A stretch of DNA of 62,563 nucleotides, filler included, from Pseudomonadota bacterium (GCA_043825735.1; 5 parts of 5 records of this genome joined end to end with filler, not necessarily neighbours in it); one strand, 5' to 3'; shown: positions 1-62,563, numbered from the whole stretch's first letter. Made by a program: numbers and translations. Notes: generated by a model not told the origin, from the letters alone.

Positions 1-193
1 ACTTTGAAAGGAATAACTAATTTAATCAAATCCTGAAAAGACGGGAGCTTGCCGCCGATTTGCTTTCACCTTGTTGTAAGCAAAAAATAATAATTTCTAC
101 AGTAAATTCAATCATCATAAAATGTTGGTGGTGGATTAAGGTCGCACGTGGAGATGGCACCCGAGGAGACGCGGCGGGCGCATCGGTGACCCG

Positions 194-913
194 TTATCGG
201 CGGAGCGCCGCGGCCCGGCGGACCTCATCCAGGGACCAAGGAGAGAAATCCAGCCCGAAGAGGTCGGCGACGTGTTCCGCCATGGTCCGGCGGATGGCGG
301 ACGCTGCCACCGGCGTGCCCAGCCGGCGTGCCATGGACGTCATTCGAACCCCCTGGATGCCGCAGGGCGTGATTAGGTCGAAATGGCTCAGATCCGGATC
401 GCAGTTCAGGGCAAGGCCGTGAAAGGTGATTCCCCGGCGCACGGCAATGCCGATGGAGGCGATCTTTTCATCTCCGGTCCAGACCCCCCGGTAGCCCGGC
501 CGGCGGTTGCCGGTCAGTCCGAAGTCGGCCAGGGTCCGCAGGAGCACTTCTTCGAGCCGGGTCACCAGATCACCCACCCCGAGGTGCATGGAACGAATGT
601 CAAAGATGGGATAGGCCACCAGTTGGCCCGGGCCGTGGTAGGTCGCCAGCCCCCCCCGCTCGACGCGGTGGACCAAAATGCCCTTTTCGGACAGGCATGC
701 CGATGATACCCGAACATCGGTCGGTTCGGACCGGCGTCCCAGGGTCAACACCGGTTCGTGTTCGGTCAGGATCAGAACCTCGGGAAGCCCGGCGCCGCTC
801 TTGGCCTCAACCAGGCCCCGCATCAGTTCCAGGCCCTCCCGGTAGGCAAGGCTGGGGACATCCAGCAGGCGGGCGTCCACGGGCGCCCTATGGGGCGAGG
901 CCGAGGGGTTCAC
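194..913 (-). CDS. lipB: Lipoyl(octanoyl) transferase
   Basis: EHEPVLTLGR, RGGLATYHGPGQLVAYPI, KIASIGI, HGLALN and ITPCG motifs of LipB; overlaps the stop of the upstream regulator. Confidence 0.93.
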   Translation of the reverse strand: MNPSASPHRAPVDARLLDVPSLAYREGLELMRGLVEAKSGAGLPEVLILTEHEPVLTLGRRSEPTDVRVSSACLSEKGILVHRVERGGLATYHGPGQLVAYPIFDIRSMHLGVGDLVTRLEEVLLRTLADFGLTGNRRPGYRGVWTGDEKIASIGIAVRRGITFHGLALNCDPDLSHFDLITPCGIQGVRMTSMARRLGTPVAASAIRRTMAEHVADLFGLDFSPWSLDEVRRAAALRR

Positions 914-2898
914 CGCGGAATTCCGAATTCGTCCATCTTCCGATAGAGGGTGCTGCGGGCGATTTTGAGCACCCGGGCGGCCCGGGAGATGTTACCGCCG
1001 CACTGCTCCAGGGTCGCTTCGATGGTCTCCCGGGAATTCTGGCGCAGCGAGAGGGCGCGGTAGGCGCCCGTCTCGGTGCGGCGCCGGGGTCGAAGGGGCA
1101 GGTGTTGCGGGCCGATGGGCTCGCCCTGGGACAGCAGCAAGGCCCGTTCACAGATGTTTTCCAACTCCCGGACATTGCCTGGCCAGTCGTAGGCGGTCAG
1201 CTTTTCCATGGCCTCCCTGGTGATTTCGGGGAGGCAGGTCGCGGTCTCGCGACAGTGCCGTTCGAGGATGTGCCGGGCGAGCCGTTCGATATCCTTCTGC
1301 CGTCGGCGCAGGGGCGGGATGAAGATTTCCACCACATTGAGCCGATAGTAAAGAGCCTCCCGGAAATTGCCGTTTTCCACCTCGTCGAGCAGGTCCTTGT
1401 TCGAGGCGGCGATCACCCGGACATCCACTGCGATGGGCCGGCTGTCGCCCAGCCGCAGGATTTCGTTCTGCTGGAGCACTCGGAGCAGCTTGCCCTGAAG
1501 CTCCAGGGGTAGCCCGTTGATCTCGTCCAGAAACAGGGTGCCCCGGTGGGCCAGTTCGAACTTGCCCACCATGCCCTTCTGGCGCGCTCCGGTAAAGGCC
1601 CCGCCGATGTAGCCGAACAGCTCCGATTCGATCAGGTCCCGGGGAATGGCGGCACAGGAAATGGCCACGAAGGGTTCGTTGCGCCGGGTGCTGTGACTGT
1701 GGATGGCATGGGCGAATAGCTCCTTTCCAGTGCCGCTTTCTCCGATCAACAGCACCCGGCTCGCGGTTTTCGCCGCAATGCGCGCCAGTTCGATCTGGCG
1801 CTTGAGTTCCGGATCCTCTCCCTTGATGTCGCCGAACTCGTACTTGGCATAGTTGCCGCTGATTTTTCGCACCATATCGAACATCTGCCGCTTTTCGGAC
1901 ATGGTGATGATCACGCCCATCAGCTTGTAGGACGGGTTCTGGATGGGGTCGACCCGGCACATGTAGGTTTTGAAACCGCCCGGAGTCTTGAAGGGAATTT
2001 CCCCGGGATCAAAGCGTTCCCGGGATTCGAAGGTTTCGATGAGCGTTTCGTCCAGAAGGGCCACTTCGTCGAGGCGGCGTCCCACGACGGTTTCCGGGGC
2101 CTCCATGCCAAGCATCTTGGCCGCCGTGCTGTTCAGATGGGTGATTTCCAGGGTATTGTCCACCGCCATGAACCCGTCGGTGAGCGAATCGTAGATACGG
2201 GTCAGCATGGTGTTGAGCCGCCGCTCCTTCTCGATGAGGGCGCGCTCCCGAAGCTGGGTCTCGATGGTCTTGGCCGACGCGGTGACCAGGGCCAAGGTGT
2301 GCTTGTGGCGACCGATGGAGCATCCGGAAAGGGTGATCAGCCCGATGATCCGCTCCTCGGGGTCGCGGATCGGCGCCGACGAACAGGTCCAGAAATGGTA
2401 GTGGATGTTGTAGTGCTCGGCGCCGGTGAGCTGAACCGGCTGGCCCTCCTCCAGGGCCAGGGCGATGGCGTTGGTGCCCGAGTGACGGCTGTCGCGCAGG
2501 CAGCCCGGGACATATTTGCGTCGGCCGGCCATCTCGAGAATTTCCCGGTCACCCATGGTTTCAAGGACCAGTGCCTGGCGGTCGGCCAGGGTCACGATGA
2601 ACCCGGTACCCCGCACCGAGATTTCGATCATTTCCATGACCGGCTTGGAGATGTCGATCAGATCCCGGTTCCGGTGTTTCAGGCGTGCCAGTTCCGCGGC
2701 GGGAATGACCGGAGGCGGCGTCTCTGTGTAGGGATCGACCCCGGCCTCCCGGCACCGGATCCAGGACTCGAGCACCCGGGGCCGAACCGGCACCCGGGGC
2801 GGGCGGCCCTTGATGACCACGTCCTCCCAGGCGCCCTTGGGATCTTCGATCAGGCGGATCCGTTCGGGTGCGTCCGGTTCGATGGGCAGTGGCTCCAT
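910..2898 (-). CDS. acoR: Sigma54-dependent activator, AcoR-like (GAF-PAS-AAA+-Fis HTH)
   Basis: N-terminal ESWIRC/GTNAI GAF region, GESGTGKE Walker A, GAFTGA, LFLDEI, WPGNVRELEN and a C-terminal Fis HTH; start chosen at ATG 2898. Confidence 0.85.
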   Translation of the reverse strand: MEPLPIEPDAPERIRLIEDPKGAWEDVVIKGRPPRVPVRPRVLESWIRCREAGVDPYTETPPPVIPAAELARLKHRNRDLIDISKPVMEMIEISVRGTGFIVTLADRQALVLETMGDREILEMAGRRKYVPGCLRDSRHSGTNAIALALEEGQPVQLTGAEHYNIHYHFWTCSSAPIRDPEERIIGLITLSGCSIGRHKHTLALVTASAKTIETQLRERALIEKERRLNTMLTRIYDSLTDGFMAVDNTLEITHLNSTAAKMLGMEAPETVVGRRLDEVALLDETLIETFESRERFDPGEIPFKTPGGFKTYMCRVDPIQNPSYKLMGVIITMSEKRQMFDMVRKISGNYAKYEFGDIKGEDPELKRQIELARIAAKTASRVLLIGESGTGKELFAHAIHSHSTRRNEPFVAISCAAIPRDLIESELFGYIGGAFTGARQKGMVGKFELAHRGTLFLDEINGLPLELQGKLLRVLQQNEILRLGDSRPIAVDVRVIAASNKDLLDEVENGNFREALYYRLNVVEIFIPPLRRRQKDIERLARHILERHCRETATCLPEITREAMEKLTAYDWPGNVRELENICERALLLSQGEPIGPQHLPLRPRRRTETGAYRALSLRQNSRETIEATLEQCGGNISRAARVLKIARSTLYRKMDEFGIPR

Positions 2899-3194
2899 GA
2901 TCGGGGGACAAGCTCCTCGGGGTTCGGGCAACGGCCGCCGGAGGCGGCTCCGGAGAAACGGTTTCCTCTCTATCGGAGATGGAGATGTTTGTAAAGGAGA
3001 TCGATGTAACTACTCAGGTAGCCCCACCATGGAACCACAATTGACTGGCGAGTAATATATCCCCCTCACGAATGCAAGCAAAAAAATAAAGATTGCAATG
3101 TAAATTCAAATCGAAAAAATTAAAATGGCTCATTTTCTATCCAATATCAAAATATTACATGCCGGTCAGCGAACTTTAACCTGACAACCGTGAC

Positions 3195-4895
3195 TTAATC
3201 TAATTTTTCCAAAAGATCGATAGGCGGCACACATTTCGGATCCGTCATTACGTCAATCAGAACGGGTCCGTCTGTGGCAAAAGCTTTTTTTATAGCTCCC
3301 GCTATCTCTTCCGTTCTGCCGACTCTTATGCCTTTTACTCCGCATGCCTCCGCAATCGTCACATGATCCACATAGGTTAAATCACAAACATTTGTATATC
3401 TTCCTACCAGCACTTTTTCATACCATTTTTGATACCCCAATACGGAATTGTTGATTATCGCAATAACTACATTTACTTTTTCTCTCCTGCATGTCTCCAA
3501 TTCACTCCAGACGTGTGCGAATCCGCCGTCACCGGCAAGACAGAAAACTTTTCTGCCGGGCTGTGCGACCTTGGCCCCTATAGCGAGCGGAAGCCCCCAG
3601 CCGATACCCGCTATCCCTCTCGGAAACACAAATTTTCTGTTATCTTTTGCGCTTATATAATTTGACAGCCATACGGAAGAGAAGCTCGCATCGGATACGA
3701 TTATATGATCTTTGGTCAGCTGTCTATCCAATTCCGCCAAAAATCTTTCAATTCTGACAGGAGATTGATTTGATTCGGTTACATCAGAGGCCTCTTTTAT
3801 ATGCGCTTCCTTTGCTTCCGCGATATGGGCCTCAAGAGCAGCGCGTTTTTCTATCCTCTTTTTCAGATCTTTTTTCAACAAAGCATCCTTCAAAGCCGCG
3901 AGAGTTAATTTCGCATCTCCAATCAGCCTTAAAGCTTCATAATTCCGCCCCACTTCAAGAGGCTCAACGTCAATTTGTATGTACGTCGCTCCGTAAGGCA
4001 GCAATGTCCATACATCCGTGCCGTTTTGGTTTGTCCTGTTTCCCACAAGCAGTATGACATCGGCTTCCTTGACCATGGGTTTTAAAAACTTCGCGTATCC
4101 TCTTTTACCCATATAATAGCCTATCGGTCCCATTGAAAGCGGATGGCCTTCGTCTATCGAGCCTTTTCCCATACTTGTAGTTGCCACGGGGATTGCGCAT
4201 TCTTCCTGAATCTGCCTAATTTCTTCCTGCCCGCCGGAAGAAATTAGGCCTCCGCCCGCATAGATAAATGGCCTTTCGGCATTTGCGAGAAGCACCGCGG
4301 CCTCTTCGATTTTTGCGGGATCCGCAATATTCCTGTCCAAAGGATATCGGCCGAGACAGGCTTTTCTTTTATCGTCAACGGGATATTCCGCGGTATTCAT
4401 GAACATATCCGTAGGACAGAGCAATACGGCAGGACCCGGCCTTCCGCTGGCGGCAGCGACAAATGCCATGTCAACATAGTCTTCTATCCGCTCCTGGCAT
4501 GGGATCTTGTCAACCCATTTGGATACACCTGAAAATAGTTTAAAATGATCAAGCTCCTGAAAAGCATTTTTGTTTAATGTAGGTGTCGCTATATCCTGTA
4601 CGATGGCAACTACCGGATGCCCCGCTTTAAAGCATTCCGCCAAACCCGCCACCAGCAGAGCTGCCGCTGGTCCGCACTGCGCTGCAACAACCGGCACGGT
4701 TCCCGAACACATTCCGTAAGCTTGCGCCATATAAGCCCCCGCGTTTTCCTGCCTGAATCCTATCTGCCTTATGCCTAAATCATTGCATGCCAAAACTATA
4801 GGAAAAGGATTGCTCTGGGCGAATATATTTGTAACACCGTTCTTTTTTAACGCCATCGCTAATCTTTTGGCGTTTGAAGCAGTCATATTACTCAT
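3195..4895 (-). CDS. ThDP-dependent enzyme, acetolactate synthase large-subunit-like
   Basis: FRQENAG catalytic Glu region, SGRPGPA, GDGGF...NN ThDP-binding motif; AGGAGA RBS; visibly AT-richer than flanks. Confidence 0.85.
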   Translation of the reverse strand: MSNMTASNAKRLAMALKKNGVTNIFAQSNPFPIVLACNDLGIRQIGFRQENAGAYMAQAYGMCSGTVPVVAAQCGPAAALLVAGLAECFKAGHPVVAIVQDIATPTLNKNAFQELDHFKLFSGVSKWVDKIPCQERIEDYVDMAFVAAASGRPGPAVLLCPTDMFMNTAEYPVDDKRKACLGRYPLDRNIADPAKIEEAAVLLANAERPFIYAGGGLISSGGQEEIRQIQEECAIPVATTSMGKGSIDEGHPLSMGPIGYYMGKRGYAKFLKPMVKEADVILLVGNRTNQNGTDVWTLLPYGATYIQIDVEPLEVGRNYEALRLIGDAKLTLAALKDALLKKDLKKRIEKRAALEAHIAEAKEAHIKEASDVTESNQSPVRIERFLAELDRQLTKDHIIVSDASFSSVWLSNYISAKDNRKFVFPRGIAGIGWGLPLAIGAKVAQPGRKVFCLAGDGGFAHVWSELETCRREKVNVVIAIINNSVLGYQKWYEKVLVGRYTNVCDLTYVDHVTIAEACGVKGIRVGRTEEIAGAIKKAFATDGPVLIDVMTDPKCVPPIDLLEKLD

Positions 4896-4912
4896 AATTT
4901 ATTTCTCCTTAC

Positions 4913-5836
4913 TCAATCATTATCGCTTAAACCGTCTTTTGCGAAAATTTCACCAAGGGGCGGACAAGATGGACCTACGGCCCGGCGGTAAAGCTCGCCG
5001 GCGCGAAAGGAGCTGCGCACCAGCGGTGCGCTGGCAACGGCCGAAAAGCCCATATCCAGGGCGATCCGGCCGTATCGCTCGAATTCCTCGGGCGGAACGT
5101 ACCGCCGCACCGGGTGATGCGCCTCCGAGGGGGGCAGGTACTGGCCCAGGGTCAGCAGTCGGCAGCCGGCCCGTCGGAGGTCCTCGAGGGTGTCGAGCAG
5201 TTCGGTGCGCCGTTCCCCCAGTCCGAACATGAGGCCCGACTTGGTGACGGGCGCTGGGCGCCGGGCCGCGGCCCGGGCCAGCAACTCGAGAGATCGGTGG
5301 TAGTCGGCGCCCGGCCGCACCGCCGGATAGAGTCGCGGCACCGTTTCCAGGTTGTGGTTGAGAACCCGGGGGCCGGCGGCCAGCACCGTTTCCAGGGCCC
5401 GGGCATCGCCCCGGAGGTCCGAGATGAGCACTTCGACGCCGATATCGGGGTTCTTCCGCCGGATCGCCGCGATGGTCCGGGCCACGTGGCCGGCGCCACC
5501 GTCGGGCAGATCGTCCCGGGCCACCATGGTCAACACACAAAAATCGAGCCCCATCTTCCGGATGGCCCGGGCGGTGCGCTGCGGCTCGTCGGGGTCGGGG
5601 GGGCGGACCGGGGATTTGTCCACCGCGCAGAACCGGCATCGCCGCGTACAGGAAGGGCCCAGCAGCAGGAAGGTGGCCGTGCCCCGCCGGAAGCAGGTCA
5701 TCTGATTGGGACAGCGGGCCTCGGCGCAGACCGTGTGCAGGGCATGCTGGCGCACGGTGGTCATCACCGCCGGGCAGTCGGCCGATCCGCTGATGCGGGT
5801 CCTGAGCCATGGCGGCTTGGGCGGATGTCGGTTCAT
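4913..5836 (-). CDS. lipA: Lipoyl synthase
   Basis: KPPWL, CAEARCPNQMTC (CX4CX5C), CTRRCRFC radical-SAM motif, NHNLETVPRLY, VRSSF. Confidence 0.95.
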   Translation of the reverse strand: MNRHPPKPPWLRTRISGSADCPAVMTTVRQHALHTVCAEARCPNQMTCFRRGTATFLLLGPSCTRRCRFCAVDKSPVRPPDPDEPQRTARAIRKMGLDFCVLTMVARDDLPDGGAGHVARTIAAIRRKNPDIGVEVLISDLRGDARALETVLAAGPRVLNHNLETVPRLYPAVRPGADYHRSLELLARAAARRPAPVTKSGLMFGLGERRTELLDTLEDLRRAGCRLLTLGQYLPPSEAHHPVRRYVPPEEFERYGRIALDMGFSAVASAPLVRSSFRAGELYRRAVGPSCPPLGEIFAKDGLSDND

Positions 5837-6070
5837 GGCGGCGCTCTTCACGATAGAGGATCGAAGCGATCCCAAATCGGTGTCGATGAGATGGCTTCCG
5901 GTAAGGCCTGTTCGCCGAGACTTGGAGACTGACGGAGGCGCAAAACCTCTGAAAGCAACTTTGCGGCCAGATTAGCAGAACGGCGCCGAATGTCAAGCCC
6001 CGGGGGAAAGTCTGGCCGCGGCCGCTGTCAGAGGGGCCGGCAACATCCGATCCGGACCGGCCGAGGCCCC

Positions 6071-6124
6071 TGTGCCATTCGGACATGTTGTATCAAAATC
6101 GGCCAATTGTTGTTTTCTGAAACA
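6071..6124 (+). promoter_or_regulatory. Candidate upstream activator sites for the sigma54 activator
   Basis: TGT-Nx-ACA dyads (TGTGCCATTCGGACA; TGTTTTCTGAAACA) about 90-145 bp upstream of the -24/-12 promoter. Confidence 0.4.
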
Positions 6125-6183
6125 GATTCGATGCAGCTATCGAAGCCGGTTGCAGGCGCGGATGCAATAAAATAATAATGCCA

Positions 6184-6196
6184 AATCAACTTGTTA
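6184..6196 (+). promoter_or_regulatory. IHF binding site
   Basis: AATCAACTTGTTA matches WATCAANNNNTTR, lying between the putative UAS and the sigma54 promoter. Confidence 0.6.
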
Positions 6197-6213
6197 GATA
6201 TATCGATCCGGGT

Positions 6214-6230
6214 TTGGCATTTCCGTTGCA
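6214..6230 (+). promoter_or_regulatory. Sigma54 (-24/-12) promoter of the dehydrogenase operon
   Basis: TTGGCATTTCCGTTGCA with exact GG-N10-GC spacing (GG 6216-17, GC 6228-29). Confidence 0.85.
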
Positions 6231-6374
6231 GTGTTTGTTTTGATTATATTCTGATCAATCCGACGGTTGCCGTTCGGTCGCGCCCGTCCCAACGTTACGT
6301 TCTTTTCCCGGATACCCGTGGCGGTTCCGAAGATCCGCCATATTCAAGCTTTGACAAGGATGAGGAGGTTTCGA

Positions 6375-7343
6375 ATGAAGCTCTCGAAAGACAAGCAGCT
6401 TGCCCTCTACACCACCATGAAAACGATCCGGCTCTTCGAAGAGCGGATCTCCGATCTGTACGCGCGCGGCCAGATTCCCGGCCTGGTGCATCTTTACATC
6501 GGCGAGGAGGCGGTGGCGGCCGGCGTCTGTGCGGCATTGCGGGAGGACGACTACATTACCAGCACCCACCGGGGCCACGGCCACGTGATCGCCAAGGGTG
6601 CCGAGCTCAATCCGATGATGGCCGAACTTTACGGAAAAAAGACGGGCTACTGCAAGGGCAAGGGGGGATCCATGCACATCGCCGACATGACCGTGGGCAT
6701 CCTGGGCGCCAACGGTATTGCCGGCGGCGGTCTGCCCATCGCGGTGGGCGCCGGATGGTCGGCCAAGTGGCGGGGCACCGACCAGGTGGCGGTCTGTTTT
6801 TTCGGAGACGGATCCTCCAACAACGGCACCTTCCATGAAAGCCTCAATCTGGCCTCGGTGCATCGGCTTCCGGTCATTTTCGTCTGTGAGAACAACCTGT
6901 ACGGAATCTCCGTTTGCCAGGCGAAGCACCAGGCGATCACGGACGTGGCCGTGCGCGCCACCGCCTACGACATGCCCGGGGTGGTGGTCGACGGAAACGA
7001 CGTTACCGCGGTCTTCCAGGCAGCGGAAAAAGCGGTGAAAAGGGCCCGGGCCGGGGAAGGCCCCACCCTTGTCGAATGCAAAACCTACCGCTGGCGCGGG
7101 CACCACGAAGGAGATCCAAACCAGGGCGCCCGTTACCGCACCAGAGAGGAAATCGATGTCTGGAAGAACAAGTGCCCCATCGAGCGGTTCGCACGGCAGA
7201 TGGTCAGCAACCGCACCGCCACGGCCAAGAAGATCGAAGCCATCGACCGGGAGATCACCGGCCGGATCGATGCCGCGGTGGCCTACGCCGAAACGAGCGA
7301 GTTTCCCGCCTACGAGGAAATGTTCGAAGACGTCTACGTATAA
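6375..7343 (+). CDS. acoA: Acetoin/2-oxoacid dehydrogenase E1 alpha subunit
   Basis: HLYIGEEA, STHRGHGH, GKGGSMH, FFGDG...ENN, TYRWRGHHEGD; GAGGAGG RBS before ATG 6375; substrate uncertain. Confidence 0.85.
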   Translation: MKLSKDKQLALYTTMKTIRLFEERISDLYARGQIPGLVHLYIGEEAVAAGVCAALREDDYITSTHRGHGHVIAKGAELNPMMAELYGKKTGYCKGKGGSMHIADMTVGILGANGIAGGGLPIAVGAGWSAKWRGTDQVAVCFFGDGSSNNGTFHESLNLASVHRLPVIFVCENNLYGISVCQAKHQAITDVAVRATAYDMPGVVVDGNDVTAVFQAAEKAVKRARAGEGPTLVECKTYRWRGHHEGDPNQGARYRTREEIDVWKNKCPIERFARQMVSNRTATAKKIEAIDREITGRIDAAVAYAETSEFPAYEEMFEDVYV

Positions 7344-7361
7344 AGGAAGGTGTGATTCGAG

Positions 7362-8342
7362 ATGAGAGAAATAACCTATAGCGAAGCGCTGAATGAGGCA
7401 TTGCGGCAGTGTATGGAGGCCGACGAGCGGGTGGTGGTGCTCGGTGAAGACGTCGGCTGCTACGGCGGCATCTTCCAGGTAACCAAGGGCCTGCAGGAGC
7501 GGTTCGGGCCCGATCGGGTGGTGGACACCCCCATTTCCGAGGCCGGATTCGTCGGCGCCAGCGTGGGGGCGGCCCTGACCGGCATGCGGCCGGTGACCGA
7601 AATCATGTTCATCGATTTTACCACCGTGTGCATGGACATGATCATCAACCAGATGGCCAAGATGCATTATATGTTCGGCGGCAAGGGGAAGGTTCCCATG
7701 GTGCTGCGCACCAATATCGGCGCCGGCAGGGGAACGGCCGCCCAGCACTCCCAGAGCTTCCATTCCCTCTTCATGCACGTGCCCGGTCTTCTGGTGGCCG
7801 CCCCGGCCACGCCCCATGACGCCAAGGGACTGCTGATCGAGGCCATTCGCAACGACAATCCGGTCATTTTCGTCGAGCACAAGCGGCTCTACAACACCAA
7901 AGGACCGGTGCCCGAGGAAATGTACACCATCCCCTTCGGCAAGGCCGAGGTCAAGCGCAGCGGCGCGGACGTGACGGTGGTGGCCACCCATGCCCTGGTG
8001 CTCAGCGCCCTGGAAGCGGCCGATGAGGCCGCCGTTTCCGGCATCGATGTAGAGGTGGTGGATCCGCGCACCCTCACGCCCCTGGACAAGGAGACGATTC
8101 TTGCATCGGTCCGGAAGACCGGGCGCCTGCTGGTGGCCGACGAAGACAACAAGACCTGCGGGTTCGGGGCCGAAATCGCAGCCATCGCGGCCGAAGAAAC
8201 CATCGAGTACCTCAAGGCGCCGATCCTGCGGGCATGCTCCCCGGACACCCCGGTACCGTTTTCACCGCCCCTGGAGAAGCGTTACATCTTCGGCAAGGAG
8301 CAGTTGCTCAGTTCGATCAACCGCCTGATGGCCTACGCATAG
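7362..8342 (+). CDS. acoB: Acetoin/2-oxoacid dehydrogenase E1 beta subunit
   Basis: GEDVG, DTPISE, AAQHSQ, NPVIFVEHK, DPRTLTPLD. Confidence 0.87.
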   Translation: MREITYSEALNEALRQCMEADERVVVLGEDVGCYGGIFQVTKGLQERFGPDRVVDTPISEAGFVGASVGAALTGMRPVTEIMFIDFTTVCMDMIINQMAKMHYMFGGKGKVPMVLRTNIGAGRGTAAQHSQSFHSLFMHVPGLLVAAPATPHDAKGLLIEAIRNDNPVIFVEHKRLYNTKGPVPEEMYTIPFGKAEVKRSGADVTVVATHALVLSALEAADEAAVSGIDVEVVDPRTLTPLDKETILASVRKTGRLLVADEDNKTCGFGAEIAAIAAEETIEYLKAPILRACSPDTPVPFSPPLEKRYIFGKEQLLSSINRLMAYA

Positions 8343-8352
8343 AGGAGGTTCC

Positions 8353-9690
8353 GTGGCTACTGAAGTTGTCATCCCCATGCTCGGCGTAACGGTCGAAAAG
8401 GGAAAAATCCTCGAGTGGCTCAAAAAAGAAGGGGACCCGGTCGAAAAAGGAGAGAGCATATTCGTGGTGGAGGCCGACAAGGTGACCACCGAAGTGGAGG
8501 CGCCGGCCTCCGGGATCCTGGCCAGAATTCTGCTGGAGGCCGGCCGCGAGGTGCCGGTTCTCACGGTGGTCGGGATCATTACCGCGCCGGGCGAGGTATT
8601 GCCGGACGATTACCGGGCCGACACTCCGGGAGAGCCGTCGCAGTTGGCGGCGGCCCCGGCGGCCGAGACCGCTCCGCCGGTTTCAACGCCCGCTCCGGCC
8701 CCGGCGGAGCCCAAAGGACCGTTGCGGGCCGTGCCCGCGGCCCGTAAACAGGCCCGCGAGGCGGGCATCGCCCTGGAGAGCCTCCGCGGGACCGGACCGG
8801 ACGGGGTCATCTGTCTTGCGGATGTGGAAAGGGCCCTGGCCGCAGCTCCGGCCGGCCCCAAGGCCTCGCCCCTGGCACGGAAGGCGGCAGAAGCCCTCTC
8901 GGTGCCGCTGGGGCAAGTCACCGGCACGGGAGTCCGGGGGAGGATCGTGCGCAGCGACGTGGGAACGGCGGCCCGGGCGGCATCGGCGCCGGGACTGGGC
9001 AAGACGATTTCCATGGGCGCCATGCGCCAGACCATCGCCCGGCGGATGGCCGAGAGCGCCTTTACTGCGCCCCACATCTATTTTTTCGCCGACGTAGGCA
9101 TGGACGCGCTGCTCGACTACCGGCGCCGGATCCAGACGGACTTCGAGGCGCGGTTCGCCATTCGGCTTTCGGTCAACGACCTGCTGATCAAGGCCGTGGC
9201 GCTGAACATCCTGGATTTTCCGCTGCTCAATGCATCGATGAAGAATGCCGAAATCCATATCTGTCCCGAGGTTAACATCGGCCTGGCCGTGGCCCTGGAC
9301 GACGGTCTGATCGTGCCCGCGGTGGCCGGCGCCGATACCGCCGGACTGGCCGACATCGCCCGGCAGCGCGCCGACCTGGTGGATCGGGCGCGCCGCGGCC
9401 GCCTGACCATGGACGAGATTGAGCGCGGGACTTTTACCATCTCGAGCATGGCCCAGTACGACATCACCCACTTCACGGCCATTCTCAATCCGCCCCAGAG
9501 CGGCATCCTGTCCGTGGGAAGCGTCCGGGATGAACTCTACCTGGACGCCGGGACGGTCAAAAGCCGCAAGATCGTCACCCTGGGCCTGTCCGTGGACCAC
9601 CGGATCGTCGACGGCAAGGTGGCCGCCGATTTTCTTCAGAACCTCAAGCGAAGGCTGGAAAATCCGCTGTTCACCTTCACCCGAGTGTAG
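8353..9690 (+). CDS. acoC: Dihydrolipoamide acyltransferase E2
   Basis: Lipoyl domain (EADKVTTEV), two peripheral subunit-binding repeats, DHRIVDG catalytic motif. Confidence 0.88.
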   Translation: MATEVVIPMLGVTVEKGKILEWLKKEGDPVEKGESIFVVEADKVTTEVEAPASGILARILLEAGREVPVLTVVGIITAPGEVLPDDYRADTPGEPSQLAAAPAAETAPPVSTPAPAPAEPKGPLRAVPAARKQAREAGIALESLRGTGPDGVICLADVERALAAAPAGPKASPLARKAAEALSVPLGQVTGTGVRGRIVRSDVGTAARAASAPGLGKTISMGAMRQTIARRMAESAFTAPHIYFFADVGMDALLDYRRRIQTDFEARFAIRLSVNDLLIKAVALNILDFPLLNASMKNAEIHICPEVNIGLAVALDDGLIVPAVAGADTAGLADIARQRADLVDRARRGRLTMDEIERGTFTISSMAQYDITHFTAILNPPQSGILSVGSVRDELYLDAGTVKSRKIVTLGLSVDHRIVDGKVAADFLQNLKRRLENPLFTFTRV

Positions 9691-9707
9691 GGAAAAGAGG
9701 CACGATC

Positions 9708-11108
9708 ATGTACGATCTGACAATCATCGGCGGCGGACCCGGCGGGTACGTGGCCGCCATCCGGGGGGCCCAACAGGGATTCAAGGTGCTGCTGGCCGAA
9801 AAGGACGCCCTGGGCGGAACCTGCCTCAACCGCGGATGCATTCCGACCAAGAGCCTGGTTTACGACACCCGGCTGCTCCAGGCAGCCCGTTCGGCAGCCG
9901 TTCTGACCGGAAACGACCGGCTCGCCGTGGACCCGGCCAAGCTGCTGGCGCGCAAACGCCAGGTGGTCGGCGGGCTGGTCAACGGCATCGAGTCCCTGAT
10001 GAAAAGCCACGGCGTGGAAGTGTTCCGCGGCTTGGGGCATCTGGCCGGGGCCGGAAAGGTCGTGCTGCGCTCGGAAAGCGGCGAGACCCGGGAGGCGGAC
10101 ACCCGGAACGTTCTGCTGGCCACCGGATCCCGACCGGCGGTACCGCCCTTTATCGCCGTGGACGGCCGTCGGGTGCAGACCACCGACGAGGCCCTGGACA
10201 CCGAAGCGATTCCCGATGCGGTCACCATCATCGGCGGGGGGGTGATCGGTATCGAAATGGCCACCATCTATCTGAACCTGGGTTGCCGGGTGACGATCAT
10301 CGAACTGATCGAGGATATTCTGGCCACCGAGGACCGGGATGTGCGTGCGGTCGTGGGCCGCCTGCTCAAACAGCGCGGGGCGGTTCTGCACGTGCAGTCG
10401 CGGGTCGAGGCCGTCCACGTCACAGGGAACCGCACCGAGGTGGTCTTTGCCGACGCCCATGACCGTCGGCAGACCGCGGCCGGCGACCGGGTGCTGGTGG
10501 CAACCGGTCGGGCGCCGGTTCTGACCGGGATCGACGCTCCGGGGCTTGGCCTGGCCATGGATGGCCGGTTTGTGCGGGTCGATTCCCATCTGCAAACCAA
10601 CCTGACAGGCGTCTATGCCGTCGGGGACCTGGTGGGCGGCCTCATGCTGGCCCACAAGGCCTCGGCTGAGGCCGAGACCGCGGTGGAGCACATGGCCGGC
10701 GTGCACGGTCCGAGCGGCCCGCGCCCCATTCCGCGGTGCATCTGGGGCCCGACGGAAATCGGCGCCGTGGGCATGAGCGAGGACGAAGCTCGCGCCGCCG
10801 GCCGGCCGGTCCGGTTGGGCCGGTTTCACCTGGCGGCCAGCGGGGCGGCCCAGACCATGGGACACCCGGTCGGCTTCGCCAAAGTCGTCGGGGATGCGGA
10901 TACCGGCGAGGTGCTGGGGGTGCATATCGTGGGCGAACATGCCACCGAACTGGTCGGCCAGGCGGTGGCGGTCATGACCATGGAAGGGGTTGTGGAAGAT
11001 CTGGCCCGGGCCGTCATGCCCCATCCGACACTGAGCGAGACCCTCATGGAAGCGGCTATGGACTGGAACGGGCTGGCCGTCCACGCCCCGAAAAAGCCGA
11101 GGAGATAG
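9708..11108 (+). CDS. lpdA: Dihydrolipoamide dehydrogenase E3
   Basis: GGGPGGY, GGTCLNRGCIPTK, GGGVIG, HPTLSE. Confidence 0.93.
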   Translation: MYDLTIIGGGPGGYVAAIRGAQQGFKVLLAEKDALGGTCLNRGCIPTKSLVYDTRLLQAARSAAVLTGNDRLAVDPAKLLARKRQVVGGLVNGIESLMKSHGVEVFRGLGHLAGAGKVVLRSESGETREADTRNVLLATGSRPAVPPFIAVDGRRVQTTDEALDTEAIPDAVTIIGGGVIGIEMATIYLNLGCRVTIIELIEDILATEDRDVRAVVGRLLKQRGAVLHVQSRVEAVHVTGNRTEVVFADAHDRRQTAAGDRVLVATGRAPVLTGIDAPGLGLAMDGRFVRVDSHLQTNLTGVYAVGDLVGGLMLAHKASAEAETAVEHMAGVHGPSGPRPIPRCIWGPTEIGAVGMSEDEARAAGRPVRLGRFHLAASGAAQTMGHPVGFAKVVGDADTGEVLGVHIVGEHATELVGQAVAVMTMEGVVEDLARAVMPHPTLSETLMEAAMDWNGLAVHAPKKPRR

Positions 11109-11113
11109 GATCC

Positions 11114-11983
11114 ATGGAACTTCTATCGGTCATTCCCATTCAGTTTCTTCACGGCTTGGTCTACGGGATGCTGCTGTTTCTGGTGGCCTCGGGCCTGACC
11201 CTCATTTTTGGAATGATGGGGGTGCTCAATTTTGCCCACGGCGCCCTTTACATGCTCGGGGCCTATTTTTCCTACAGCATCCTGCGCTGGACCGGGCAGT
11301 TCTGGCTGAGCATGATCGTGGCCCCCGTGCTGGTGGGCGCCATGGGCATCCTGATCGAACGGTTCCTGCTGCGCAAGGTGCACCGGTTCGGCCACGCCCA
11401 CGAACTGCTGCTCACCTTCGGACTGGCCTACATCATCGAGGAACTGGTCAAGTGGATCTGGGGCAATCAACCGCTGCACGTGGAAATCCCGGCGATGCTC
11501 TCCGGTTCGATCCAGTTTCTGGACATCACCTATCCCACCTATCGGCTGTTCATCCTGTTGATCTCTGTGGCCGTGTTCACTGTACTCTTTCTGATCCTTT
11601 ACAAAACCCGGGCCGGGATCATCGTCACGGCCGCCGTCACCCGGTCCGAGATGGTCAACGCCCTGGGAATCAACGTGCCGCTGGTCTTCATGCTCCTGTT
11701 CGGCGTGGGCGGCGCCCTGGCCGGCTTGGCCGGGGTGATCGGCGGGCCCTACCTGATCACCAATCCGGGCATGGCCGCCACCATCATCATCGACCTGTTC
11801 GTGGTCATTGTCGTGGGCGGGATGGGATCGCTGCAAGGCGCCCTGCTGGCCTCGTTTCTGATCGGAGAACTCCAGTCGTTCGGCATCCTGCTGGTGCCCC
11901 AGATGGCCGTCGCGCTGGAGTTTCTGCTCATGGCCGTGGTGCTCATCGTCAAACCCGAAGGACTGCTGGGAGATAAAGCCTGA
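11114..11983 (+). CDS. Branched-chain amino acid-type ABC transporter permease (LivH-like)
   Basis: GLTLIFG..GVLNFAHG, GGMGSL.G, KPEGLLG. Confidence 0.9.
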   Translation: MELLSVIPIQFLHGLVYGMLLFLVASGLTLIFGMMGVLNFAHGALYMLGAYFSYSILRWTGQFWLSMIVAPVLVGAMGILIERFLLRKVHRFGHAHELLLTFGLAYIIEELVKWIWGNQPLHVEIPAMLSGSIQFLDITYPTYRLFILLISVAVFTVLFLILYKTRAGIIVTAAVTRSEMVNALGINVPLVFMLLFGVGGALAGLAGVIGGPYLITNPGMAATIIIDLFVVIVVGGMGSLQGALLASFLIGELQSFGILLVPQMAVALEFLLMAVVLIVKPEGLLGDKA

Positions 11984-12957
11984 TGCGCGGGTCCCGTTTC
12001 GGATGGATAAGGATCGCTTTGGTCATCCTGGTGCTGCTGGTGCTGCCGAAGCTCATTTCCGAGTATCGGTTGAACCTGGTGATCACCATGATGATCTATT
12101 CGATCTTTGCCTTGAGCTACAATCTGCTCTTCGGACAGGGGGGGCTGCTCTCCTTCGGCCACGCGGCCTATTTCGGCTTCGGGGCTTACGCCACCGTGAT
12201 CCTGGTCAAACAACTCGCCATGCCCCTGCCGCTGGGGATCCTGCTGGGAGGCCTGGCCGGGGCCTTTCTGGGACTGGCCTTCGGTGTGTTCGTGGTGCGC
12301 ATGCGCGGGGTTCCCTTCGCGCTGCTCACCCTAGCCTTCAACCAGCTGATTTACGTGACCGCCGAGAAATGGCGGGCGGTCACCGGTGGAGAGGACGGGA
12401 TCGCCTTCATACGGCCCAACCTGAATCTGGGCGGATGGGAAATCGATCTGTGGGGGACCCTCAACTGGTACTACTTCGTTCTGCTGGTGACCTTGATCTG
12501 CGTCGGCTGCCTCTGGTACCTGACCCTGACCCCCCTGGGCCGCCTGAACCTGTGCATGCGTGAAAACGAGGATCGGGCCCGCTTCATCGGGTACAACACC
12601 TACGCCAGCCGGCTGATCATCTATATCCTGTCGGGTTTTTTCGCGGGGGTCGCCGGCGGGCTGGCCGCCGCTTTCCAGGAATTCGTCACCACCACCTTCA
12701 TCAATTTAGACAAGGCCACCGACGTGCTCATGATGACCTTTATCGGCGGCGGGGGAACCTTCTTCGGCCCGGTGATCGGCAGCTGCGCCCTGATCCTGAT
12801 AAACGACCTGCTCAGCACCTGGATGGAGCGTTGGGCCATCGTCCAGGGGCTGCTGTTCATCCTGCTGGTGCTTTACGCCCCCAACGGGTTGTCGGGGCTC
12901 TACCGGAGCATCCGGGAGCGCTGGGCCAAACAGAAGACGGGAGCAACGCAGCCATGA
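11983..12957 (+). CDS. ABC transporter permease (LivM-like)
   Basis: SFGHAAYFG, TGGEDG, RENE..A..IG, GG.GT..GP. Confidence 0.9.
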   Translation: MRGSRFGWIRIALVILVLLVLPKLISEYRLNLVITMMIYSIFALSYNLLFGQGGLLSFGHAAYFGFGAYATVILVKQLAMPLPLGILLGGLAGAFLGLAFGVFVVRMRGVPFALLTLAFNQLIYVTAEKWRAVTGGEDGIAFIRPNLNLGGWEIDLWGTLNWYYFVLLVTLICVGCLWYLTLTPLGRLNLCMRENEDRARFIGYNTYASRLIIYILSGFFAGVAGGLAAAFQEFVTTTFINLDKATDVLMMTFIGGGGTFFGPVIGSCALILINDLLSTWMERWAIVQGLLFILLVLYAPNGLSGLYRSIRERWAKQKTGATQP

Positions 12958-13715
12958 GCACAGCGGGTGTTCTGCTCGACATTCAGGGGCTGTTCAAGGA
13001 TTTCCGGGGGGTGGAGGTGATCAAGGACTTGACCCTCTGCGTTCGAGAGGGCGAACGGCATGCCATCATCGGACCCAATGGAGCGGGGAAGACCACCTTG
13101 TTCAACCTGATCACCGGCCGCTACACGCCGAGCCGGGGATCCATCCTCTTCAAGGGCCGGCGCATCTCCGGAATGGCGCCCCATCGGATCAACCGGATGG
13201 GCGTTTCCCGGTCGTTCCAGATCACCAATATTTTTCCCGGCCTGAGCGTGTTCGAAAACATCCGTTCGGCCATCCTGTCCAAGAAGGGGATCCGCTGGTC
13301 CTTCAGCCGCCGGGTGAGCCGGATGGCGGAGGTCAACCGGGAAACCCTCGAGATCCTGGCATTGATCGGACTCGACGCGCAGCGCCATCTGCTGGCCGGT
13401 TCCCTCGACTACGGGGCCCAACGGGCCATGGAAATCGGCATTTCCATGGCCACCGACCCGGAACTGATCATGCTCGACGAACCCACCGCGGGCATGTCCA
13501 TCGAGGAAACCCGGGGCATCGTCTCCCTGGTGGACCGGACCACCCGGGGAAAGGCTCTGATGATCATTGAGCACGACATGGACGTGGTCTTCTCCCTGGC
13601 CGACACCATAACGGTCATCCACTACGGAACCGTGCTGGCGTCCGGCCCCCCGGACGCCATCCGCAACGATACCAGGGTCCAGGAGGCATATCTGGGCGAG
13701 GGCAAGCCATGCTAG
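12954..13715 (+). CDS. ABC transporter ATP-binding protein (LivG-like)
   Basis: GPNGAGKTT, SRSFQ, LDEPTAG, IEHDM, EAYLG. Confidence 0.9.
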   Translation: MSTAGVLLDIQGLFKDFRGVEVIKDLTLCVREGERHAIIGPNGAGKTTLFNLITGRYTPSRGSILFKGRRISGMAPHRINRMGVSRSFQITNIFPGLSVFENIRSAILSKKGIRWSFSRRVSRMAEVNRETLEILALIGLDAQRHLLAGSLDYGAQRAMEIGISMATDPELIMLDEPTAGMSIEETRGIVSLVDRTTRGKALMIIEHDMDVVFSLADTITVIHYGTVLASGPPDAIRNDTRVQEAYLGEGKPC

Positions 13716-14422
13716 AACTGAACGGCGTCAACACCTACTACGGCAACAGCCACGTGCTTCACGACGTGTCGCTCCGGCTCGAAGCCGGGGAGACCGTGGC
13801 GCTGCTGGGCCGAAACGGGGTCGGCAAGACCACCACCATGCGTACGATCATGGGCTTGACTCCGGCCCGGCGGGGACAGATCCGCTTCAAGGGAACGGAC
13901 ATCGTCCGCTGGAAACCTTACCAGGTCGCCCGGGCCGGCATCGGTTTCGTTCCCGAGGAGCGGTGGATATTTCCCTCGCTGACCGTTCATCAGAACCTGC
14001 TGATCGGGCTCAAGAGCGAGGCCGATGCCCACACCCAAGGGCCCGGGCTCTGGACCCTGGAGCGGTGCTACGAGGCGTTTCCGCTCCTCAAGAAGCGACA
14101 GCACGCCAAGGGGCGGACCCTGTCCGGGGGCGAGCAGCAGATGCTCGCCATCGCCCGGACGCTGGTGGGAAACCCGGAGCTGATCCTCATCGACGAGCCC
14201 ACCGAAGGTCTGGCCCCCAAGATCGTCGACATGGTGGCCGGGATCATTCGGGACATCGGCCGCCAGGGCATGACCGTGCTGCTGGTGGAGCAGAAGCTTT
14301 CCATCGTCATGGAACTGGCCGAGCGGATCTACGTCATCAGCAAGGGGATGATCCAGTGGCACGGCACCCCCGGCGAACTGCGCAACAACGAGGCCATTCG
14401 CAAATCCTATCTGGAGGTCTGA
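13709..14422 (+). CDS. ABC transporter ATP-binding protein (LivF-like)
   Basis: GRNGVGKTT, LSGGEQQML, DEPTEGLAP, VEQ. Confidence 0.9.
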   Translation: MLELNGVNTYYGNSHVLHDVSLRLEAGETVALLGRNGVGKTTTMRTIMGLTPARRGQIRFKGTDIVRWKPYQVARAGIGFVPEERWIFPSLTVHQNLLIGLKSEADAHTQGPGLWTLERCYEAFPLLKKRQHAKGRTLSGGEQQMLAIARTLVGNPELILIDEPTEGLAPKIVDMVAGIIRDIGRQGMTVLLVEQKLSIVMELAERIYVISKGMIQWHGTPGELRNNEAIRKSYLEV

Positions 14423-14497
14423 CCCGGGGCGCCACCCCATCGGAAGGTGAAGCCGGGCAGCGATACAAAACCATGCAACAGTAGAAGGGAGGAAATG

Positions 14498-15712
14498 ATG
14501 AAACGAACGATATTTGGCGGCATTGTTGGCATGATGGGCATTTGTCTTCTTCTGGGCACCGTGGTCTGGAGCGCGGATACGGTCAATTTCGGGGTCTGCG
14601 AGATTCGCTCCGGCGCGTTCAAGGACAATGGGGACCGGACCATCTGGGGCATCGAGGCCGCGGTGAACGAGGCCAACAGCAAGGGCGGCCTGCTCGGAAA
14701 GAAGATCGAGCTGGTGATCGAGGACAACCAGGGCAAGGGCGAGATCGGCGTCCAGAAGGCCAAGAAACTGGTGATGCAGGACAACTGCGTGGTGGTGATC
14801 CAGGGATCCTCCAGCGGCGTGGGCGGGGCCATCGGCCAGGCCATGCCCCGGCTCAAGCGGATCTATCTGGACACCAACGCCGAGGCCATGGACATCACCG
14901 GGAAAAATTTCAACCCCTATGTCTTCCGTACGTGCCTGAACGCCGGCATGCACGTCAAGGCCCTGGCCCACTATTTCGGCAAGAAGACCCAGTACCGCAA
15001 GGTGTTTCTGATCAACCAGGATTACTCCTGGGGCTACGACGTGGCCAAATACTATGAAGCGGCCATCAAACAGTTCGCCCCGAACACCCAGGTCGTGGGC
15101 AAGGAATTCCACCAGGTCTTCAACAAGGACTTTGCTCCCTACGTGAGCAAGATCACCGCATCGGGCGCCGACTACGTGATCAGCGGCAACTGGGGTACCG
15201 ACTTGACCCAGCTCGTCGTCCAGAGCCGCAAACTGGGCATGAAGATTCCCATCGGCGCCACCTTCCTGGACGACGACGGGGTGATGAACATCGCCCGGGA
15301 AGCGGCCGAAGGGTGCATCCAGGCCAACATGTACATCCTGGGCATCGATTCGGACAAGGCCCGCGCCTTCGAGGACACGTTCCACAAATACTCCGGCGGC
15401 AAGTGGCCCTCATTCGTGATCATGGAGGCCTACATCGGCACCAAGATGTTCATCGAGGCGGTCCGAAAGGCCGGCTCCTTCGACACCGATAAAATCATCA
15501 AGGCCTTCGAGGGCATGACCTGGGACGGGCCCATCGGACCGATCACCATGCGGCCCGAGGATCACCAGGCCCAGATGCCGGCGGTCATCGCCGAATATGC
15601 GTCCAAGACCAAGTACTATGATTTCCCCTACCTCAAGCCGATCATGACCATCCCGGCCAGCGAGATTTCCGTGAGCCTGGAGGAGAGCGGCTGGAAGCCT
15701 TACAAGGAATAG
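14498..15712 (+). CDS. ABC transporter substrate-binding protein (LivJ/K family)
   Basis: Signal peptide, N.KGGLLGKKIEL...D, KDFAPY, MRPEDHQ; GGAGG RBS. Confidence 0.88.
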   Translation: MKRTIFGGIVGMMGICLLLGTVVWSADTVNFGVCEIRSGAFKDNGDRTIWGIEAAVNEANSKGGLLGKKIELVIEDNQGKGEIGVQKAKKLVMQDNCVVVIQGSSSGVGGAIGQAMPRLKRIYLDTNAEAMDITGKNFNPYVFRTCLNAGMHVKALAHYFGKKTQYRKVFLINQDYSWGYDVAKYYEAAIKQFAPNTQVVGKEFHQVFNKDFAPYVSKITASGADYVISGNWGTDLTQLVVQSRKLGMKIPIGATFLDDDGVMNIAREAAEGCIQANMYILGIDSDKARAFEDTFHKYSGGKWPSFVIMEAYIGTKMFIEAVRKAGSFDTDKIIKAFEGMTWDGPIGPITMRPEDHQAQMPAVIAEYASKTKYYDFPYLKPIMTIPASEISVSLEESGWKPYKE

Positions 15713-15718
15713 TGCGAT

Positions 15719-15760
15719 CCCCGATCCGGATTCCGCCGGAAGGCGGAATCCGGATCGGGG
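15719..15760 (+). terminator. Strong hairpin after the binding-protein gene (mRNA stabiliser or terminator)
   Basis: Perfect 19-bp stem CCCCGATCCGGATTCCGCC / GGCGGAATCCGGATCGGGG with a GGAA loop; no U-tract. Confidence 0.6.
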
Positions 15761-15811
15761 GGCGCCTTCCCGCTTTCGACGAAACGGAGATCCGTCGCAA
15801 GGAGCCATCCC

Positions 15812-16250
15812 ATGGACGCTACCTGGCACCACGTTGCCATATCGGTCAGAGAAATGGAGCCGGCGGTCCGGTTTTACCGGGATCTGCTGGGGTTTACCGT
15901 CGACTGGGACATGGACCACCGCGGCGGCGAGGGGTTTTCCGCGGTGGTGGACATGCCCAGCGCCGCGGCGCACATGGTCATGCTCAAGGGATACGGGATG
16001 CGTATCGAGCTGTTTCACTACTACCAACCCCAAGGGGCCGATGCCCCCCCCCCTGCGCCAGTGCGACTTCGGGCTGACCCATTTCGCTCTGCAGGTGCAG
16101 GGGATCCACGACATCTACCAGCGGCTGGCCGCCGCCGGGGTGCGCTTCAACTGCCCGCCTCAGAACCTGAGGCCCGGCGTCTGGGCCACATACCTGAAGG
16201 ATCCCGAGGGCAACACGGTCGAACTGGTGCAATACGATAAGCAGGGGTGA
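15812..16250 (+). pseudogene. VOC/glyoxalase family protein, frameshifted in a C10 run
   Basis: HHVAISV..FYRDLLG..IELF in one frame and THFALQV..YLKDPEGNTVELVQ in the +1 frame; removing one C at 16044-16053 joins them. Confidence 0.8.
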
Positions 16251-16256
16251 ACACCG

Positions 16257-17003
16257 ATGAAGCTGAGCGGAAAGAAGGCCGTGATCACCGGCGCCGGTGG
16301 GGGGCTGGGGAGCGCCATGGCCCTGGAACTGGCCCGGGAAGGGGCCGATGTAGCCGTTTGGGATATCCGGCTGGCGGCCTCCGAAGAGACGTGCCGGGCT
16401 GTGGAGGGCATGGGGCGCCGTGCCATGTCCATGGCCGTGGACGTCACGGACGAGGCGGCGGTGGGTGCTGCGGTCGCACAGGTCTTGGAGGCCTGGGGGG
16501 TCATCGACATCCTGATCAACAACGCCGGCATCTGCCAGGTGGCCTCCATTGAGGAGACTTCCGCGGCTGACTGGGACCGGGTGCTCGGTGTCAACCTCAA
16601 GGGGACCTTTCTCTGCTGCCGCGCGGTCATGGGCGCCATGAAACGGCAGCGGTCGGGCCGGATCATCAACCTGGGATCGGTGGCCGGAAAGGTGGGCGGC
16701 ATTTCGGTGGGCGCCCACTACTCGGCCTCCAAGGCGGCGGTGATGTGCTTTACCAAGTCCCTGGCCCGGGAACTGGCCCCTTATGGCGTCAACGTCAACG
16801 CCATCGCCCCGGGGGTGATCGAGAGCGACATGACCCGCGGCATCACCGGCGGAGACTGGACCCACTACCTGTCGACCATCCCCCTGGGCCGCATCGGTCG
16901 GGCCGAGGATGTGGGCCGGGTGGCGGTCTTTCTGGCCGGCGGGGACAGCGATTACCTGACCGGCGAGATCATCGACGTCAACGGCGGCCAGTTCATGGAC
17001 TGA
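16257..17003 (+). CDS. Short-chain dehydrogenase/reductase (FabG-like)
   Basis: TGAGGGLG, NNAG, YSASK, VNAIAPG, VNGG. Confidence 0.9.
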   Translation: MKLSGKKAVITGAGGGLGSAMALELAREGADVAVWDIRLAASEETCRAVEGMGRRAMSMAVDVTDEAAVGAAVAQVLEAWGVIDILINNAGICQVASIEETSAADWDRVLGVNLKGTFLCCRAVMGAMKRQRSGRIINLGSVAGKVGGISVGAHYSASKAAVMCFTKSLARELAPYGVNVNAIAPGVIESDMTRGITGGDWTHYLSTIPLGRIGRAEDVGRVAVFLAGGDSDYLTGEIIDVNGGQFMD

Positions 17004-17015
17004 GAACCGGGCGCG

Positions 17016-17115
17016 NNNNNNNNNNNNNNNNNNNNNNNNNNNNNNNNNNNNNNNNNNNNTTAATTAATTAANNNNNNNNNNNNNNNNNNNNNNNNNNNNN
17101 NNNNNNNNNNNNNNN
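17016..17115. other. Artificial contig linker
   Basis: N run with a central TTAATTAATTAA (stop codons in all frames). Confidence 0.98.
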
Positions 17116-18015
17116 GACCTTCATCCGGATTATTTGAGCACCCGGTATGCCGAGCAGCAGGAGGGAATTCTAAAGATCCGGGTCCAGCACCATCACGCCC
17201 ACATTATCAGTGTCATGGCCGAAAACCGGATCGACGGCCCAGTCATCGGACTGGCGCTTGACGGCACCGGTTTCGGAAGCGACGGCAATATTTGGGGAGG
17301 GGAAATTCTGATTGCAGACAGCGAAACATTTACACGAGCCGCGCATTTTGCCTATGTGCCCATGCCCGGTAGTTCCGCCGCCATCAAGGAACCCTGGCGC
17401 ATGGCCGTAAGCTACCTTGATGATGCCTTTGGTGATGAATTCCGGAACCTCGAGCTTCCTTTGCTTAAAGCCATCGATAGCAAAAAGATAACGATCATGG
17501 CGGATCTGATTAAAAAGAGACTCAACGCGCCCCTAACCTCCAGCTTGGGGCGCCTGTTTGACGGTGTCGCCGCCATCGCAGGAATACGATACCGGGTTGC
17601 TTTCGAAGGACAGGCTGCCATGGAGCTGGAAATGCTGGCCGATAACAAAGAAACCGACATTTACGACTACGAATGGACCGTTGCGGACAGGCACATTATT
17701 TTAACCCGGCCGATTATCAAGGGCGTGGTCCAAGACATGCTGCAGGGCGTGCATTCGTCGGTGATCAGCGGCAAGTTCCACCAGACCCTGATCCGGATGT
17801 TTTCCGAACTGTGCGAGGTTATTCGTAAGCAGAGCGGATTGAACCGCGTGCTGCTCAGCGGCGGTGTGTTCCAGAATTCGCTCCTGTTAACCGGGCTGAT
17901 CCGTACCCTCGAACTGAATAAGTTTAAAGTTTTTTCACACACCCAGGTCCCGACCAATGACGGGGGCATCTGCCTCGGTCAGGCCCTGGTTGCAGCCGCA
18001 GTTGCCAAAAAGTAG
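17116..18015 (+). CDS. hypF: Carbamoyltransferase HypF, C-terminal part (truncated by contig start)
   Basis: DLHPDYLST, VQHHHAH, DGTGFG..G.IWGGE, TSSLGRLFD, SGGVFQN, PTNDGGICLGQ. Confidence 0.93.
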   Translation, partial: DLHPDYLSTRYAEQQEGILKIRVQHHHAHIISVMAENRIDGPVIGLALDGTGFGSDGNIWGGEILIADSETFTRAAHFAYVPMPGSSAAIKEPWRMAVSYLDDAFGDEFRNLELPLLKAIDSKKITIMADLIKKRLNAPLTSSLGRLFDGVAAIAGIRYRVAFEGQAAMELEMLADNKETDIYDYEWTVADRHIILTRPIIKGVVQDMLQGVHSSVISGKFHQTLIRMFSELCEVIRKQSGLNRVLLSGGVFQNSLLLTGLIRTLELNKFKVFSHTQVPTNDGGICLGQALVAAAVAKK

Positions 18016-18107
18016 TGATGAGCGAAAACCGGCGATTGCGCTCAAAATACGAATACCAGCACTGTTGGCCGGTTTGAATTTTTAATATTAATTCGGCAAT
18101 TAAACAT

Positions 18108-18189
18108 GTCATTCCGGCCGAAGCGAAGCGGAGAGCCGGAATCCAGAAAACCTATGAAAATACTGGATTCCCGCCTTCGCGGGAATGAC
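18108..18189. repeat. REP/RPE-like palindromic element
   Basis: GTCATTCCGGC...GCCGGAATCCAG-spacer-CTGGATTCCCGCCTTCGCGGGAATGAC: two hairpins within terminal inverted repeats. Confidence 0.7.
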
Positions 18190-18252
18190 GAGACGGTTAA
18201 TTGAAGTTGGTATGTTAAACTGCCAATTTAATAATATACTTGGACAAATACC

Positions 18253-19344
18253 ATGGCCATCAAACATTCGGAAGAATACCGCGACCCCGGGATCTCGCGC
18301 AACATCGCAAAACGGATTGACGCGGCCAGTCGAAAACCGGTCCGTTTGATGGAGGTCTGCGGAACGCATACCGTGGCAATTTTCAAAAGCGGGATCCGGG
18401 AACTTTTGCCAAAGACGATTGCGCTGCTTTCCGGCCCGGGGTGTCCTGTGTGCGTTACCGCCCAGAACGAAATCGACGCTTTTATCGCCCTATCCGGAAT
18501 TGAGGATGTCATTGTAACAACCTTCGGCGATCTTGTGAGGGTCCCGGGAACCGATTCTTCCCTCTATCTGGAACGTGCCAAGGGTCATGATATCCGCATC
18601 GTTTATTCAACGTTTGATGCCCTTGAGATTGCCAGAAAGAACCCCGGAAAAAACATCGTTTTTTTGGGCGTGGGCTTTGAGACCACCGCACCGACAGTCG
18701 CGGCCTCCATCCTGACTGCGCAACAGATGAATATCGACAACTTCTTTGTTTTTTGCGCCCACAAATTGGTCCCGCCGGCCCTGGTCGCTCTATGTGAAGC
18801 CAAGCGCACCAACATCGACGGTTTTGTCCTCCCCGGCCATGTTTCCGTAATAATCGGTACAAAGGCCTATCAGCCTTTTTTCGAACAGTTTCAAGTCCCG
18901 TGTGTCGTGGCGGGATTCGAGCCGGTCGATATCCTGCAAGCCATCCTGACGCTGGTCCAGCAGATCGAAACCGGCAGACCGGAACTTTCCAACGCCTACC
19001 AGCGGGCGGTAACATTTGAGGGCAACCCAAAGGCCCGAAAGATCATGCAGGATGTATTTGAAACTGCGGATGCGAACTGGCGCGGCATCGGGACGATTCC
19101 GGGAAGCGGTCTTAAGATTAGAAGCAAATTTGCTGCCTTTGACGCCCGCAACGTATTCAACGTCATTGTTCCCGAGGCAAAGGAATTCAAGGGCTGTATT
19201 TGCGGCCAAGTTCTCACCGGCATAAGCGTTCCGAGCGACTGTCCGCTCTATAAAAAAGCCTGCACTCCCATGGAACCGGTAGGTCCCTGCATGGTCTCCA
19301 GCGAAGGAACCTGCGCAGCATACTATCGCTACCACGGCACCTGA
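18253..19344 (+). CDS. hypD: Hydrogenase maturation protein HypD
   Basis: MEVCGTHT, GPGCPVCVT, GFETT, PGHVS, GPCMVSSEGTCAAYY. Confidence 0.96.
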   Translation: MAIKHSEEYRDPGISRNIAKRIDAASRKPVRLMEVCGTHTVAIFKSGIRELLPKTIALLSGPGCPVCVTAQNEIDAFIALSGIEDVIVTTFGDLVRVPGTDSSLYLERAKGHDIRIVYSTFDALEIARKNPGKNIVFLGVGFETTAPTVAASILTAQQMNIDNFFVFCAHKLVPPALVALCEAKRTNIDGFVLPGHVSVIIGTKAYQPFFEQFQVPCVVAGFEPVDILQAILTLVQQIETGRPELSNAYQRAVTFEGNPKARKIMQDVFETADANWRGIGTIPGSGLKIRSKFAAFDARNVFNVIVPEAKEFKGCICGQVLTGISVPSDCPLYKKACTPMEPVGPCMVSSEGTCAAYYRYHGT

Positions 19345-19401
19345 TTTGGCCCCGGATTGTCATACCTGAAACAAGTATAGCAAGCCGCCGGGCCATTGCC
19401 T

Positions 19402-20943
19402 TCATTCGTAATGCGCGTCCGCACTTTCTGCCGGCTTATCCTGCCAGCCGCCGCCGAGGGCTTTGTAAAGGGCCACCAGGTTGGTGGAGACAGTGCGGGT
19501 GCTTTGCACCAGAGCGTCTTCGGTGGTATAAAGTGCGCGCTGGGCCTGCAGCACGTTCAAAAAGTCGGTTTGCCCCTCGGTATATAGCGTTTCGGATAGC
19601 GTCACGGCTTTGCGATTGGCGGCCACGGCCGCCATGAGCGCGTTGCGATGGGCCTGTTCTTTGGCTGAGGCGATCAGTGCATTTTCGACTTCCTGCAGGG
19701 CGGTTAATACGGTCTGCTGATAGGCAATGATCTCCTGCTCCTGCAAGGCCTTTTGCAGCTCCACACCGGCGCGGATCCGGCCGGTCTCAAACAGACGCCA
19801 GCGCACCGATGGACCGAAAGACCAAAAGCGGTTGGCCCAGTCGAACCACGAACTGAAATCGCTGGATTGAAAGCCGGTGGAACCGGCGATGGTGAACTTG
19901 GGGAACAGCTCGGCCGCAGCTACGCCGATGCGCGCCGTGGCCGCATGGATCCGGGCTTCGACCCTGCGGATGTCCGGTCGACGGCGCAGCAGTTCCGACG
20001 GCACACCGGCAGGCACCTGCGGCGGGGATCCCGGAATGGTTCCGACCGGAGATAATTCCGCTCTCAAAGCCGCCGGCGGGGCGCCCAAAAGGACACTGAG
20101 GCTGTGGATCGCCTGTTGGGTTGAAGACTCCAGCAGGGGGATCTGGGCGGAAGTGGTGGCGGTTTGGGCCTCGGCGTTGGCCACGTCCAGTCCGCTGACA
20201 AATCCGCCCTCGAAGCGTTGGCGGGTCAATAGAGCGCTGTGTTCCTGGGTCGCCAGGTTCTGCCGGGTAATGGCGATTTGCTGCTGAAAGGTGCGCAGGT
20301 TGATGTAGTTGCGTGCCACCTCGGCCGTCAAGGTCACAAGGACGTCCCGATGCGTTTCGACGGCGGCTTGCAGATCGGCTTCGGCGGCTTCCAGATTGCG
20401 CCGCTGTCCGCCGAAAAGATCGATTTCCCAGCCGGCGTCAAAGCCGGCCTGGTATTGATTATCGGTAGCCGCACCGGTTCGATTTCCGGCGGAAGAGCGG
20501 TTGCGTTGATAAGCACCCGAGGCGTCGAGCGTCGGGCCCAGGCCCCCTGCGGCCACGCTTTTGGCTGCACGGGCCTGGCGAATGCGGGCCTCGGCCAGTT
20601 TAAGATCAAGATTGGAGGCGGCCGCCCTTTCTACCAGTGACGTTAAAATCGGATCTTGAAAAACGGTCCACCAGTCTGCCAATTTATTATCATCAGATGC
20701 CGACGCCAGGCGTGAGGATTCCGCAGTGGAAGCGGCCCAGTCGGCGGGCACCGTCACCTGTGGGCGCTGGAAGTCAGGACCCATCATACAGCCGGATAAC
20801 AAGGCCAGGCTGAGCCCGGCCATCAGGGCCAGAGAAGGTCTCGCAGCGTGCCATAACCGCAGGCTTCCTGGAAATGTGCTGAGAGACTTTTTCGACGAGT
20901 TTTTAAAAATGGCCGATGGCCGATGGCCAATGACCAATGTCAA
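19402..20943 (-). CDS. Outer-membrane efflux lipoprotein (NodT/OprM family); true start probably downstream of the ORF start
   Basis: LLSGC lipobox + GPDF, WEIDLFG, PSELLRRRPDI, LYKALGGGW. Confidence 0.9.
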   Translation of the reverse strand: MTLVIGHRPSAIFKNSSKKSLSTFPGSLRLWHAARPSLALMAGLSLALLSGCMMGPDFQRPQVTVPADWAASTAESSRLASASDDNKLADWWTVFQDPILTSLVERAAASNLDLKLAEARIRQARAAKSVAAGGLGPTLDASGAYQRNRSSAGNRTGAATDNQYQAGFDAGWEIDLFGGQRRNLEAAEADLQAAVETHRDVLVTLTAEVARNYINLRTFQQQIAITRQNLATQEHSALLTRQRFEGGFVSGLDVANAEAQTATTSAQIPLLESSTQQAIHSLSVLLGAPPAALRAELSPVGTIPGSPPQVPAGVPSELLRRRPDIRRVEARIHAATARIGVAAAELFPKFTIAGSTGFQSSDFSSWFDWANRFWSFGPSVRWRLFETGRIRAGVELQKALQEQEIIAYQQTVLTALQEVENALIASAKEQAHRNALMAAVAANRKAVTLSETLYTEGQTDFLNVLQAQRALYTTEDALVQSTRTVSTNLVALYKALGGGWQDKPAESADAHYE

Positions 20944-21028
20944 ACAAGGTTTTTGTCCTTTTAAACTGGTTTGATGTTTTTTGCAGCCGGATCAAGGGTA
21001 ATCGAAATATCCATGTCGCAAAAAGTGA

Positions 21029-22397
21029 TCATTCGTAACGCAAGGCCTCAATGGGATCCAGCAGCGAGGCTTTCCAAGCCGGATAGAATCCGAAGACAAT
21101 GCCGACGGCGGCCGAGACCAGCACGGCAGCGACAATGGCCGTAAAAGAGGTTTCTACCGGCCAACGCAGCAACAGGCGCACCAAGTGCGAGCCACCGTGG
21201 CCCAGCAGGATGCCCAAGGCCCCGCCTACCAGGCAGAGGACCACGGCTTCCACCAGGAACTGCCGCAGGATGTCACGGCTGCGGGCCCCGACCGCCATGC
21301 GCAGGCCGATCTCGCGGGTCCGTTCCGTGACCGAAACCAGCATGATGTTCATGATTCCCACCCCGCCCACCACCAGAGAGATCATGGCCACGCAGAGCAA
21401 AAGATTGGTCATCAAGGTCGTGGTCGCTGAAAGGGTGTTGGATATCTCCGTCATGTCGCGGAGACTGAAATCGTCCGGTTCGCCCGGGCGAATGCGATGT
21501 CGCTCGCGCAGCGCCGTGGTGATCTGCCGTATGGCGGCGGGAATTTCATCGGTGCTTCGCGCCGCCGCCAGAATATGATCGATATTGGCGAAGCGCACCG
21601 GCATGGGATTGTCGGCGGCCTGGATCTCCGACCTTTCCGGGTAGAGGCTGGGCTGGCCGCCTGGGTAGAGATTGCTCAGCGTGTTCACCGAGCTGCTTGA
21701 GGAACTGCCGGCAGCGCTCTGGTTGGTGTTTTCGAGCGTGGAGCCCGTCACCCGGTACTTGATCGTGGACCATGGCGCCAGGATGACGTCGTCCTGGTCC
21801 ATACCCATCATGTTGGCGCCTTTGCGGCCGAGCACGCCCACAACCCGGAAGGCTACGTTCTTGATGCGGATCTCCCTTCCTACCGGCGATTCTCCTTGAA
21901 ACAGCTCACGCACCAGAGTCTGTCCCAACAGGCAGACCTTGTTGGCGTTTAGGACGTCCCGATCGGTAAAGAGTTCCCGCGCCCATGGTCCAGTTCTGCA
22001 CGTCCAGAAATGCCGGCGTGACGCCGTAAATAAACGTCGGGACCCAGTTGCGGCTGCCGTAAACCACCTGGGCCCTGGTATGGACGAGGGGAGCGGCGTT
22101 GCGAATGGACGGGCATTCCCGCAGAATGGCCTCGCAGTCTTCGGGCGTGAGGGTCGTGGCGCTGCCCGATCCGAAGGTCACACCGCCGCTTGAGGCCGCA
22201 CCGGGACTCAGATTCAGGACATTGGCCCCCATGCTGGAAATCGCCTTGCGGATGGCCCCCGAGGAGCCGGCGCCAATCTCCATCATAGCGATGACGGCAC
22301 CGACACCGATCACGATGCCCAATGTCGTCAGCATAGCCCGCATCGGGTTGCGTCGCAGAGCCTTCATGGCCGTTCGAACCGTGCGATAGATCTTCAT
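21029..22397 (-). pseudogene. MacB-type ABC permease, frameshifted near 21975-21985
   Basis: LTTLGIVIGVGAVI in ORF 21906-22433 continues as FTDRDV..KVCLLGQT..GGVGIMNIMLVSVTERTREIG..DPIEALRYE in another frame. Confidence 0.82.
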
Positions 22398-23155
22398 TTT
22401 GCGTCTTCCCTTTTTGCCGATGGCTGCTCGCACGCTAGCTGAGAAGCAAGCAGCCCCCCAGGGTCGCCCAAAGCACCGTCAACGATCACACCGTCGTGGA
22501 TGTGGATGACGCGACCGGCACACCGGGCCACCATGGCGTCGTGGGTGACCACGATGATGGTGATAGCTTCTGTTTGATTGAGCTGCTGGAACATGTCTAG
22601 AACTTCTTTGCTGGTGCGCGAGTCGAGGTTGCCGGTAGGCTCGTCGGCGAACAGCAATGACGGGCGGTTGATCAGGGCCCGGGCGATGGCCACCCGCTGC
22701 TGCTGGCCGCCGGAAAGCCGCGAAGGTTCATAATTTAGGCGGTCCTGCAGCCCGACGCGGCCAAGAATCTCTGCGGCCCGCTGCCGGGCATCACGCTCGG
22801 AAATATTGCCGGCGGCGTACGACAACGGCATGGCCACGTTATCCAGGGCGCTGGTACGCGGCAGCAGGTTGAAGTTCTGAAAAACAAATCCCAACTTGCG
22901 GTTGCGCAGCAGGGCGCGCTGGTCGGCGGGGAGCCGCGACACTTCTTCCCCGTCGAGCCGATAGGTTCCCGAATCGGGTCGATCAAGGCACCCCAGAATG
23001 TTCATCAGGGTGCTTTTACCCGATCCGGACGTACCCATCAGAGCGACCATTTCACCGCGGGCCACCGTCAGCGAGACGCCCTTGAGCACGGGTACGGCGA
23101 TGTCGCCCATTTGATAGGTTTTGTAAATGTCGTGCAGCTTGACGATAGGTTCCAT
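22394..23155 (-). CDS. MacB/LolD-type ABC ATP-binding protein
   Basis: [36 protein letters not shown]. Confidence 0.92.
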
Positions 23156-23186
23156 AGCTATATTGTTCCGACCTGGTCCGAATGCA

Positions 23187-24546
23187 TCAGCGCGATCCTT
23201 CACTTCGGCTGCGTCGCAGGAACTGCGGCGTGAATGGATTTTTGGCATCGGCCGGCGCGGCTTTTTGGCTCTGGATGCCGGTAACGACCGTCCGACCATC
23301 GGTCAGGTCCTGGCCTTGGACCTGGGTCACTGCGCCGTCGCTCAACCCGACGCGCACCGTTACAGGGCGCACGTATTGTCCCTCCAGCGACCAGATGACG
23401 CCACGGTCGATTCCAGCGGGCGCCTGGTCAGCCTTTACTCCGGGCTGCCGGCCTTGATCGACTTTCGGTCTGTTTTGATCGGGCTGTTGGAGCGCTTTGC
23501 GGAAAACGGGCGCAATCTGCTCGGTCTTGGGCTCCCAGTGCAAGGCGGCGTTGGGTACCAGCAGGACATTGCTGAGGTGCTGCAACTCGAACTGCACATT
23601 GGCAGTCAGGTAAGGCAGCAGACGTTTGTCCGTGTTGTCGGTGACGATTTCCACGGTGTAGGTGACCACGTTCTGGGTCATGGCAGCATTCAGCCGCACT
23701 TTGCCCACCGTACCCTGGAAGGTTTCACCGGGGAAGGCATCCACGGTGAAGGTCACCGGCTGGCCGGGATGAATCTTGCCGATATCGGCTTCATTGACCG
23801 CAACCCAGACCTGCATGCGGGTCAGATCCTTGGCAATCAAAAACAGACTGGGAGCGTTGAGGCTCGCCACTACGGTCTGACCGATGTTGACACGCCGGTC
23901 GATGATGACCCCTTTGACCGGTGAGATGATCGTACAGTAGCCCAGGTTACGCAGGGCGCGTTGCAGCACTGCCTGGGTCTGGGCGGCCGGCCCTGGCCTG
24001 CAGGATGGCCCCTTCGCCCACAGCAACGTTGGCCTTGGCGATCTCATAGGTCGACTGATAGGCATCGTAGCTGGCCTGGGCCAAGGCCTCGGAAGGGCCT
24101 ATCTTTTGGGCGCGTTGCCAGTCGCGTTCGGCCTGGCGGAGTCTGGCCTTCAACTGGTCCAGGTCGGCTTCGGCGCGTTGCAGGCCGGCTTTGGCGGACT
24201 GGACCTGGGCTCCGGCACCGGCGGCCTCGGCTGAATAGAGCGAGTTGTCGATGCGGGCCAGGACGGTTCCTGCGGCTACCACGGAGCCATAATCCACAGT
24301 CTTTCCGTTGACATCCTGGCCGAAAGACAGAATCTGACCGGCAACCTGGGCACCCACATCGATCACTTCTTCCGGTTCCACCGTGCCGGTGGCGCTGATG
24401 GTGACACGCAAGTCGCCGCGGGTTACCTGTACCGTGCGAAAGACGTCCGTACCTCCGTTGCCGCCTTTCTGATACCAGGCGGTTGTTGCGCCGATCAGTC
24501 CCAGGACGATCAGCGCCGCGATGGCTTTTTTGATCACAGGTTTCAT
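23187..24546 (-). pseudogene. MacA-type periplasmic adaptor, frameshifted near 23985
   Basis: SATGTVEP..VGAQVAG in one frame; CTIISPVKGVII..GQTVVAS..VNEADIG in another. Confidence 0.82.
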
Positions 24547-24588
24547 GACTGCCCTCTGTTCATGACAGGATGCTGCCTCCATCCAAAG

Positions 24589-25266
24589 TTAGGCGTGTTC
24601 AGTGCTTGCCGCGGTTTCCATCCGGTTTCGGACCGCGCGGATGCCTGCCAAACTGAAGCGTGTCACGTGGTCCACCAGCGTTTCCAAATCCTCTAAGATC
24701 CATTCAGGGCCCGATGGCAGCGGATCCGGCGAAGCCATCTTGCGACGCCGCTCGTGCATCAGCGGACCGAAACACTGGGCGCGGATACTCATGAGGCAAA
24801 GCCGAACCGGTTGTTCGTCGGCCTGTTGCCCCAACAGCTCCCGGACGATGGCGGCAAAGTCTCGAAAAATCGGCTCTATCGACTGCTGCATAGCGCCGGC
24901 CAGCAAGCCCGTCGGGGTGGCCATTTCTTTGTAAAAAATGTCCAACTCGTGGCTTTGGGGATCGATGATCCGCCGCATGATGGCCAGAATCCGCCCCCGC
25001 AGCCGCTCTTGGACCGGGGCATCCGCAGCCACGCCTCCGTCCGGCGGATAGGCCTGCAAGGACTTTTCAAAGGCAAAGCGCCAACTTTCCACGTAAAGGG
25101 ATTCCTTGCCGCCAAAGTGATAATTTGCGGCCGCCACGTTGGCCTTGGCCTGGCGGCAAATCTCCGCGATGGTGGCATCCCGGAAGCCCCTTTTGGCAAA
25201 AACTTCACACGCGGCCATCAGCAGGTGCCGGCGTGTTTCCTGCCCATCGATGCGTTGCTTTCTCAT
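24589..25266 (-). CDS. TetR family regulator (CecR/YbiH-like)
   Basis: FAKRGFRDATIAEIC..A.ANVAA.NYHFGGKE.LY HTH; heads the efflux operon. Confidence 0.88.
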   Translation of the reverse strand: MRKQRIDGQETRRHLLMAACEVFAKRGFRDATIAEICRQAKANVAAANYHFGGKESLYVESWRFAFEKSLQAYPPDGGVAADAPVQERLRGRILAIMRRIIDPQSHELDIFYKEMATPTGLLAGAMQQSIEPIFRDFAAIVRELLGQQADEQPVRLCLMSIRAQCFGPLMHERRRKMASPDPLPSGPEWILEDLETLVDHVTRFSLAGIRAVRNRMETAASTEHA

Positions 25267-25582
25267 CAAGGATCTCCGTTTGAATTAAGTCAAATATCTA
25301 TTTAAAGTAATAATTAGAATTGGTCAAGATCTTTTTACGGCGTCTGGCAGGGTCCCCGGCCTTGCAGTGTGCATAAACGGGATGACTTGTCTGTTTTTAA
25401 GGTTTGAATAAAACGTTTCTTTGCATTTTCCAAATCTTCCTTAACGATGATATCGTGCCATTTTATTTTTTGTCTTTACATTTTAGTGAAAATCAATTAA
25501 ACACCTTTTTTGCTTTTTTTCAGGGTATATTTTAAATTACCTTGAGGCATTGCTAAAAAGAAATATCACAGGAGATCACTCT

Positions 25583-25786
25583 ATGGAAACATGTGCCAAT
25601 CATCCGGAAACGGAGACCCCATTTGTTTGCGCCAAATACAACACATACATGTGCGTTGAATGCCTTCGCTGCCGTGATCCGGAGATTTACTGTAAATACC
25701 GCCCGTCATGTCCCGTACACTTTATCCACAAACATACAACCTCCTGGAACGACGAGAGCAACGAAAAAATAGCCTCAACCCTATAA
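25583..25786 (+). CDS. Small Cys/His-rich protein (B-box-like zinc binder)
   Basis: AGGAG RBS, CxxH..C..CxxC..C..C..C pattern, followed by a terminator. Confidence 0.65.
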   Translation: METCANHPETETPFVCAKYNTYMCVECLRCRDPEIYCKYRPSCPVHFIHKHTTSWNDESNEKIASTL

Positions 25787-25811
25787 TAACGATAAGTGGT
25801 TAAAAAGAGCC

Positions 25812-25841
25812 AAGCCGGGTCCTTTGGACCCGGCTTTTTTT
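25812..25841 (+). terminator. Intrinsic (probably bidirectional) terminator
   Basis: AAGCCGGGTCC-TTT-GGACCCGGCTT followed by a T run, between convergent genes. Confidence 0.85.
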
Positions 25842-25872
25842 ACTATCGTGGTTACAGTATATTTTCGATTTT

Positions 25873-26694
25873 TCATGAAATGTTTGGGTTATAGGTTATG
25901 CCTGCCTTGGCGTACAAATCGAAAAAGTGGTGGGTCGGGCCATAACCTTTGCCGATGTCGAGGGCATGTTCTATGGCACCGCTGATATAGGTTTTGGCAA
26001 GCGTTACGGCTTCGAAGAAAGTGTTACCTAAGGCCAGATTCGCCGCGATGGCCGCAGAAAAGGTGCAGCCGGTACCATGGGTATTTTTAGTTTTTACCCG
26101 GCGGTGTTGCAGCCTTCTGGATTCGATGCCGTCGCAGAGAACATCCGTGGCAGTGTCTTCTCCCAGATGACCGCCCTTGATAACGACTTTAGGGGCACCT
26201 AACTGTAAAATCTCAACGGCCGCGGCTTCCATGTCGCCAAGATTTCTGATGGACCTGCCGGTGAGCGCTTCGGCTTCATAGATGTTGGGAGTGACGATTT
26301 CAGACAGGGGGAAAAGGTAGTTGACCAGAGCGTCCTGGGCGTTTTGGTTCAACAATCGATAGCCGCTTTTGGAAATCATTACCGGATCGAGCACCACTGC
26401 CGGAGGATTTACACTCTTGAGCGCAGCGGCAATGCATTCAATTAGTTCAATATTTGAAACCATGCCGATTTTGACGGCATGGATATCGATATCATCGAAC
26501 AGACAGCGTATCTGGTCGTAAACGATCTTGGGCGGTAGCTCAAAAACATCATAGACTTTGCGGGTGTTCTGTACGGTAACGGCAGTAATAGCGCTCATGC
26601 CGTAAACGCCGTGGGCCTGAAAAGTTTTTAAATCCGCCTGAATTCCGGCGCCGCCGGAAGAATCCGAGCCGGCAATGGTCAGCGCAACTTTCAT
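25873..26694 (-). CDS. thiD: Hydroxymethylpyrimidine/phosphomethylpyrimidine kinase
   Basis: LTIAGSDSSGGAGIQADLKTF, VKIGM, DPVM, TPN..EA, KGGH, THGTGCT. Confidence 0.95.
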   Translation of the reverse strand: MKVALTIAGSDSSGGAGIQADLKTFQAHGVYGMSAITAVTVQNTRKVYDVFELPPKIVYDQIRCLFDDIDIHAVKIGMVSNIELIECIAAALKSVNPPAVVLDPVMISKSGYRLLNQNAQDALVNYLFPLSEIVTPNIYEAEALTGRSIRNLGDMEAAAVEILQLGAPKVVIKGGHLGEDTATDVLCDGIESRRLQHRRVKTKNTHGTGCTFSAAIAANLALGNTFFEAVTLAKTYISGAIEHALDIGKGYGPTHHFFDLYAKAGITYNPNIS

Positions 26695-27296
26695 GATTGT
26701 ATCCTTTGGTTTCCTCCAAAATCTTTCTTCTTCTGTAAAAAAACGGTTCCGGAAATCCACTCATAAATTTTTATCATGGTAAAATCACCATAACACGACT
26801 TTGGGTATGAGTAAAATAAAGTCGGCATGATTTTAACCATTAACAGAAAAGTTTGAAGTATCGTTTTGATATTCCTCAATTCTAAGTTTTTGATGCCAGT
26901 GAAGATGGATAGCCGTAGATGGCTTCAGTATGTCGAGACTGAAGAATCCGTATCGTATTCTGATATTTTCTGAAGCTGTAAGAGTTGCGATTGGCTAACG
27001 TAATTTTGAACTTTTAACCGCTGCCATAAAACAATTGATCAAAAGCAGGTATCGCAAATTATCGTTCCAGAGGCCAGATCGCAAGATATGGGATTTTACG
27101 ACTTTAGACCAGACCTGTATCTGATGGTAAGCCAAATGAGATACACATTACGTATCGTTGAAGTTAAAGAATTTTACAGCACCTGACCAACATAGCAGGT
27201 AACACCACTAAAGGCACCGGATATGTTTGGATACAAGGCCTAACTCAAAATAATTTTCACAACATGCTCAGATTTATTTGTTCCTATCCTAAAAAT

Positions 27297-27983
27297 CTAA
27301 GAACTGCGCACGCATTGAAAACCTTCGCCCAAATCACACGCTACACAGAAACCCGGTGTTTTTTCTGCGAATGGCATTTTTGCTTCGCATTGCCCGCACA
27401 GACGTTCTTGCCCGCGCTTCATCGGTCCGCTACAAGGAACGATGGTCATGGGGCAGACATCGAGACATGTACCGCATTGCCTGCAGAGTTCGGAACGCAC
27501 GCCAAAAGGAGAATCCACGCGACGATCCTTGCCGCGCCCGACAAAGCCAATTGCCTTTACCCCATAGTGTCCCGTGCATGCGCGAACACAACGGCCGCAT
27601 AAAACACAGTCATTGTTTCTGAACGGATAGCGAACTTCCTTCACGCCACAACGCACGGCAATGTCCTGAATCGCACGGGAGTTAGGCGCTTCGGCAACGA
27701 GCAGCTCTGCAATATTGCGTCGCAGTTTCCTGATTTTTTCGGTATGGCTCCAGATTACCATACCTTCTTTCACGAGCAGGGTGCAGGACGTCGTAATTTT
27801 AGACCTGCCATTGTCAGCATGCTCTACGATGCAAAGGCGACATGCACCAATATCTGAAACATATTGGAGATGACACAGATGAGGGATGCAGATGCCGTAT
27901 CCAAGAGCCGCATCAAGCACGCTTGATCCTTTGGCCGCTCGAATGTTGGCACCATCAATAGTTATCGTCACATGTGGAGTCAT
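27297..27983 (-). CDS. NuoG-N-terminal/BamI-like Fe-S protein ([2Fe-2S] + 2x[4Fe-4S]), no catalytic domain
   Basis: IPHLC..GACRLCIV..SC, CVLCGRCVRAC, CRQCGTCLDVCP, plus extra C-terminal Cys pairs. Confidence 0.8.
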   Translation of the reverse strand: MTPHVTITIDGANIRAAKGSSVLDAALGYGICIPHLCHLQYVSDIGACRLCIVEHADNGRSKITTSCTLLVKEGMVIWSHTEKIRKLRRNIAELLVAEAPNSRAIQDIAVRCGVKEVRYPFRNNDCVLCGRCVRACTGHYGVKAIGFVGRGKDRRVDSPFGVRSELCRQCGTCLDVCPMTIVPCSGPMKRGQERLCGQCEAKMPFAEKTPGFCVACDLGEGFQCVRSS

Positions 27984-27994
27984 ATTATACCTCG

Positions 27995-29848
27995 TTAGTT
28001 AACTTGAATGGCTTCAAAAGTGCATTCACTTCTACAGATCCCGCATTTCTGGCAGATCTGCAGTTCAATTTTATGAACTTTCTTTCTTGCACCTTTAATA
28101 GAATTGTAAGGACATTCGCGCTTGCAAATCCCGCAACCTGTGCACTTTTCAGGATCAATTGTGTATGTGATCAACGCCTGGCACACGCCGGCTGGGCAGT
28201 GGTTTTGGTTAATGTGTGCATCGTATTCCTTGCGGAAATAGCGCAAGGTGGAGAGCACGGGATTCGCTGCCGTCTTGCCTAACGCGCACAGCGCTGTTTC
28301 ACTGACCGTGTACGCCAACTCTTCCAAGAGACGTATTTGTTCGGGGTTGCCCCGACCTTCGGTGATATCAGTGATGATTTCCAACATGCGGCTGATGCCC
28401 AAGCGACAGGGCACACACTTGCCGCATGATTCGTCCTGCAAAAAAGTGAGAAAATACTTGGCTATATCTACCATGCAGGTCTCTTCATCCATCACCACAA
28501 TGCCGCCGGAGCCTATCATCGAACCTGCTTCGGCAAGTGCATCAAACTCCACAGGAAGATCAAATTTATCTACAGGAAGGCATCCTCCGGAGGGCCCGCC
28601 GGTCTGAACCGCTTTAACAGGCTTGCCTGTTGCACTTCCACCGCCGATATCGAACACAACGGTCTTAAGCAGAGTCCCCATTGCGATCTCGACCAACCCT
28701 GTGTTTTTGATACGACCGGTCAGTGCGAGGATTTTGGTTCCTTTGCTGGTTTTGGATCCTTTAGAAGCATACCAGGCTGAACCGTTTAGGATTATAGAAG
28801 GAACATTGGCCCATGTTTCGACATTATTCAGTGTGGTTGGTTTGTGCCAAAGACCGTCAACCACGGTATGGATGTCTTTTGGCCGCGGTTCACCGACTTT
28901 ACCTTCCAGAGAAGCCATGAGCGCAGTCGATTCACCACAAACAAAAGCGCCTCCGCCCCGGGCGATATCAACGTCAAAAGAGAATGAAGATCCCAATATA
29001 TTCTCACCCAGAAGCCCCCGTTCGCGAGCTTGCTGAACAGCCACTTGCGCATGTTTTACCGCCAAAGGGTATTCGTTTCGAACGTAAACATAGCCTTGAC
29101 CAGCACCAATTGCCCATGCACCGATCATCATTCCTTCGAGAACCAGGTGCGGATTACCCTCCAGTACACAACGATCCATGTAGGCACCGGGATCTCCTTC
29201 GTCTGCGTTGCATATAACATACTTTTCATCGCCGGGCGCCTCCTGGCAGGCAGCCCACTTGCGGCCGGTGGGAAAGCCGCCCCCGCCCCGTCCTCTTAAA
29301 CCAGAGGCCTTGATCTCGTCGACAACCGACTGTGGTGTCATCCCAAAAAGGGTTTTCGCAAGCGCCGAATATCCGCCGATAGCAATGTAGTCTTCGATAG
29401 CGCATGGATCAACCTGTCGATTTAGGGCCAGTAGCTGACGGTCCTGGGCACGGTAGAAGGGAATTTCCGCCTCGGTCTGAATCGTTTTGCCGGATACCGG
29501 ATTCTTGTAAAGCAATCGTTCGATAATTTCGCCTTCACAGACGGTTTTGGTAATGATATCGTGGGCGTCGTCAGGCAAAACATGACAATAGAATGTATTG
29601 CCCGGGTCTACGATAACAATAGGGCCCTGCTCACAGAAACCGTGGCATCCGGTGGTGCGCACTTGGACCCTCTTTTCCAACCCCTGTTTAACCAGTTCGT
29701 TTTTGACTGTATCGATTAGGATTTGGCAGCGTGATGCTTGACACCCGGTCCCGCCGCATAAAACAAGTGTTGTCTGGAATTTTTTGCGGTTATTTTGAAG
29801 CTTCGTCCGAAGGGCTTCCAGCTTTCTGATCGTGTTGATCTTAGTCAT
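27995..29848 (-). CDS. NuoF/HydB/BamH-like FMN/NADH-binding subunit
   Basis: LRGRGGGGFPTG.KW, NADEGDPGAYMDR, GAFVCGE, GGPSGG, ESCGKCVPCR, N-terminal thioredoxin-like Fe-S, C-terminal 2x[4Fe-4S]. Confidence 0.9.
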   Translation of the reverse strand: MTKINTIRKLEALRTKLQNNRKKFQTTLVLCGGTGCQASRCQILIDTVKNELVKQGLEKRVQVRTTGCHGFCEQGPIVIVDPGNTFYCHVLPDDAHDIITKTVCEGEIIERLLYKNPVSGKTIQTEAEIPFYRAQDRQLLALNRQVDPCAIEDYIAIGGYSALAKTLFGMTPQSVVDEIKASGLRGRGGGGFPTGRKWAACQEAPGDEKYVICNADEGDPGAYMDRCVLEGNPHLVLEGMMIGAWAIGAGQGYVYVRNEYPLAVKHAQVAVQQARERGLLGENILGSSFSFDVDIARGGGAFVCGESTALMASLEGKVGEPRPKDIHTVVDGLWHKPTTLNNVETWANVPSIILNGSAWYASKGSKTSKGTKILALTGRIKNTGLVEIAMGTLLKTVVFDIGGGSATGKPVKAVQTGGPSGGCLPVDKFDLPVEFDALAEAGSMIGSGGIVVMDEETCMVDIAKYFLTFLQDESCGKCVPCRLGISRMLEIITDITEGRGNPEQIRLLEELAYTVSETALCALGKTAANPVLSTLRYFRKEYDAHINQNHCPAGVCQALITYTIDPEKCTGCGICKRECPYNSIKGARKKVHKIELQICQKCGICRSECTFEAIQVN

Positions 29849-30323
29849 CTGAAGTTTCCTCCGTTCCGCGTTTACTAAGTGACGTAATTAGTTTGCGTAT
29901 CTTTCCGGGTGTCATGTGGTGATGGCATGATCCGTTTTCAGTAACGATTGGTGCAAGTGCACAAGCGCCAAGGCAGTTCACATGTTCAATCGTAAAAAGT
30001 CCGTCTTGGGTTATTTCTTTGGGCGCAACCCCGAGTTGACCGACTGCCTGGTTGAGAATCATTTTTGCGCCGCGCACATGACATGCTGTGCCCGTGCATA
30101 CGGTGATTACGTTTTTTCCACGCGGTTTCAATGCAAAAGCCTTGTAAAAAGAAGCAACGCTGTATACTTCCATGATTGGTACGCCCAGTTCACTTGATAT
30201 GATCTTCATGGATTCTTCAGGGATATAACCATAATGTTCCTGTGTGTCCTGCAGCACCTCTATGAGTTGATGAGGTTGGCTCCGACGTCCTTCTAAGATT
30301 GAATCAAGTGTGGCATGCAGCAT
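29841..30323 (-). CDS. NuoE/HydC/BamG-like [2Fe-2S] subunit
   Basis: VASFY, VCTGTACHVRG, CLGACALAP; AAGGAGG RBS. Confidence 0.9.
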   Translation of the reverse strand: MLHATLDSILEGRRSQPHQLIEVLQDTQEHYGYIPEESMKIISSELGVPIMEVYSVASFYKAFALKPRGKNVITVCTGTACHVRGAKMILNQAVGQLGVAPKEITQDGLFTIEHVNCLGACALAPIVTENGSCHHHMTPGKIRKLITSLSKRGTEETSDD

Positions 30324-30481
30324 AAGAACCTCCTTAGGTTGGTATTGTTTTTGATTGACAATATAAGCCGGCATGAATTAAGTAAATACGATTAAAATGC
30401 ACTTATATTGCCTATAAAGTATGGGCATTAAATATGCCAAATTAATACCCATATACTGCATATCTATAATAGGTAGGATTT

Positions 30482-31456
30482 ATGGATAGAAAAAAAAATT
30501 CTTTATCGCAGACTACCGGAAAGGATTTTCAAAACCAGCCCTCAGACTTTTTTCATCTGTGGCGAATTCCATTTAACGATGAAAAAGAGCCTTCAAAACT
30601 TGTGATTGCGCTTCGCGAGCGGATCAAGGAATTGAACTGCTTGTATGGGATAGCACAGCTGGCAGAACGTCATTCTGATTCGGTTGAAGATCTGCTGCGA
30701 GATCTTGTTAATTTTTTGCCCTTTTCGTGGCAGTATCCGGAAATTACGTGCGCCCGGATTATTTTCCAAGGAAAAACATACCAAAGTAAGGGATTTAAAG
30801 TTGCGAAGTGGCGGCAATCCTCGCGTATTTTTGTGTATAACGAACCCAAGGGTGAAGTCACCATCTTCTATCTGGAAGAGCGTCCGCCAGCGGACGAGGG
30901 ACCATTTCTAAGAGAGGAACGCGCCTTACTGGATGAACTGGCCAAGAGAATCGGCACTGCCGCAATGCGGATTTCTGCTGAACTGGAATTGCAGGAGATT
31001 AACAAGCAGTTGACCTTGGAACGAAAGGCATTGCAGGAGGCGAACGCAGCGCTTCGGTCGGTTTTGGCAAGGATCGAAGAAGAAAAGCAAGAAATATATA
31101 TGAATATACGTACGAACATTGATAAGATTTTGATGCCGATTTTGCATGAATTGATTCTGAATTTACCCCAAACTCAGAGGAAATATGCAGAGATGTTAAA
31201 GACCAACCTGGAGGAGATAGCGTCTCCGTTTGTCAGCCATTTGTCAAAAACCCACCTTTCTCTGACACCGACCGAGATTAATATTTGTAATATGATTCGA
31301 AGTGGATTGCGGACCAAAGAAATCGCTCAGATTAGAGGTGTATCCGCGGCTACAATTAACCGTCACCGGGAACATGTCCGCCGGAAGCTCAAGATTGCCA
31401 ATAGCGACACCAATCTTATGTCCTACTTACAATCAAGTATGTGGACGAAAGGTTGA
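30482..31456 (+). CDS. LuxR-type HTH regulator with an N-terminal ERIKELNCLY sensory-like domain
   Basis: C-terminal LTPTE..IC.MIRSG..TKEIA..RGVS..TI..HR..VRRKL; divergent from the Fe-S operon. Confidence 0.8.
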   Translation: MDRKKNSLSQTTGKDFQNQPSDFFHLWRIPFNDEKEPSKLVIALRERIKELNCLYGIAQLAERHSDSVEDLLRDLVNFLPFSWQYPEITCARIIFQGKTYQSKGFKVAKWRQSSRIFVYNEPKGEVTIFYLEERPPADEGPFLREERALLDELAKRIGTAAMRISAELELQEINKQLTLERKALQEANAALRSVLARIEEEKQEIYMNIRTNIDKILMPILHELILNLPQTQRKYAEMLKTNLEEIASPFVSHLSKTHLSLTPTEINICNMIRSGLRTKEIAQIRGVSAATINRHREHVRRKLKIANSDTNLMSYLQSSMWTKG

Positions 31457-31851
31457 AGAAGACGTGACAAATCTTGAAATTTTGTCTTTAAAATAAATGT
31501 GTTAGAAAGGAAACTTGTGTACATCTTGCCAGAAAGTCATATATCAAATGATTCCAACAAAATGTGATACGATTAACATAGTCGCATCCCAGATGGAACA
31601 TCATTGGAAAACCGCGATCATCTCCCGCACGCTATATATTGTATAATTTTGTTCCGAACCAATCGAGGCTTCGGGTGAGGATTTCTTGCGGCTATATCAA
31701 CTCGCATTATCAGATTAATATCATAGATGATTTCGTTTGCAAATCGCAAGCTTGCTGGACTTATTTATTTCAATTTGCATTGAGAAAAATTCTTTACATT
31801 AGCCGATAGTTTCTGAAAAATTTTCATGAAATGTCCGGGCTAATCTTCCGG

Positions 31852-33447
31852 TTATCTCTTGCCGTGCTGAAACGATGCAACACCGGCAGGCAGGTTGATT
31901 AGATGCTCCCCCTGAAAGGATAGGCAGCGTCCCACCGGATATGCCTCCGGCAGAGCGTTTTTAACGTGTTCGAAGGTTTCCGGCGGGCATGCAAATAACA
32001 GCTCGTAATCCTCACCGCCGGCAAGAACCATCTTTTCGGGTTTCAGGTGATATTTTTTACAGAAGGATATCAGGCCGGGATCAAGCACGCAGCCGCTCAA
32101 GTCGAATTCGATGGAAAGTCCGGAGGCCGCAGCAATATGCCGGGCGTCTCCAGCCAGCCCGTCGCTGATATCGATGACGCATCCTACATTGTTTTGAGCC
32201 AGAATCCGGGCGGCATCAAACCGTGCTGACGGGAACTTGAATTTTGCAATCAGGGATTTAAAGGCCGGATCGTTTCTAAGCAGCGACTCAAGGCCGGCAC
32301 GGGCCAGGCCGAGAGGTCCGGTACAATACAGTCCGTAGCCGGGAAGGGCACCTGATCGGGCCGGGAAAACAGCATCGTGACCCCGGCCGACGGCAAACAG
32401 GTCCAGCGACAGTTGGTCGGCAGCGGAAATATTGCCGCCGCCCAAGGCGGCGCCGTATTTTTCAAGGGCTTTGTTGATCCCTTTGTAAAGCGCCGCAACG
32501 GTGTTGTCGGAAATATACGCAGGGAGTGCCAAATTGACAAAGAGGGCAACGGGGACGGCATAGGAAGCGGCGAGGTCACTGAAGGTTATTTCAACCGCCT
32601 TTTCCCCGACTTCTGCGGGTGTTTGCCAGTCAAACCTGAAATGGACCCCTTCTCGCTGGGTATCCGTGGTGATCACCGGGTTGGTTACAGCTTCAAGAAG
32701 ACAGGCGTCGTCTCCAGGCCCAATCTTAAGATAGGGGCCGGTCGGTGTGTGTTTGATCAATTTATCGATCAGCACGAATTCATCCTGCCACGGGGAAGCC
32801 AGGGAGGTGCGGGGCTGGCACCCGCAGGCGGATGAGAGCTTTAGCGCAATTTGCAAAGGATTTTCAGCGCGAGTAAGGGCACTGATCACGGCAACACCGG
32901 CGGCCCCCCGGATGAAACAGGCTTTGGCGTTGGCAGGGTCAATTCCGCCGATGGCGACAACAGGCCGCAGCGAGGATTTAATCAGAACTTCGAGGCCCGC
33001 AAGGCCGATCGCTGCTTTGGCATCCGCTTTTGTGCGGGTGTCAAAAACAGGGCCTGCGCCGATGTAATCACAGGGTGAAAGATCGCTTTTTTCCAGTTCC
33101 GAGACACTGGACACCGACAGCCCTACAGCGGCTTGAGGCCCTAAAATGTCTCTGGCCAAAGCCGGGTCATCATCATCTTGGCCGAGGTGGACGCCGTCGG
33201 CCCCGAGTGCTTTGGCCAGCAGAATGTTATCGTTGACAAGAAACGGGACGGCGTTGCATTTGCATATGTCCCTGATGGCCGTAACTTCCTGTAGGAAACG
33301 AGCAGAGAACGCTTTGTTGCGGTACTGGATGACGGTTGCCCCGGCGGCAATGGCGATGCGCACCTGTTCGACCGGCGGCAAGTCAGGGGCGCCGTCGTCG
33401 GTGATGAAGTAAAACCGGAGCGCTTTTTGTAAGCGTTCTAAAAGCAT
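31852..33447 (-). CDS. thiE: Fused thiamine-phosphate synthase / thiamine-monophosphate kinase (ThiE-ThiL)
   Basis: N-half QYRNK, VND, GVHLGQDD, GPVF.T.TK, VAIGGI (ThiE); C-half GDDAC, GVHF, SDLAA, GGN, IDISDGL, GGEDYELLF (ThiL), one continuous frame. Confidence 0.9.
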   Translation of the reverse strand: MLLERLQKALRFYFITDDGAPDLPPVEQVRIAIAAGATVIQYRNKAFSARFLQEVTAIRDICKCNAVPFLVNDNILLAKALGADGVHLGQDDDDPALARDILGPQAAVGLSVSSVSELEKSDLSPCDYIGAGPVFDTRTKADAKAAIGLAGLEVLIKSSLRPVVAIGGIDPANAKACFIRGAAGVAVISALTRAENPLQIALKLSSACGCQPRTSLASPWQDEFVLIDKLIKHTPTGPYLKIGPGDDACLLEAVTNPVITTDTQREGVHFRFDWQTPAEVGEKAVEITFSDLAASYAVPVALFVNLALPAYISDNTVAALYKGINKALEKYGAALGGGNISAADQLSLDLFAVGRGHDAVFPARSGALPGYGLYCTGPLGLARAGLESLLRNDPAFKSLIAKFKFPSARFDAARILAQNNVGCVIDISDGLAGDARHIAAASGLSIEFDLSGCVLDPGLISFCKKYHLKPEKMVLAGGEDYELLFACPPETFEHVKNALPEAYPVGRCLSFQGEHLINLPAGVASFQHGKR

Positions 33448-33655
33448 CTTTTCTATCCTACTGTTGAAAACTTTGTCTTTTGGGCTTGCATTAAAATATC
33501 ACAAATCAGGATGCTTTGAAATCTTTTTCAAAATCGTTGAATGATGCAGAAAGCTTATTATGCTTGACCATTTTTGAATACTTATGTACCAAAACATATT
33601 AGAGGGCTTTACTAACGCAAATAATTCATTAAACATTTTAAGGCGGGGGATCATT

Positions 33656-34039
33656 ATGAAGAAGAACATTTTAATTGTGGACGACGAGCCCTCCATCCGT
33701 GATTCTTTGCAACGGACATTGCGCAATCTGCGTGATGGATGCGTCTTTTTCACAGCCGGAAACGGGGTCGAAGCCCTGAAACTGATGCAGAGCACCCCCA
33801 TCGATCTTATCATCACCGATTTGCTGATGCCGGAAAAGGAAGGGTTGGAAACCATCATGGAGGTGCGCAAATGTTTTCCCGCTGTCAAGATTATTGCCAT
33901 ATCCGGCGGTGGCAGAAATGGAACCATCGACTTTCTAGATGTTGCTGAAAAGCTTGGCGCCTCGTATACGCTAAGCAAGCCGTTTACTCCGGAAGAAATT
34001 CGGGAGGTCGTGCAAGAGGTTCTAAACGGCCTGGAATAA
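33656..34039 (+). CDS. Single-domain response regulator
   Basis: ILIVDDE, DLIITDLLMP, IAISGG, KPF. Confidence 0.9.
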   Translation: MKKNILIVDDEPSIRDSLQRTLRNLRDGCVFFTAGNGVEALKLMQSTPIDLIITDLLMPEKEGLETIMEVRKCFPAVKIIAISGGGRNGTIDFLDVAEKLGASYTLSKPFTPEEIREVVQEVLNGLE

Positions 34040-35683
34040 TAGATCCATTTCGTCATCCTGTGTTTCTGCTTTGATTTCCGGAGCGTCATCCAGAGGGAGA
34101 CGAATGATGAACGTGGTACCCTTGCCGATTTCCGTTTCGAATCTGATGGTCCCGCTGTGTTTTTTTACAATGACCGCATGTGAAAGGGCCAACCCCTGCC
34201 CCGTACCTTTGCCCACCTCTTTGGTCGTAAAAAACGGGTCGAAAATTCTGGTTCTGATGGACTCCGGCATGCCTGTTCCGGTATCGCTAACACGAATCTC
34301 GGCCCAATGACCGTCTCGGCGAGTACATACTCGAATCGTGCCTTTTTCCCCGGAGCCGTCACCGGCGGCCGCGGCAATGGCATGGCAAGCATTAATGATC
34401 AAATTCAGTATCACCTGGTTAAATTCACCAGCAAGGCACGGAACCGCCGTAAGGGTTGAATCGAAATCGGTTTTCATCGCCGCTACATACTTCCATTCGT
34501 TGCGTGCTACCGAAATCGTGCTCTGGATGGCTGCATTGATGTCAACGGGCGCTTTTCTTGTCGTTCCAGGATGCGAAAACTCCTTCATGGCTCTGACGAT
34601 ACCGGCCGTGCGGTTGACGCCTTCTATGGATTGCTGGATCGCCAGGGGAATATCTCGCAAAAGATAATCCATATCAGATTCACTTCTGGCAATCTCCACC
34701 TCTCTAACAAGATCTTTCGGAACCTCGCCGGTTTTGATTGCCTGAAACAATTTGTCATATTTTTCAAGCACGTTAGTGATCTCATCAAATGAATCCCGAA
34801 GGAAATGGATGTTGTCACTCACGTATTGGGTGGGCGTGTTGATTTCATGCGCGATGCCTGAGGCCAACTGTCCGATGGATTCCAGTTTCTGGGCCTGCGC
34901 CAGTTGCTCCTGTAAAATCCTGCGCTCGGTGATATCGCTGGCGATACCCCTGAACCCGATTCTGCGGCCTCTATTATCTTTCATTAAAGATATGGAAAAC
35001 CCTATCTGCCGTTTAACCCCGTCTTTTCTGATGAACTCACAAATAAGTCCTTTTTCAGGCTCTCCTGTTCTGTAAACCTTGTTGAACGTTTTATAGGCCC
35101 GGGCAGCATTTTCTTTATCCATATACTGCCGGTTGTTCATACCCATTAATTCGTCTCTGGAATAACCGAAGATTTTACACATGGCGTCATTGAAAAACGT
35201 AAAGTTCCCGGCAAGGTCATATTCGTAATATCCCTGTTCGATACTTTCAAGGATGGTTCGATATTTTTCCTCGCTCGCCCGCAAGGTTTCCTCGGCCTGC
35301 AGGCGTTCATCCAAGAAATCGTCGACATCTCCTTTGATGATGGCGATAGCGTCAAAAACAGCCTTGAATGGATGGGAATCGCTGATATGGTCTGATAAAA
35401 TTCCTTGTTGATCCCAGTTGATGGTTCCCATGACTTGCAGCAATTCCTGGGAGTATTCTCTGATCTGTTCTTCGGTAAATAGTATGGGGGGCGGTTTTTT
35501 TCTTTTTTCTGGCTTTGCCGGCGCTTTTCTCGAAATTTTCCCAGTTGAGTATACGATAGTAATATCCTTTGGCGGTTAATCCGGATTCATCAAGGACTTT
35601 TTGCTGAAGGTTGAAATATTTTTCCACATAAGCTTCTTTCAGAATTCCGTAAGCCGTCGTATAGAGAATATCATTTCCGATGA
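34022..35683 (-). pseudogene. PAS sensor histidine kinase, 5'-truncated by the contig end and frame-broken near 35495-35510
   Basis: PAS, GIAHEINTP, NQVILNLIINA, DPFFTTKEVGKGTGQGL; the upstream frame (..RILNWENF..KARK) does not join the downstream frame (..KPPP..TEEQIREYS). Confidence 0.75.
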
Positions 35684-35783
35684 NNNNNNNNNNNNNNNNN
35701 NNNNNNNNNNNNNNNNNNNNNNNNNNNTTAATTAATTAANNNNNNNNNNNNNNNNNNNNNNNNNNNNNNNNNNNNNNNNNNNN
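35684..35783. other. Artificial contig linker
   Basis: N run with TTAATTAATTAA. Confidence 0.98.
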
Positions 35784-36422
35784 GCCCTTCGTGCCGTGTT
35801 CACCGAGCGTTACACCGCCATTGATCATATGGAAGTGCTGACCAAGATGCTGGAATACGGATTCGACCCGGCCGGTGAGGTTCACTTCTCTCTGGATCAG
35901 GAAATCATGGTGATGAAGGTGCCAGAGTATGACCGGCAGTTTCAGGTGTCTGAGCGGGATAAGATCGTGCCAGGCATTTCCATCGCCAATAGCGAGGTTG
36001 GCATTCTGGCCCTGTCCATCGAGGCTTTCTATTACCGGCTGGTCTGCACCAATGGCCTCATCGCCAAGACGGCAATCAATAGCCGGTACAAGCACATTAG
36101 CCGGCGGGTCCTGGACGAGTTCCCCGATGTTCTGCGTGGGGTGATTCATCAATCCCGCCATGGCCAGGATCGGTTCCTTCACAGCACCCAGACGCCGGTG
36201 GACAATCCCGAGCGCACCATCGAGACCTTCGCCCGGCAGTTTCAAATCACCCAGGAAGAAACGGCCATTATCAAGCAGGCCTATTTCCATGAGCCCGGCG
36301 CCACCATGTTCCATGTGATCCAGGCGTTCACGAGGGCAGCCCAGGCTCCCAGCCTATCTGCCACAGAAGCCTACCGGCTGGAAAGAGCTGGTGGTCACCT
36401 CCTCGGCATGGTCCGCAACTAA
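35784..36422 (+). CDS. DUF932-like phage/plasmid protein, 5'-truncated
   Basis: GISIANSEVG..AFYYRLVCTNGLI..KH motif typical of DUF932 proteins. Confidence 0.72.
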   Translation, partial: ALRAVFTERYTAIDHMEVLTKMLEYGFDPAGEVHFSLDQEIMVMKVPEYDRQFQVSERDKIVPGISIANSEVGILALSIEAFYYRLVCTNGLIAKTAINSRYKHISRRVLDEFPDVLRGVIHQSRHGQDRFLHSTQTPVDNPERTIETFARQFQITQEETAIIKQAYFHEPGATMFHVIQAFTRAAQAPSLSATEAYRLERAGGHLLGMVRN

Positions 36423-36530
36423 CCACCCGATCCCCGCTTAATCGAATCAGCGGCATTTCACCAAGAGCCCTCGTGGTGCGCCCTGCCGGCGTCATCACGG
36501 GGGCTTTTCCTATTTCTAAAGGAGGAAACC

Positions 36531-36998
36531 ATGACTCACATCGGTATTGTCGGCGCCAGGAAATACCAGGACCGCCAATCAGTCATCGACTTGATCAATA
36601 CGCTTCCCCGAGGCTCCATCATCATCACCAGTTCCTGTCACGGCGTATGTACCTGGGCAGGAGAGGCTGCCAAAGCGGCGGGCTTCAAAGTCCGCATCTA
36701 CGCGCCGGATCTCAGCGGCATTCAGAACCACGCGGACATGGTGGAGCGTTACTATCGCCGGAACCGGGAGCTCATCGCGGCCTGTCACATCGTTCATGCC
36801 TTCATCAGCAAGGTTGATGGCCTCACCGGCGGCACGAAATACGAGGTCCAGTACGCCAAACGCTTGGGCAAAGAAATCGTTCTTCACTGGGAAGGCGGTA
36901 AGGTCGAGCGGGTGCAGCGCCAGGCATCGTTGTTCGGGACCCCAGAGCCGGAGTTTACGGCCGGCTGGATGAAGTTTTTCACCGAAGCGCTGGGATAG
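36531..36998 (+). CDS. SLOG superfamily (DprA/YspA-like) small protein
   Basis: IGIVGAR, RNRELI, GGT motifs of the SLOG fold; AAAGGAGG RBS. Confidence 0.68.
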   Translation: MTHIGIVGARKYQDRQSVIDLINTLPRGSIIITSSCHGVCTWAGEAAKAAGFKVRIYAPDLSGIQNHADMVERYYRRNRELIAACHIVHAFISKVDGLTGGTKYEVQYAKRLGKEIVLHWEGGKVERVQRQASLFGTPEPEFTAGWMKFFTEALG

Positions 36999-37070
36999 GC
37001 ACAGCCACATCTGCAACAGCCCTCATGGTCCATTGGATCGTGGGGGCTTTCTTTATTAAAGGAGGAACCA

Positions 37071-37418
37071 TTGAGACGAATGAAACGAACCCGCATCAGC
37101 AAGGAATCGACAGAGGACATGATCGCCGCCGGGCGATTCAATCCAAGCCTGGAGCTCACTTTCAGGGACAGCCGAGGCCTTCACACCCACAAGATCGCCG
37201 CCGGCTACCACGACGGACTTCACATCTATCACGATAACGGTCTGACCTACGTGCTCACGGTCAACTTCTATCTCGATTACGTCGGTCTGGAGGTGTTCGA
37301 CGGAGACCAGACCGCAGGCGAGGTGTTCTTTCAGGGCGACCAGGCCAGGGAGGTCCTTCCCCGTGAGGACCTGGCACCGTTCACCATGATCCGCCGGCTG
37401 ATGCACTACATCGGCTGA
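37071..37418 (+). CDS. Hypothetical protein
   Basis: Strong RBS (AAAGGAGG) before TTG; member of the small-gene array. Confidence 0.6.
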   Translation: MRRMKRTRISKESTEDMIAAGRFNPSLELTFRDSRGLHTHKIAAGYHDGLHIYHDNGLTYVLTVNFYLDYVGLEVFDGDQTAGEVFFQGDQAREVLPREDLAPFTMIRRLMHYIG

Positions 37419-37500
37419 TTCAAAGCATTCACCAACTCATAGCCCCAGTGGTGCCTTTGGCGCGCCGGGGCTTTTCATTTTCGCGAAAGGAGCACCCAGC

Positions 37501-37710
37501 ATGGACGATTACTGGCACGCAATATCTGAAGCGCATCAGCAGAAGCTCAGCCACCTGGCCGATACCCACGGAGTCACCACCCAGTGTGTGCTCCGGAACA
37601 TCCTCCGGCACATGAAATGGGAACTGGGGCAGATGTCCCGCATCGATGGGTTCCAGCACTTCATCACGGCCCGGAAGGTCGAGCAGATGATTGACCTGAT
37701 CGCGAGGTGA
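37501..37710 (+). CDS. Hypothetical protein
   Basis: AAAGGAG RBS + ATG; member of the small-gene array. Confidence 0.55.
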   Translation: MDDYWHAISEAHQQKLSHLADTHGVTTQCVLRNILRHMKWELGQMSRIDGFQHFITARKVEQMIDLIAR

Positions 37711-37781
37711 TCACATTCGCAAACATCTACGGGAGCCCTGTCGGTGTTCAATTCGGCGGGGCTTCATATTTGGAGGACACC

Positions 37782-38012
37782 ATGACCAACAAGGAAAGGA
37801 AGCGGTTGCAGCGGCCGGAAAGGCTCTGGAGCATCCTGCTGAGGGTGCTCGGCAGCCGGCGGTTTCTGGTGGATACCGGACGGTATGAGACATTCGGGGC
37901 TGACATTGGCAAAGAAGAGAATATGAGGAGCAGCGGCCGGTGCTTGAAAAAGCGGTTGCAGTTTGTGCAGGCACTCACTTACAATCAGAAACGGAGGCAG
38001 GACCATGAGTGA
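37782..38012 (+). CDS. Hypothetical basic protein
   Basis: GGAGG RBS + ATG 37782; overlaps the next gene. Confidence 0.45.
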   Translation: MTNKERKRLQRPERLWSILLRVLGSRRFLVDTGRYETFGADIGKEENMRSSGRCLKKRLQFVQALTYNQKRRQDHE

Positions 38013-38301
38013 TTTTGATGATGATTTCGGTGATTACGACGACGGCGGTTTCATGGATGACTGCCCCATGGATGATGATTCCATGGAGGATCAGTTCGAT
38101 GAAGCTATGCCCGATGAGGACATGTACGATCCAGGCGATGAAATGACCGGCGCTGGTGAAACTGAATCAGATGGATTCACCGGGGAAGACGCCTTTTTTC
38201 TGGGGAGCGCAGTGGGATGGGCTTACGAGGAGGGCCGTGATGAGGCTGAACGGCGAAGGCTGCTTAAAAAGGAGTGGCACGAAGGCAGGAAAAAGGGTTA
38301 A
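38005..38301 (+). CDS. Highly acidic small protein
   Basis: GGAGG RBS; D/E-rich N-terminal two thirds, basic tail. Confidence 0.6.
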   Translation: MSDFDDDFGDYDDGGFMDDCPMDDDSMEDQFDEAMPDEDMYDPGDEMTGAGETESDGFTGEDAFFLGSAVGWAYEEGRDEAERRRLLKKEWHEGRKKG

Positions 38302-38384
38302 TCTGGATCAATCCTGAACGATAAAATGGGCTAATGGGAATGGTGTTCCTGCGAGGAATGCCATTCCTAAGGCTCTATTAACAA

Positions 38385-38423
38385 ATGATTACGAGATATT
38401 ACCAATATTGGCAAACAGTGCTC
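38385..38423 (+). repeat. 39-bp motif shared with 49718-49756 (putative recombination site)
   Basis: ATGATTacgagATATTACCaATAtTGGCAAACAGTGCTC, 33/39 identical to the copy upstream of the integrase. Confidence 0.7.
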
Positions 38424-38519
38424 ACGTAAAGGAATCGGGATTAGGCTGACGTCGGCCTAATCCATGTTAAACGCGACGTCTATTAAAGATGGATGCTATG
38501 CAAGGTAAGGAGGAAAAGC

Positions 38520-38966
38520 GTGCCCGTAATTAAGCTCTTTATAGGCTCATCATCTGCAGCAAAATCGCAGGCCAAAAAATTTGTTGAAACGCTCTCGAAT
38601 TCTACCATAAGGTTTATACCGTGGTGGGATAGCATCACCCCGGGTCAGTTCTTGTTGGACGAACTTGATTCTATCTATAAAAAAGTTGACGGTGCCGTCT
38701 TGATTTTCTCTCCAGAATCAGAAACGACTATAAGAAAGGACAAAAAGAAAATCCCTAACCTAAATGTCCTTTTCGAGTTTGGATATTTCTTGGGGGCACT
38801 AGAACGAAAGAAAGTTGTATTGGTCAAATATGGCCAGTTCTATTTACCGTCTGACTTTGGTGGGTATCAGTGGATTCATGGCAGTAAGGGCTTCCGCCGT
38901 GGCGGAGTTCAGGCTCTAAGCGTTCGAACAAAAAGAGAGTTCGGCCGCTGGCTTGCGAAATTATAA
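38520..38966 (+). CDS. Stand-alone TIR domain protein (Cap12/Pycsar-effector-like TIR)
   Basis: LFIGSS, PW, D.AVLIFSP, PNLNVLFEFGYFLGAL (catalytic Glu), LPSD..G; AAGGAGG RBS + GTG. Confidence 0.8.
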   Translation: MPVIKLFIGSSSAAKSQAKKFVETLSNSTIRFIPWWDSITPGQFLLDELDSIYKKVDGAVLIFSPESETTIRKDKKKIPNLNVLFEFGYFLGALERKKVVLVKYGQFYLPSDFGGYQWIHGSKGFRRGGVQALSVRTKREFGRWLAKL

Positions 38967-38970
38967 CACA

Positions 38971-39032
38971 GCATAACCCTTGCCACTTCAGCCGGCTGAA
39001 AACAGCGCTGCGGGTGCCTATCGGCGTTATGA
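38971..39032 (+). mobile_element. attC-like integron cassette site
   Basis: GCATAAC (R'') ... GTTATGA (R'), complementary CATAAC/GTTATG ends, 62 bp, immediately after the TIR stop. Confidence 0.55.
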
Positions 39033-39045
39033 AAGAACCCATACG

Positions 39046-39783
39046 ATGAAACTCGATATCATCGAAATGTCACAGATGGAGCATAATTCTGTTGTAGGTT
39101 CTGCAGCCAAGTATGGGACTTCTTTTGTCAATGCTCACGATATAGTAGCCTTCTCTTGGGTTTGCCTTAAAAGTGTGAGACCTGACGCCTTTGCATTCAT
39201 CCTATTCCTAAGCCAATTTCAGAAGAGCATTACTCTAAGTTTACTGTCGGCACTAAGAAACCATGAAGTGCAGTTTAACTTAATGCTTCGTCAGGCTCTG
39301 GAGGCTGGTGCTTTGGCCAGCTATGCACTTCATAGTCCTGATGTTGAAGGTTTTGCTAGAACCGATGCCCACGACTGCCTTTTCACAGACAGAAAAGTGG
39401 CAAAAAAAGCGTACAAATGGCTTGAGTCAGAGTACCCCACTCATTCGAAAAGCATGAAGTATATGAAAGATCAGATCAATGAGTCCTATGCCCATGCCAG
39501 TATATTACCTGCATCAGACAATATCCAATTCGATTTCCACAAGATAGGCTCAACGTTTTTCGACAAACCGGACGAACTAATTACCATCCAACATTTATGG
39601 TGGATCGGGAATGTAGTTATCGGAATACTTGATCTTTTCGAGCATATCACAATGCGCTATCCGAAGGTTACACTGGTGCCGGATTTTCGGAAGAAGATGC
39701 AGAGGTTTGGTCGTGACAACACGCGGATAAAGATAGAGTTACAAACAAATCCACGATTCGCCAGATGGATTCAATTGACATGA
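39046..39783 (+). CDS. Hypothetical all-alpha protein, possibly HEPN-related
   Basis: LRQALE and a downstream YAH resemble HEPN-like/DUF5677-type proteins; AT-rich. Confidence 0.5.
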   Translation: MKLDIIEMSQMEHNSVVGSAAKYGTSFVNAHDIVAFSWVCLKSVRPDAFAFILFLSQFQKSITLSLLSALRNHEVQFNLMLRQALEAGALASYALHSPDVEGFARTDAHDCLFTDRKVAKKAYKWLESEYPTHSKSMKYMKDQINESYAHASILPASDNIQFDFHKIGSTFFDKPDELITIQHLWWIGNVVIGILDLFEHITMRYPKVTLVPDFRKKMQRFGRDNTRIKIELQTNPRFARWIQLT

Positions 39784-39789
39784 TGGTGT

Positions 39790-39847
39790 GCATACCAAAT
39801 TACTGGTTGGAAACAAAAAGCCGCTCCGCGCTGTCCAACCATTAGCC
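39790..39847 (+). mobile_element. Degenerate attC-like site
   Basis: GCATACC ... ATTAGCC (each near the R-box consensus), internal GGTTGGA/TCCAACC inverted repeat, 58 bp after a stop codon. Confidence 0.35.
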
Positions 39848-39860
39848 CCAAGAAGACACT

Positions 39861-42800
39861 ATGAATAATAATATTCACAATTTCCTTCAGAGATTATCAG
39901 CACAATTAGCAACCTTTCTGGAGAGGGAATTACCGCCGCTGTTTGACAACTGGTGGAACAAAGCGGTCGTGAACACTCTATCTTTTCAGCAAAAGAGAAG
40001 ATTGGAGCAGCGCAACATCAAGTCACTGGGTGGCCTTGACCTCGCTGGACTTCTTCGGGTTCTGGACCGGAACTGGTATCAAATTTCCAGCAGCCTATAT
40101 CTGACATCCGAAGCCCGTCATTTCGTAAAGGAAATGCAAACAGTCCGTAATCACTGGGCGCACGCGGACACAGAGGGTTTCCCTATTGACGACATATACC
40201 GGGATCTGGATACCCTCCAGCGTTTTGCGGTTGTTATCGGCGCGGATGACAATCTGATTCAAGATTTACGGAAGACAAAATCGGCTCTTCTCGCGTCGGA
40301 GACCTTGCCACAACCTGACGGAGGCGCAGAAACGCCCTCCGCACATCTGAAAAGGGAAAACGCTGAGGCCGAATTCGTACCCGGGCAAATCGTCTTTGCT
40401 AAATCAAACCCATCAAGCCGTGGCGCTGTGGTTGCCGTGCTGCCGGGCAAGCCTGAGAACCGATTCAAGGTCTTCTTAGAAGGGACGACCCAAACGTTTT
40501 ACGCGTCGCAATTGCAAGCCGAAGACCAGCGTGAGGAAAAGGAAGATGCCTTACCCTGTGACCAATTCCATGCCTATCTCACTGCGCTACAGATTAAGTA
40601 TCCGGGGCTATCCACGCTCTACTCACTCAACGCCGCCCGTGTTGACTTTATCCCGTATCAATTTAGACCGGTATTACGGTTTATTCGGTCTGATCGTCCA
40701 CGCTTGCTCATTGCCGACGGCGTTGGTGTAGGTAAGACCATCGAAGCCGGGCTTATCCTGCGGGAGCTCCAGGCTCGGCGTGAGATACGTTCCGTGCTCA
40801 TTGTCTGCCCACGCCCGCTGGTTACCGAGAAAAAGTGGCTGAACGAGATGAAACGCTTCGAAGAGCGTTTTACCCATCTTGATGGTGCCACCTTGCGGTA
40901 TTGCATCAACGAGATGGATCTAGATGGTGTCTGGCCGGAGCAACATCAGAAAAGCATCGTTCCGTACTCACAGTTCGATGAAACACTCCTGTATGGCTCG
41001 GCTCCCGAGGGGAAGCGGAAGCGGAATAAAGGCCTTCTGGATCTTGATCCGCCACCCCGCTTCGATCTGGTTATTGTCGATGAGGCTCATCACATCCGAA
41101 ACCAGGATACATTCAGCCACAAGGCCGTGAAGTTTTTCTGCGATCACGCGGAAGCGGTAATTTTCTTGACGGCCACCCCGATCCAACTCGGCAGCAATGA
41201 TCTATTTGTTCTTCTGAATACACTTCGCCCCGATCTCATCATCGACCAAGAGAGCTTCTCGCACATGGCTGAGCCGAACCCGTTTATCAATCAGGCGGTA
41301 TCGGCGATGCGGTCTCAAGCGCCGGAGTGGCAAAACCTGGCGGTAGAAGCTCTCGATCAGGCGGCGTCCACGCCCTGGGGCCAGGCCATACTCAGGCACA
41401 ATCCAGATTTTGGTCGGGTCCGCTCCGAGCTCTTGGGAAACGGTGTTACACACGAGGAACGCATAAGGATGATCTCCGATACGGAGGGAATGCTCACCTT
41501 CGCCGGTATCATCAACAGAACCCGCCGCCGCGACATTGGGAATTTCACGATTAGGAAGCCCGAGACGGTCGTCGTACCATTCACTCCGGCCCAGCAGCAT
41601 TTGCACGACGAACTTTTGAGAATTCAGGCTGAAATATTCAGCCAGATTCATAATGGGGTTAACGTGAAGTTCATGATGACCACCATCAGGCGACAGGCGG
41701 CCAGTTGCCTCTTTGGTCTTGCCCCCTTTCTTGAAGAGATCCTCAACCGCCATCTGGATGAACTGTCCTGGGAAGAAGCCGATGACACCGGCGTCCCTGA
41801 GGGCGAGGCCATCATTCACATGCAAAGCCAAATTCAAAATCTGCTCAAGGCGGCTCGTTCCTTGGAATCGAACGACCCCAAGCTCGAAGCTTTGCGAAAC
41901 ATCATTCGGGACAAGCAAAGCCTCCGAAACAATAAGATCATGCTGTTCAGCAGTTTCCGGCATACTTTGGGCTACATCTTCGACCATCTCAGCAAGGACG
42001 GTTTTCGCGTCGGATTGGTACATGGGGGGACGCCGGATGAGGATCGTGTGACCCTTCGCACCCGCTTTGAAAAGCCGAAGGAGGACGAGGGCTGTCTTGA
42101 CCTGTTGCTATTTTCCGAAATTGGCTGCGAAGGTCTCGATTACCAGTTCTGCGACTGCATCGTGAACTACGATCTTCCTTGGAACCCCATGCGTGTTGAA
42201 CAGCGCATTGGCCGTATCGACAGAAACGGGCAAAAGAGCGAGAGCGTCGCCATCGTCAACTTGATCACGCCTGGAACCGTGGATGCGGATATCTACGAGC
42301 GGTGCCTGGTGCGCATCGGTGTCTTCAATAACGCACTGGGAGGGAGCGAGGAAATACTTGGAGAAATCACTCGCGAGATAAAAAACATCGCGGAAAACTA
42401 CGAACTGAGTGAGGATGAGCGCAAGGGGAAGCTCCAGCAACTATCCGACAATAAAATCCGGCTAATTCAGGAACAGGAAGACCTGGAACGGAAGCAGGCT
42501 GAGCTGTTTGGTATTCGCCTCCCCCAAGAGCAGATGAACCGCGAAATTGCCGATGCATCGAGTTTCTGGCTATCACCGGCTTCACTCCGCAGGGTGGTGA
42601 CCCTTTACCTGCAGCGCGTGTGCGGCAAGGACCAGGAGTTTATTCTGGGCGAAAAGCCGCTCAAGACCCTTCGGCTGGCCCAGGAATCCCGTGGCCACCT
42701 TTTAAGGGATTTTCAGCAACTTCCCAGGCAGAACACTTCCGCTTACCGCGAATGGGAAAATTGGCTCAAGGGCGGGAGCCAGCATTTGGCCATCACGTTC

Positions 42801-43436
42801 GAATCCGATTGCGCCATGCAACATCCCGAGGCCGCCTTCATCATGCCCCTCCATCCATTGGTCAAACAGTCGGCCCTGTCATTTGATACCAAACAACGGA
42901 TTATAACTAACCTAACGGTAGTGTCGAACGAGATAGCCGCAGGGCGCTACGAATTCGCCATTTACCAGTGGCGCTTCCACGGCATCAGGGAGGACTTGGT
43001 GCTCAAACCTATCGCTTCGAATGCCGTGGTGACCGAGCATCTTGGTCGTCTTTTGGAGAGTGCGGCGGATTGTCCAAACGCAATACTGGATGGGCTTGGC
43101 GCTTCAGTTTGGGACGCCTTGGATGCTCAGCACTACAGCTTGTGGAGCGATGCGAGAAGCAGGCACCGGCAAAAGACCCAGGAGCTGGCCAGGTACCGGC
43201 GGGAGAGCCTATCCACCAGTCACCGGGCACGGATCGCCCTTCTGGATGAACAGCTCAGCCAAGCGACGAACGAGAAGATTCAAAAAATGCGTCGGTCTCA
43301 AATCGCCGCCGCAGAAGCGGACTACGCAAGGCGAATCCAAGAGTTGGACATCGCTCTGGAGAGAGCGGATATCGTCGCAGGTCCGGTTGCCTATGGTGTG
43401 CTGTTAGTTGAAGTTGGAGGCAAAAATGTTAAATAG
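39861..43436 (+). CDS. SNF2/RapA-family helicase with an N-terminal Swt1-like HEPN domain
   Basis: DLAGLLRV..NW and RNHWAH (RX4H); PYQ, LIADGVGVGKTIEAG, DEAHH, LTATP, EGLDYQ, NYDLPWNPMRVEQRIGRIDR. Confidence 0.85.
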   Translation: MNNNIHNFLQRLSAQLATFLERELPPLFDNWWNKAVVNTLSFQQKRRLEQRNIKSLGGLDLAGLLRVLDRNWYQISSSLYLTSEARHFVKEMQTVRNHWAHADTEGFPIDDIYRDLDTLQRFAVVIGADDNLIQDLRKTKSALLASETLPQPDGGAETPSAHLKRENAEAEFVPGQIVFAKSNPSSRGAVVAVLPGKPENRFKVFLEGTTQTFYASQLQAEDQREEKEDALPCDQFHAYLTALQIKYPGLSTLYSLNAARVDFIPYQFRPVLRFIRSDRPRLLIADGVGVGKTIEAGLILRELQARREIRSVLIVCPRPLVTEKKWLNEMKRFEERFTHLDGATLRYCINEMDLDGVWPEQHQKSIVPYSQFDETLLYGSAPEGKRKRNKGLLDLDPPPRFDLVIVDEAHHIRNQDTFSHKAVKFFCDHAEAVIFLTATPIQLGSNDLFVLLNTLRPDLIIDQESFSHMAEPNPFINQAVSAMRSQAPEWQNLAVEALDQAASTPWGQAILRHNPDFGRVRSELLGNGVTHEERIRMISDTEGMLTFAGIINRTRRRDIGNFTIRKPETVVVPFTPAQQHLHDELLRIQAEIFSQIHNGVNVKFMMTTIRRQAASCLFGLAPFLEEILNRHLDELSWEEADDTGVPEGEAIIHMQSQIQNLLKAARSLESNDPKLEALRNIIRDKQSLRNNKIMLFSSFRHTLGYIFDHLSKDGFRVGLVHGGTPDEDRVTLRTRFEKPKEDEGCLDLLLFSEIGCEGLDYQFCDCIVNYDLPWNPMRVEQRIGRIDRNGQKSESVAIVNLITPGTVDADIYERCLVRIGVFNNALGGSEEILGEITREIKNIAENYELSEDERKGKLQQLSDNKIRLIQEQEDLERKQAELFGIRLPQEQMNREIADASSFWLSPASLRRVVTLYLQRVCGKDQEFILGEKPLKTLRLAQESRGHLLRDFQQLPRQNTSAYREWENWLKGGSQHLAITFESDCAMQHPEAAFIMPLHPLVKQSALSFDTKQRIITNLTVVSNEIAAGRYEFAIYQWRFHGIREDLVLKPIASNAVVTEHLGRLLESAADCPNAILDGLGASVWDALDAQHYSLWSDARSRHRQKTQELARYRRESLSTSHRARIALLDEQLSQATNEKIQKMRRSQIAAAEADYARRIQELDIALERADIVAGPVAYGVLLVEVGGKNVK

Positions 43437-46400
43437 CGCATTTGAGCATGTTACTCGCATCAGATGTGAAAAATACGGCTTAGATAAGCATGGGAATTTG
43501 AATGGTGTAAATCCTCTTGCCTCCGATCTTAGGGATTCAATTGATCATCTCGCGCAAGGGCTATATACCAGGAATGCACACTTCATATTTGAGTTGATTC
43601 AAAATGCCGAGGATAACGCATATGGTAATAATATAGAGCCCTCATTAACGTTCAGATTGCTTCGAGACGATCCAACTAAAACCCCTGGTGCGGATGGTGT
43701 AATAATAGTTGAGAACAATGAAGTAGGTTTCTCTCCGGAAAACATCGATGCAATTTGTGCAGTCGGGAAATCTACAAAAAAGAAGCAAGAAGGTTTTATA
43801 GGTGAAAAAGGAATAGGTTTTAAATCGATATTCCGAGTAACATCTATTCCATTTCTATTTTCAAACGGCTATCGGATTTCATTGCCTAAAAATCATAAGA
43901 AAACGGGACTCGGATTTATCGTTCCTGAGTGGGCCGAAAACATTCCACAGATAATCGACACTTCAATAACCTCAATTGTATTACCTTTGGATCAGCCAGA
44001 ATTCGGATACGATGTCGTTAAGAAAATGCTCTGGGAAATAGAGCCGGAAACAATTCTATTTTTATCGAAACTAAAGGAAATCAAAATAGTCACAGATCAC
44101 AGTGAAGGATTCACGGTGATTAAAGATGATAGCTCCGAACCGAACATACAACTACTAACAAATAAGAATGGGTATGATGAAATATTTGAGTTCCTTTTAT
44201 TCAAAAGAATCTTTGATAAACCGAAAGATATAAATCATGAAAAAAGAACTGATGTAAAAGAACGTGAAGTTTCTATTGCATTTCCTGTAGGCGTAAAGCC
44301 AAACAGTGCAGGAAAATTATTTGCTTACTTGCCTGTGCGCTACGATACTGGATTTCCGTTCATTATTAATGCCGATTTCATTCTTCCTAGCTCCCGAGAA
44401 GATATTCAGGATACGCCATGGAACCGTGAATGGCTGATGCCATGTGTAGGGGCGCTTGTTTCTATCTCCCTACCCATACTCAAAGACAATAAACAACTAT
44501 CTATTTCCTTTCTCCATTCGCTTACCAAATCTGTTTTGTTGTTAAATGAAAATAATATGTATTATCCAATCGCCAAAGCTGTAAAAGAAGCTTTTACCAC
44601 TTTGGAACTTATACCGGCCGATGATGGTTCGTTCGTTTCCGCCGGGAATGCCAATCTGGCCAGTGCAGACTGGTTGAGAAAATTGCTTCGAGAGGAACAA
44701 CTAAAGCTACTTTACAAAAAAGAACTGAAATGGGTTCATGGCGATATAACTGATAAAGGACGACATGAGCTTTGGAAGTATTTTCGCGAAGGGCTAAAAG
44801 TCGATGAGCTGACGCCGGATGGATTTGCCCGAAGAATAGATTTAGCATTTCTATCTAACCAAAGTGATCAGTGGATAATCGACTTTTATACACAACTACC
44901 AAATCAAAAAGCACTTTGGAAAAAGGGATCGGGCAGCTATTGGGATGCCGACGGTCCACTTAGAAAAAGGCCATTCGTACGATTACAAGATGGCTCACAC
45001 GTAAGGCCATTTGATGATAACGAAAAACCGAATGCCTATTTAACTACGAAAACGCTTATTGACGCCCGACTGCCAACTGTAAAAACTGAGATTGCAAGTC
45101 ATGATGAAGCACGCCGATTTCTGCTATCTGATTTGAAAGTTCCAGAATTCGATATCGTTGCCGAGGTTACCGAGCATGTGATCCCCAAATACACATCACC
45201 GAACCTTCCCAAAACTGATGAGCATGAGCGCGATATTGAAAAAATTATGGAAGCTTTTCAGACCGACTCTCAAGAAAACCGAAAAAGACTGAAGAATGCT
45301 TTACAAGAGACGCCTTTCATTTTGTCACGATCATTAGTCTCCGGTGACGAGGCATATCGAAGACCGGATTCCTTGTATTTTCAGGACGAACCCTTGGAAA
45401 TTTATTTTTCAGAAAACCCTGAGGTTGGCTTTGTCAGCTCGAGCTACCAGGAATCAGCGTTGGAGATTTTTGCCAATCTGGGAGTTTCTTCAGAAATACG
45501 CGTAAAATGCAAACCTTGGACTGGTTCACAAGATTACATCAAGCTTGAATATCAATCAGGATACAGGCGTGGGCTAAGAGGATTCGATCCTGATATTAGC
45601 GTAGAAGGACTATCACAGGCTCTTCTGAAGCCATCAATGGAGAAGAGCCAAATTATCTGGAATAAAATTTGTCTGCCCTATAGTCGTTGTATCAAAGGCA
45701 AGATTTTAAGATCAAGTAGGCAGGACTTCTCGCCCAACGCAAGCACTTATAAAGAAGAGGAGTTTGTATCTGAAGAATTCGGGAAATTATTGATTAACTC
45801 ATCATGGCTGCCAACTGAGAGAAATGGATTTAAAAAGCCAACAGAAATTAGTCTCGAGGAACTTCCCGATCAATTCGAACGAGATGAAAAGCTGGCCGGT
45901 TTTATCGGAATGAGAAAAACAGAAAAAGTTAAAGCCGCTGATATCTTATCCGAAGGCAATCCTCGAAAAAAAGAGTTGCTTGAGCGGATAGCCAATGCAT
46001 CGGATGATGAGCTTGAAAGGTTTGAAAAACTCGTGCCAAGATCAATTCCACCGACCCCTGCACCGTCATTTAGAGAGGGACTTGCCAATATGAGCAGGCG
46101 TCAACATGGGAACCTTTCCTCCAAGATAAAAAATAGTGAAGGGGGGCAAGACCACCCTGTCAGAAACCCTGAGCGTTATCAGAACAATCTTGATGATGCT
46201 GTCACTGATGGGGTTGAGGAACACACGACAATTCCTCATACTGTACAATTCTCTCCGGTACGCGATAAACCAGATAACAAAGAGGCTCGAGAATTTCTCT
46301 ACGTTGAATACCATGGTCAGTGTCAGATTAAGGGCACGACCTTCCCGAAAGCAGCTGCCAATTCCGAAGGCATTCCGAAAAACTATTTTGAAGCTTGCAG

Positions 46401-46659
46401 TCTTTTACCATACAGCAATGCCTGTTATCTCAATGACGCAGGTAATATGCTCTGCGTAAGTGCCGACACTATGGCAAAGCTAAAATACGCCAGTTTTGAA
46501 TGGCTGGATGACATTATGGATAAAGTCGCTGAATTTGAGGATGGAGGCGGAAAAGCACAACGTATTGGAATAAAAATCAAACTAGCAGGTGAGGAGTGCA
46601 TTATTACATGGAGCCAGCGGCATTTTATGCGATTAATTTCCCTGTATAAGCAAGCCTGA
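43426..46659 (+). CDS. Sacsin/NOV-like GHKL ATPase with a degenerate C-terminal HNH-like domain
   Basis: HFIFELIQNAED, NNE.GF, IGEKGIGFKSIF, FAYLP, INADF..SSRE; start overlaps the helicase stop with a GGAGG RBS. Confidence 0.8.
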   Translation: MLNSAFEHVTRIRCEKYGLDKHGNLNGVNPLASDLRDSIDHLAQGLYTRNAHFIFELIQNAEDNAYGNNIEPSLTFRLLRDDPTKTPGADGVIIVENNEVGFSPENIDAICAVGKSTKKKQEGFIGEKGIGFKSIFRVTSIPFLFSNGYRISLPKNHKKTGLGFIVPEWAENIPQIIDTSITSIVLPLDQPEFGYDVVKKMLWEIEPETILFLSKLKEIKIVTDHSEGFTVIKDDSSEPNIQLLTNKNGYDEIFEFLLFKRIFDKPKDINHEKRTDVKEREVSIAFPVGVKPNSAGKLFAYLPVRYDTGFPFIINADFILPSSREDIQDTPWNREWLMPCVGALVSISLPILKDNKQLSISFLHSLTKSVLLLNENNMYYPIAKAVKEAFTTLELIPADDGSFVSAGNANLASADWLRKLLREEQLKLLYKKELKWVHGDITDKGRHELWKYFREGLKVDELTPDGFARRIDLAFLSNQSDQWIIDFYTQLPNQKALWKKGSGSYWDADGPLRKRPFVRLQDGSHVRPFDDNEKPNAYLTTKTLIDARLPTVKTEIASHDEARRFLLSDLKVPEFDIVAEVTEHVIPKYTSPNLPKTDEHERDIEKIMEAFQTDSQENRKRLKNALQETPFILSRSLVSGDEAYRRPDSLYFQDEPLEIYFSENPEVGFVSSSYQESALEIFANLGVSSEIRVKCKPWTGSQDYIKLEYQSGYRRGLRGFDPDISVEGLSQALLKPSMEKSQIIWNKICLPYSRCIKGKILRSSRQDFSPNASTYKEEEFVSEEFGKLLINSSWLPTERNGFKKPTEISLEELPDQFERDEKLAGFIGMRKTEKVKAADILSEGNPRKKELLERIANASDDELERFEKLVPRSIPPTPAPSFREGLANMSRRQHGNLSSKIKNSEGGQDHPVRNPERYQNNLDDAVTDGVEEHTTIPHTVQFSPVRDKPDNKEAREFLYVEYHGQCQIKGTTFPKAAANSEGIPKNYFEACSLLPYSNACYLNDAGNMLCVSADTMAKLKYASFEWLDDIMDKVAEFEDGGGKAQRIGIKIKLAGEECIITWSQRHFMRLISLYKQA

Positions 46660-46861
46660 CGGCAGCATCTCAATGTTCTCCCGTATATATCTGCCGAAGG
46701 AATATGATTTACTGACCCAATAAGAATTTTTTCAAAATTCTACCCTTGAATAGAGAAAATAACTCACCAAAACCCCGATTTTTTTCATTACTTTCCTGCC
46801 ATTATTCACCCGCACTAAATTAGCAAAACAGCTTTCTGCTGAGCTGAAATCTGGAAAATTC

Positions 46862-46890
46862 ATTTCGGTTACTGCCGATACCAACGAAAT
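46862..46890 (-). repeat. Dyad resembling a tyrosine-recombinase core site; distant inverted relative of the 39-bp motif
   Basis: ATTTCGGTTAC-TGCCGA-TACCAACGAAAT; the reverse complement shares TCAGGAAT..TA..GGCA spacing with the 49718 motif. Confidence 0.45.
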
Positions 46891-47013
46891 TCCTGATATT
46901 TATGGCCTGTAAATCCATAAATACCTGTATATACATCGAATAAACTAACCTCTCTTACTGGTAGAGACCGATTTTTTTTGTGTCTCGAAATCCAAATATC
47001 AGGAGGTTCACAC

Positions 47014-47292
47014 ATGAACATGAGTGAGAAAACATTTTCAATTGGCGATGCAGCCCGGTTTGCCGGGGTGACCGCCAGACAGCTCAGAAACTGGCAGGAC
47101 TGCGGTTATCTGGGCGAGGTCGAAAGAGTGGTATGCGGTGACCGCGCCTACCGCAGGTATTCCCTGAAGCAGGTTAATCTCATCGAAAAGATCGCCGAGT
47201 ACCTCAACAAAGGATTCACCCTCAAAACGGCAGCTCAGAAGGCCGGAGAGGACTATCCAACGGTTGTGAAGGGAGGTGGCCAGAATGCGTAG
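47014..47292 (+). CDS. MerR-type HTH protein (possible excisionase/regulator)
   Basis: FSIGDAARFAGVTARQLRNW..G..YRRYS; AGGAGG RBS. Confidence 0.82.
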   Translation: MNMSEKTFSIGDAARFAGVTARQLRNWQDCGYLGEVERVVCGDRAYRRYSLKQVNLIEKIAEYLNKGFTLKTAAQKAGEDYPTVVKGGGQNA

Positions 47293-47485
47293 AAGGATAC
47301 CGCCTAAAACACCCCAGGTGAAAACCTGTCCGTTGCTTGGAGAGAATTGTCTCAAGTCCGGCTGCGAAATTTTCAATGAGCTCTTGGACCGGTGCGATTT
47401 ATCAGTGCTCTCGTACAACCTGTATCGATTGTCGGAGGCAATGAAGCATAATCTTGAAGCCGAGGTTAAACCAGAGCTTCGATAA
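47285..47485 (+). CDS. Small Cys-rich hypothetical protein
   Basis: CPLL..CLK.GC..C; conserved, with synonymous changes, in the second copy. Confidence 0.7.
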   Translation: MRRRIPPKTPQVKTCPLLGENCLKSGCEIFNELLDRCDLSVLSYNLYRLSEAMKHNLEAEVKPELR

Positions 47486-47533
47486 GAATTATAGCCCGTC
47501 CTTTTTGGGGCGAGCGAGTTTTAAGAAATATCA

Positions 47534-47725
47534 GTGAATAAAAGGAGAATAATAGTGGACCAGAGAATGATTGAGATGAGACAAAAATTTTTTAACATGT
47601 ACAAACACAATTACCAGCTATCGAATGGAGAGTACGACCTTGCTGGAATCATTGGGATATATGCGATTTGGGGATGCGAGTTGACTCCAGACGAAAAAGC
47701 CTATTGGAATTATCTCCAATCGGAA
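47534..47725 (+). CDS. Hypothetical protein, truncated by the contig end
   Basis: Open to the contig end; duplicated at 54887. Confidence 0.5.
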
Positions 47726-47825
47726 NNNNNNNNNNNNNNNNNNNNNNNNNNNNNNNNNNNNNNNNNNNNTTAATTAATTAANNNNNNNNNNNNNNNNNNN
47801 NNNNNNNNNNNNNNNNNNNNNNNNN
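47726..47825. other. Artificial contig linker
   Basis: N run with TTAATTAATTAA. Confidence 0.98.
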
Positions 47826-47826
47826 C

Positions 47827-48009
47827 GATGTGTACAAGGCGATAAAGGCCATCAATCCGAGCGCACGGGTGTTGCTTTCCAGCGGCTACAGCCTGGACTC
47901 TCAGGCCCAGGACATCATGGCACAAGGCTGCGGTGGATTCATCCAAAAGCCCTTTGATCTGAGCAGTCTTGCCCACAAGATGCGTGAGGTGATGGGGGGG
48001 AAAGTGTGA
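47827..48009 (+). CDS. C-terminal receiver domain fragment of a hybrid kinase/response regulator
   Basis: INPSARVLLSSGYS..GCGGFIQKPF. Confidence 0.8.
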   Translation, partial: DVYKAIKAINPSARVLLSSGYSLDSQAQDIMAQGCGGFIQKPFDLSSLAHKMREVMGGKV

Positions 48010-48057
48010 ATCAGCAATTCCGGCTAACAGTGAACCATGGCGCCGATACGTCTTGAA

Positions 48058-48150
48058 CAGATACGAAAAGGCAAAGCCATCGAAAGGTGGTGACGCAAAG
48101 CCACGGATCTAACACCGAGAAAGTCGGTCATGATCGCCGGGTTGCCAGGT
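48058..48150 (+). promoter_or_regulatory. Cyclic di-GMP-I (GEMM) riboswitch
   Basis: GGCAAAGCCATC-GAAA-GGTGGTGACGCAAAGCCACGGATCTAA...GATCGCCGGGTTGCC: P2 with GAAA tetraloop, GCAAA junction, P3 with tetraloop receptor. Confidence 0.88.
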
Positions 48151-48154
48151 AGCA

Positions 48155-48197
48155 GACCTCCTGCCCGTCGCGTTATGACTGGTCCAGGGGGTTTTTT
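48155..48197 (+). terminator. Putative riboswitch expression-platform terminator
   Basis: GACCTCCTG pairs with CAGGGGGTT, followed by a T run just before the ATG. Confidence 0.55.
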
Positions 48198-48201
48198 CGT
48201 T

Positions 48202-48615
48202 ATGAGATCAATACTTGGATGGGTTGCTTGTGCGATCGTGGTGTCCGCTATCGGTATCATGGCTGTTTGCTATCATCGAGAAGTATCCGATGAAGAAACA
48301 ACATTCAGGCAGGGTCGCCTTTACCGGAAACTGGACGTTAAGCCATATACCGGCATTGTCACGGGCATTGAGAATGTGCCTGGGGAGCCTGTGCTGAAAT
48401 ATCGCAAGATGTACGTTGATGGCTTCCAGCATGGGGATTCCAACTATTTTTTCGCGAACGGGAATTTGGCCAGAACTGAACCATACATGAACGGGCAGAT
48501 AAATGGCATCATGACATACTACTACGATAGCGGCCAAACCTGCGCCCAGATTCATCTCGTCAATGGTGAGAGAGGCGGCAGATACGGTGAGGTCTTTTTC
48601 GAGAGATTAAAATAG
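48202..48615 (+). CDS. Membrane-anchored MORN-variant repeat protein (YwqK-like)
   Basis: N-terminal hydrophobic segment; PYTG, Y.DG..HG..YF.NG, Y.NG..NG..YYDSGQ repeats. Confidence 0.75.
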   Translation: MRSILGWVACAIVVSAIGIMAVCYHREVSDEETTFRQGRLYRKLDVKPYTGIVTGIENVPGEPVLKYRKMYVDGFQHGDSNYFFANGNLARTEPYMNGQINGIMTYYYDSGQTCAQIHLVNGERGGRYGEVFFERLK

Positions 48616-48628
48616 ACTGATCTTCTAC

Positions 48629-48724
48629 ACAGCCTTTTTAGATAGTCATTCCTCTAAAAAAATTCCAGAACGACATGATTGGACCGGGCACATATAGCGC
48701 CTATGGAAAGGCAGTATTCCTGTC
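48629..48724 (+). repeat. Diverged direct repeat, copy 1 (copy 2 at 53990-54082)
   Basis: First 35 nt match at 29 positions (core AGTCATTCCTC); CGCCTAT recurs at offset 69/68. Confidence 0.6.
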
Positions 48725-48790
48725 AGCGTAAAACCGAGCAATACCATTTCAAAGCCGGGGCCGGGACCATCCCTTCCCCGGCTTCATGTT

Positions 48791-49628
48791 TTATCCGTAG
48801 ATGGTCTCAACCCACCGAATGGCCTCCTTGTCGCTCACCTTGCCCAGATAACGTTGCGTCGTGGACAGGTTCGCATGTCTGAGGATAACCTTGCTGACGA
48901 TCTCTAAGGGAGCGCCGGCACGGGATGCGTAGGTGGCTGCATGGCGCCGGAGATCGTGGGGCCTCAGATGGATACCGACCTTCTTGCCAGCTTTTCTGAC
49001 TACCTCCCGGGCGGCAGTATACTGGATCTGAAAAATCCTTTCATCACGGGAAAGGTTCTTGTCCCGGATATAGAGTTTCAACCGGTCTGCCACCTTCTGC
49101 GGAATGAACACCACCTCAGAGCTTTTCCCACTTTTTGGCCTGATGAGGCGCAGCTTCTGGTCGTCGGCGTCCTCCACCTTCAATTTCAGCACCTCACCAA
49201 TGCGCATACCGCCCCTGGCCATGAGCTCCAGCATGATCCGGTTCCGGACATTATCGGTTCGGAAAATGATCTCATCGACCACGTCCTTTTCAAGGATGTT
49301 CCAGTGCCGACCTTTGGAGGGCCGGAACGTTTTCCTGAGCAGGGGTGTGTCGCAGGGATTGTGCAGATCGCGCTGGATGTTGTTGCGGATGAAATTGAAA
49401 AACGATTTGAGGAGGGTGTACTTGTAGCGTTTGGTGGATCGTTTAAGGCCTTCAGTGACCGAGGTCAGAAAGGCCAGAATGTCGTCCGGTGAAACGACCT
49501 CAACCCCGCGGCCTCCGTACCGCTCACCGAACTTGCGAAGATACAATTCATTGTTCTTGACCGCATTTTTTTCCAGAATTGAGCCTCTGATAATCCATGT
49601 ACCGGTCGATGGCCTCTAAAATTTTCAT
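48791..49628 (-). CDS. Tyrosine recombinase/integrase, split by a +1 frameshift at GGA7
   Basis: GMRIGE, K, HDLRR, ILRHANLSTTQRY catalytic set; AAGGAGG RBS + ATG 49628; frames switch at the T7 run 49566-49572. Confidence 0.88.
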
Positions 49629-49717
49629 GGCAGCCTCCTTTCGGCTTTGAAAAGTTTTGACAGCAGGCGCTCAGGCCTGTTAAGACCAGAATACCTGTTT
49701 CAAGGTGCAAAATTTAT

Positions 49718-49756
49718 ATGATTCAGGAATATTACCGATAGTGGCAAACAGTGCTC
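49718..49756 (+). repeat. 39-bp motif shared with 38385-38423 (putative recombination site)
   Basis: ATGATTcaggaATATTACCgATAgTGGCAAACAGTGCTC, about 90 bp upstream of the integrase start. Confidence 0.7.
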
Positions 49757-50046
49757 GGTCCCTCAGGGCCACTGCATCAACCGAGGGTTAGTGGTGCCAT
49801 TCCTCGGCTCTGCCTTCTTCTGTTTCCTATATGTTTGCGTTTACAGCCCATTGTGGCGTACTCTCATACCGTAACTCGAACTGGCCATTCATTACCGCTG
49901 ACCTGGGCCTTATACTGTTGTAAATACCATCAGTATCCTTCGGTTTTATAGCACTCGAGGATGCCAGCGGCGATCATCCCCCCAGCAGGCGATTTCAAGT
50001 CAATCTCTTGATTCTTTTTATCCTTTCAAATGAATGGGTAACGATC

Positions 50047-53000
50047 ATGGCGATAAAAAAGAAAAAACCGCGGCCCGTCAAAGAGAATTTGTCCAAAAAA
50101 GACGAACCAGAGAAGAAACCGGAAGATGGGGGTTTTCCCATCGTGGGGATCGGCGCCTCGGCCGGTGGACTGGCGGCTTTTGAGGCTTTCTTTTCCGGCA
50201 TGCCTGCAGACAAGGACCCCGGCATGGCCTTTGTCCTGGTGCAGCACCTGGCCCCGGACCACAAGAGCATCCTCACCGATCTCATCCAGCGATACACCCG
50301 CATGCAGGTCTTCGAGGTCGAAGACGGGATGGCCGTGCGCCCCAACTGTGCCTACATCATCCCCCCAAACCGTGACATGGCTCTTTTGAACGGAACGCTC
50401 CAATTGATGGAACCATCGGCCCCGCGCGGCCAGCGTCTGCCCATTGACTTCTTTTTCCGCTCGTTGGCGCAGGACCAGCGCGAGCGGGCCATCTGCATCG
50501 TGCTTTCGGGCACCGGCAGCGACGGCACTCTTGGCGTTCGGGCCATCAAGGGCGAGGGGGGCATGGTCATGGCCCAAAACCCGGATTCCACAGAATACGA
50601 CGGGATGCCGCGAAGCGCCATCGCGACCGGCATGGTCGACTACGAGCTGCCGCCGGCCGAGATGCCGGCCCAGATCATTTCCTACGTGGCCCATGCCTTC
50701 GGAAAACCCCAGCGCTCCGCCACCGCCCAGGCGCCCAAGGCCGAGAACGCATTGAAAAAGATTTTCATCGTACTGCGCGCCCAGACCGGCCATGACTTTT
50801 CCCAGTACAAACCGAACACCATCAGCCGCCGTATCGAGCGGCGCATGGCCGTCCACCAGATCGAAACGATCGAGGTCTACCTCAAGTATTTGCAGCAGAC
50901 GACTGCGGAGGTGGAAGCGCTTTTCCGCGATCTGTTGATCGGTGTCACCAATTTTTTCCGCGATCCGGAGGCCTTCAAGGCGCTTGAGGAAAAGGCCATT
51001 CCCAAGCTCTTTGCCGGCAGGCCCGCAGACGCAGTGATCCGCGCCTGGTCAACGGGATGCTCCACCGGTGAGGAAGCCTATTCCATCGCCATACTGCTGC
51101 AGGAACGCCTCGATGTGTTGAAGCGACATTTCAAGGTGCAGGTTTTCGCCACAGACATTGACAGCCAGGCGATTGCCACGGCCCGGGCCGGCATTTATCC
51201 GGCCAGTATCGCCGCCGATATATCGCCGGAGCGTCTGGCGCGTTTTTTTTCGGCCGAGCCCAATGGGAAGGACGGCGGGCCGAGCGCCTACCGCATCCAC
51301 AAAAGCATCCGGGACATGCTGGTCTTTTCCGAGCAAAATGTTATCAAAGACCCGCCTTTTTCCAAACTCGATCTCATCAGTTGCCGCAACCTGTTGATCT
51401 ATATGGGCGGGGAGCTGCAAAAAAAGCTCATGCCCCTGTTTCACTACTCGCTGAGACCGGGCGGTTTTCTCTTTCTTGGCACCTCGGAGACCGTGGGAGA
51501 CTTTGGCGATATGTTTGCCGTGCTGGACCGAAAATTGAAGCTTTATCAACGCAAGGAGGATATTCACAGCGCGCAGCGCGCGGCCCTGGGCCGGTTTCTG
51601 CCGCCCATAACGGCGATCGATGAAGCGCTGCCGCGGCCCCCCGAAAAGGTGGCCGTCGCCGGGAAACTGCCGCTTCGGGAGCTGACCGAACAGGCGCTGC
51701 TGCAGCAGGTCGCCCCGGCCGGCGCGCTCGTCAATGGACACGGCGACATTCTCTATCTCCACGGCCGCACCGGTCTATACCTTGAGCCGGCTCCGGGTGA
51801 GGCTGGAATCAGCAACATCTTGAAGATGGCCCGCGAAGGGCTGCGGCGCGATCTGACCACGGCCCTTCACAAGGCCGCATCGAGCAAAGAGATCGTTTGC
51901 CGTCCGGGCCTTCTCGTCAAAACCAACGGCGATTTTACAACGGTCAAGCTGACAGTCCGCCAGGTAGCCGCCGGCCCTGCCGCGATGCCTGAGACGCCAC
52001 TTTATCTGGTCACCCTCGAGGAAGCGCAGCCCTTTGCCCCGGAACAGGCGCAAGAGGCCGCCGCCTATCATGCCGGCGAAGGCGCGGGCGGCCTCGATTC
52101 GACAGCCGCCGATGCGCGCATCGAAGCACTAAAGCAGGAACTGCGGGCCAAGGAGGAATACCTCCAGAGCACCAACGAAGAGCTGGAGACCTCCAACGAA
52201 GAGCTCAAGTCCTCCAACGAGGAGATGCAGTCAGTCAACGAAGAATTGCAGTCCACCAACGAGGAGCTCGAGACCTCCAAGGAGGAATTGCAATCGGTCA
52301 ACGAGGAACTGGCCACGGTCAACGCCGAGCTTCAAACAAAGGTCGCGGATTTATCGCGAGCCAATAACGACATGAACAATCTGCTGGGCGGCACGGGCAT
52401 CGGTACCGTTTTTGTGGATTTTCAACTGCGCATCCTGCGCTTCACCCCAACCGCCACCAGTATCATCAATTTGATCCAGAGCGATATCGGCCGGCCCGTG
52501 GGCCACATCGTTTCCAATCTGGCGGGCTACGACAATCTATTGGCGGACACGCAATCTGTGCTGGACACTTTGCTGCCCAAAGAGACGCAGGTGCAGACCA
52601 AGGGGGGCAAGTGGTACACGATGCGCATCCAGCCCTATCGCACGGTCGACAACGTGATCGAAGGCGCGGTGATCACATTTGTGGACATCACCGAGGTAAA
52701 GCAAGCGCAAATAGCGCTGCAAAAGGCCAATGCGCTGAACCGTCTGGCGGTGGTGGTGCGCGACGCGCATGATGCCATCACCGTGCAGGATCTGGATGGC
52801 CGCATCATTGCCTGGAACCCTGGAGCGGAGAGAATGTATGGCTGGAGCGAGGCCGAGGCCCTTCTTATGAACATCTGCGACCGGACCCCGGAAGGGCTGC
52901 GCGAGGACGCGTTGGCCATTGTCCATCAGCTGAGCCAGGCTGAAGTGATAGAGCCTTATCGCACACAACGGATCACCAAAGAGGGCGCTGTCGTGGAGGT

Positions 53001-53124
53001 ATCTGTGATCTCAACTGCGTTAATAAATGAGAACGGGCAGATGTATGCCATTGCGACAACCGAACGGCCGATAGCTCCACGCAAAGGGTCCACGGTGGAG
53101 GTGCAAAATGACCCGCAAGAATAA
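50047..53124 (+). CDS. CheB/CheR fusion protein with coiled coil and PAS domains
   Basis: GASAGG, VQH, SGTGSDG (CheB); [17 protein letters not shown] (CheR); ELQSxNEEL heptads; C-terminal PAS. Confidence 0.92.
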
Positions 53125-53911
53125 CCGGCCAGATGATGCCGTCGAACTTCGCCGGCGTGCCGAAGAGATCATCCGGGAAAAAGCGGCGCAGTCGCCGGAA
53201 GATCTTGAGGCGCTCTCTCCAGAAAAAATGAGAGAGATGCTCCATGAGCTGAGGGTGCATCAGATTGAGCTCGATATGCAAAACGAGGAATTGCGAAGGG
53301 CTCAGGTAGATCTGGAAGCTACGCGGCAGCGCTATTTCGACCTTTATGACCTGGCCCCTGTGGGCTATTGCACCATATCCGAAAAGGGGCTGATCTTGGA
53401 AGCCAATCTCACCGCCGCAACCCTTTTGAGCGTGAGCCGGAGTGCGCTGGTCAAACAACCGCTCACCCGGTTCATCCTCAGTGAAGACCAGGACATCTAC
53501 TATCGGCACCGCAAACAGCTCTTTGAGACCGGCGAGCCGCAGGCGTGCGAACTGCGGATGGTACAACAAGACGGCACATTCTTCTGGGTGCATTTGGCAG
53601 CTACCGCCGCCCAGGAAGCGGACGGAGAGTCAATTTGCCGCGTCGTGATGAGCGACATCACCGATCGAAAGAGATCGGAGAAGGAACGGGAGTTGCTGAT
53701 ATCCGAACTGACCGATGCCATGAGGCAGGTGAAAAAACTGAGTGGGCTTTTACCAATATGCTCTTATTGCAAGAAGATTCGGGATGACCAAGGATATTGG
53801 AACCAAATTGAGTCTTACATCCATGAGCATTCGGAAGCGGAATTCAGCCACAGTGTTTGCCAAGAATGTGCCAAGAAACATTACCCCGATATGGACATCT
53901 ATGGCGGTTAA
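53108..53911 (+). CDS. PAS protein with a C-terminal Cys-rich domain
   Basis: HELRVHQIEL.MQNEEL, APVGY PAS, LLPICSYCKKIRD..SHSVCQEC. Confidence 0.8.
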   Translation: MTRKNNRPDDAVELRRRAEEIIREKAAQSPEDLEALSPEKMREMLHELRVHQIELDMQNEELRRAQVDLEATRQRYFDLYDLAPVGYCTISEKGLILEANLTAATLLSVSRSALVKQPLTRFILSEDQDIYYRHRKQLFETGEPQACELRMVQQDGTFFWVHLAATAAQEADGESICRVVMSDITDRKRSEKERELLISELTDAMRQVKKLSGLLPICSYCKKIRDDQGYWNQIESYIHEHSEAEFSHSVCQECAKKHYPDMDIYGG

Positions 53912-53989
53912 ACAGACTCAAACATAATCCTAAGCACAACTCTCGGGCACCCTGGAAACACCCACCATGCCAATCCTTGACGGTTCAAT

Positions 53990-54082
53990 ACAGTCCTTTT
54001 CGACAGTCATTCCTCGAAAATAATCCGTTCAAAATTGGTTGTATAACCAGCGGACAACGCCTATCATTGGTCTATGCCAGTC
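53990..54082 (+). repeat. Diverged direct repeat, copy 2
   Basis: See 48629-48724. Confidence 0.6.
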
Positions 54083-54365
54083 GACGAGCTTCAATAGACC
54101 AATATCTGACTCATTCCATCGGTGCACATTTTTCTGTGCATCCTGAGCTCATCTAATGGAATCGTAACGGCTTCATCCGCACCTCCTTGCGGTCCGCGCC
54201 TCCCAGTACTGGGCACACTGGGGGGCGCTTCTTTGTTTAACCCAGGCGCCACCATTAATTCCGCACCTTCCTCAGTCTCACCTACCGACGAATAAACTAA
54301 CCTCCCTTACTGGTAGAGACCGATTTTTTTTGTGTCTCGAAATCCAAATATCAGGAGGTTCACAC

Positions 54366-54644
54366 ATGAACACGAGTGAGAAAACATTTTCAATTGGCGA
54401 TGCAGCCCGGTTTGCCGGGGTGACCGCCAGACAGCTCAGAAACTGGCAGGACTGCGGTTATCTGGGCGAGGTCGAAAGAGTGGTATGCGGTGACCGCGCG
54501 TACCGGCGATACACACTGAAGCAGGTCAGTCTCATCGAAAAGATTGCCGAGTATCTCAACAAAGGATTCACCCTCAAGATGGCAGCGCAGATGGCAGGTG
54601 AGGATTATCCAACGGTTGTGAAGGGAGGTGGCCATAATGCGTAG
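54366..54644 (+). CDS. MerR-type HTH protein, copy 2
   Basis: Near-identical to 47014-47292. Confidence 0.82.
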   Translation: MNTSEKTFSIGDAARFAGVTARQLRNWQDCGYLGEVERVVCGDRAYRRYTLKQVSLIEKIAEYLNKGFTLKMAAQMAGEDYPTVVKGGGHNA

Positions 54645-54837
54645 AAGGATACCGCCTAAAACACCCCAGGTGAAAACCTGTCCGTTGCTTGGAGAGAACT
54701 GTCTCAAGTCCGGCTGCGAAATTTTCAACGAGCTCTTGGACCGGTGCGATCTGTCCGTTCTCTCGTACAATCTTTACCGATTGTCGGAGGCAATGAAGCG
54801 GAATCTTGAAGCCGAGAGCAAACCAGAGCTTCGATAA
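54637..54837 (+). CDS. Small Cys-rich hypothetical protein, copy 2
   Basis: Near-identical to 47285-47485. Confidence 0.7.
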   Translation: MRRRIPPKTPQVKTCPLLGENCLKSGCEIFNELLDRCDLSVLSYNLYRLSEAMKRNLEAESKPELR

Positions 54838-54886
54838 GAATTATAGCCCGTTCTTTTTTGGGGCGGGCGAGTTTTAAGAAATATCA

Positions 54887-55078
54887 GTGAATAAAAGGAG
54901 AATAACAATGGACCAGAGAATGATAGAGATGAGGCAGAAATTTTTTAACATGTACAAACACAATTACCAGCTATCGAATGGAGAGTACGACCTTGCTGGA
55001 ATCATTGGGATATATGCGATTTGGGGATGCGAGTTGACTCCAGACGAAAAAGCCTATTGGAATTATCTCCAATCGGAA
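54887..55078 (+). CDS. Hypothetical protein, copy 2, truncated
   Basis: Near-identical to 47534-47725. Confidence 0.5.
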
Positions 55079-55178
55079 NNNNNNNNNNNNNNNNNNNNNN
55101 NNNNNNNNNNNNNNNNNNNNNNTTAATTAATTAANNNNNNNNNNNNNNNNNNNNNNNNNNNNNNNNNNNNNNNNNNNN
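55079..55178. other. Artificial contig linker
   Basis: N run with TTAATTAATTAA. Confidence 0.98.
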
Positions 55179-55179
55179 C

Positions 55180-55428
55180 CAGGCCGAGCAGATGCGCGCC
55201 TTTGTGGGCGAACTGATGGCGCTGGTCAATGGCGGCGACCACGGCCTAGAAACCCGAGACAATGCGGGCGCCGGATCCGGCGTCATAAAGATCAGAAAAG
55301 CAATGCATCTGCCCCGGAAACAGGCGGGCAAACGCGCACCCCAGGCCATCGCCCATCAGGGACTGGCCGCCTCACGGGACCATAGAAAACTGATCCCGCT
55401 GGACGATGAAGCGTTTCAGGACTTCTAA
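55180..55428 (+). CDS. Methyl-accepting chemotaxis protein, C-terminal fragment
   Basis: QAEQM..FV.EL..LV.G and the IPLDDEAFQDF pentapeptide-type tail. Confidence 0.7.
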   Translation, partial: QAEQMRAFVGELMALVNGGDHGLETRDNAGAGSGVIKIRKAMHLPRKQAGKRAPQAIAHQGLAASRDHRKLIPLDDEAFQDF

Positions 55429-55750
55429 TCCAGAAAACATCAGACCTCCGGAGGGCGGACCGACACCTTGCCCTCCGGAGGCATCCCGGGCATATCACAA
55501 CGGGAATTCGGTAATCGGTCAGATATCCGGGTTCGGCGGGATGAGGCTGCGGCACTTTTAACTCCCTACATGATCGCCCTCATGGAAGTCAATGCTAAAG
55601 TTGAACGTCGAATTCAGGGACTTTTCCGCCGAGGGTCTATGGCGGATTCGGAGATCAACTGTTTTTCAGGAAATTTGCTCAATTGGGGAACAGTGTCAAA
55701 TGAAGCGGGGTCTGCCCAAAAGGCAGCATTCAAGCGAGATGAAGAATGAC

Positions 55751-56695
55751 TCAACGCGGCAGGAGAATTTCAGTAGCGCCCTTGCCGTAGGCAGCGGAGC
55801 CTGTGTGAAGATGCTTTTCATCTCCGCCGCCATACAGGAAGCGACGCGCGTTTTCCATGAGGACCCCGGCCTCAATATCCGGTGGCAGTCGCAATTTTCT
55901 GACTCGCTCAACGTACGCCATCCCCAATCGCATATCATGGGAAGCGATCGCGTCACTGCCCAGCATTACACGGTCGGGATAATCCAATATGAAGTCGCGA
56001 TAGGATGCCGGTGCCGTATCGATGTGGGGGCCGAGACTTGAGATGTCGGTCATCAATCCGTCGTAGCGATCGAGCAGTCCTGCCATGCGTTTTCGACTGA
56101 ATCCGAAGTGCGGGACGTTTACCCGTAAAAGAGGATGCGCTTGCAGGCACTCTTCGACAAATCCGGAATGCAATGAGAGATCCGCATGGTACACCAGTGG
56201 GACGTTGAGGCGTGAGGAAGCTTCGAACACTGCCCGCTGGGCGTCCAGGTAATCGGCCCGGGAGAGGCCGGGAACCCGGCGTAACGGCGGCATGCGCATT
56301 TTGGCACCATCTTCCTCTTCTATGATGATGCTCTTCAGCCCGGCGTGGCCGTCTCCCCACCAAACTGCAAGGTCCGTGTTGCCGTCCCATCCCCGAACGT
56401 CGAGAAACGAGAGCACTTTCATTTTTCGGGGGCGCGCTCTCCAGCGTCGGTCAAAATCCAACCAGGATTGAAGATCGTCGTTGGCCGTGCGTGCCGTGTT
56501 AAGCCCTGTGAGTTCCTGATATGCGCCTGGAATCATATCAAAAACCTTTTCCGGTGATGCGCCGAGTCCCGGCAAAGGAAAAACCACCACCGTCTCAAAC
56601 CCTTCAGCTTCCAGCCACTCCAGTTCAGTGATTACATCGACCGGATCCCTGCCGAACAAACACCAATGGGTATGGATATCTATGAATCCGGACAA
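55751..56695 (-). CDS. Amidohydrolase family protein (TIM barrel)
   Basis: IDIHTH, VYH, PHFG, RVMLGSD, ENARR; likely TTG start 14 nt after the att repeat. Confidence 0.78.
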   Translation of the reverse strand: MSGFIDIHTHWCLFGRDPVDVITELEWLEAEGFETVVVFPLPGLGASPEKVFDMIPGAYQELTGLNTARTANDDLQSWLDFDRRWRARPRKMKVLSFLDVRGWDGNTDLAVWWGDGHAGLKSIIIEEEDGAKMRMPPLRRVPGLSRADYLDAQRAVFEASSRLNVPLVYHADLSLHSGFVEECLQAHPLLRVNVPHFGFSRKRMAGLLDRYDGLMTDISSLGPHIDTAPASYRDFILDYPDRVMLGSDAIASHDMRLGMAYVERVRKLRLPPDIEAGVLMENARRFLYGGGDEKHLHTGSAAYGKGATEILLPR

Positions 56696-56708
56696 ATTTC
56701 CTATCCTT

Positions 56709-56738
56709 TGGTGCCCGGGGCCGGAATTGAACCGGCAC
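56709..56738 (-). repeat. att site: copy of the tRNA-Leu 3' end
   Basis: TGGTGCCCGGGGCCGGAATTGAACCGGCAC identical to 62000-62029. Confidence 0.92.
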
Positions 56739-56799
56739 AATCACTCACTGATAAACCCGGGCCGGTCATCTTGAAAAAACAAAACCGGCAGCCGTAACA

Positions 56800-58041
56800 T
56801 CACTTCTGCACGCTAAAAGGCCGTTCTTCAGCCTGGCGCTCAAATTCCGCTGTAAAGAAAAACGTGCTGCCCTGGTCCGGTTCACTCTCCGCCCAGATCC
56901 TGCCGCCCATCATTTCTACCAGGCTTTTGGAGATATAGAGTCCAAGCCCGAGTCCCTCGTACAACCGGGTGTCTGAGGTATCTACCTGGGTGAAGGGCTC
57001 ATCGAACAGTTTTGCCAGGTTGTCCGCGTCAATCCCGATCCCCCGGTCGGCAATCGAGAATTGAAAAGCGGCCTTCCGTTCTGATTTGCTGGTGGTCTTA
57101 ATTCCGATGGTGATGTCGGCTTTTTCCTTTGAAAACTTGACCGCGTTGCTGACCAGGTTGCCAAAAACGCGTGTTAAGCGCCGAGAGTCTCCCTTCAGGG
57201 CATTGGGCAACTCCGGTTCAATTTCCAGGCGGCAACAGCCATTTCCGGTGCTCACTCTTTTCACGGTATCTTCAACAACGGTTTCCAGAAGAAAATTGCT
57301 TTTCTCCAACCTTAATACACCGGTACCGATCTCCGCCACAACGAGAATATCGCTGATGATAGCGTTGAGGTCCTTGGCCCGCTCCCGGATCGTCTGGACA
57401 TAATCGGCCTGCTTGTCATCCAGACCGGTATACCCCAGGAGGCTGTTGAAACCGATGATGGCGTTGAGCGGCGTTAACAGTTCGTGGCTGATGGTATGCA
57501 AGAAGTCGGTCTTGGCCCGGTTGGCGGCTTCCGCTTGAATGGTCAGCTGTTTTTCATTTTTAAGCAGTTCCCGCAGGTTCCGGTTGGCAGCCTCCACGGT
57601 AGCCTTTGACTTTTGGATTTCCAGGGTGCGCGCTTGCACCAGATCCTCCAGGTGCAACTGGTACAGCTCTCTTTCCAGGTGGTGTTTGACACGCACTTTC
57701 ACGATGGCCGGGCTGATCGGCTTGGTGATGTAATCGACGGCCCCGCATTCCAGGCCCTTGGTTTCATAACCGACATCGCTCATGGCGGTAATGAAAATAA
57801 CCGGGATGTGCACAGTGCTTTCGTTTTCCTTGAGCCTGCGGCAGACCTCGTAGCCGTCCATGTCCGGCATCAGGATATCCAGCAGGATCAGGTCCGGCAC
57901 AGGATCGGCCTGTGCCCGCTGCAGGGCCTGTTCACCGTTTTTGGCAACAATGGTCTTGTATTCAGACTGCAGCGCCTCCACGAGAATGCTGATATTGACA
58001 GGTTCGTCATCCACCACCAGAATTTTCTGTTTATTCATCAT
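56800..58041 (-). CDS. Receiver-histidine kinase hybrid
   Basis: ILVVDDE..DLILLDILMP; SHELLTPL; NAVKF; D.GIG; GLGLGL. Confidence 0.9.
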   Translation of the reverse strand: MMNKQKILVVDDEPVNISILVEALQSEYKTIVAKNGEQALQRAQADPVPDLILLDILMPDMDGYEVCRRLKENESTVHIPVIFITAMSDVGYETKGLECGAVDYITKPISPAIVKVRVKHHLERELYQLHLEDLVQARTLEIQKSKATVEAANRNLRELLKNEKQLTIQAEAANRAKTDFLHTISHELLTPLNAIIGFNSLLGYTGLDDKQADYVQTIRERAKDLNAIISDILVVAEIGTGVLRLEKSNFLLETVVEDTVKRVSTGNGCCRLEIEPELPNALKGDSRRLTRVFGNLVSNAVKFSKEKADITIGIKTTSKSERKAAFQFSIADRGIGIDADNLAKLFDEPFTQVDTSDTRLYEGLGLGLYISKSLVEMMGGRIWAESEPDQGSTFFFTAEFERQAEERPFSVQK

Positions 58042-61000
58042 TGGGTGCCGTTCCTTTCAAGGGAAACCCCCAGGGAATGCGCAATTTTATCCAGCGTCTC
58101 CCGGGCTTCTTCAAAATCAAAAAATCGAATCTGCGCCTCCATTTGGGACAGGGCTTCTGCAAACTCGTTTGCGGCCAGGCATTCTTGCAGGGGCGCGATG
58201 AACCTGACAGCAACGGCATCGCCTTCGCCGAGAAATTCAGCCAGTTGGACCATGAGGGGCCGGGCCTTGGCGCTGTCGCTGGCAACCGGCTGCCCGGCAC
58301 CTGATTGGCCCGCTGACCCACCGGCCGGCTTTACCTTGATACTTCCCCCCGCTTTGATCACGGTGGCGAGATCCCTTTCAAAGGCCTGGAAACAATCCGG
58401 GTGGTCCTCTGCATCGGTGTGCAGACTCCAATGCTCCAGATCGCCGGCACAGCGATACAGTTCCAGCGCACCGAGGTTGCCGGCCACCCCCTTGATGGCA
58501 TGCGCGATCCGGGTGACCTGCTCCCGGTTGCCGGCTTGCAGGGCGGTTTTAATTTCCGTGACAACATCAGCGTACTTGGTACAAAAGTCGTGTACCAGTT
58601 TACTGAAAAGCGCCCGGTTGCCTCCGACACGCCTTAGCCCGAATTCTATATCGAAGCCGGGCAAAGCGCCGGGCAGGGCCTCAAATCCCCCGGTCAGGGG
58701 CTTCTCGGCGTCATCTCCGGCAATTTCCGCCAGGGCCCGCTTTTTGATTCCCGGTTTTATCCAACGGTCCAGGGCCGCGTGCAATTCATCCGGGTCCACC
58801 GGCTTGGTGATGAAGTCATCCATGCCGCCGGCAAGACACTTTTCCCGTTGGCCGCCCATGGCATGGGCCGTCATGGCGATAACCGGCAGGTTGCAAAAAC
58901 GCGGGTCTTCCCGGATACGGCGAGTGGCTTCGAAACCGTCCATTTCCGGCATCTGCAGATCCATTAAAACCGCGTCAAATTGCTGCTCGGGATCAGCTGC
59001 CGCCAACAGGTCCAGCGCCACCTGGCCGTTGTCTGCCGGGGTTACCGCCAGTCCCTCCTGGTGCAGCAGCTCCATGGCCACCTGCTGGTTGATTTCGTTG
59101 TCTTCCACCAGCAGGATGCGGGCACCTTCAATGTGCCGCAGGGATTGGGCTTTGGCCTTCTTCTGGACCAGCGGCCGGGGCGCCCCGACTGTTGGACGGC
59201 CGAGGGTGTCCATGATGGTGTCAAAGAGCACCGACTGGTTCACGGGCTTGACCAGAAATGCATCCAGGCCGACCTTTTCGGCCTGCTGGATAATCTCCTC
59301 ACGGCCGTAGGCCGTCACCATGAGTACGGCCGGCACTGATTTAAGGTTACGGCTGGCCTTGATCTGGCGGGCGGCTTCAATACCGTCCATCCCGGGCATT
59401 TTCCAGTCCATCAGGACCAGTTCGTATGGGTTGTCCCTGTCGGCGGAATCCAACTCCATCAACGCTTCCTGTCCCGAGGCGGCCTGGGTTACGTCAAATG
59501 AAAAGGCGGCCAGGGTTTCGCTGAGAATTTCGCGGCTGGTGGCATTGTCGTCCACCACCAGCACCCGCATTCCCGTGCATTCGAGCGGTGCCACCAGCGA
59601 TTTTTCAGTTTCCGGGGTACGGGTGCCGAAACGCGCTGTAAAGGTGAACGTGCTCCCCTCACCCGGTTTGCTGGCAACCGAAATCCCACCGCCCATCAAC
59701 TCGGTCAGGTGTTTGGAAATGGCCAGGCCCAAGCCGGTACCGCCGTATTTGCGGGTAGTGGAACCATCGGCCTGGGTAAAAGGCTGGAAAAGCCGTTCGA
59801 TCTGTTCCGGGGTAAGGCCGATGCCTGTGTCGCGTACCGTAAAAGAGAGCGTGACCAGGGACGAACCTTCCGAAGCGCGTCCGGGCGCAAGCTTTACCGA
59901 CACGACAATCTCCCCGCTCTCGGTAAATTTTACGGCATTGCCGGTCAGGTTGATGAGCACCTGACCCAAACGCAGGGGATCACCCACCAGGTTCACCGGG
60001 ACATGCCGGTCGATGCTGAACAGGACTTCAAGCCCCTTTTCTTGAGCTTTGAGGCTGATCATGCTGGAAAGATTTTCAAGGACTTCTTCGAGGTTGAAAT
60101 CGGTATATTCGATCTCCAACCGACCAGACTCAATTTTCGAAAAATCCAGGATATCGTTGATGATGCCCAGCAGGCTGCGACTTGAAATCTGCACCTTGCG
60201 CAGGTATTCTTTTTGTTTTTCCGTCAATTCTGTGCGCAGCATCAGCTCGGTCAGCCCCATAATAGCGTTCATAGGGGTTCGGATCTCGTGGCTCATGTTG
60301 GCCAGAAATTCGCTTTTGGCCCGGGTGGCCGCCTCGGCTGACTCCCGTTTCTTGAGCGCTTCTTCAGCTTTCTTGCGCAACGTGATGTCGCGGTGAATCA
60401 CGATCAGGCCGGCCAGTTGTCCCTGCACATCCTTGAAAACGGCACTTTTCAGCTGAACATCCAGCAAGCGGCCATCCCGGGTCAACCGCTGGGCTTCATA
60501 GAGGACATTTTCCCCGGCCAGCGTTTTTTCGACTGCGCTGCGGGCCTTTTCCAATTCGTGGGGCGGCACATTGTCCATGCGATTGGCTATAAGTTTCTTT
60601 AATGGCCAGCCGTAGGTCTTTTCAAAAGCCGGGTTGGCGTAGGTGACCCGGCCTTGGGCATCATACACCACGACCGCGTCAGGCGAAGCTTCCATCAGGA
60701 GCCGATACCGCTTTTCACTTTCCTGCATGGCAATTGCCATGCGCTTGCTTGCGGTTACGTCCCGCAGGGCCACCACGCTGCCGATCATATGCCCGTCACG
60801 ATCGATGATGGTAGACGAGTAACCCTCGACATCCAAAATGCGGCCTTCCTTGGTAAGACGCCGGGTTTCCATGGACACTATCTTTTCGCCCCGTTTGACC
60901 CTTTTCACCGCTTCCAGGGTTTCGGGTATATTTTCCTTCGGCACAAAATGAATTTCACGCCCGCTCAATTCCTCCAGGCTCCAACCAAACACGCGGGTAA

Positions 61001-61193
61001 AGCCGGGATTCAGGTAGGTAACCTTGCCCTCCAGGTCGTAAACGATAACGGGGTCCGGGGCCGCTTCCAGTACCGCCCGGTAGCGGTTTTCGCTCTCGTG
61101 CCGGGCCATATCAGCCGCTTTCAGTTCACGAACCTCTTGCCGGAGCCGCTCAATTTCCTTTTCCAGCGCTTCCCTGTTGGATGCATGGCTCAT
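58038..61193 (-). CDS. Hybrid sensor kinase PAS-PAS-HisKA-HATPase-REC-REC-Hpt
   Basis: Two PAS domains, NMSHEIRTPMN, TRKYGGTGLGL, two receivers, AHAIKGVAGNLGA Hpt. Confidence 0.92.
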   Translation of the reverse strand: MSHASNREALEKEIERLRQEVRELKAADMARHESENRYRAVLEAAPDPVIVYDLEGKVTYLNPGFTRVFGWSLEELSGREIHFVPKENIPETLEAVKRVKRGEKIVSMETRRLTKEGRILDVEGYSSTIIDRDGHMIGSVVALRDVTASKRMAIAMQESEKRYRLLMEASPDAVVVYDAQGRVTYANPAFEKTYGWPLKKLIANRMDNVPPHELEKARSAVEKTLAGENVLYEAQRLTRDGRLLDVQLKSAVFKDVQGQLAGLIVIHRDITLRKKAEEALKKRESAEAATRAKSEFLANMSHEIRTPMNAIMGLTELMLRTELTEKQKEYLRKVQISSRSLLGIINDILDFSKIESGRLEIEYTDFNLEEVLENLSSMISLKAQEKGLEVLFSIDRHVPVNLVGDPLRLGQVLINLTGNAVKFTESGEIVVSVKLAPGRASEGSSLVTLSFTVRDTGIGLTPEQIERLFQPFTQADGSTTRKYGGTGLGLAISKHLTELMGGGISVASKPGEGSTFTFTARFGTRTPETEKSLVAPLECTGMRVLVVDDNATSREILSETLAAFSFDVTQAASGQEALMELDSADRDNPYELVLMDWKMPGMDGIEAARQIKASRNLKSVPAVLMVTAYGREEIIQQAEKVGLDAFLVKPVNQSVLFDTIMDTLGRPTVGAPRPLVQKKAKAQSLRHIEGARILLVEDNEINQQVAMELLHQEGLAVTPADNGQVALDLLAAADPEQQFDAVLMDLQMPEMDGFEATRRIREDPRFCNLPVIAMTAHAMGGQREKCLAGGMDDFITKPVDPDELHAALDRWIKPGIKKRALAEIAGDDAEKPLTGGFEALPGALPGFDIEFGLRRVGGNRALFSKLVHDFCTKYADVVTEIKTALQAGNREQVTRIAHAIKGVAGNLGALELYRCAGDLEHWSLHTDAEDHPDCFQAFERDLATVIKAGGSIKVKPAGGSAGQSGAGQPVASDSAKARPLMVQLAEFLGEGDAVAVRFIAPLQECLAANEFAEALSQMEAQIRFFDFEEARETLDKIAHSLGVSLERNGTQ

Positions 61194-61455
61194 GTCATTA
61201 CCTTCGGATGGTAGGTTGTAAATGGAATCGGCCGGTGGCGTGGAGGCCTGAAGCCACAATCGCGTATGCGGTTTTGTTGATAAGAATTCCCTTTTCAGGG
61301 GGGGGCGCAAGAAGGGAATTGCCGAATTGTGTTTCTATTTAATGTGTGCCCCAAAATGTAGCGGGTCCCAAAACCGTTCAGCGACCAGCGTCCGGCCGTC
61401 CTCTTTCAAGCAGAGTAACTATGGACGTCCCTCTCCCCCCAACCGCGGTACTATG

Positions 61456-61578
61456 TCATTTTTTCTTATCTGAAACGATTGCATCCAAGGCGGGGATCAA
61501 AGGCTGGAGTTCCAGACGGATGGTATCCACGGCCTCAAGGATATCATAAATTCGCAGGGCCCAGTCTCTAGGCGGCAC
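61456..61578 (-). pseudogene. HepT/DUF86 toxin remnant with an internal in-frame deletion
   Basis: MPPRDWALRIYDILEAV fused to DTIRLELQPLIPAL; GTG start overlaps the MNT stop; no RX4H motif. Confidence 0.72.
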
Positions 61579-61864
61579 GGATGGCCTCCTTGAGAATGCT
61601 TTCCCTCAGGCGTTTGTGAAGCGCATCACGGGATACGAGATCTACGGGCCGGCCGATAATTTCCGAAAGAGTGCGTTGTAGCCGTGTAAATCCGAACAGG
61701 CCAATCGATGCATCTGGCTCAAAATCAACGATGATGTCTATATCGCTATCGTGGCCTGCGTCACCGCGAACCGCGGAACCGAACAAATACAGGGCGCTCA
61801 CATGATAAGGGGATAGTTTATCACGGCTCTTTTTCAATGCGTCCAGTACTGCTTTTTTATCCAT
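61568..61864 (-). CDS. Minimal nucleotidyltransferase (MNT) antitoxin
   Basis: LFGS..RG....SDIDI..DF, L..IIGRPVDLV. Confidence 0.88.
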   Translation of the reverse strand: MDKKAVLDALKKSRDKLSPYHVSALYLFGSAVRGDAGHDSDIDIIVDFEPDASIGLFGFTRLQRTLSEIIGRPVDLVSRDALHKRLRESILKEAIRAA

Positions 61865-61999
61865 TATTCGTTCCATATCGAAAGATATCGCCCATTTAAG
61901 CGTCAGGGTCAACTACCATTTCACCCGCGTAAAATGAGCAGCAAGGAAAGGCCTAATCCCTGGTTACGAGCTTCGGTCCAGCATGATTGCGGTAAGGAA

Positions 62000-62087
62000 T
62001 GGTGCCCGGGGCCGGAATTGAACCGGCACGGTGCTATGCACCGAGGGATTTTAAGTCCCTTGCGTCTACCTATTCCGCCACCCGGGC
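62000..62087 (-). tRNA. tRNA-Leu (anticodon TAA)
   Basis: GCCCGGG acceptor stem, AGGGA-CTTAAAA-TCCCT anticodon arm, long variable arm, GGTTCAATTCC T-arm, encoded CCA. Confidence 0.96.
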
Positions 62088-62200
62088 TCGTAAGCTATAA
62101 GCGGCAGATTTCATTACAGATATCTCCGCTTTTTTAATTACCACCGCTCTTACTGTTTGTAAGTAATATGAGGATATTAGTTTACTTTTTCTCACAAAAG

Positions 62201-62337
62201 TGTTTACAGTATGCCAAATTCGTTTACAGTTTAATGATCTCAAAAGGTTGCGCGTTGCAGATGCCATCTTTTTGACCATCCCCAGGAAGCGAATTCGTTT
62301 ACAGTTCGTTTACAGTTCGATTACAGTTTGATTACAG
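62201..62337 (+). repeat. 11-bp direct repeats TT(C/T)G(T/A)TTACAG
   Basis: Four tandem units at 62294-62337, one full unit at 62219 and a partial unit at 62201. Confidence 0.8.
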
Positions 62338-62415
62338 TTTCAAGGCCGCTGGCCGCCATCGCAATCAGTCGCCCAGAACTCATTAATCTAACAGAAAACC
62401 GGAAGGAATTGCAAG

Positions 62416-62563
62416 ATGTTGCTCGATAACAAGGGCCAGTTCATTCGTCACTACAAAATGCCTGAGACCGACGCGGAAAAGGAAAGTTTCAACACGAACC
62501 CTCTGGGCTGGTACAAGGCGCAGCTAAACGAAGCCTTCCACCAGGATCCCCTGGCCCACCAGG
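62416..62563 (+). CDS. Hypothetical protein, truncated by the window end
   Basis: GGAAGGA RBS + ATG, frame open to the end. Confidence 0.4.
   Translation, partial: MLLDNKGQFIRHYKMPETDAEKESFNTNPLGWYKAQLNEAFHQDPLAHQ

What the first reader, a model, noticed from the sequence alone, without database searches (positions are those of the whole stretch)
38385..55078. Candidate cargo-swapping element: same left site and same right module around unrelated cargo on two contigs
Seen: contigs 3 and 4 both have the 39-bp motif (38385-38423 and 49718-49756, 33/39 identical, perfect TGGCAAACAGTGCTC) on the left and the same ~790-bp MerR module on the right. Between them lies defence-like cargo in contig 3 and cheBR-PAS in contig 4. 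In contig 4 the motif is about 90 bp upstream of a divergent tyrosine recombinase, which resembles an intI-attI layout, although this is a short ~278-aa enzyme with no recognisable IntI insertion. In contig 3 the motif marks the switch from GC-rich backbone to AT-rich cargo. Inference: a multi-copy element family with a recombinase-driven variable slot. I cannot match it to a named system.
Basis: partly seen in the sequence, partly recalled or inferred. Interest (0 to 1): 0.82.

Follow-up and report, generated by a model that had tools for sequence, protein, structure and literature searches.

The report
Recombinase-linked repeat marking gene-cargo slots
The shared 39-base motif is one copy of a repeat found about 28 times in this sulfate-reducer-like genome, linked to a small Xer-like recombinase and sitting where neighbouring DNA has been swapped, so it looks like an integron-like cargo-exchange site, though recombination has not been shown.

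Summary
The window is five whole contigs of a 160-contig MAG. Contigs 3 and 4 share the 39-nt motif (33/39) and a 790-bp MerR module (94.6%).

The MerR module belongs to tRNA-integrated primase islands. Both copies run to the contig ends, so that boundary is an assembly break, not an element end.

The motif is not private to these contigs. Its core, TGGCAAAYAKT, lies in about 28 composite sites in this genome and about 16 in a Desulfobacterales MAG of another family. Around the core, left arms (A, B, C) and right arms (X, Y, Z) occur in all six A/B x X/Y/Z combinations. Pairwise similarities stop or start at the core.

A-type arms adjoin a 278-aa Xer-like tyrosine recombinase or the island backbone. 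B-type arms follow gene ends. In 12 of 49 distant integrase homologues a TGGCAAG lies at the same distance from the start codon. One full defence cassette (HNH-DUF4297-HerA) is flanked by two sites.

The integrase is not IntI. Its N-terminus is out of frame at an A7-A9 run in 37 of 50 family members.

Best reading: an integron-like, Xer-type cassette and platform system (about 0.5). Recombination is inferred only. The main rival is a promoter/leader module.

The parts
35796..38301 (+). Conserved island backbone in contig 3: DUF932 protein (35796-36422, 5' cut by the contig start), SLOG-like protein (36531-36998), ORF 37071-37418, acidic protein (37963-38301)
   Evidence: Pfam DUF932 3e-07; SLOG below cut-off. 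80-85% nt paralogues lie on C69 and C73 inside tRNA-integrated primase islands.
38385..38423 (+). Site copy 1: partial A-type left arm plus core (core 38409-38423, TGGCAAACAGTGCTC)
   Evidence: Similarity to the C69 paralogue ends inside the core. The right arm is shared with C90_62607, C112_53942 and C59 from position 0.
38424..38492 (+). X-type right arm with a perfect hairpin/palindrome (38438-38463)
   Evidence: BLAST 0..+91 to C90_62607 (82%) and C112_53942 (77%); fold.
38493..46659 (+). Cargo of contig 3: TIR effector-like (38493-38966), unknown (38980-39783), HEPN-SNF2 DrmD-like (39861-43436), TmtA/sacsin-like ATPase (43408-46659)
   Evidence: Pfam, PADLOC; GC 42-54% against 57-59% in the backbone.
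46937..47725 (+). MerR module copy 1: conserved box GAATAAACTAACCTC, MerR-family ORF 46978-47292, start of an unknown ORF 47534-47725, cut by the contig end
   Evidence: MerR paralogues (48-52% aa) lie next to a D5_N primase-helicase on C73 and an HTH protein on C69.
48791..49628 (-). Xer-like tyrosine recombinase, about 278 aa. The body 48791-49546 is open and carries the R..K..HxxR..H..Y residues. The N-terminal 20 codons start at ATG 49628 in another frame. The shift is at the A7 run 49567-49573.
49718..49756 (+). Site copy 2: A-type left arm (near-palindrome ATTCAGGAAT) plus core 49742-49756
   Evidence: A 31-nt identical island occurs on C15. The Y arm is shared with C112_81175 from position 0.
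49757..50007 (+). Y-type right arm (about 200-250 nt non-coding leader)
   Evidence: 81% over 0..+199 with C112_81175; also matches C90_54088 and C11; family listing.
50008..53911 (+). Cargo of contig 4: CheB-CheR-PAS fusion (50008-53124) and PAS protein with a Cys-rich C-terminal domain (53108-53911)
   Evidence: Pfam.
53984..54120 (+). Decayed B-type left arm and core remnant after the cargo of contig 4
   Evidence: Aligns with the extended left arm of C112_53942 up to ...GCCTATCATT, then only weakly. Repeat D4.
54289..55078 (+). MerR module copy 2 (MerR ORF 54330-54644; partial ORF 54887-55078), cut by the contig end
   Evidence: Summed depth is about 57-59 here against about 23 elsewhere in run X1.

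Best explanation
The 39-nt motif is one copy of a composite site-specific recombination site. The site has an 11-nt core, TGGCAAAYAKT, flanked by exchangeable arms. Left arms are 50-140 nt and right arms 90-350 nt.

The sites are most likely served by a family of small (about 278 aa) Xer-like tyrosine recombinases. These are widespread in Desulfobacterota, and one is encoded on contig 4.

A-type ('platform') arms lie next to the recombinase gene or at the end of the conserved backbone of tRNA-integrated primase islands. B-type arms follow the last gene of a unit. Exchange at the core places units of one to several genes (defence systems, toxin-antitoxin-like genes, PAS/chemotaxis signalling genes) behind a platform. 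This works like attI x attC in an integron, but with another enzyme and another site.

Contigs 3 and 4 show two such platforms with different cargo. Both lie upstream of two 95%-identical copies of the MerR-proximal part of a primase island. The assembler stopped in that repeat.

The recombinase is probably held nearly silent by an A7-A9 run. Full-length protein needs a slippage event at that run.

Shown: multi-copy sites, arm shuffling at the core, the integrase link, the identity of the MerR module, and the assembly break.

Inferred: that the core is cut and rejoined by this enzyme, that cassettes move as units, and that the A run is a switch.
For: 1. Copy number. The exact 15-mer occurs 5 times against 0 in 10 controls. 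The 11-mer occurs 34 times against 12 for the reversed control. By my reading of the listing, 20 of the 34 carry recognisable arms, and 8 more sites with a deviant core share arms.

2. Mosaic structure. In an all-against-all BLAST of +-1500 nt around 18 sites, left-arm matches end at +4 to +17 and right-arm matches start at -5 to 0. All six A/B x X/Y/Z combinations occur:
- C79: A-like + X
- C90_62607: B + X
- C80: A + Y
- C112_81175 and C11: B + Y
- C115_69050: A + Z
- C59_7478: B + Z

3. A 31-nt stretch (A arm plus TGGCAAAC) is identical in C80 and C15, with unrelated DNA on both sides.

4. Integrase link.
- The core is 113-114 nt from the start codon in the window.
- 21 of 49 homologues (56-68% aa) have GGCAA[GA] in the same orientation within 300 nt, against 3 of 49 for the control.
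- 12 of the 49 have it at 91-114 nt.
- Paralogous integrase loci in other genomes (L035/L036/L037, L038/L039) are alike up to TGGCAAG and differ beyond it. Extra copies lie 2-5 kb away on the same strand.
- Genome G031 has 4 strong matches to its own site, in two same-strand pairs 3.7 and 4.3 kb apart, plus 2 weak ones.

5. Arrays. C59 has tRNA-Phe followed by 4 sites 1-2 kb apart. C112 has at least 6 sites on one strand.

6. A complete defence cassette (HNH, DUF4297 6e-46, HerA 1e-173) lies on C115 between an A+Z site and a B+X site.

7. The contig 4 cargo is followed by a decayed B arm.

8. A relative (L126) has the acidic gene followed directly by the MerR box, with no core and no cargo. 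This is an empty slot.

9. The enzyme body is open, with catalytic residues, in both genomic copies.

10. The same sites occur in a MAG of another family (21 matches against 5 for the control) but not in the same-genus genome. The B arm was found in 2 of 31 genomes searched, G000 included. This pattern fits horizontal spread.
Against: - No recombination product was seen. Laying the contigs of four runs on contig 4 gave no convincing joint at the core. One joint (49905>53970) rests on 29 letters on its shorter side and can come from repeats.
- No cassette was found whole in two different contexts. Only arms and generic domains are shared.
- No second inverted binding arm of the usual tyrosine-recombinase core type was found.
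- The predicted hairpins are weak (z from -0.1 to -3.1). By eye, variants of the stem are not compensated.
- Most sites lie 85-430 nt upstream of a co-oriented gene, and the right arms look like leaders. This fits a regulatory module as well.
- Only 1 of 65 integrase homologues has the window's 15-mer within 3 mismatches. The link across the family therefore rests on the short TGGCAAG.
- On the other strand, TTGCCA could simply be the -35 box of the integrase promoter.
- In contigs 3 and 4 the right border of the cargo is not an intact core.
Confidence: 0.5

Rival explanations
1. The core and arms are a regulatory module with no role in recombination. In this reading it is a promoter or operator plus a conserved 5' leader that controls a regulon of accessory genes. 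Its position next to the integrase reflects the integrase promoter: TTGCCA on the other strand would be the -35 box, with the ATTCNNGAAT dyad in the spacer as an operator, perhaps for the MerR-like protein.
For: - Most sites sit 85-430 nt upstream of a co-oriented ORF.
- Right arms of 90-350 nt are conserved upstream of unrelated genes.
- A minus-strand sigma-70-like match, TTGCCA-18 nt-AATCAT, covers the motif in contig 4.
- The conserved island block has outward-facing sites at both ends.
Against: - A 15-nt shared core is too short for repeated homologous exchange, yet arm swaps fall exactly there.
- B and C arms have no integrase to drive.
- The sigma-54 spacing is wrong: GG-N8-GC instead of GG-N10-GC, read from the sequence against the recalled consensus.
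- No -10 box lies at a fixed distance after the core in the X, Y and Z arms (by eye).
- 4 of 18 sites have an opposite-strand ORF first downstream.
- The scan found 1 promoter-like site where 0.9 are expected.
Confidence: 0.2
2. The sites are a mosaic intergenic repeat family of the BIME/REP, BOX or MITE kind. They would spread by another mechanism or by gene conversion, and the integrase link would be incidental.
For: - The build is modular, from a few arm types.
- The sites are intergenic and multi-copy.
- Arms are conserved while flanking genes are unrelated.
Against: - The core lies at a conserved distance from the integrase start in distant homologues whose arms are not alike.
- No terminal inverted repeats or target duplications were seen.
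- The family is absent from the same-genus genome but present in another family.
Confidence: 0.12
3. The cargo difference between contigs 3 and 4 arose by ordinary homologous recombination between conserved flanks of a defence hotspot in satellite-like primase islands. The 39-nt motif would be a passenger.
For: - The islands on C69 and C73 and the one on contig 3 share the backbone and the MerR side, with different cargo between them: PD-Lambda-4 on C73, DrmD/TmtA/TIR on contig 3.
- An empty slot exists in L126.
Against: - Contig 4 shares only 39 nt on the left with contig 3, not a backbone.
- The same core marks breakpoints far from any island.
Confidence: 0.1

Closest known systems
Integrons, especially sedentary chromosomal integrons with homogeneous attC repeats (Vibrio VCRs) and CALINs (recalled knowledge; search listings)
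   Same: - A tyrosine recombinase gene lies divergent from a platform site.
- Same-strand arrays of repeated sites separate units of unrelated, often defence or toxin-antitoxin genes.
- The sites are much more alike than the genes they flank.
- Many sites lie far from any integrase.
   Different: - The enzyme is Xer-like, about 278 aa, and fails the IntI models (41.8-52.6 bits against a cut-off of 265).
- There are no RYYYAAC / GTTRRRY boxes and no supported folded attC.
- The conserved core lies at the 5' side of each unit, with long right arms.
- Units can be multi-gene and up to many kb.
- The platforms sit inside tRNA-integrated primase islands.
Defence hotspots of P4-like satellites and other integrative islands (recalled: Rousset et al. 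2022; not read here)
   Same: A conserved primase-helicase island at a tRNA gene carries a variable slot holding known anti-phage systems: PD-Lambda-4, DrmD/TmtA/TIR.
   Different: Here the left border of the slot carries a discrete recombinase-linked site that also occurs outside islands. The island proteins (DUF932, SLOG, MerR-like) are not the P4 set. Membership in P4-like satellites was not tested.
Xer/dif recombination and Xer-dependent modules (IMEX, pdif modules; recalled)
   Same: The closest sequence relatives of the enzyme are XerA, XerC and XerD. It is a small two-domain recombinase without an arm-binding domain. In both cases modules are bounded by short sites.
   Different: No 28-30-bp dif-like site with two inverted 11-bp arms was found. 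The scores are below the Xer equivalog cut-offs (115-120 against 220). The sites are in direct, not alternating, orientation.
Slippery A-runs in IS transposase genes, and phase-variable homopolymer tracts (recalled)
   Same: A recombinase needs a frame change at an A7-A9 run near its 5' end. The run is conserved across the family.
   Different: I found no report of this for a tyrosine recombinase (listing only). The change needed is loss of one A or a +1 shift, not the usual -1 shift of IS3/IS1.

Membership tests
Integron | IntI-type integrase with the extra domain near patch III | tested here: not met
   NCBIfam integrase_gron scores 41.8-52.6 bits (cut-off 265), and the matches cover only model positions 13/14/33 to 178-180 of 315. 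PRK15417 scores 29-39 bits (cut-off 435).
Integron | attC sites: imperfect palindromes with R'' RYYYAAC and R' GTTRRRY | tested here: inconclusive
   GGCAAAC ... GTT-N6-GCCA pairing is possible in some Y-type sites (z -3.0 and -3.1 in 2 of 7 folds). It is absent in X-type sites, and variants are not compensated (by eye). No attC model was available.
Integron | Platform site next to a divergent integrase, followed by a co-oriented cassette array | tested here: met
   The layout is seen in C80, C112_44543 and L111. There are arrays on C59, C112 and C115. On C112, however, sites also lie on the other side of the integrase.
Xer recombinases (XerA/C/D) | Score above the equivalog cut-off, and a dif-like site of two inverted arms | tested here: not met
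   XerA model 115-120 bits (cut-off 220); XerC/D 53-64 bits (cut-offs 330-335). No inverted second arm was seen around the core.
Tyrosine recombinase superfamily | Phage_integrase catalytic domain with R-K-H-R-H-Y | tested here: met
   Pfam PF00589 1.9e-22. The residues are visible in the translations of both copies.
tRNA-integrated primase-helicase island (P4-like in the broad sense) | D5_N/primase-helicase, AlpA-like excisionase, large integrase next to a tRNA gene | tested here: met
   Met for the paralogous islands. C73 has D5_N 1.9e-38, a 422-aa integrase and tRNA-Asn. C69 has a 427-aa integrase and tRNA-Arg. The 'integrase' and 'AlpA-like' labels for these ORFs rest on my reading of their sequences, not on a family scan. 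Contigs 3 and 4 hold only the DUF932/SLOG/acidic and MerR parts.
Sigma-54 promoter | GG and GC elements 10 nt apart (TGGCAC-N5-TTGC) | tested here: not met
   The core has GG-N8-GC (sequence). The consensus is recalled.
Known RNA families (Rfam 15) | Covariance-model match at the site | tested here: not met
   No match at any site at E up to 1 (window 35784-55078) or up to 0.1 (five loci with B, X, Y and Z sites).

The most novel reading that the evidence does not exclude
Desulfobacterota carry a second, independently evolved integron-like system. A Xer-type tyrosine recombinase, switched on only by slippage at a conserved A7-A9 run, exchanges gene units at an 11-nt core. The exchange is between 'platform' sites and 'cassette-end' sites. 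Platform sites lie next to the recombinase gene or are built into tRNA-integrated primase islands. The system assembles arrays of defence, toxin-antitoxin and signalling genes and gives mobile islands a plug-in slot for anti-phage systems.
Probability: 0.4. Interest if true: 0.85.

Novelty: new variant of a known kind. Interest (0 to 1): 0.68.

Why it matters
If the core is a working recombination site, this is a cassette-capture system outside the IntI/attC world. It would show that integron-like gene shuffling evolved more than once. It would explain how defence hotspots in integrative islands are refilled, and it would give a sequence handle (TGGCAAAY plus arms) for finding mobile gene units in Desulfobacterota metagenomes. 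The conserved out-of-frame N-terminus would add a recombinase to the enzymes controlled by homopolymer slippage. If it proves to be a regulatory module instead, it would still define a large accessory-gene regulon with an unusual modular upstream region.

Tried and rejected
- Sigma-54 promoter: rejected on spacing.
- Rfam: no family at the sites. The only hits were a c-di-GMP-I riboswitch and a tRNA.
- tRNA-like origin of the core: ARAGORN found nothing at the sites.
- Hairpin or attC-like fold: the folds were weak and inconsistent, and I saw no compensatory changes in the listing. No formal covariation test was run.
- Reads: no RNA holder was listed for the stretch. Laying contigs of runs X1-X4 on contig 4 gave no usable joint at the core. 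The loose end at 49719 proved to be the C15 copy.
- Whole-cassette sharing between contexts: not found by tblastx among the 35 cassette or downstream segments I extracted.
- Search for what follows the MerR module:
  - No contig of the bin overlaps the 3' ends of C79 or C80.
  - The 64-aa partial ORF has no homologue among longer proteins.
  - MerR relatives were found in only 2 loci of genome contigs.
- Plasmids: no integrase relative at E up to 1e-20.
- ScpB synteny for an empty site next to C11: abandoned because contigs end too close.
- Literature: three full-text searches (listings and abstract starts only) gave no report of such a system or of a slippery-run tyrosine recombinase.


Full report
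**What the window is**

The 62.5-kb window is five complete contigs of a 160-contig, 6.8-Mb metagenome-assembled genome (G000), joined by N spacers. The contigs are C74, C77, C79 (35784-47725, 'contig 3'), C80 (47826-55078, 'contig 4') and C82. Relatives found with its genes are Desulfobacterales and other Thermodesulfobacteriota MAGs.

**The observation**

- The two motif copies are 33/39 identical, with a perfect 15-mer TGGCAAACAGTGCTC.
- The right-hand repeat is one 790-bp match at 94.6%. It holds a 104-aa MerR-family ORF and the start of a further ORF.
- The contig 3 cargo is a set of defence-type genes: a TIR effector-like protein, an unknown protein, a HEPN-SNF2 helicase scoring 5e-117 on DrmD, and a TmtA-like protein at 4e-100.
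- The contig 4 cargo is CheB-CheR-PAS plus a PAS protein.
- The integrase start codon is 89 nt from the motif.
- GC falls from 57-59% to 44-46% at the motif in contig 3.

The exact 15-mer occurs 5 times in the genome, against 0 for ten control patterns.

**The MerR module**

Both copies run to the very ends of their contigs, and the last 200 nt share 128 21-mers. No other contig of the bin continues them. In run X1 the summed depth over the module is about 57-59, against about 23 over the rest of contig 4. So the right edge is where the assembler stopped in a repeat of two or more copies.

MerR paralogues (48-52% aa) lie on C69 and C73, in long contigs, inside classical islands. The C73 island reads:
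- tRNA-Asn and a 422-aa integrase;
- an AlpA-like gene;
- small genes and a D5_N primase-helicase (1.9e-38);
- an 87-aa ORF and MerR;
- cargo: one 1299-aa protein that scores 4e-298 on PD-Lambda-4_A;
- acidic protein, SLOG and DUF932;
- UvrD-like helicase.

The C69 island is built alike next to tRNA-Arg. The 'integrase' and 'AlpA-like' labels for these ORFs come from my reading of their sequences, not from a family scan.

The left 2.6 kb of contig 3 is the DUF932-SLOG-acidic block of such an island (80-85% nt to C69 and C73). In all four copies the conserved MerR side begins at a box, GAATAAACTAACCTC, about 70 nt before the MerR start. It does not begin at a copy of the motif.

One relative (L126) has DUF932, SLOG, the acidic gene, about 110 nt, the box and then MerR. 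It has no cargo and no core, so it is an empty slot.

**The motif is a genome-wide composite site**

The part common to all copies is 11 nt, TGGCAAAYAKT. It gives 34 hits against 12 for the reversed control. By my reading of that listing, 20 of the 34 have recognisable arms, and the other 14 are about what chance gives.

Eight more sites with a deviant core share arms: C112_53942, C112_71978, C59_8495, C59_3297, C37_1189, C69_53761, C115_73606 and C15. That makes about 28 sites. A crude regular-expression typing recognised 22.

Left arms fall into three types:
- A: ...TCATTCC...GATTCCGGAATATTA-N7-8.
- B: TCATTCTGCAATTGG...CAGGTTGA.TAGAGGAA.A.
- C: a relative of B, next to the divergent UvrD gene of the islands.

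Right arms fall into three types:
- X: a perfect palindrome, GGATTAGGCTGACGTCGGCCTAATCC.
- Y: GGTCCCTC...CCGAGGGTT.TTGG..CATTCCTC, about 200-270 nt.
- Z: TTCTGCGGT...ACGGATC..AGCAGAAAT, about 350 nt.

There are also others.

**Shuffling at the core**

I ran an all-against-all BLAST of +-1500 nt around 18 sites. The local matches are of two kinds. One kind ends at +4 to +17 relative to the first base of the core. The other starts at -5 to 0. The arms are recombined freely. All six A/B x X/Y/Z combinations occur:
- contig 3: A-like + X
- C90_62607: B + X
- contig 4: A + Y
- C112_81175 and C11_83795: B + Y
- C115_69050: A + Z
- C59_7478: B + Z

C80 and C15 share 31 identical bases (A arm plus TGGCAAAC), with unrelated DNA on both sides. 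In C15 an IS transposase gene follows.

The genes beyond the arms are unrelated even where the arms are 80-92% alike. It gives 21 matches at up to 2 mismatches, against 5 for the control. Its arms are again mosaics of those in G000. The B arm was found in 2 of 31 genomes searched (G000 and G018), and not in the same-genus genome.

**Link to the recombinase**

The contig 4 enzyme is a Phage_integrase-domain protein closest to the XerA, XerC and XerD models, but below their cut-offs. It is far below the IntI models. The nearest solved relatives are Xer proteins.

The only other copy in the genome (C112, 94% aa) has the same A arm and core. Both bodies are open through the catalytic Tyr.

Homologues at 56-68% identity were found in 78 loci of genome contigs. 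Only 1 of the 65 with enough upstream DNA has the window's 15-mer within 3 mismatches, and that one is the MAG8 copy. However, 21 of 49 have GGCAA[GA] in the site orientation within 300 nt of the start codon, against 3 of 49 for a reversed control. Twelve of these are TGGCAAG at 91-114 nt, and the window's is at 114.

In those genomes, paralogous integrase loci are alike up to TGGCAAG and then diverge. Further copies of the site lie 2-5 kb away on the same strand. In one genome (G031) the local site has 4 strong and 2 weak matches, in two same-strand pairs.

**Arrays and units**

- C59 has tRNA-Phe followed by four sites 1.0-2.1 kb apart. They separate one- or two-gene units of unknown, TPR, RES and Tae4-like proteins.
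- C112 has at least six sites on one strand.
- On C115, an A+Z site and a B+X site flank HNH, DUF4297 and HerA, a known two-gene defence system plus a nuclease. The B arm starts about 60 nt after the HerA stop.
- In contig 4 the cargo is followed by a B-type arm. It is well preserved up to ...GCCTATCATT and then decayed, core included (53984-54120).
- In contig 3 I see only a doubtful remnant near 46840-46875 (sequence, by eye).

A-type arms thus sit at 'platforms' (next to the integrase, or at the end of the island backbone). B-type arms sit at the ends of gene units. This is the geometry of attI and attC.

**Mechanism proposed**

The Xer-like enzyme exchanges strands within TGGCAAAY between a platform site and the site of a circular unit. 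This inserts the unit behind the platform. Repeated events build arrays, and decay of the distal site fixes the cargo.

The islands carry platforms but no such enzyme, so they would depend on it in trans. This is inference. The mosaic pattern, the integrase link and the flanked cassette are shown. Cleavage, circles and movement are not.

**The slippery run**

In the window the first 20 codons are in another frame than the body, at a run of 7 A (49567-49573 on the plus strand as T). Of 50 family members (49 loci plus the window), 42 have an A7-A9 run at this place, and 36 of those are out of frame. One further copy with a mutated run is also out of frame. The 7 members without a run are all in frame. 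So 37 of 50 need the loss of one A, or a +1 shift (the classification is partly by my reading).

The copies come from many assemblers and studies, and one search shows no indel at the run in three runs. This is therefore a conserved feature, not damage. It could be transcriptional slippage, frameshifting or phase variation.

**Against, and rivals**

- No junction read, circle or empty site was seen.
- No whole unit was found in two contexts.
- No second inverted binding arm was found.
- The folds are weak.
- Most sites are upstream of co-oriented genes. On the minus strand, TTGCCA-18 nt-AATCAT with the dyad in the spacer could be the integrase promoter.

A regulatory module (0.2), a mosaic intergenic repeat (0.12) and plain hotspot exchange by homology (0.1) remain open. 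Sigma-54 is excluded by spacing, and Rfam has nothing at the sites.

**Comparison and novelty**

The system works like a sedentary chromosomal integron: a platform, homogeneous repeats, unrelated cargo and many orphan sites. It is not a member, because it fails the IntI test and has no canonical attC. The enzyme resembles Xer proteins, but the site is not dif-like. The island slot resembles the defence hotspots of P4-like satellites.

Three literature searches, read as listings only, found no description. I rate it a new variant of a known kind, with interest 0.68.

Noticed in passing
window 49567-49573 and loci L029-L085: The integrase N-terminus is out of frame with the body at a conserved A7-A9 run in 37 of 50 family members. 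The 7 members without a run are all in frame. This suggests slippage-controlled or phase-variable expression of a tyrosine recombinase.
   Followed up: partly
window 48060-48149 (+): A c-di-GMP-I riboswitch (79 bits, E 2e-14) lies directly upstream of, and overlaps the start of, a 161-aa MORN-repeat protein ORF (48130-48615).
   Followed up: no
G000 contig C15, locus L123 5159-5182: A solo A arm plus TGGCAAAC, 31 nt identical to contig 4, sits 64 nt after an Mla-type ABC transporter operon. A DDE_Tnp_1_4 transposase gene starts about 105 nt away. The similarity ends right after TGGCAAAC, as if an IS had landed in the core.
   Followed up: partly
G000 contig C115, locus L026 4051-8620: An HNH nuclease, a DUF4297 protein and a HerA ATPase (PADLOC 6e-46 and 1e-173) form a 4.5-kb unit bounded by two sites, A+Z and B+X.
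   Followed up: yes
locus L126 8027-10261: A Desulfobacteraceae MAG has DUF932, SLOG, the acidic gene and then MerR, with no cargo and no core between them. This is an empty version of the island slot.
   Followed up: partly
G000 contigs C69 (53761) and C30 (13230); loci L107, L117: A third arm type (C) plus core faces outward next to the divergent UvrD-like helicase gene at the other end of the conserved island block. The block is therefore bracketed by two inverted sites.
   Followed up: partly
window 52135-52323: Six copies of a 21-nt periodic repeat inside the CheBR-PAS gene encode a heptad-like NEEL.S. coiled-coil stretch.
   Followed up: no
window 53705-54064 and many G000 contigs (C112, C11, C40, C144): A Cys-rich C-terminal domain of small PAS proteins, together with the downstream box TTTTCGACAGTCATTCCTC, recurs at the ends of several units just before a site.
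   Followed up: no
window 47826-48080 (5' end of contig 4): The first roughly 140 nt of contig 4 are shared with the 3' ends of two other contigs (C9 and C51). Its left neighbour is therefore ambiguous. C9 carries another site 4.4 kb before its end.
   Followed up: partly
genome level: G000 is 6.8 Mb and the same-genus genome G001 is 4.1 Mb. The B arm is absent from G001 but present in a genome of another family, which hints at a large horizontally acquired accessory fraction or at mixed binning.
   Followed up: no
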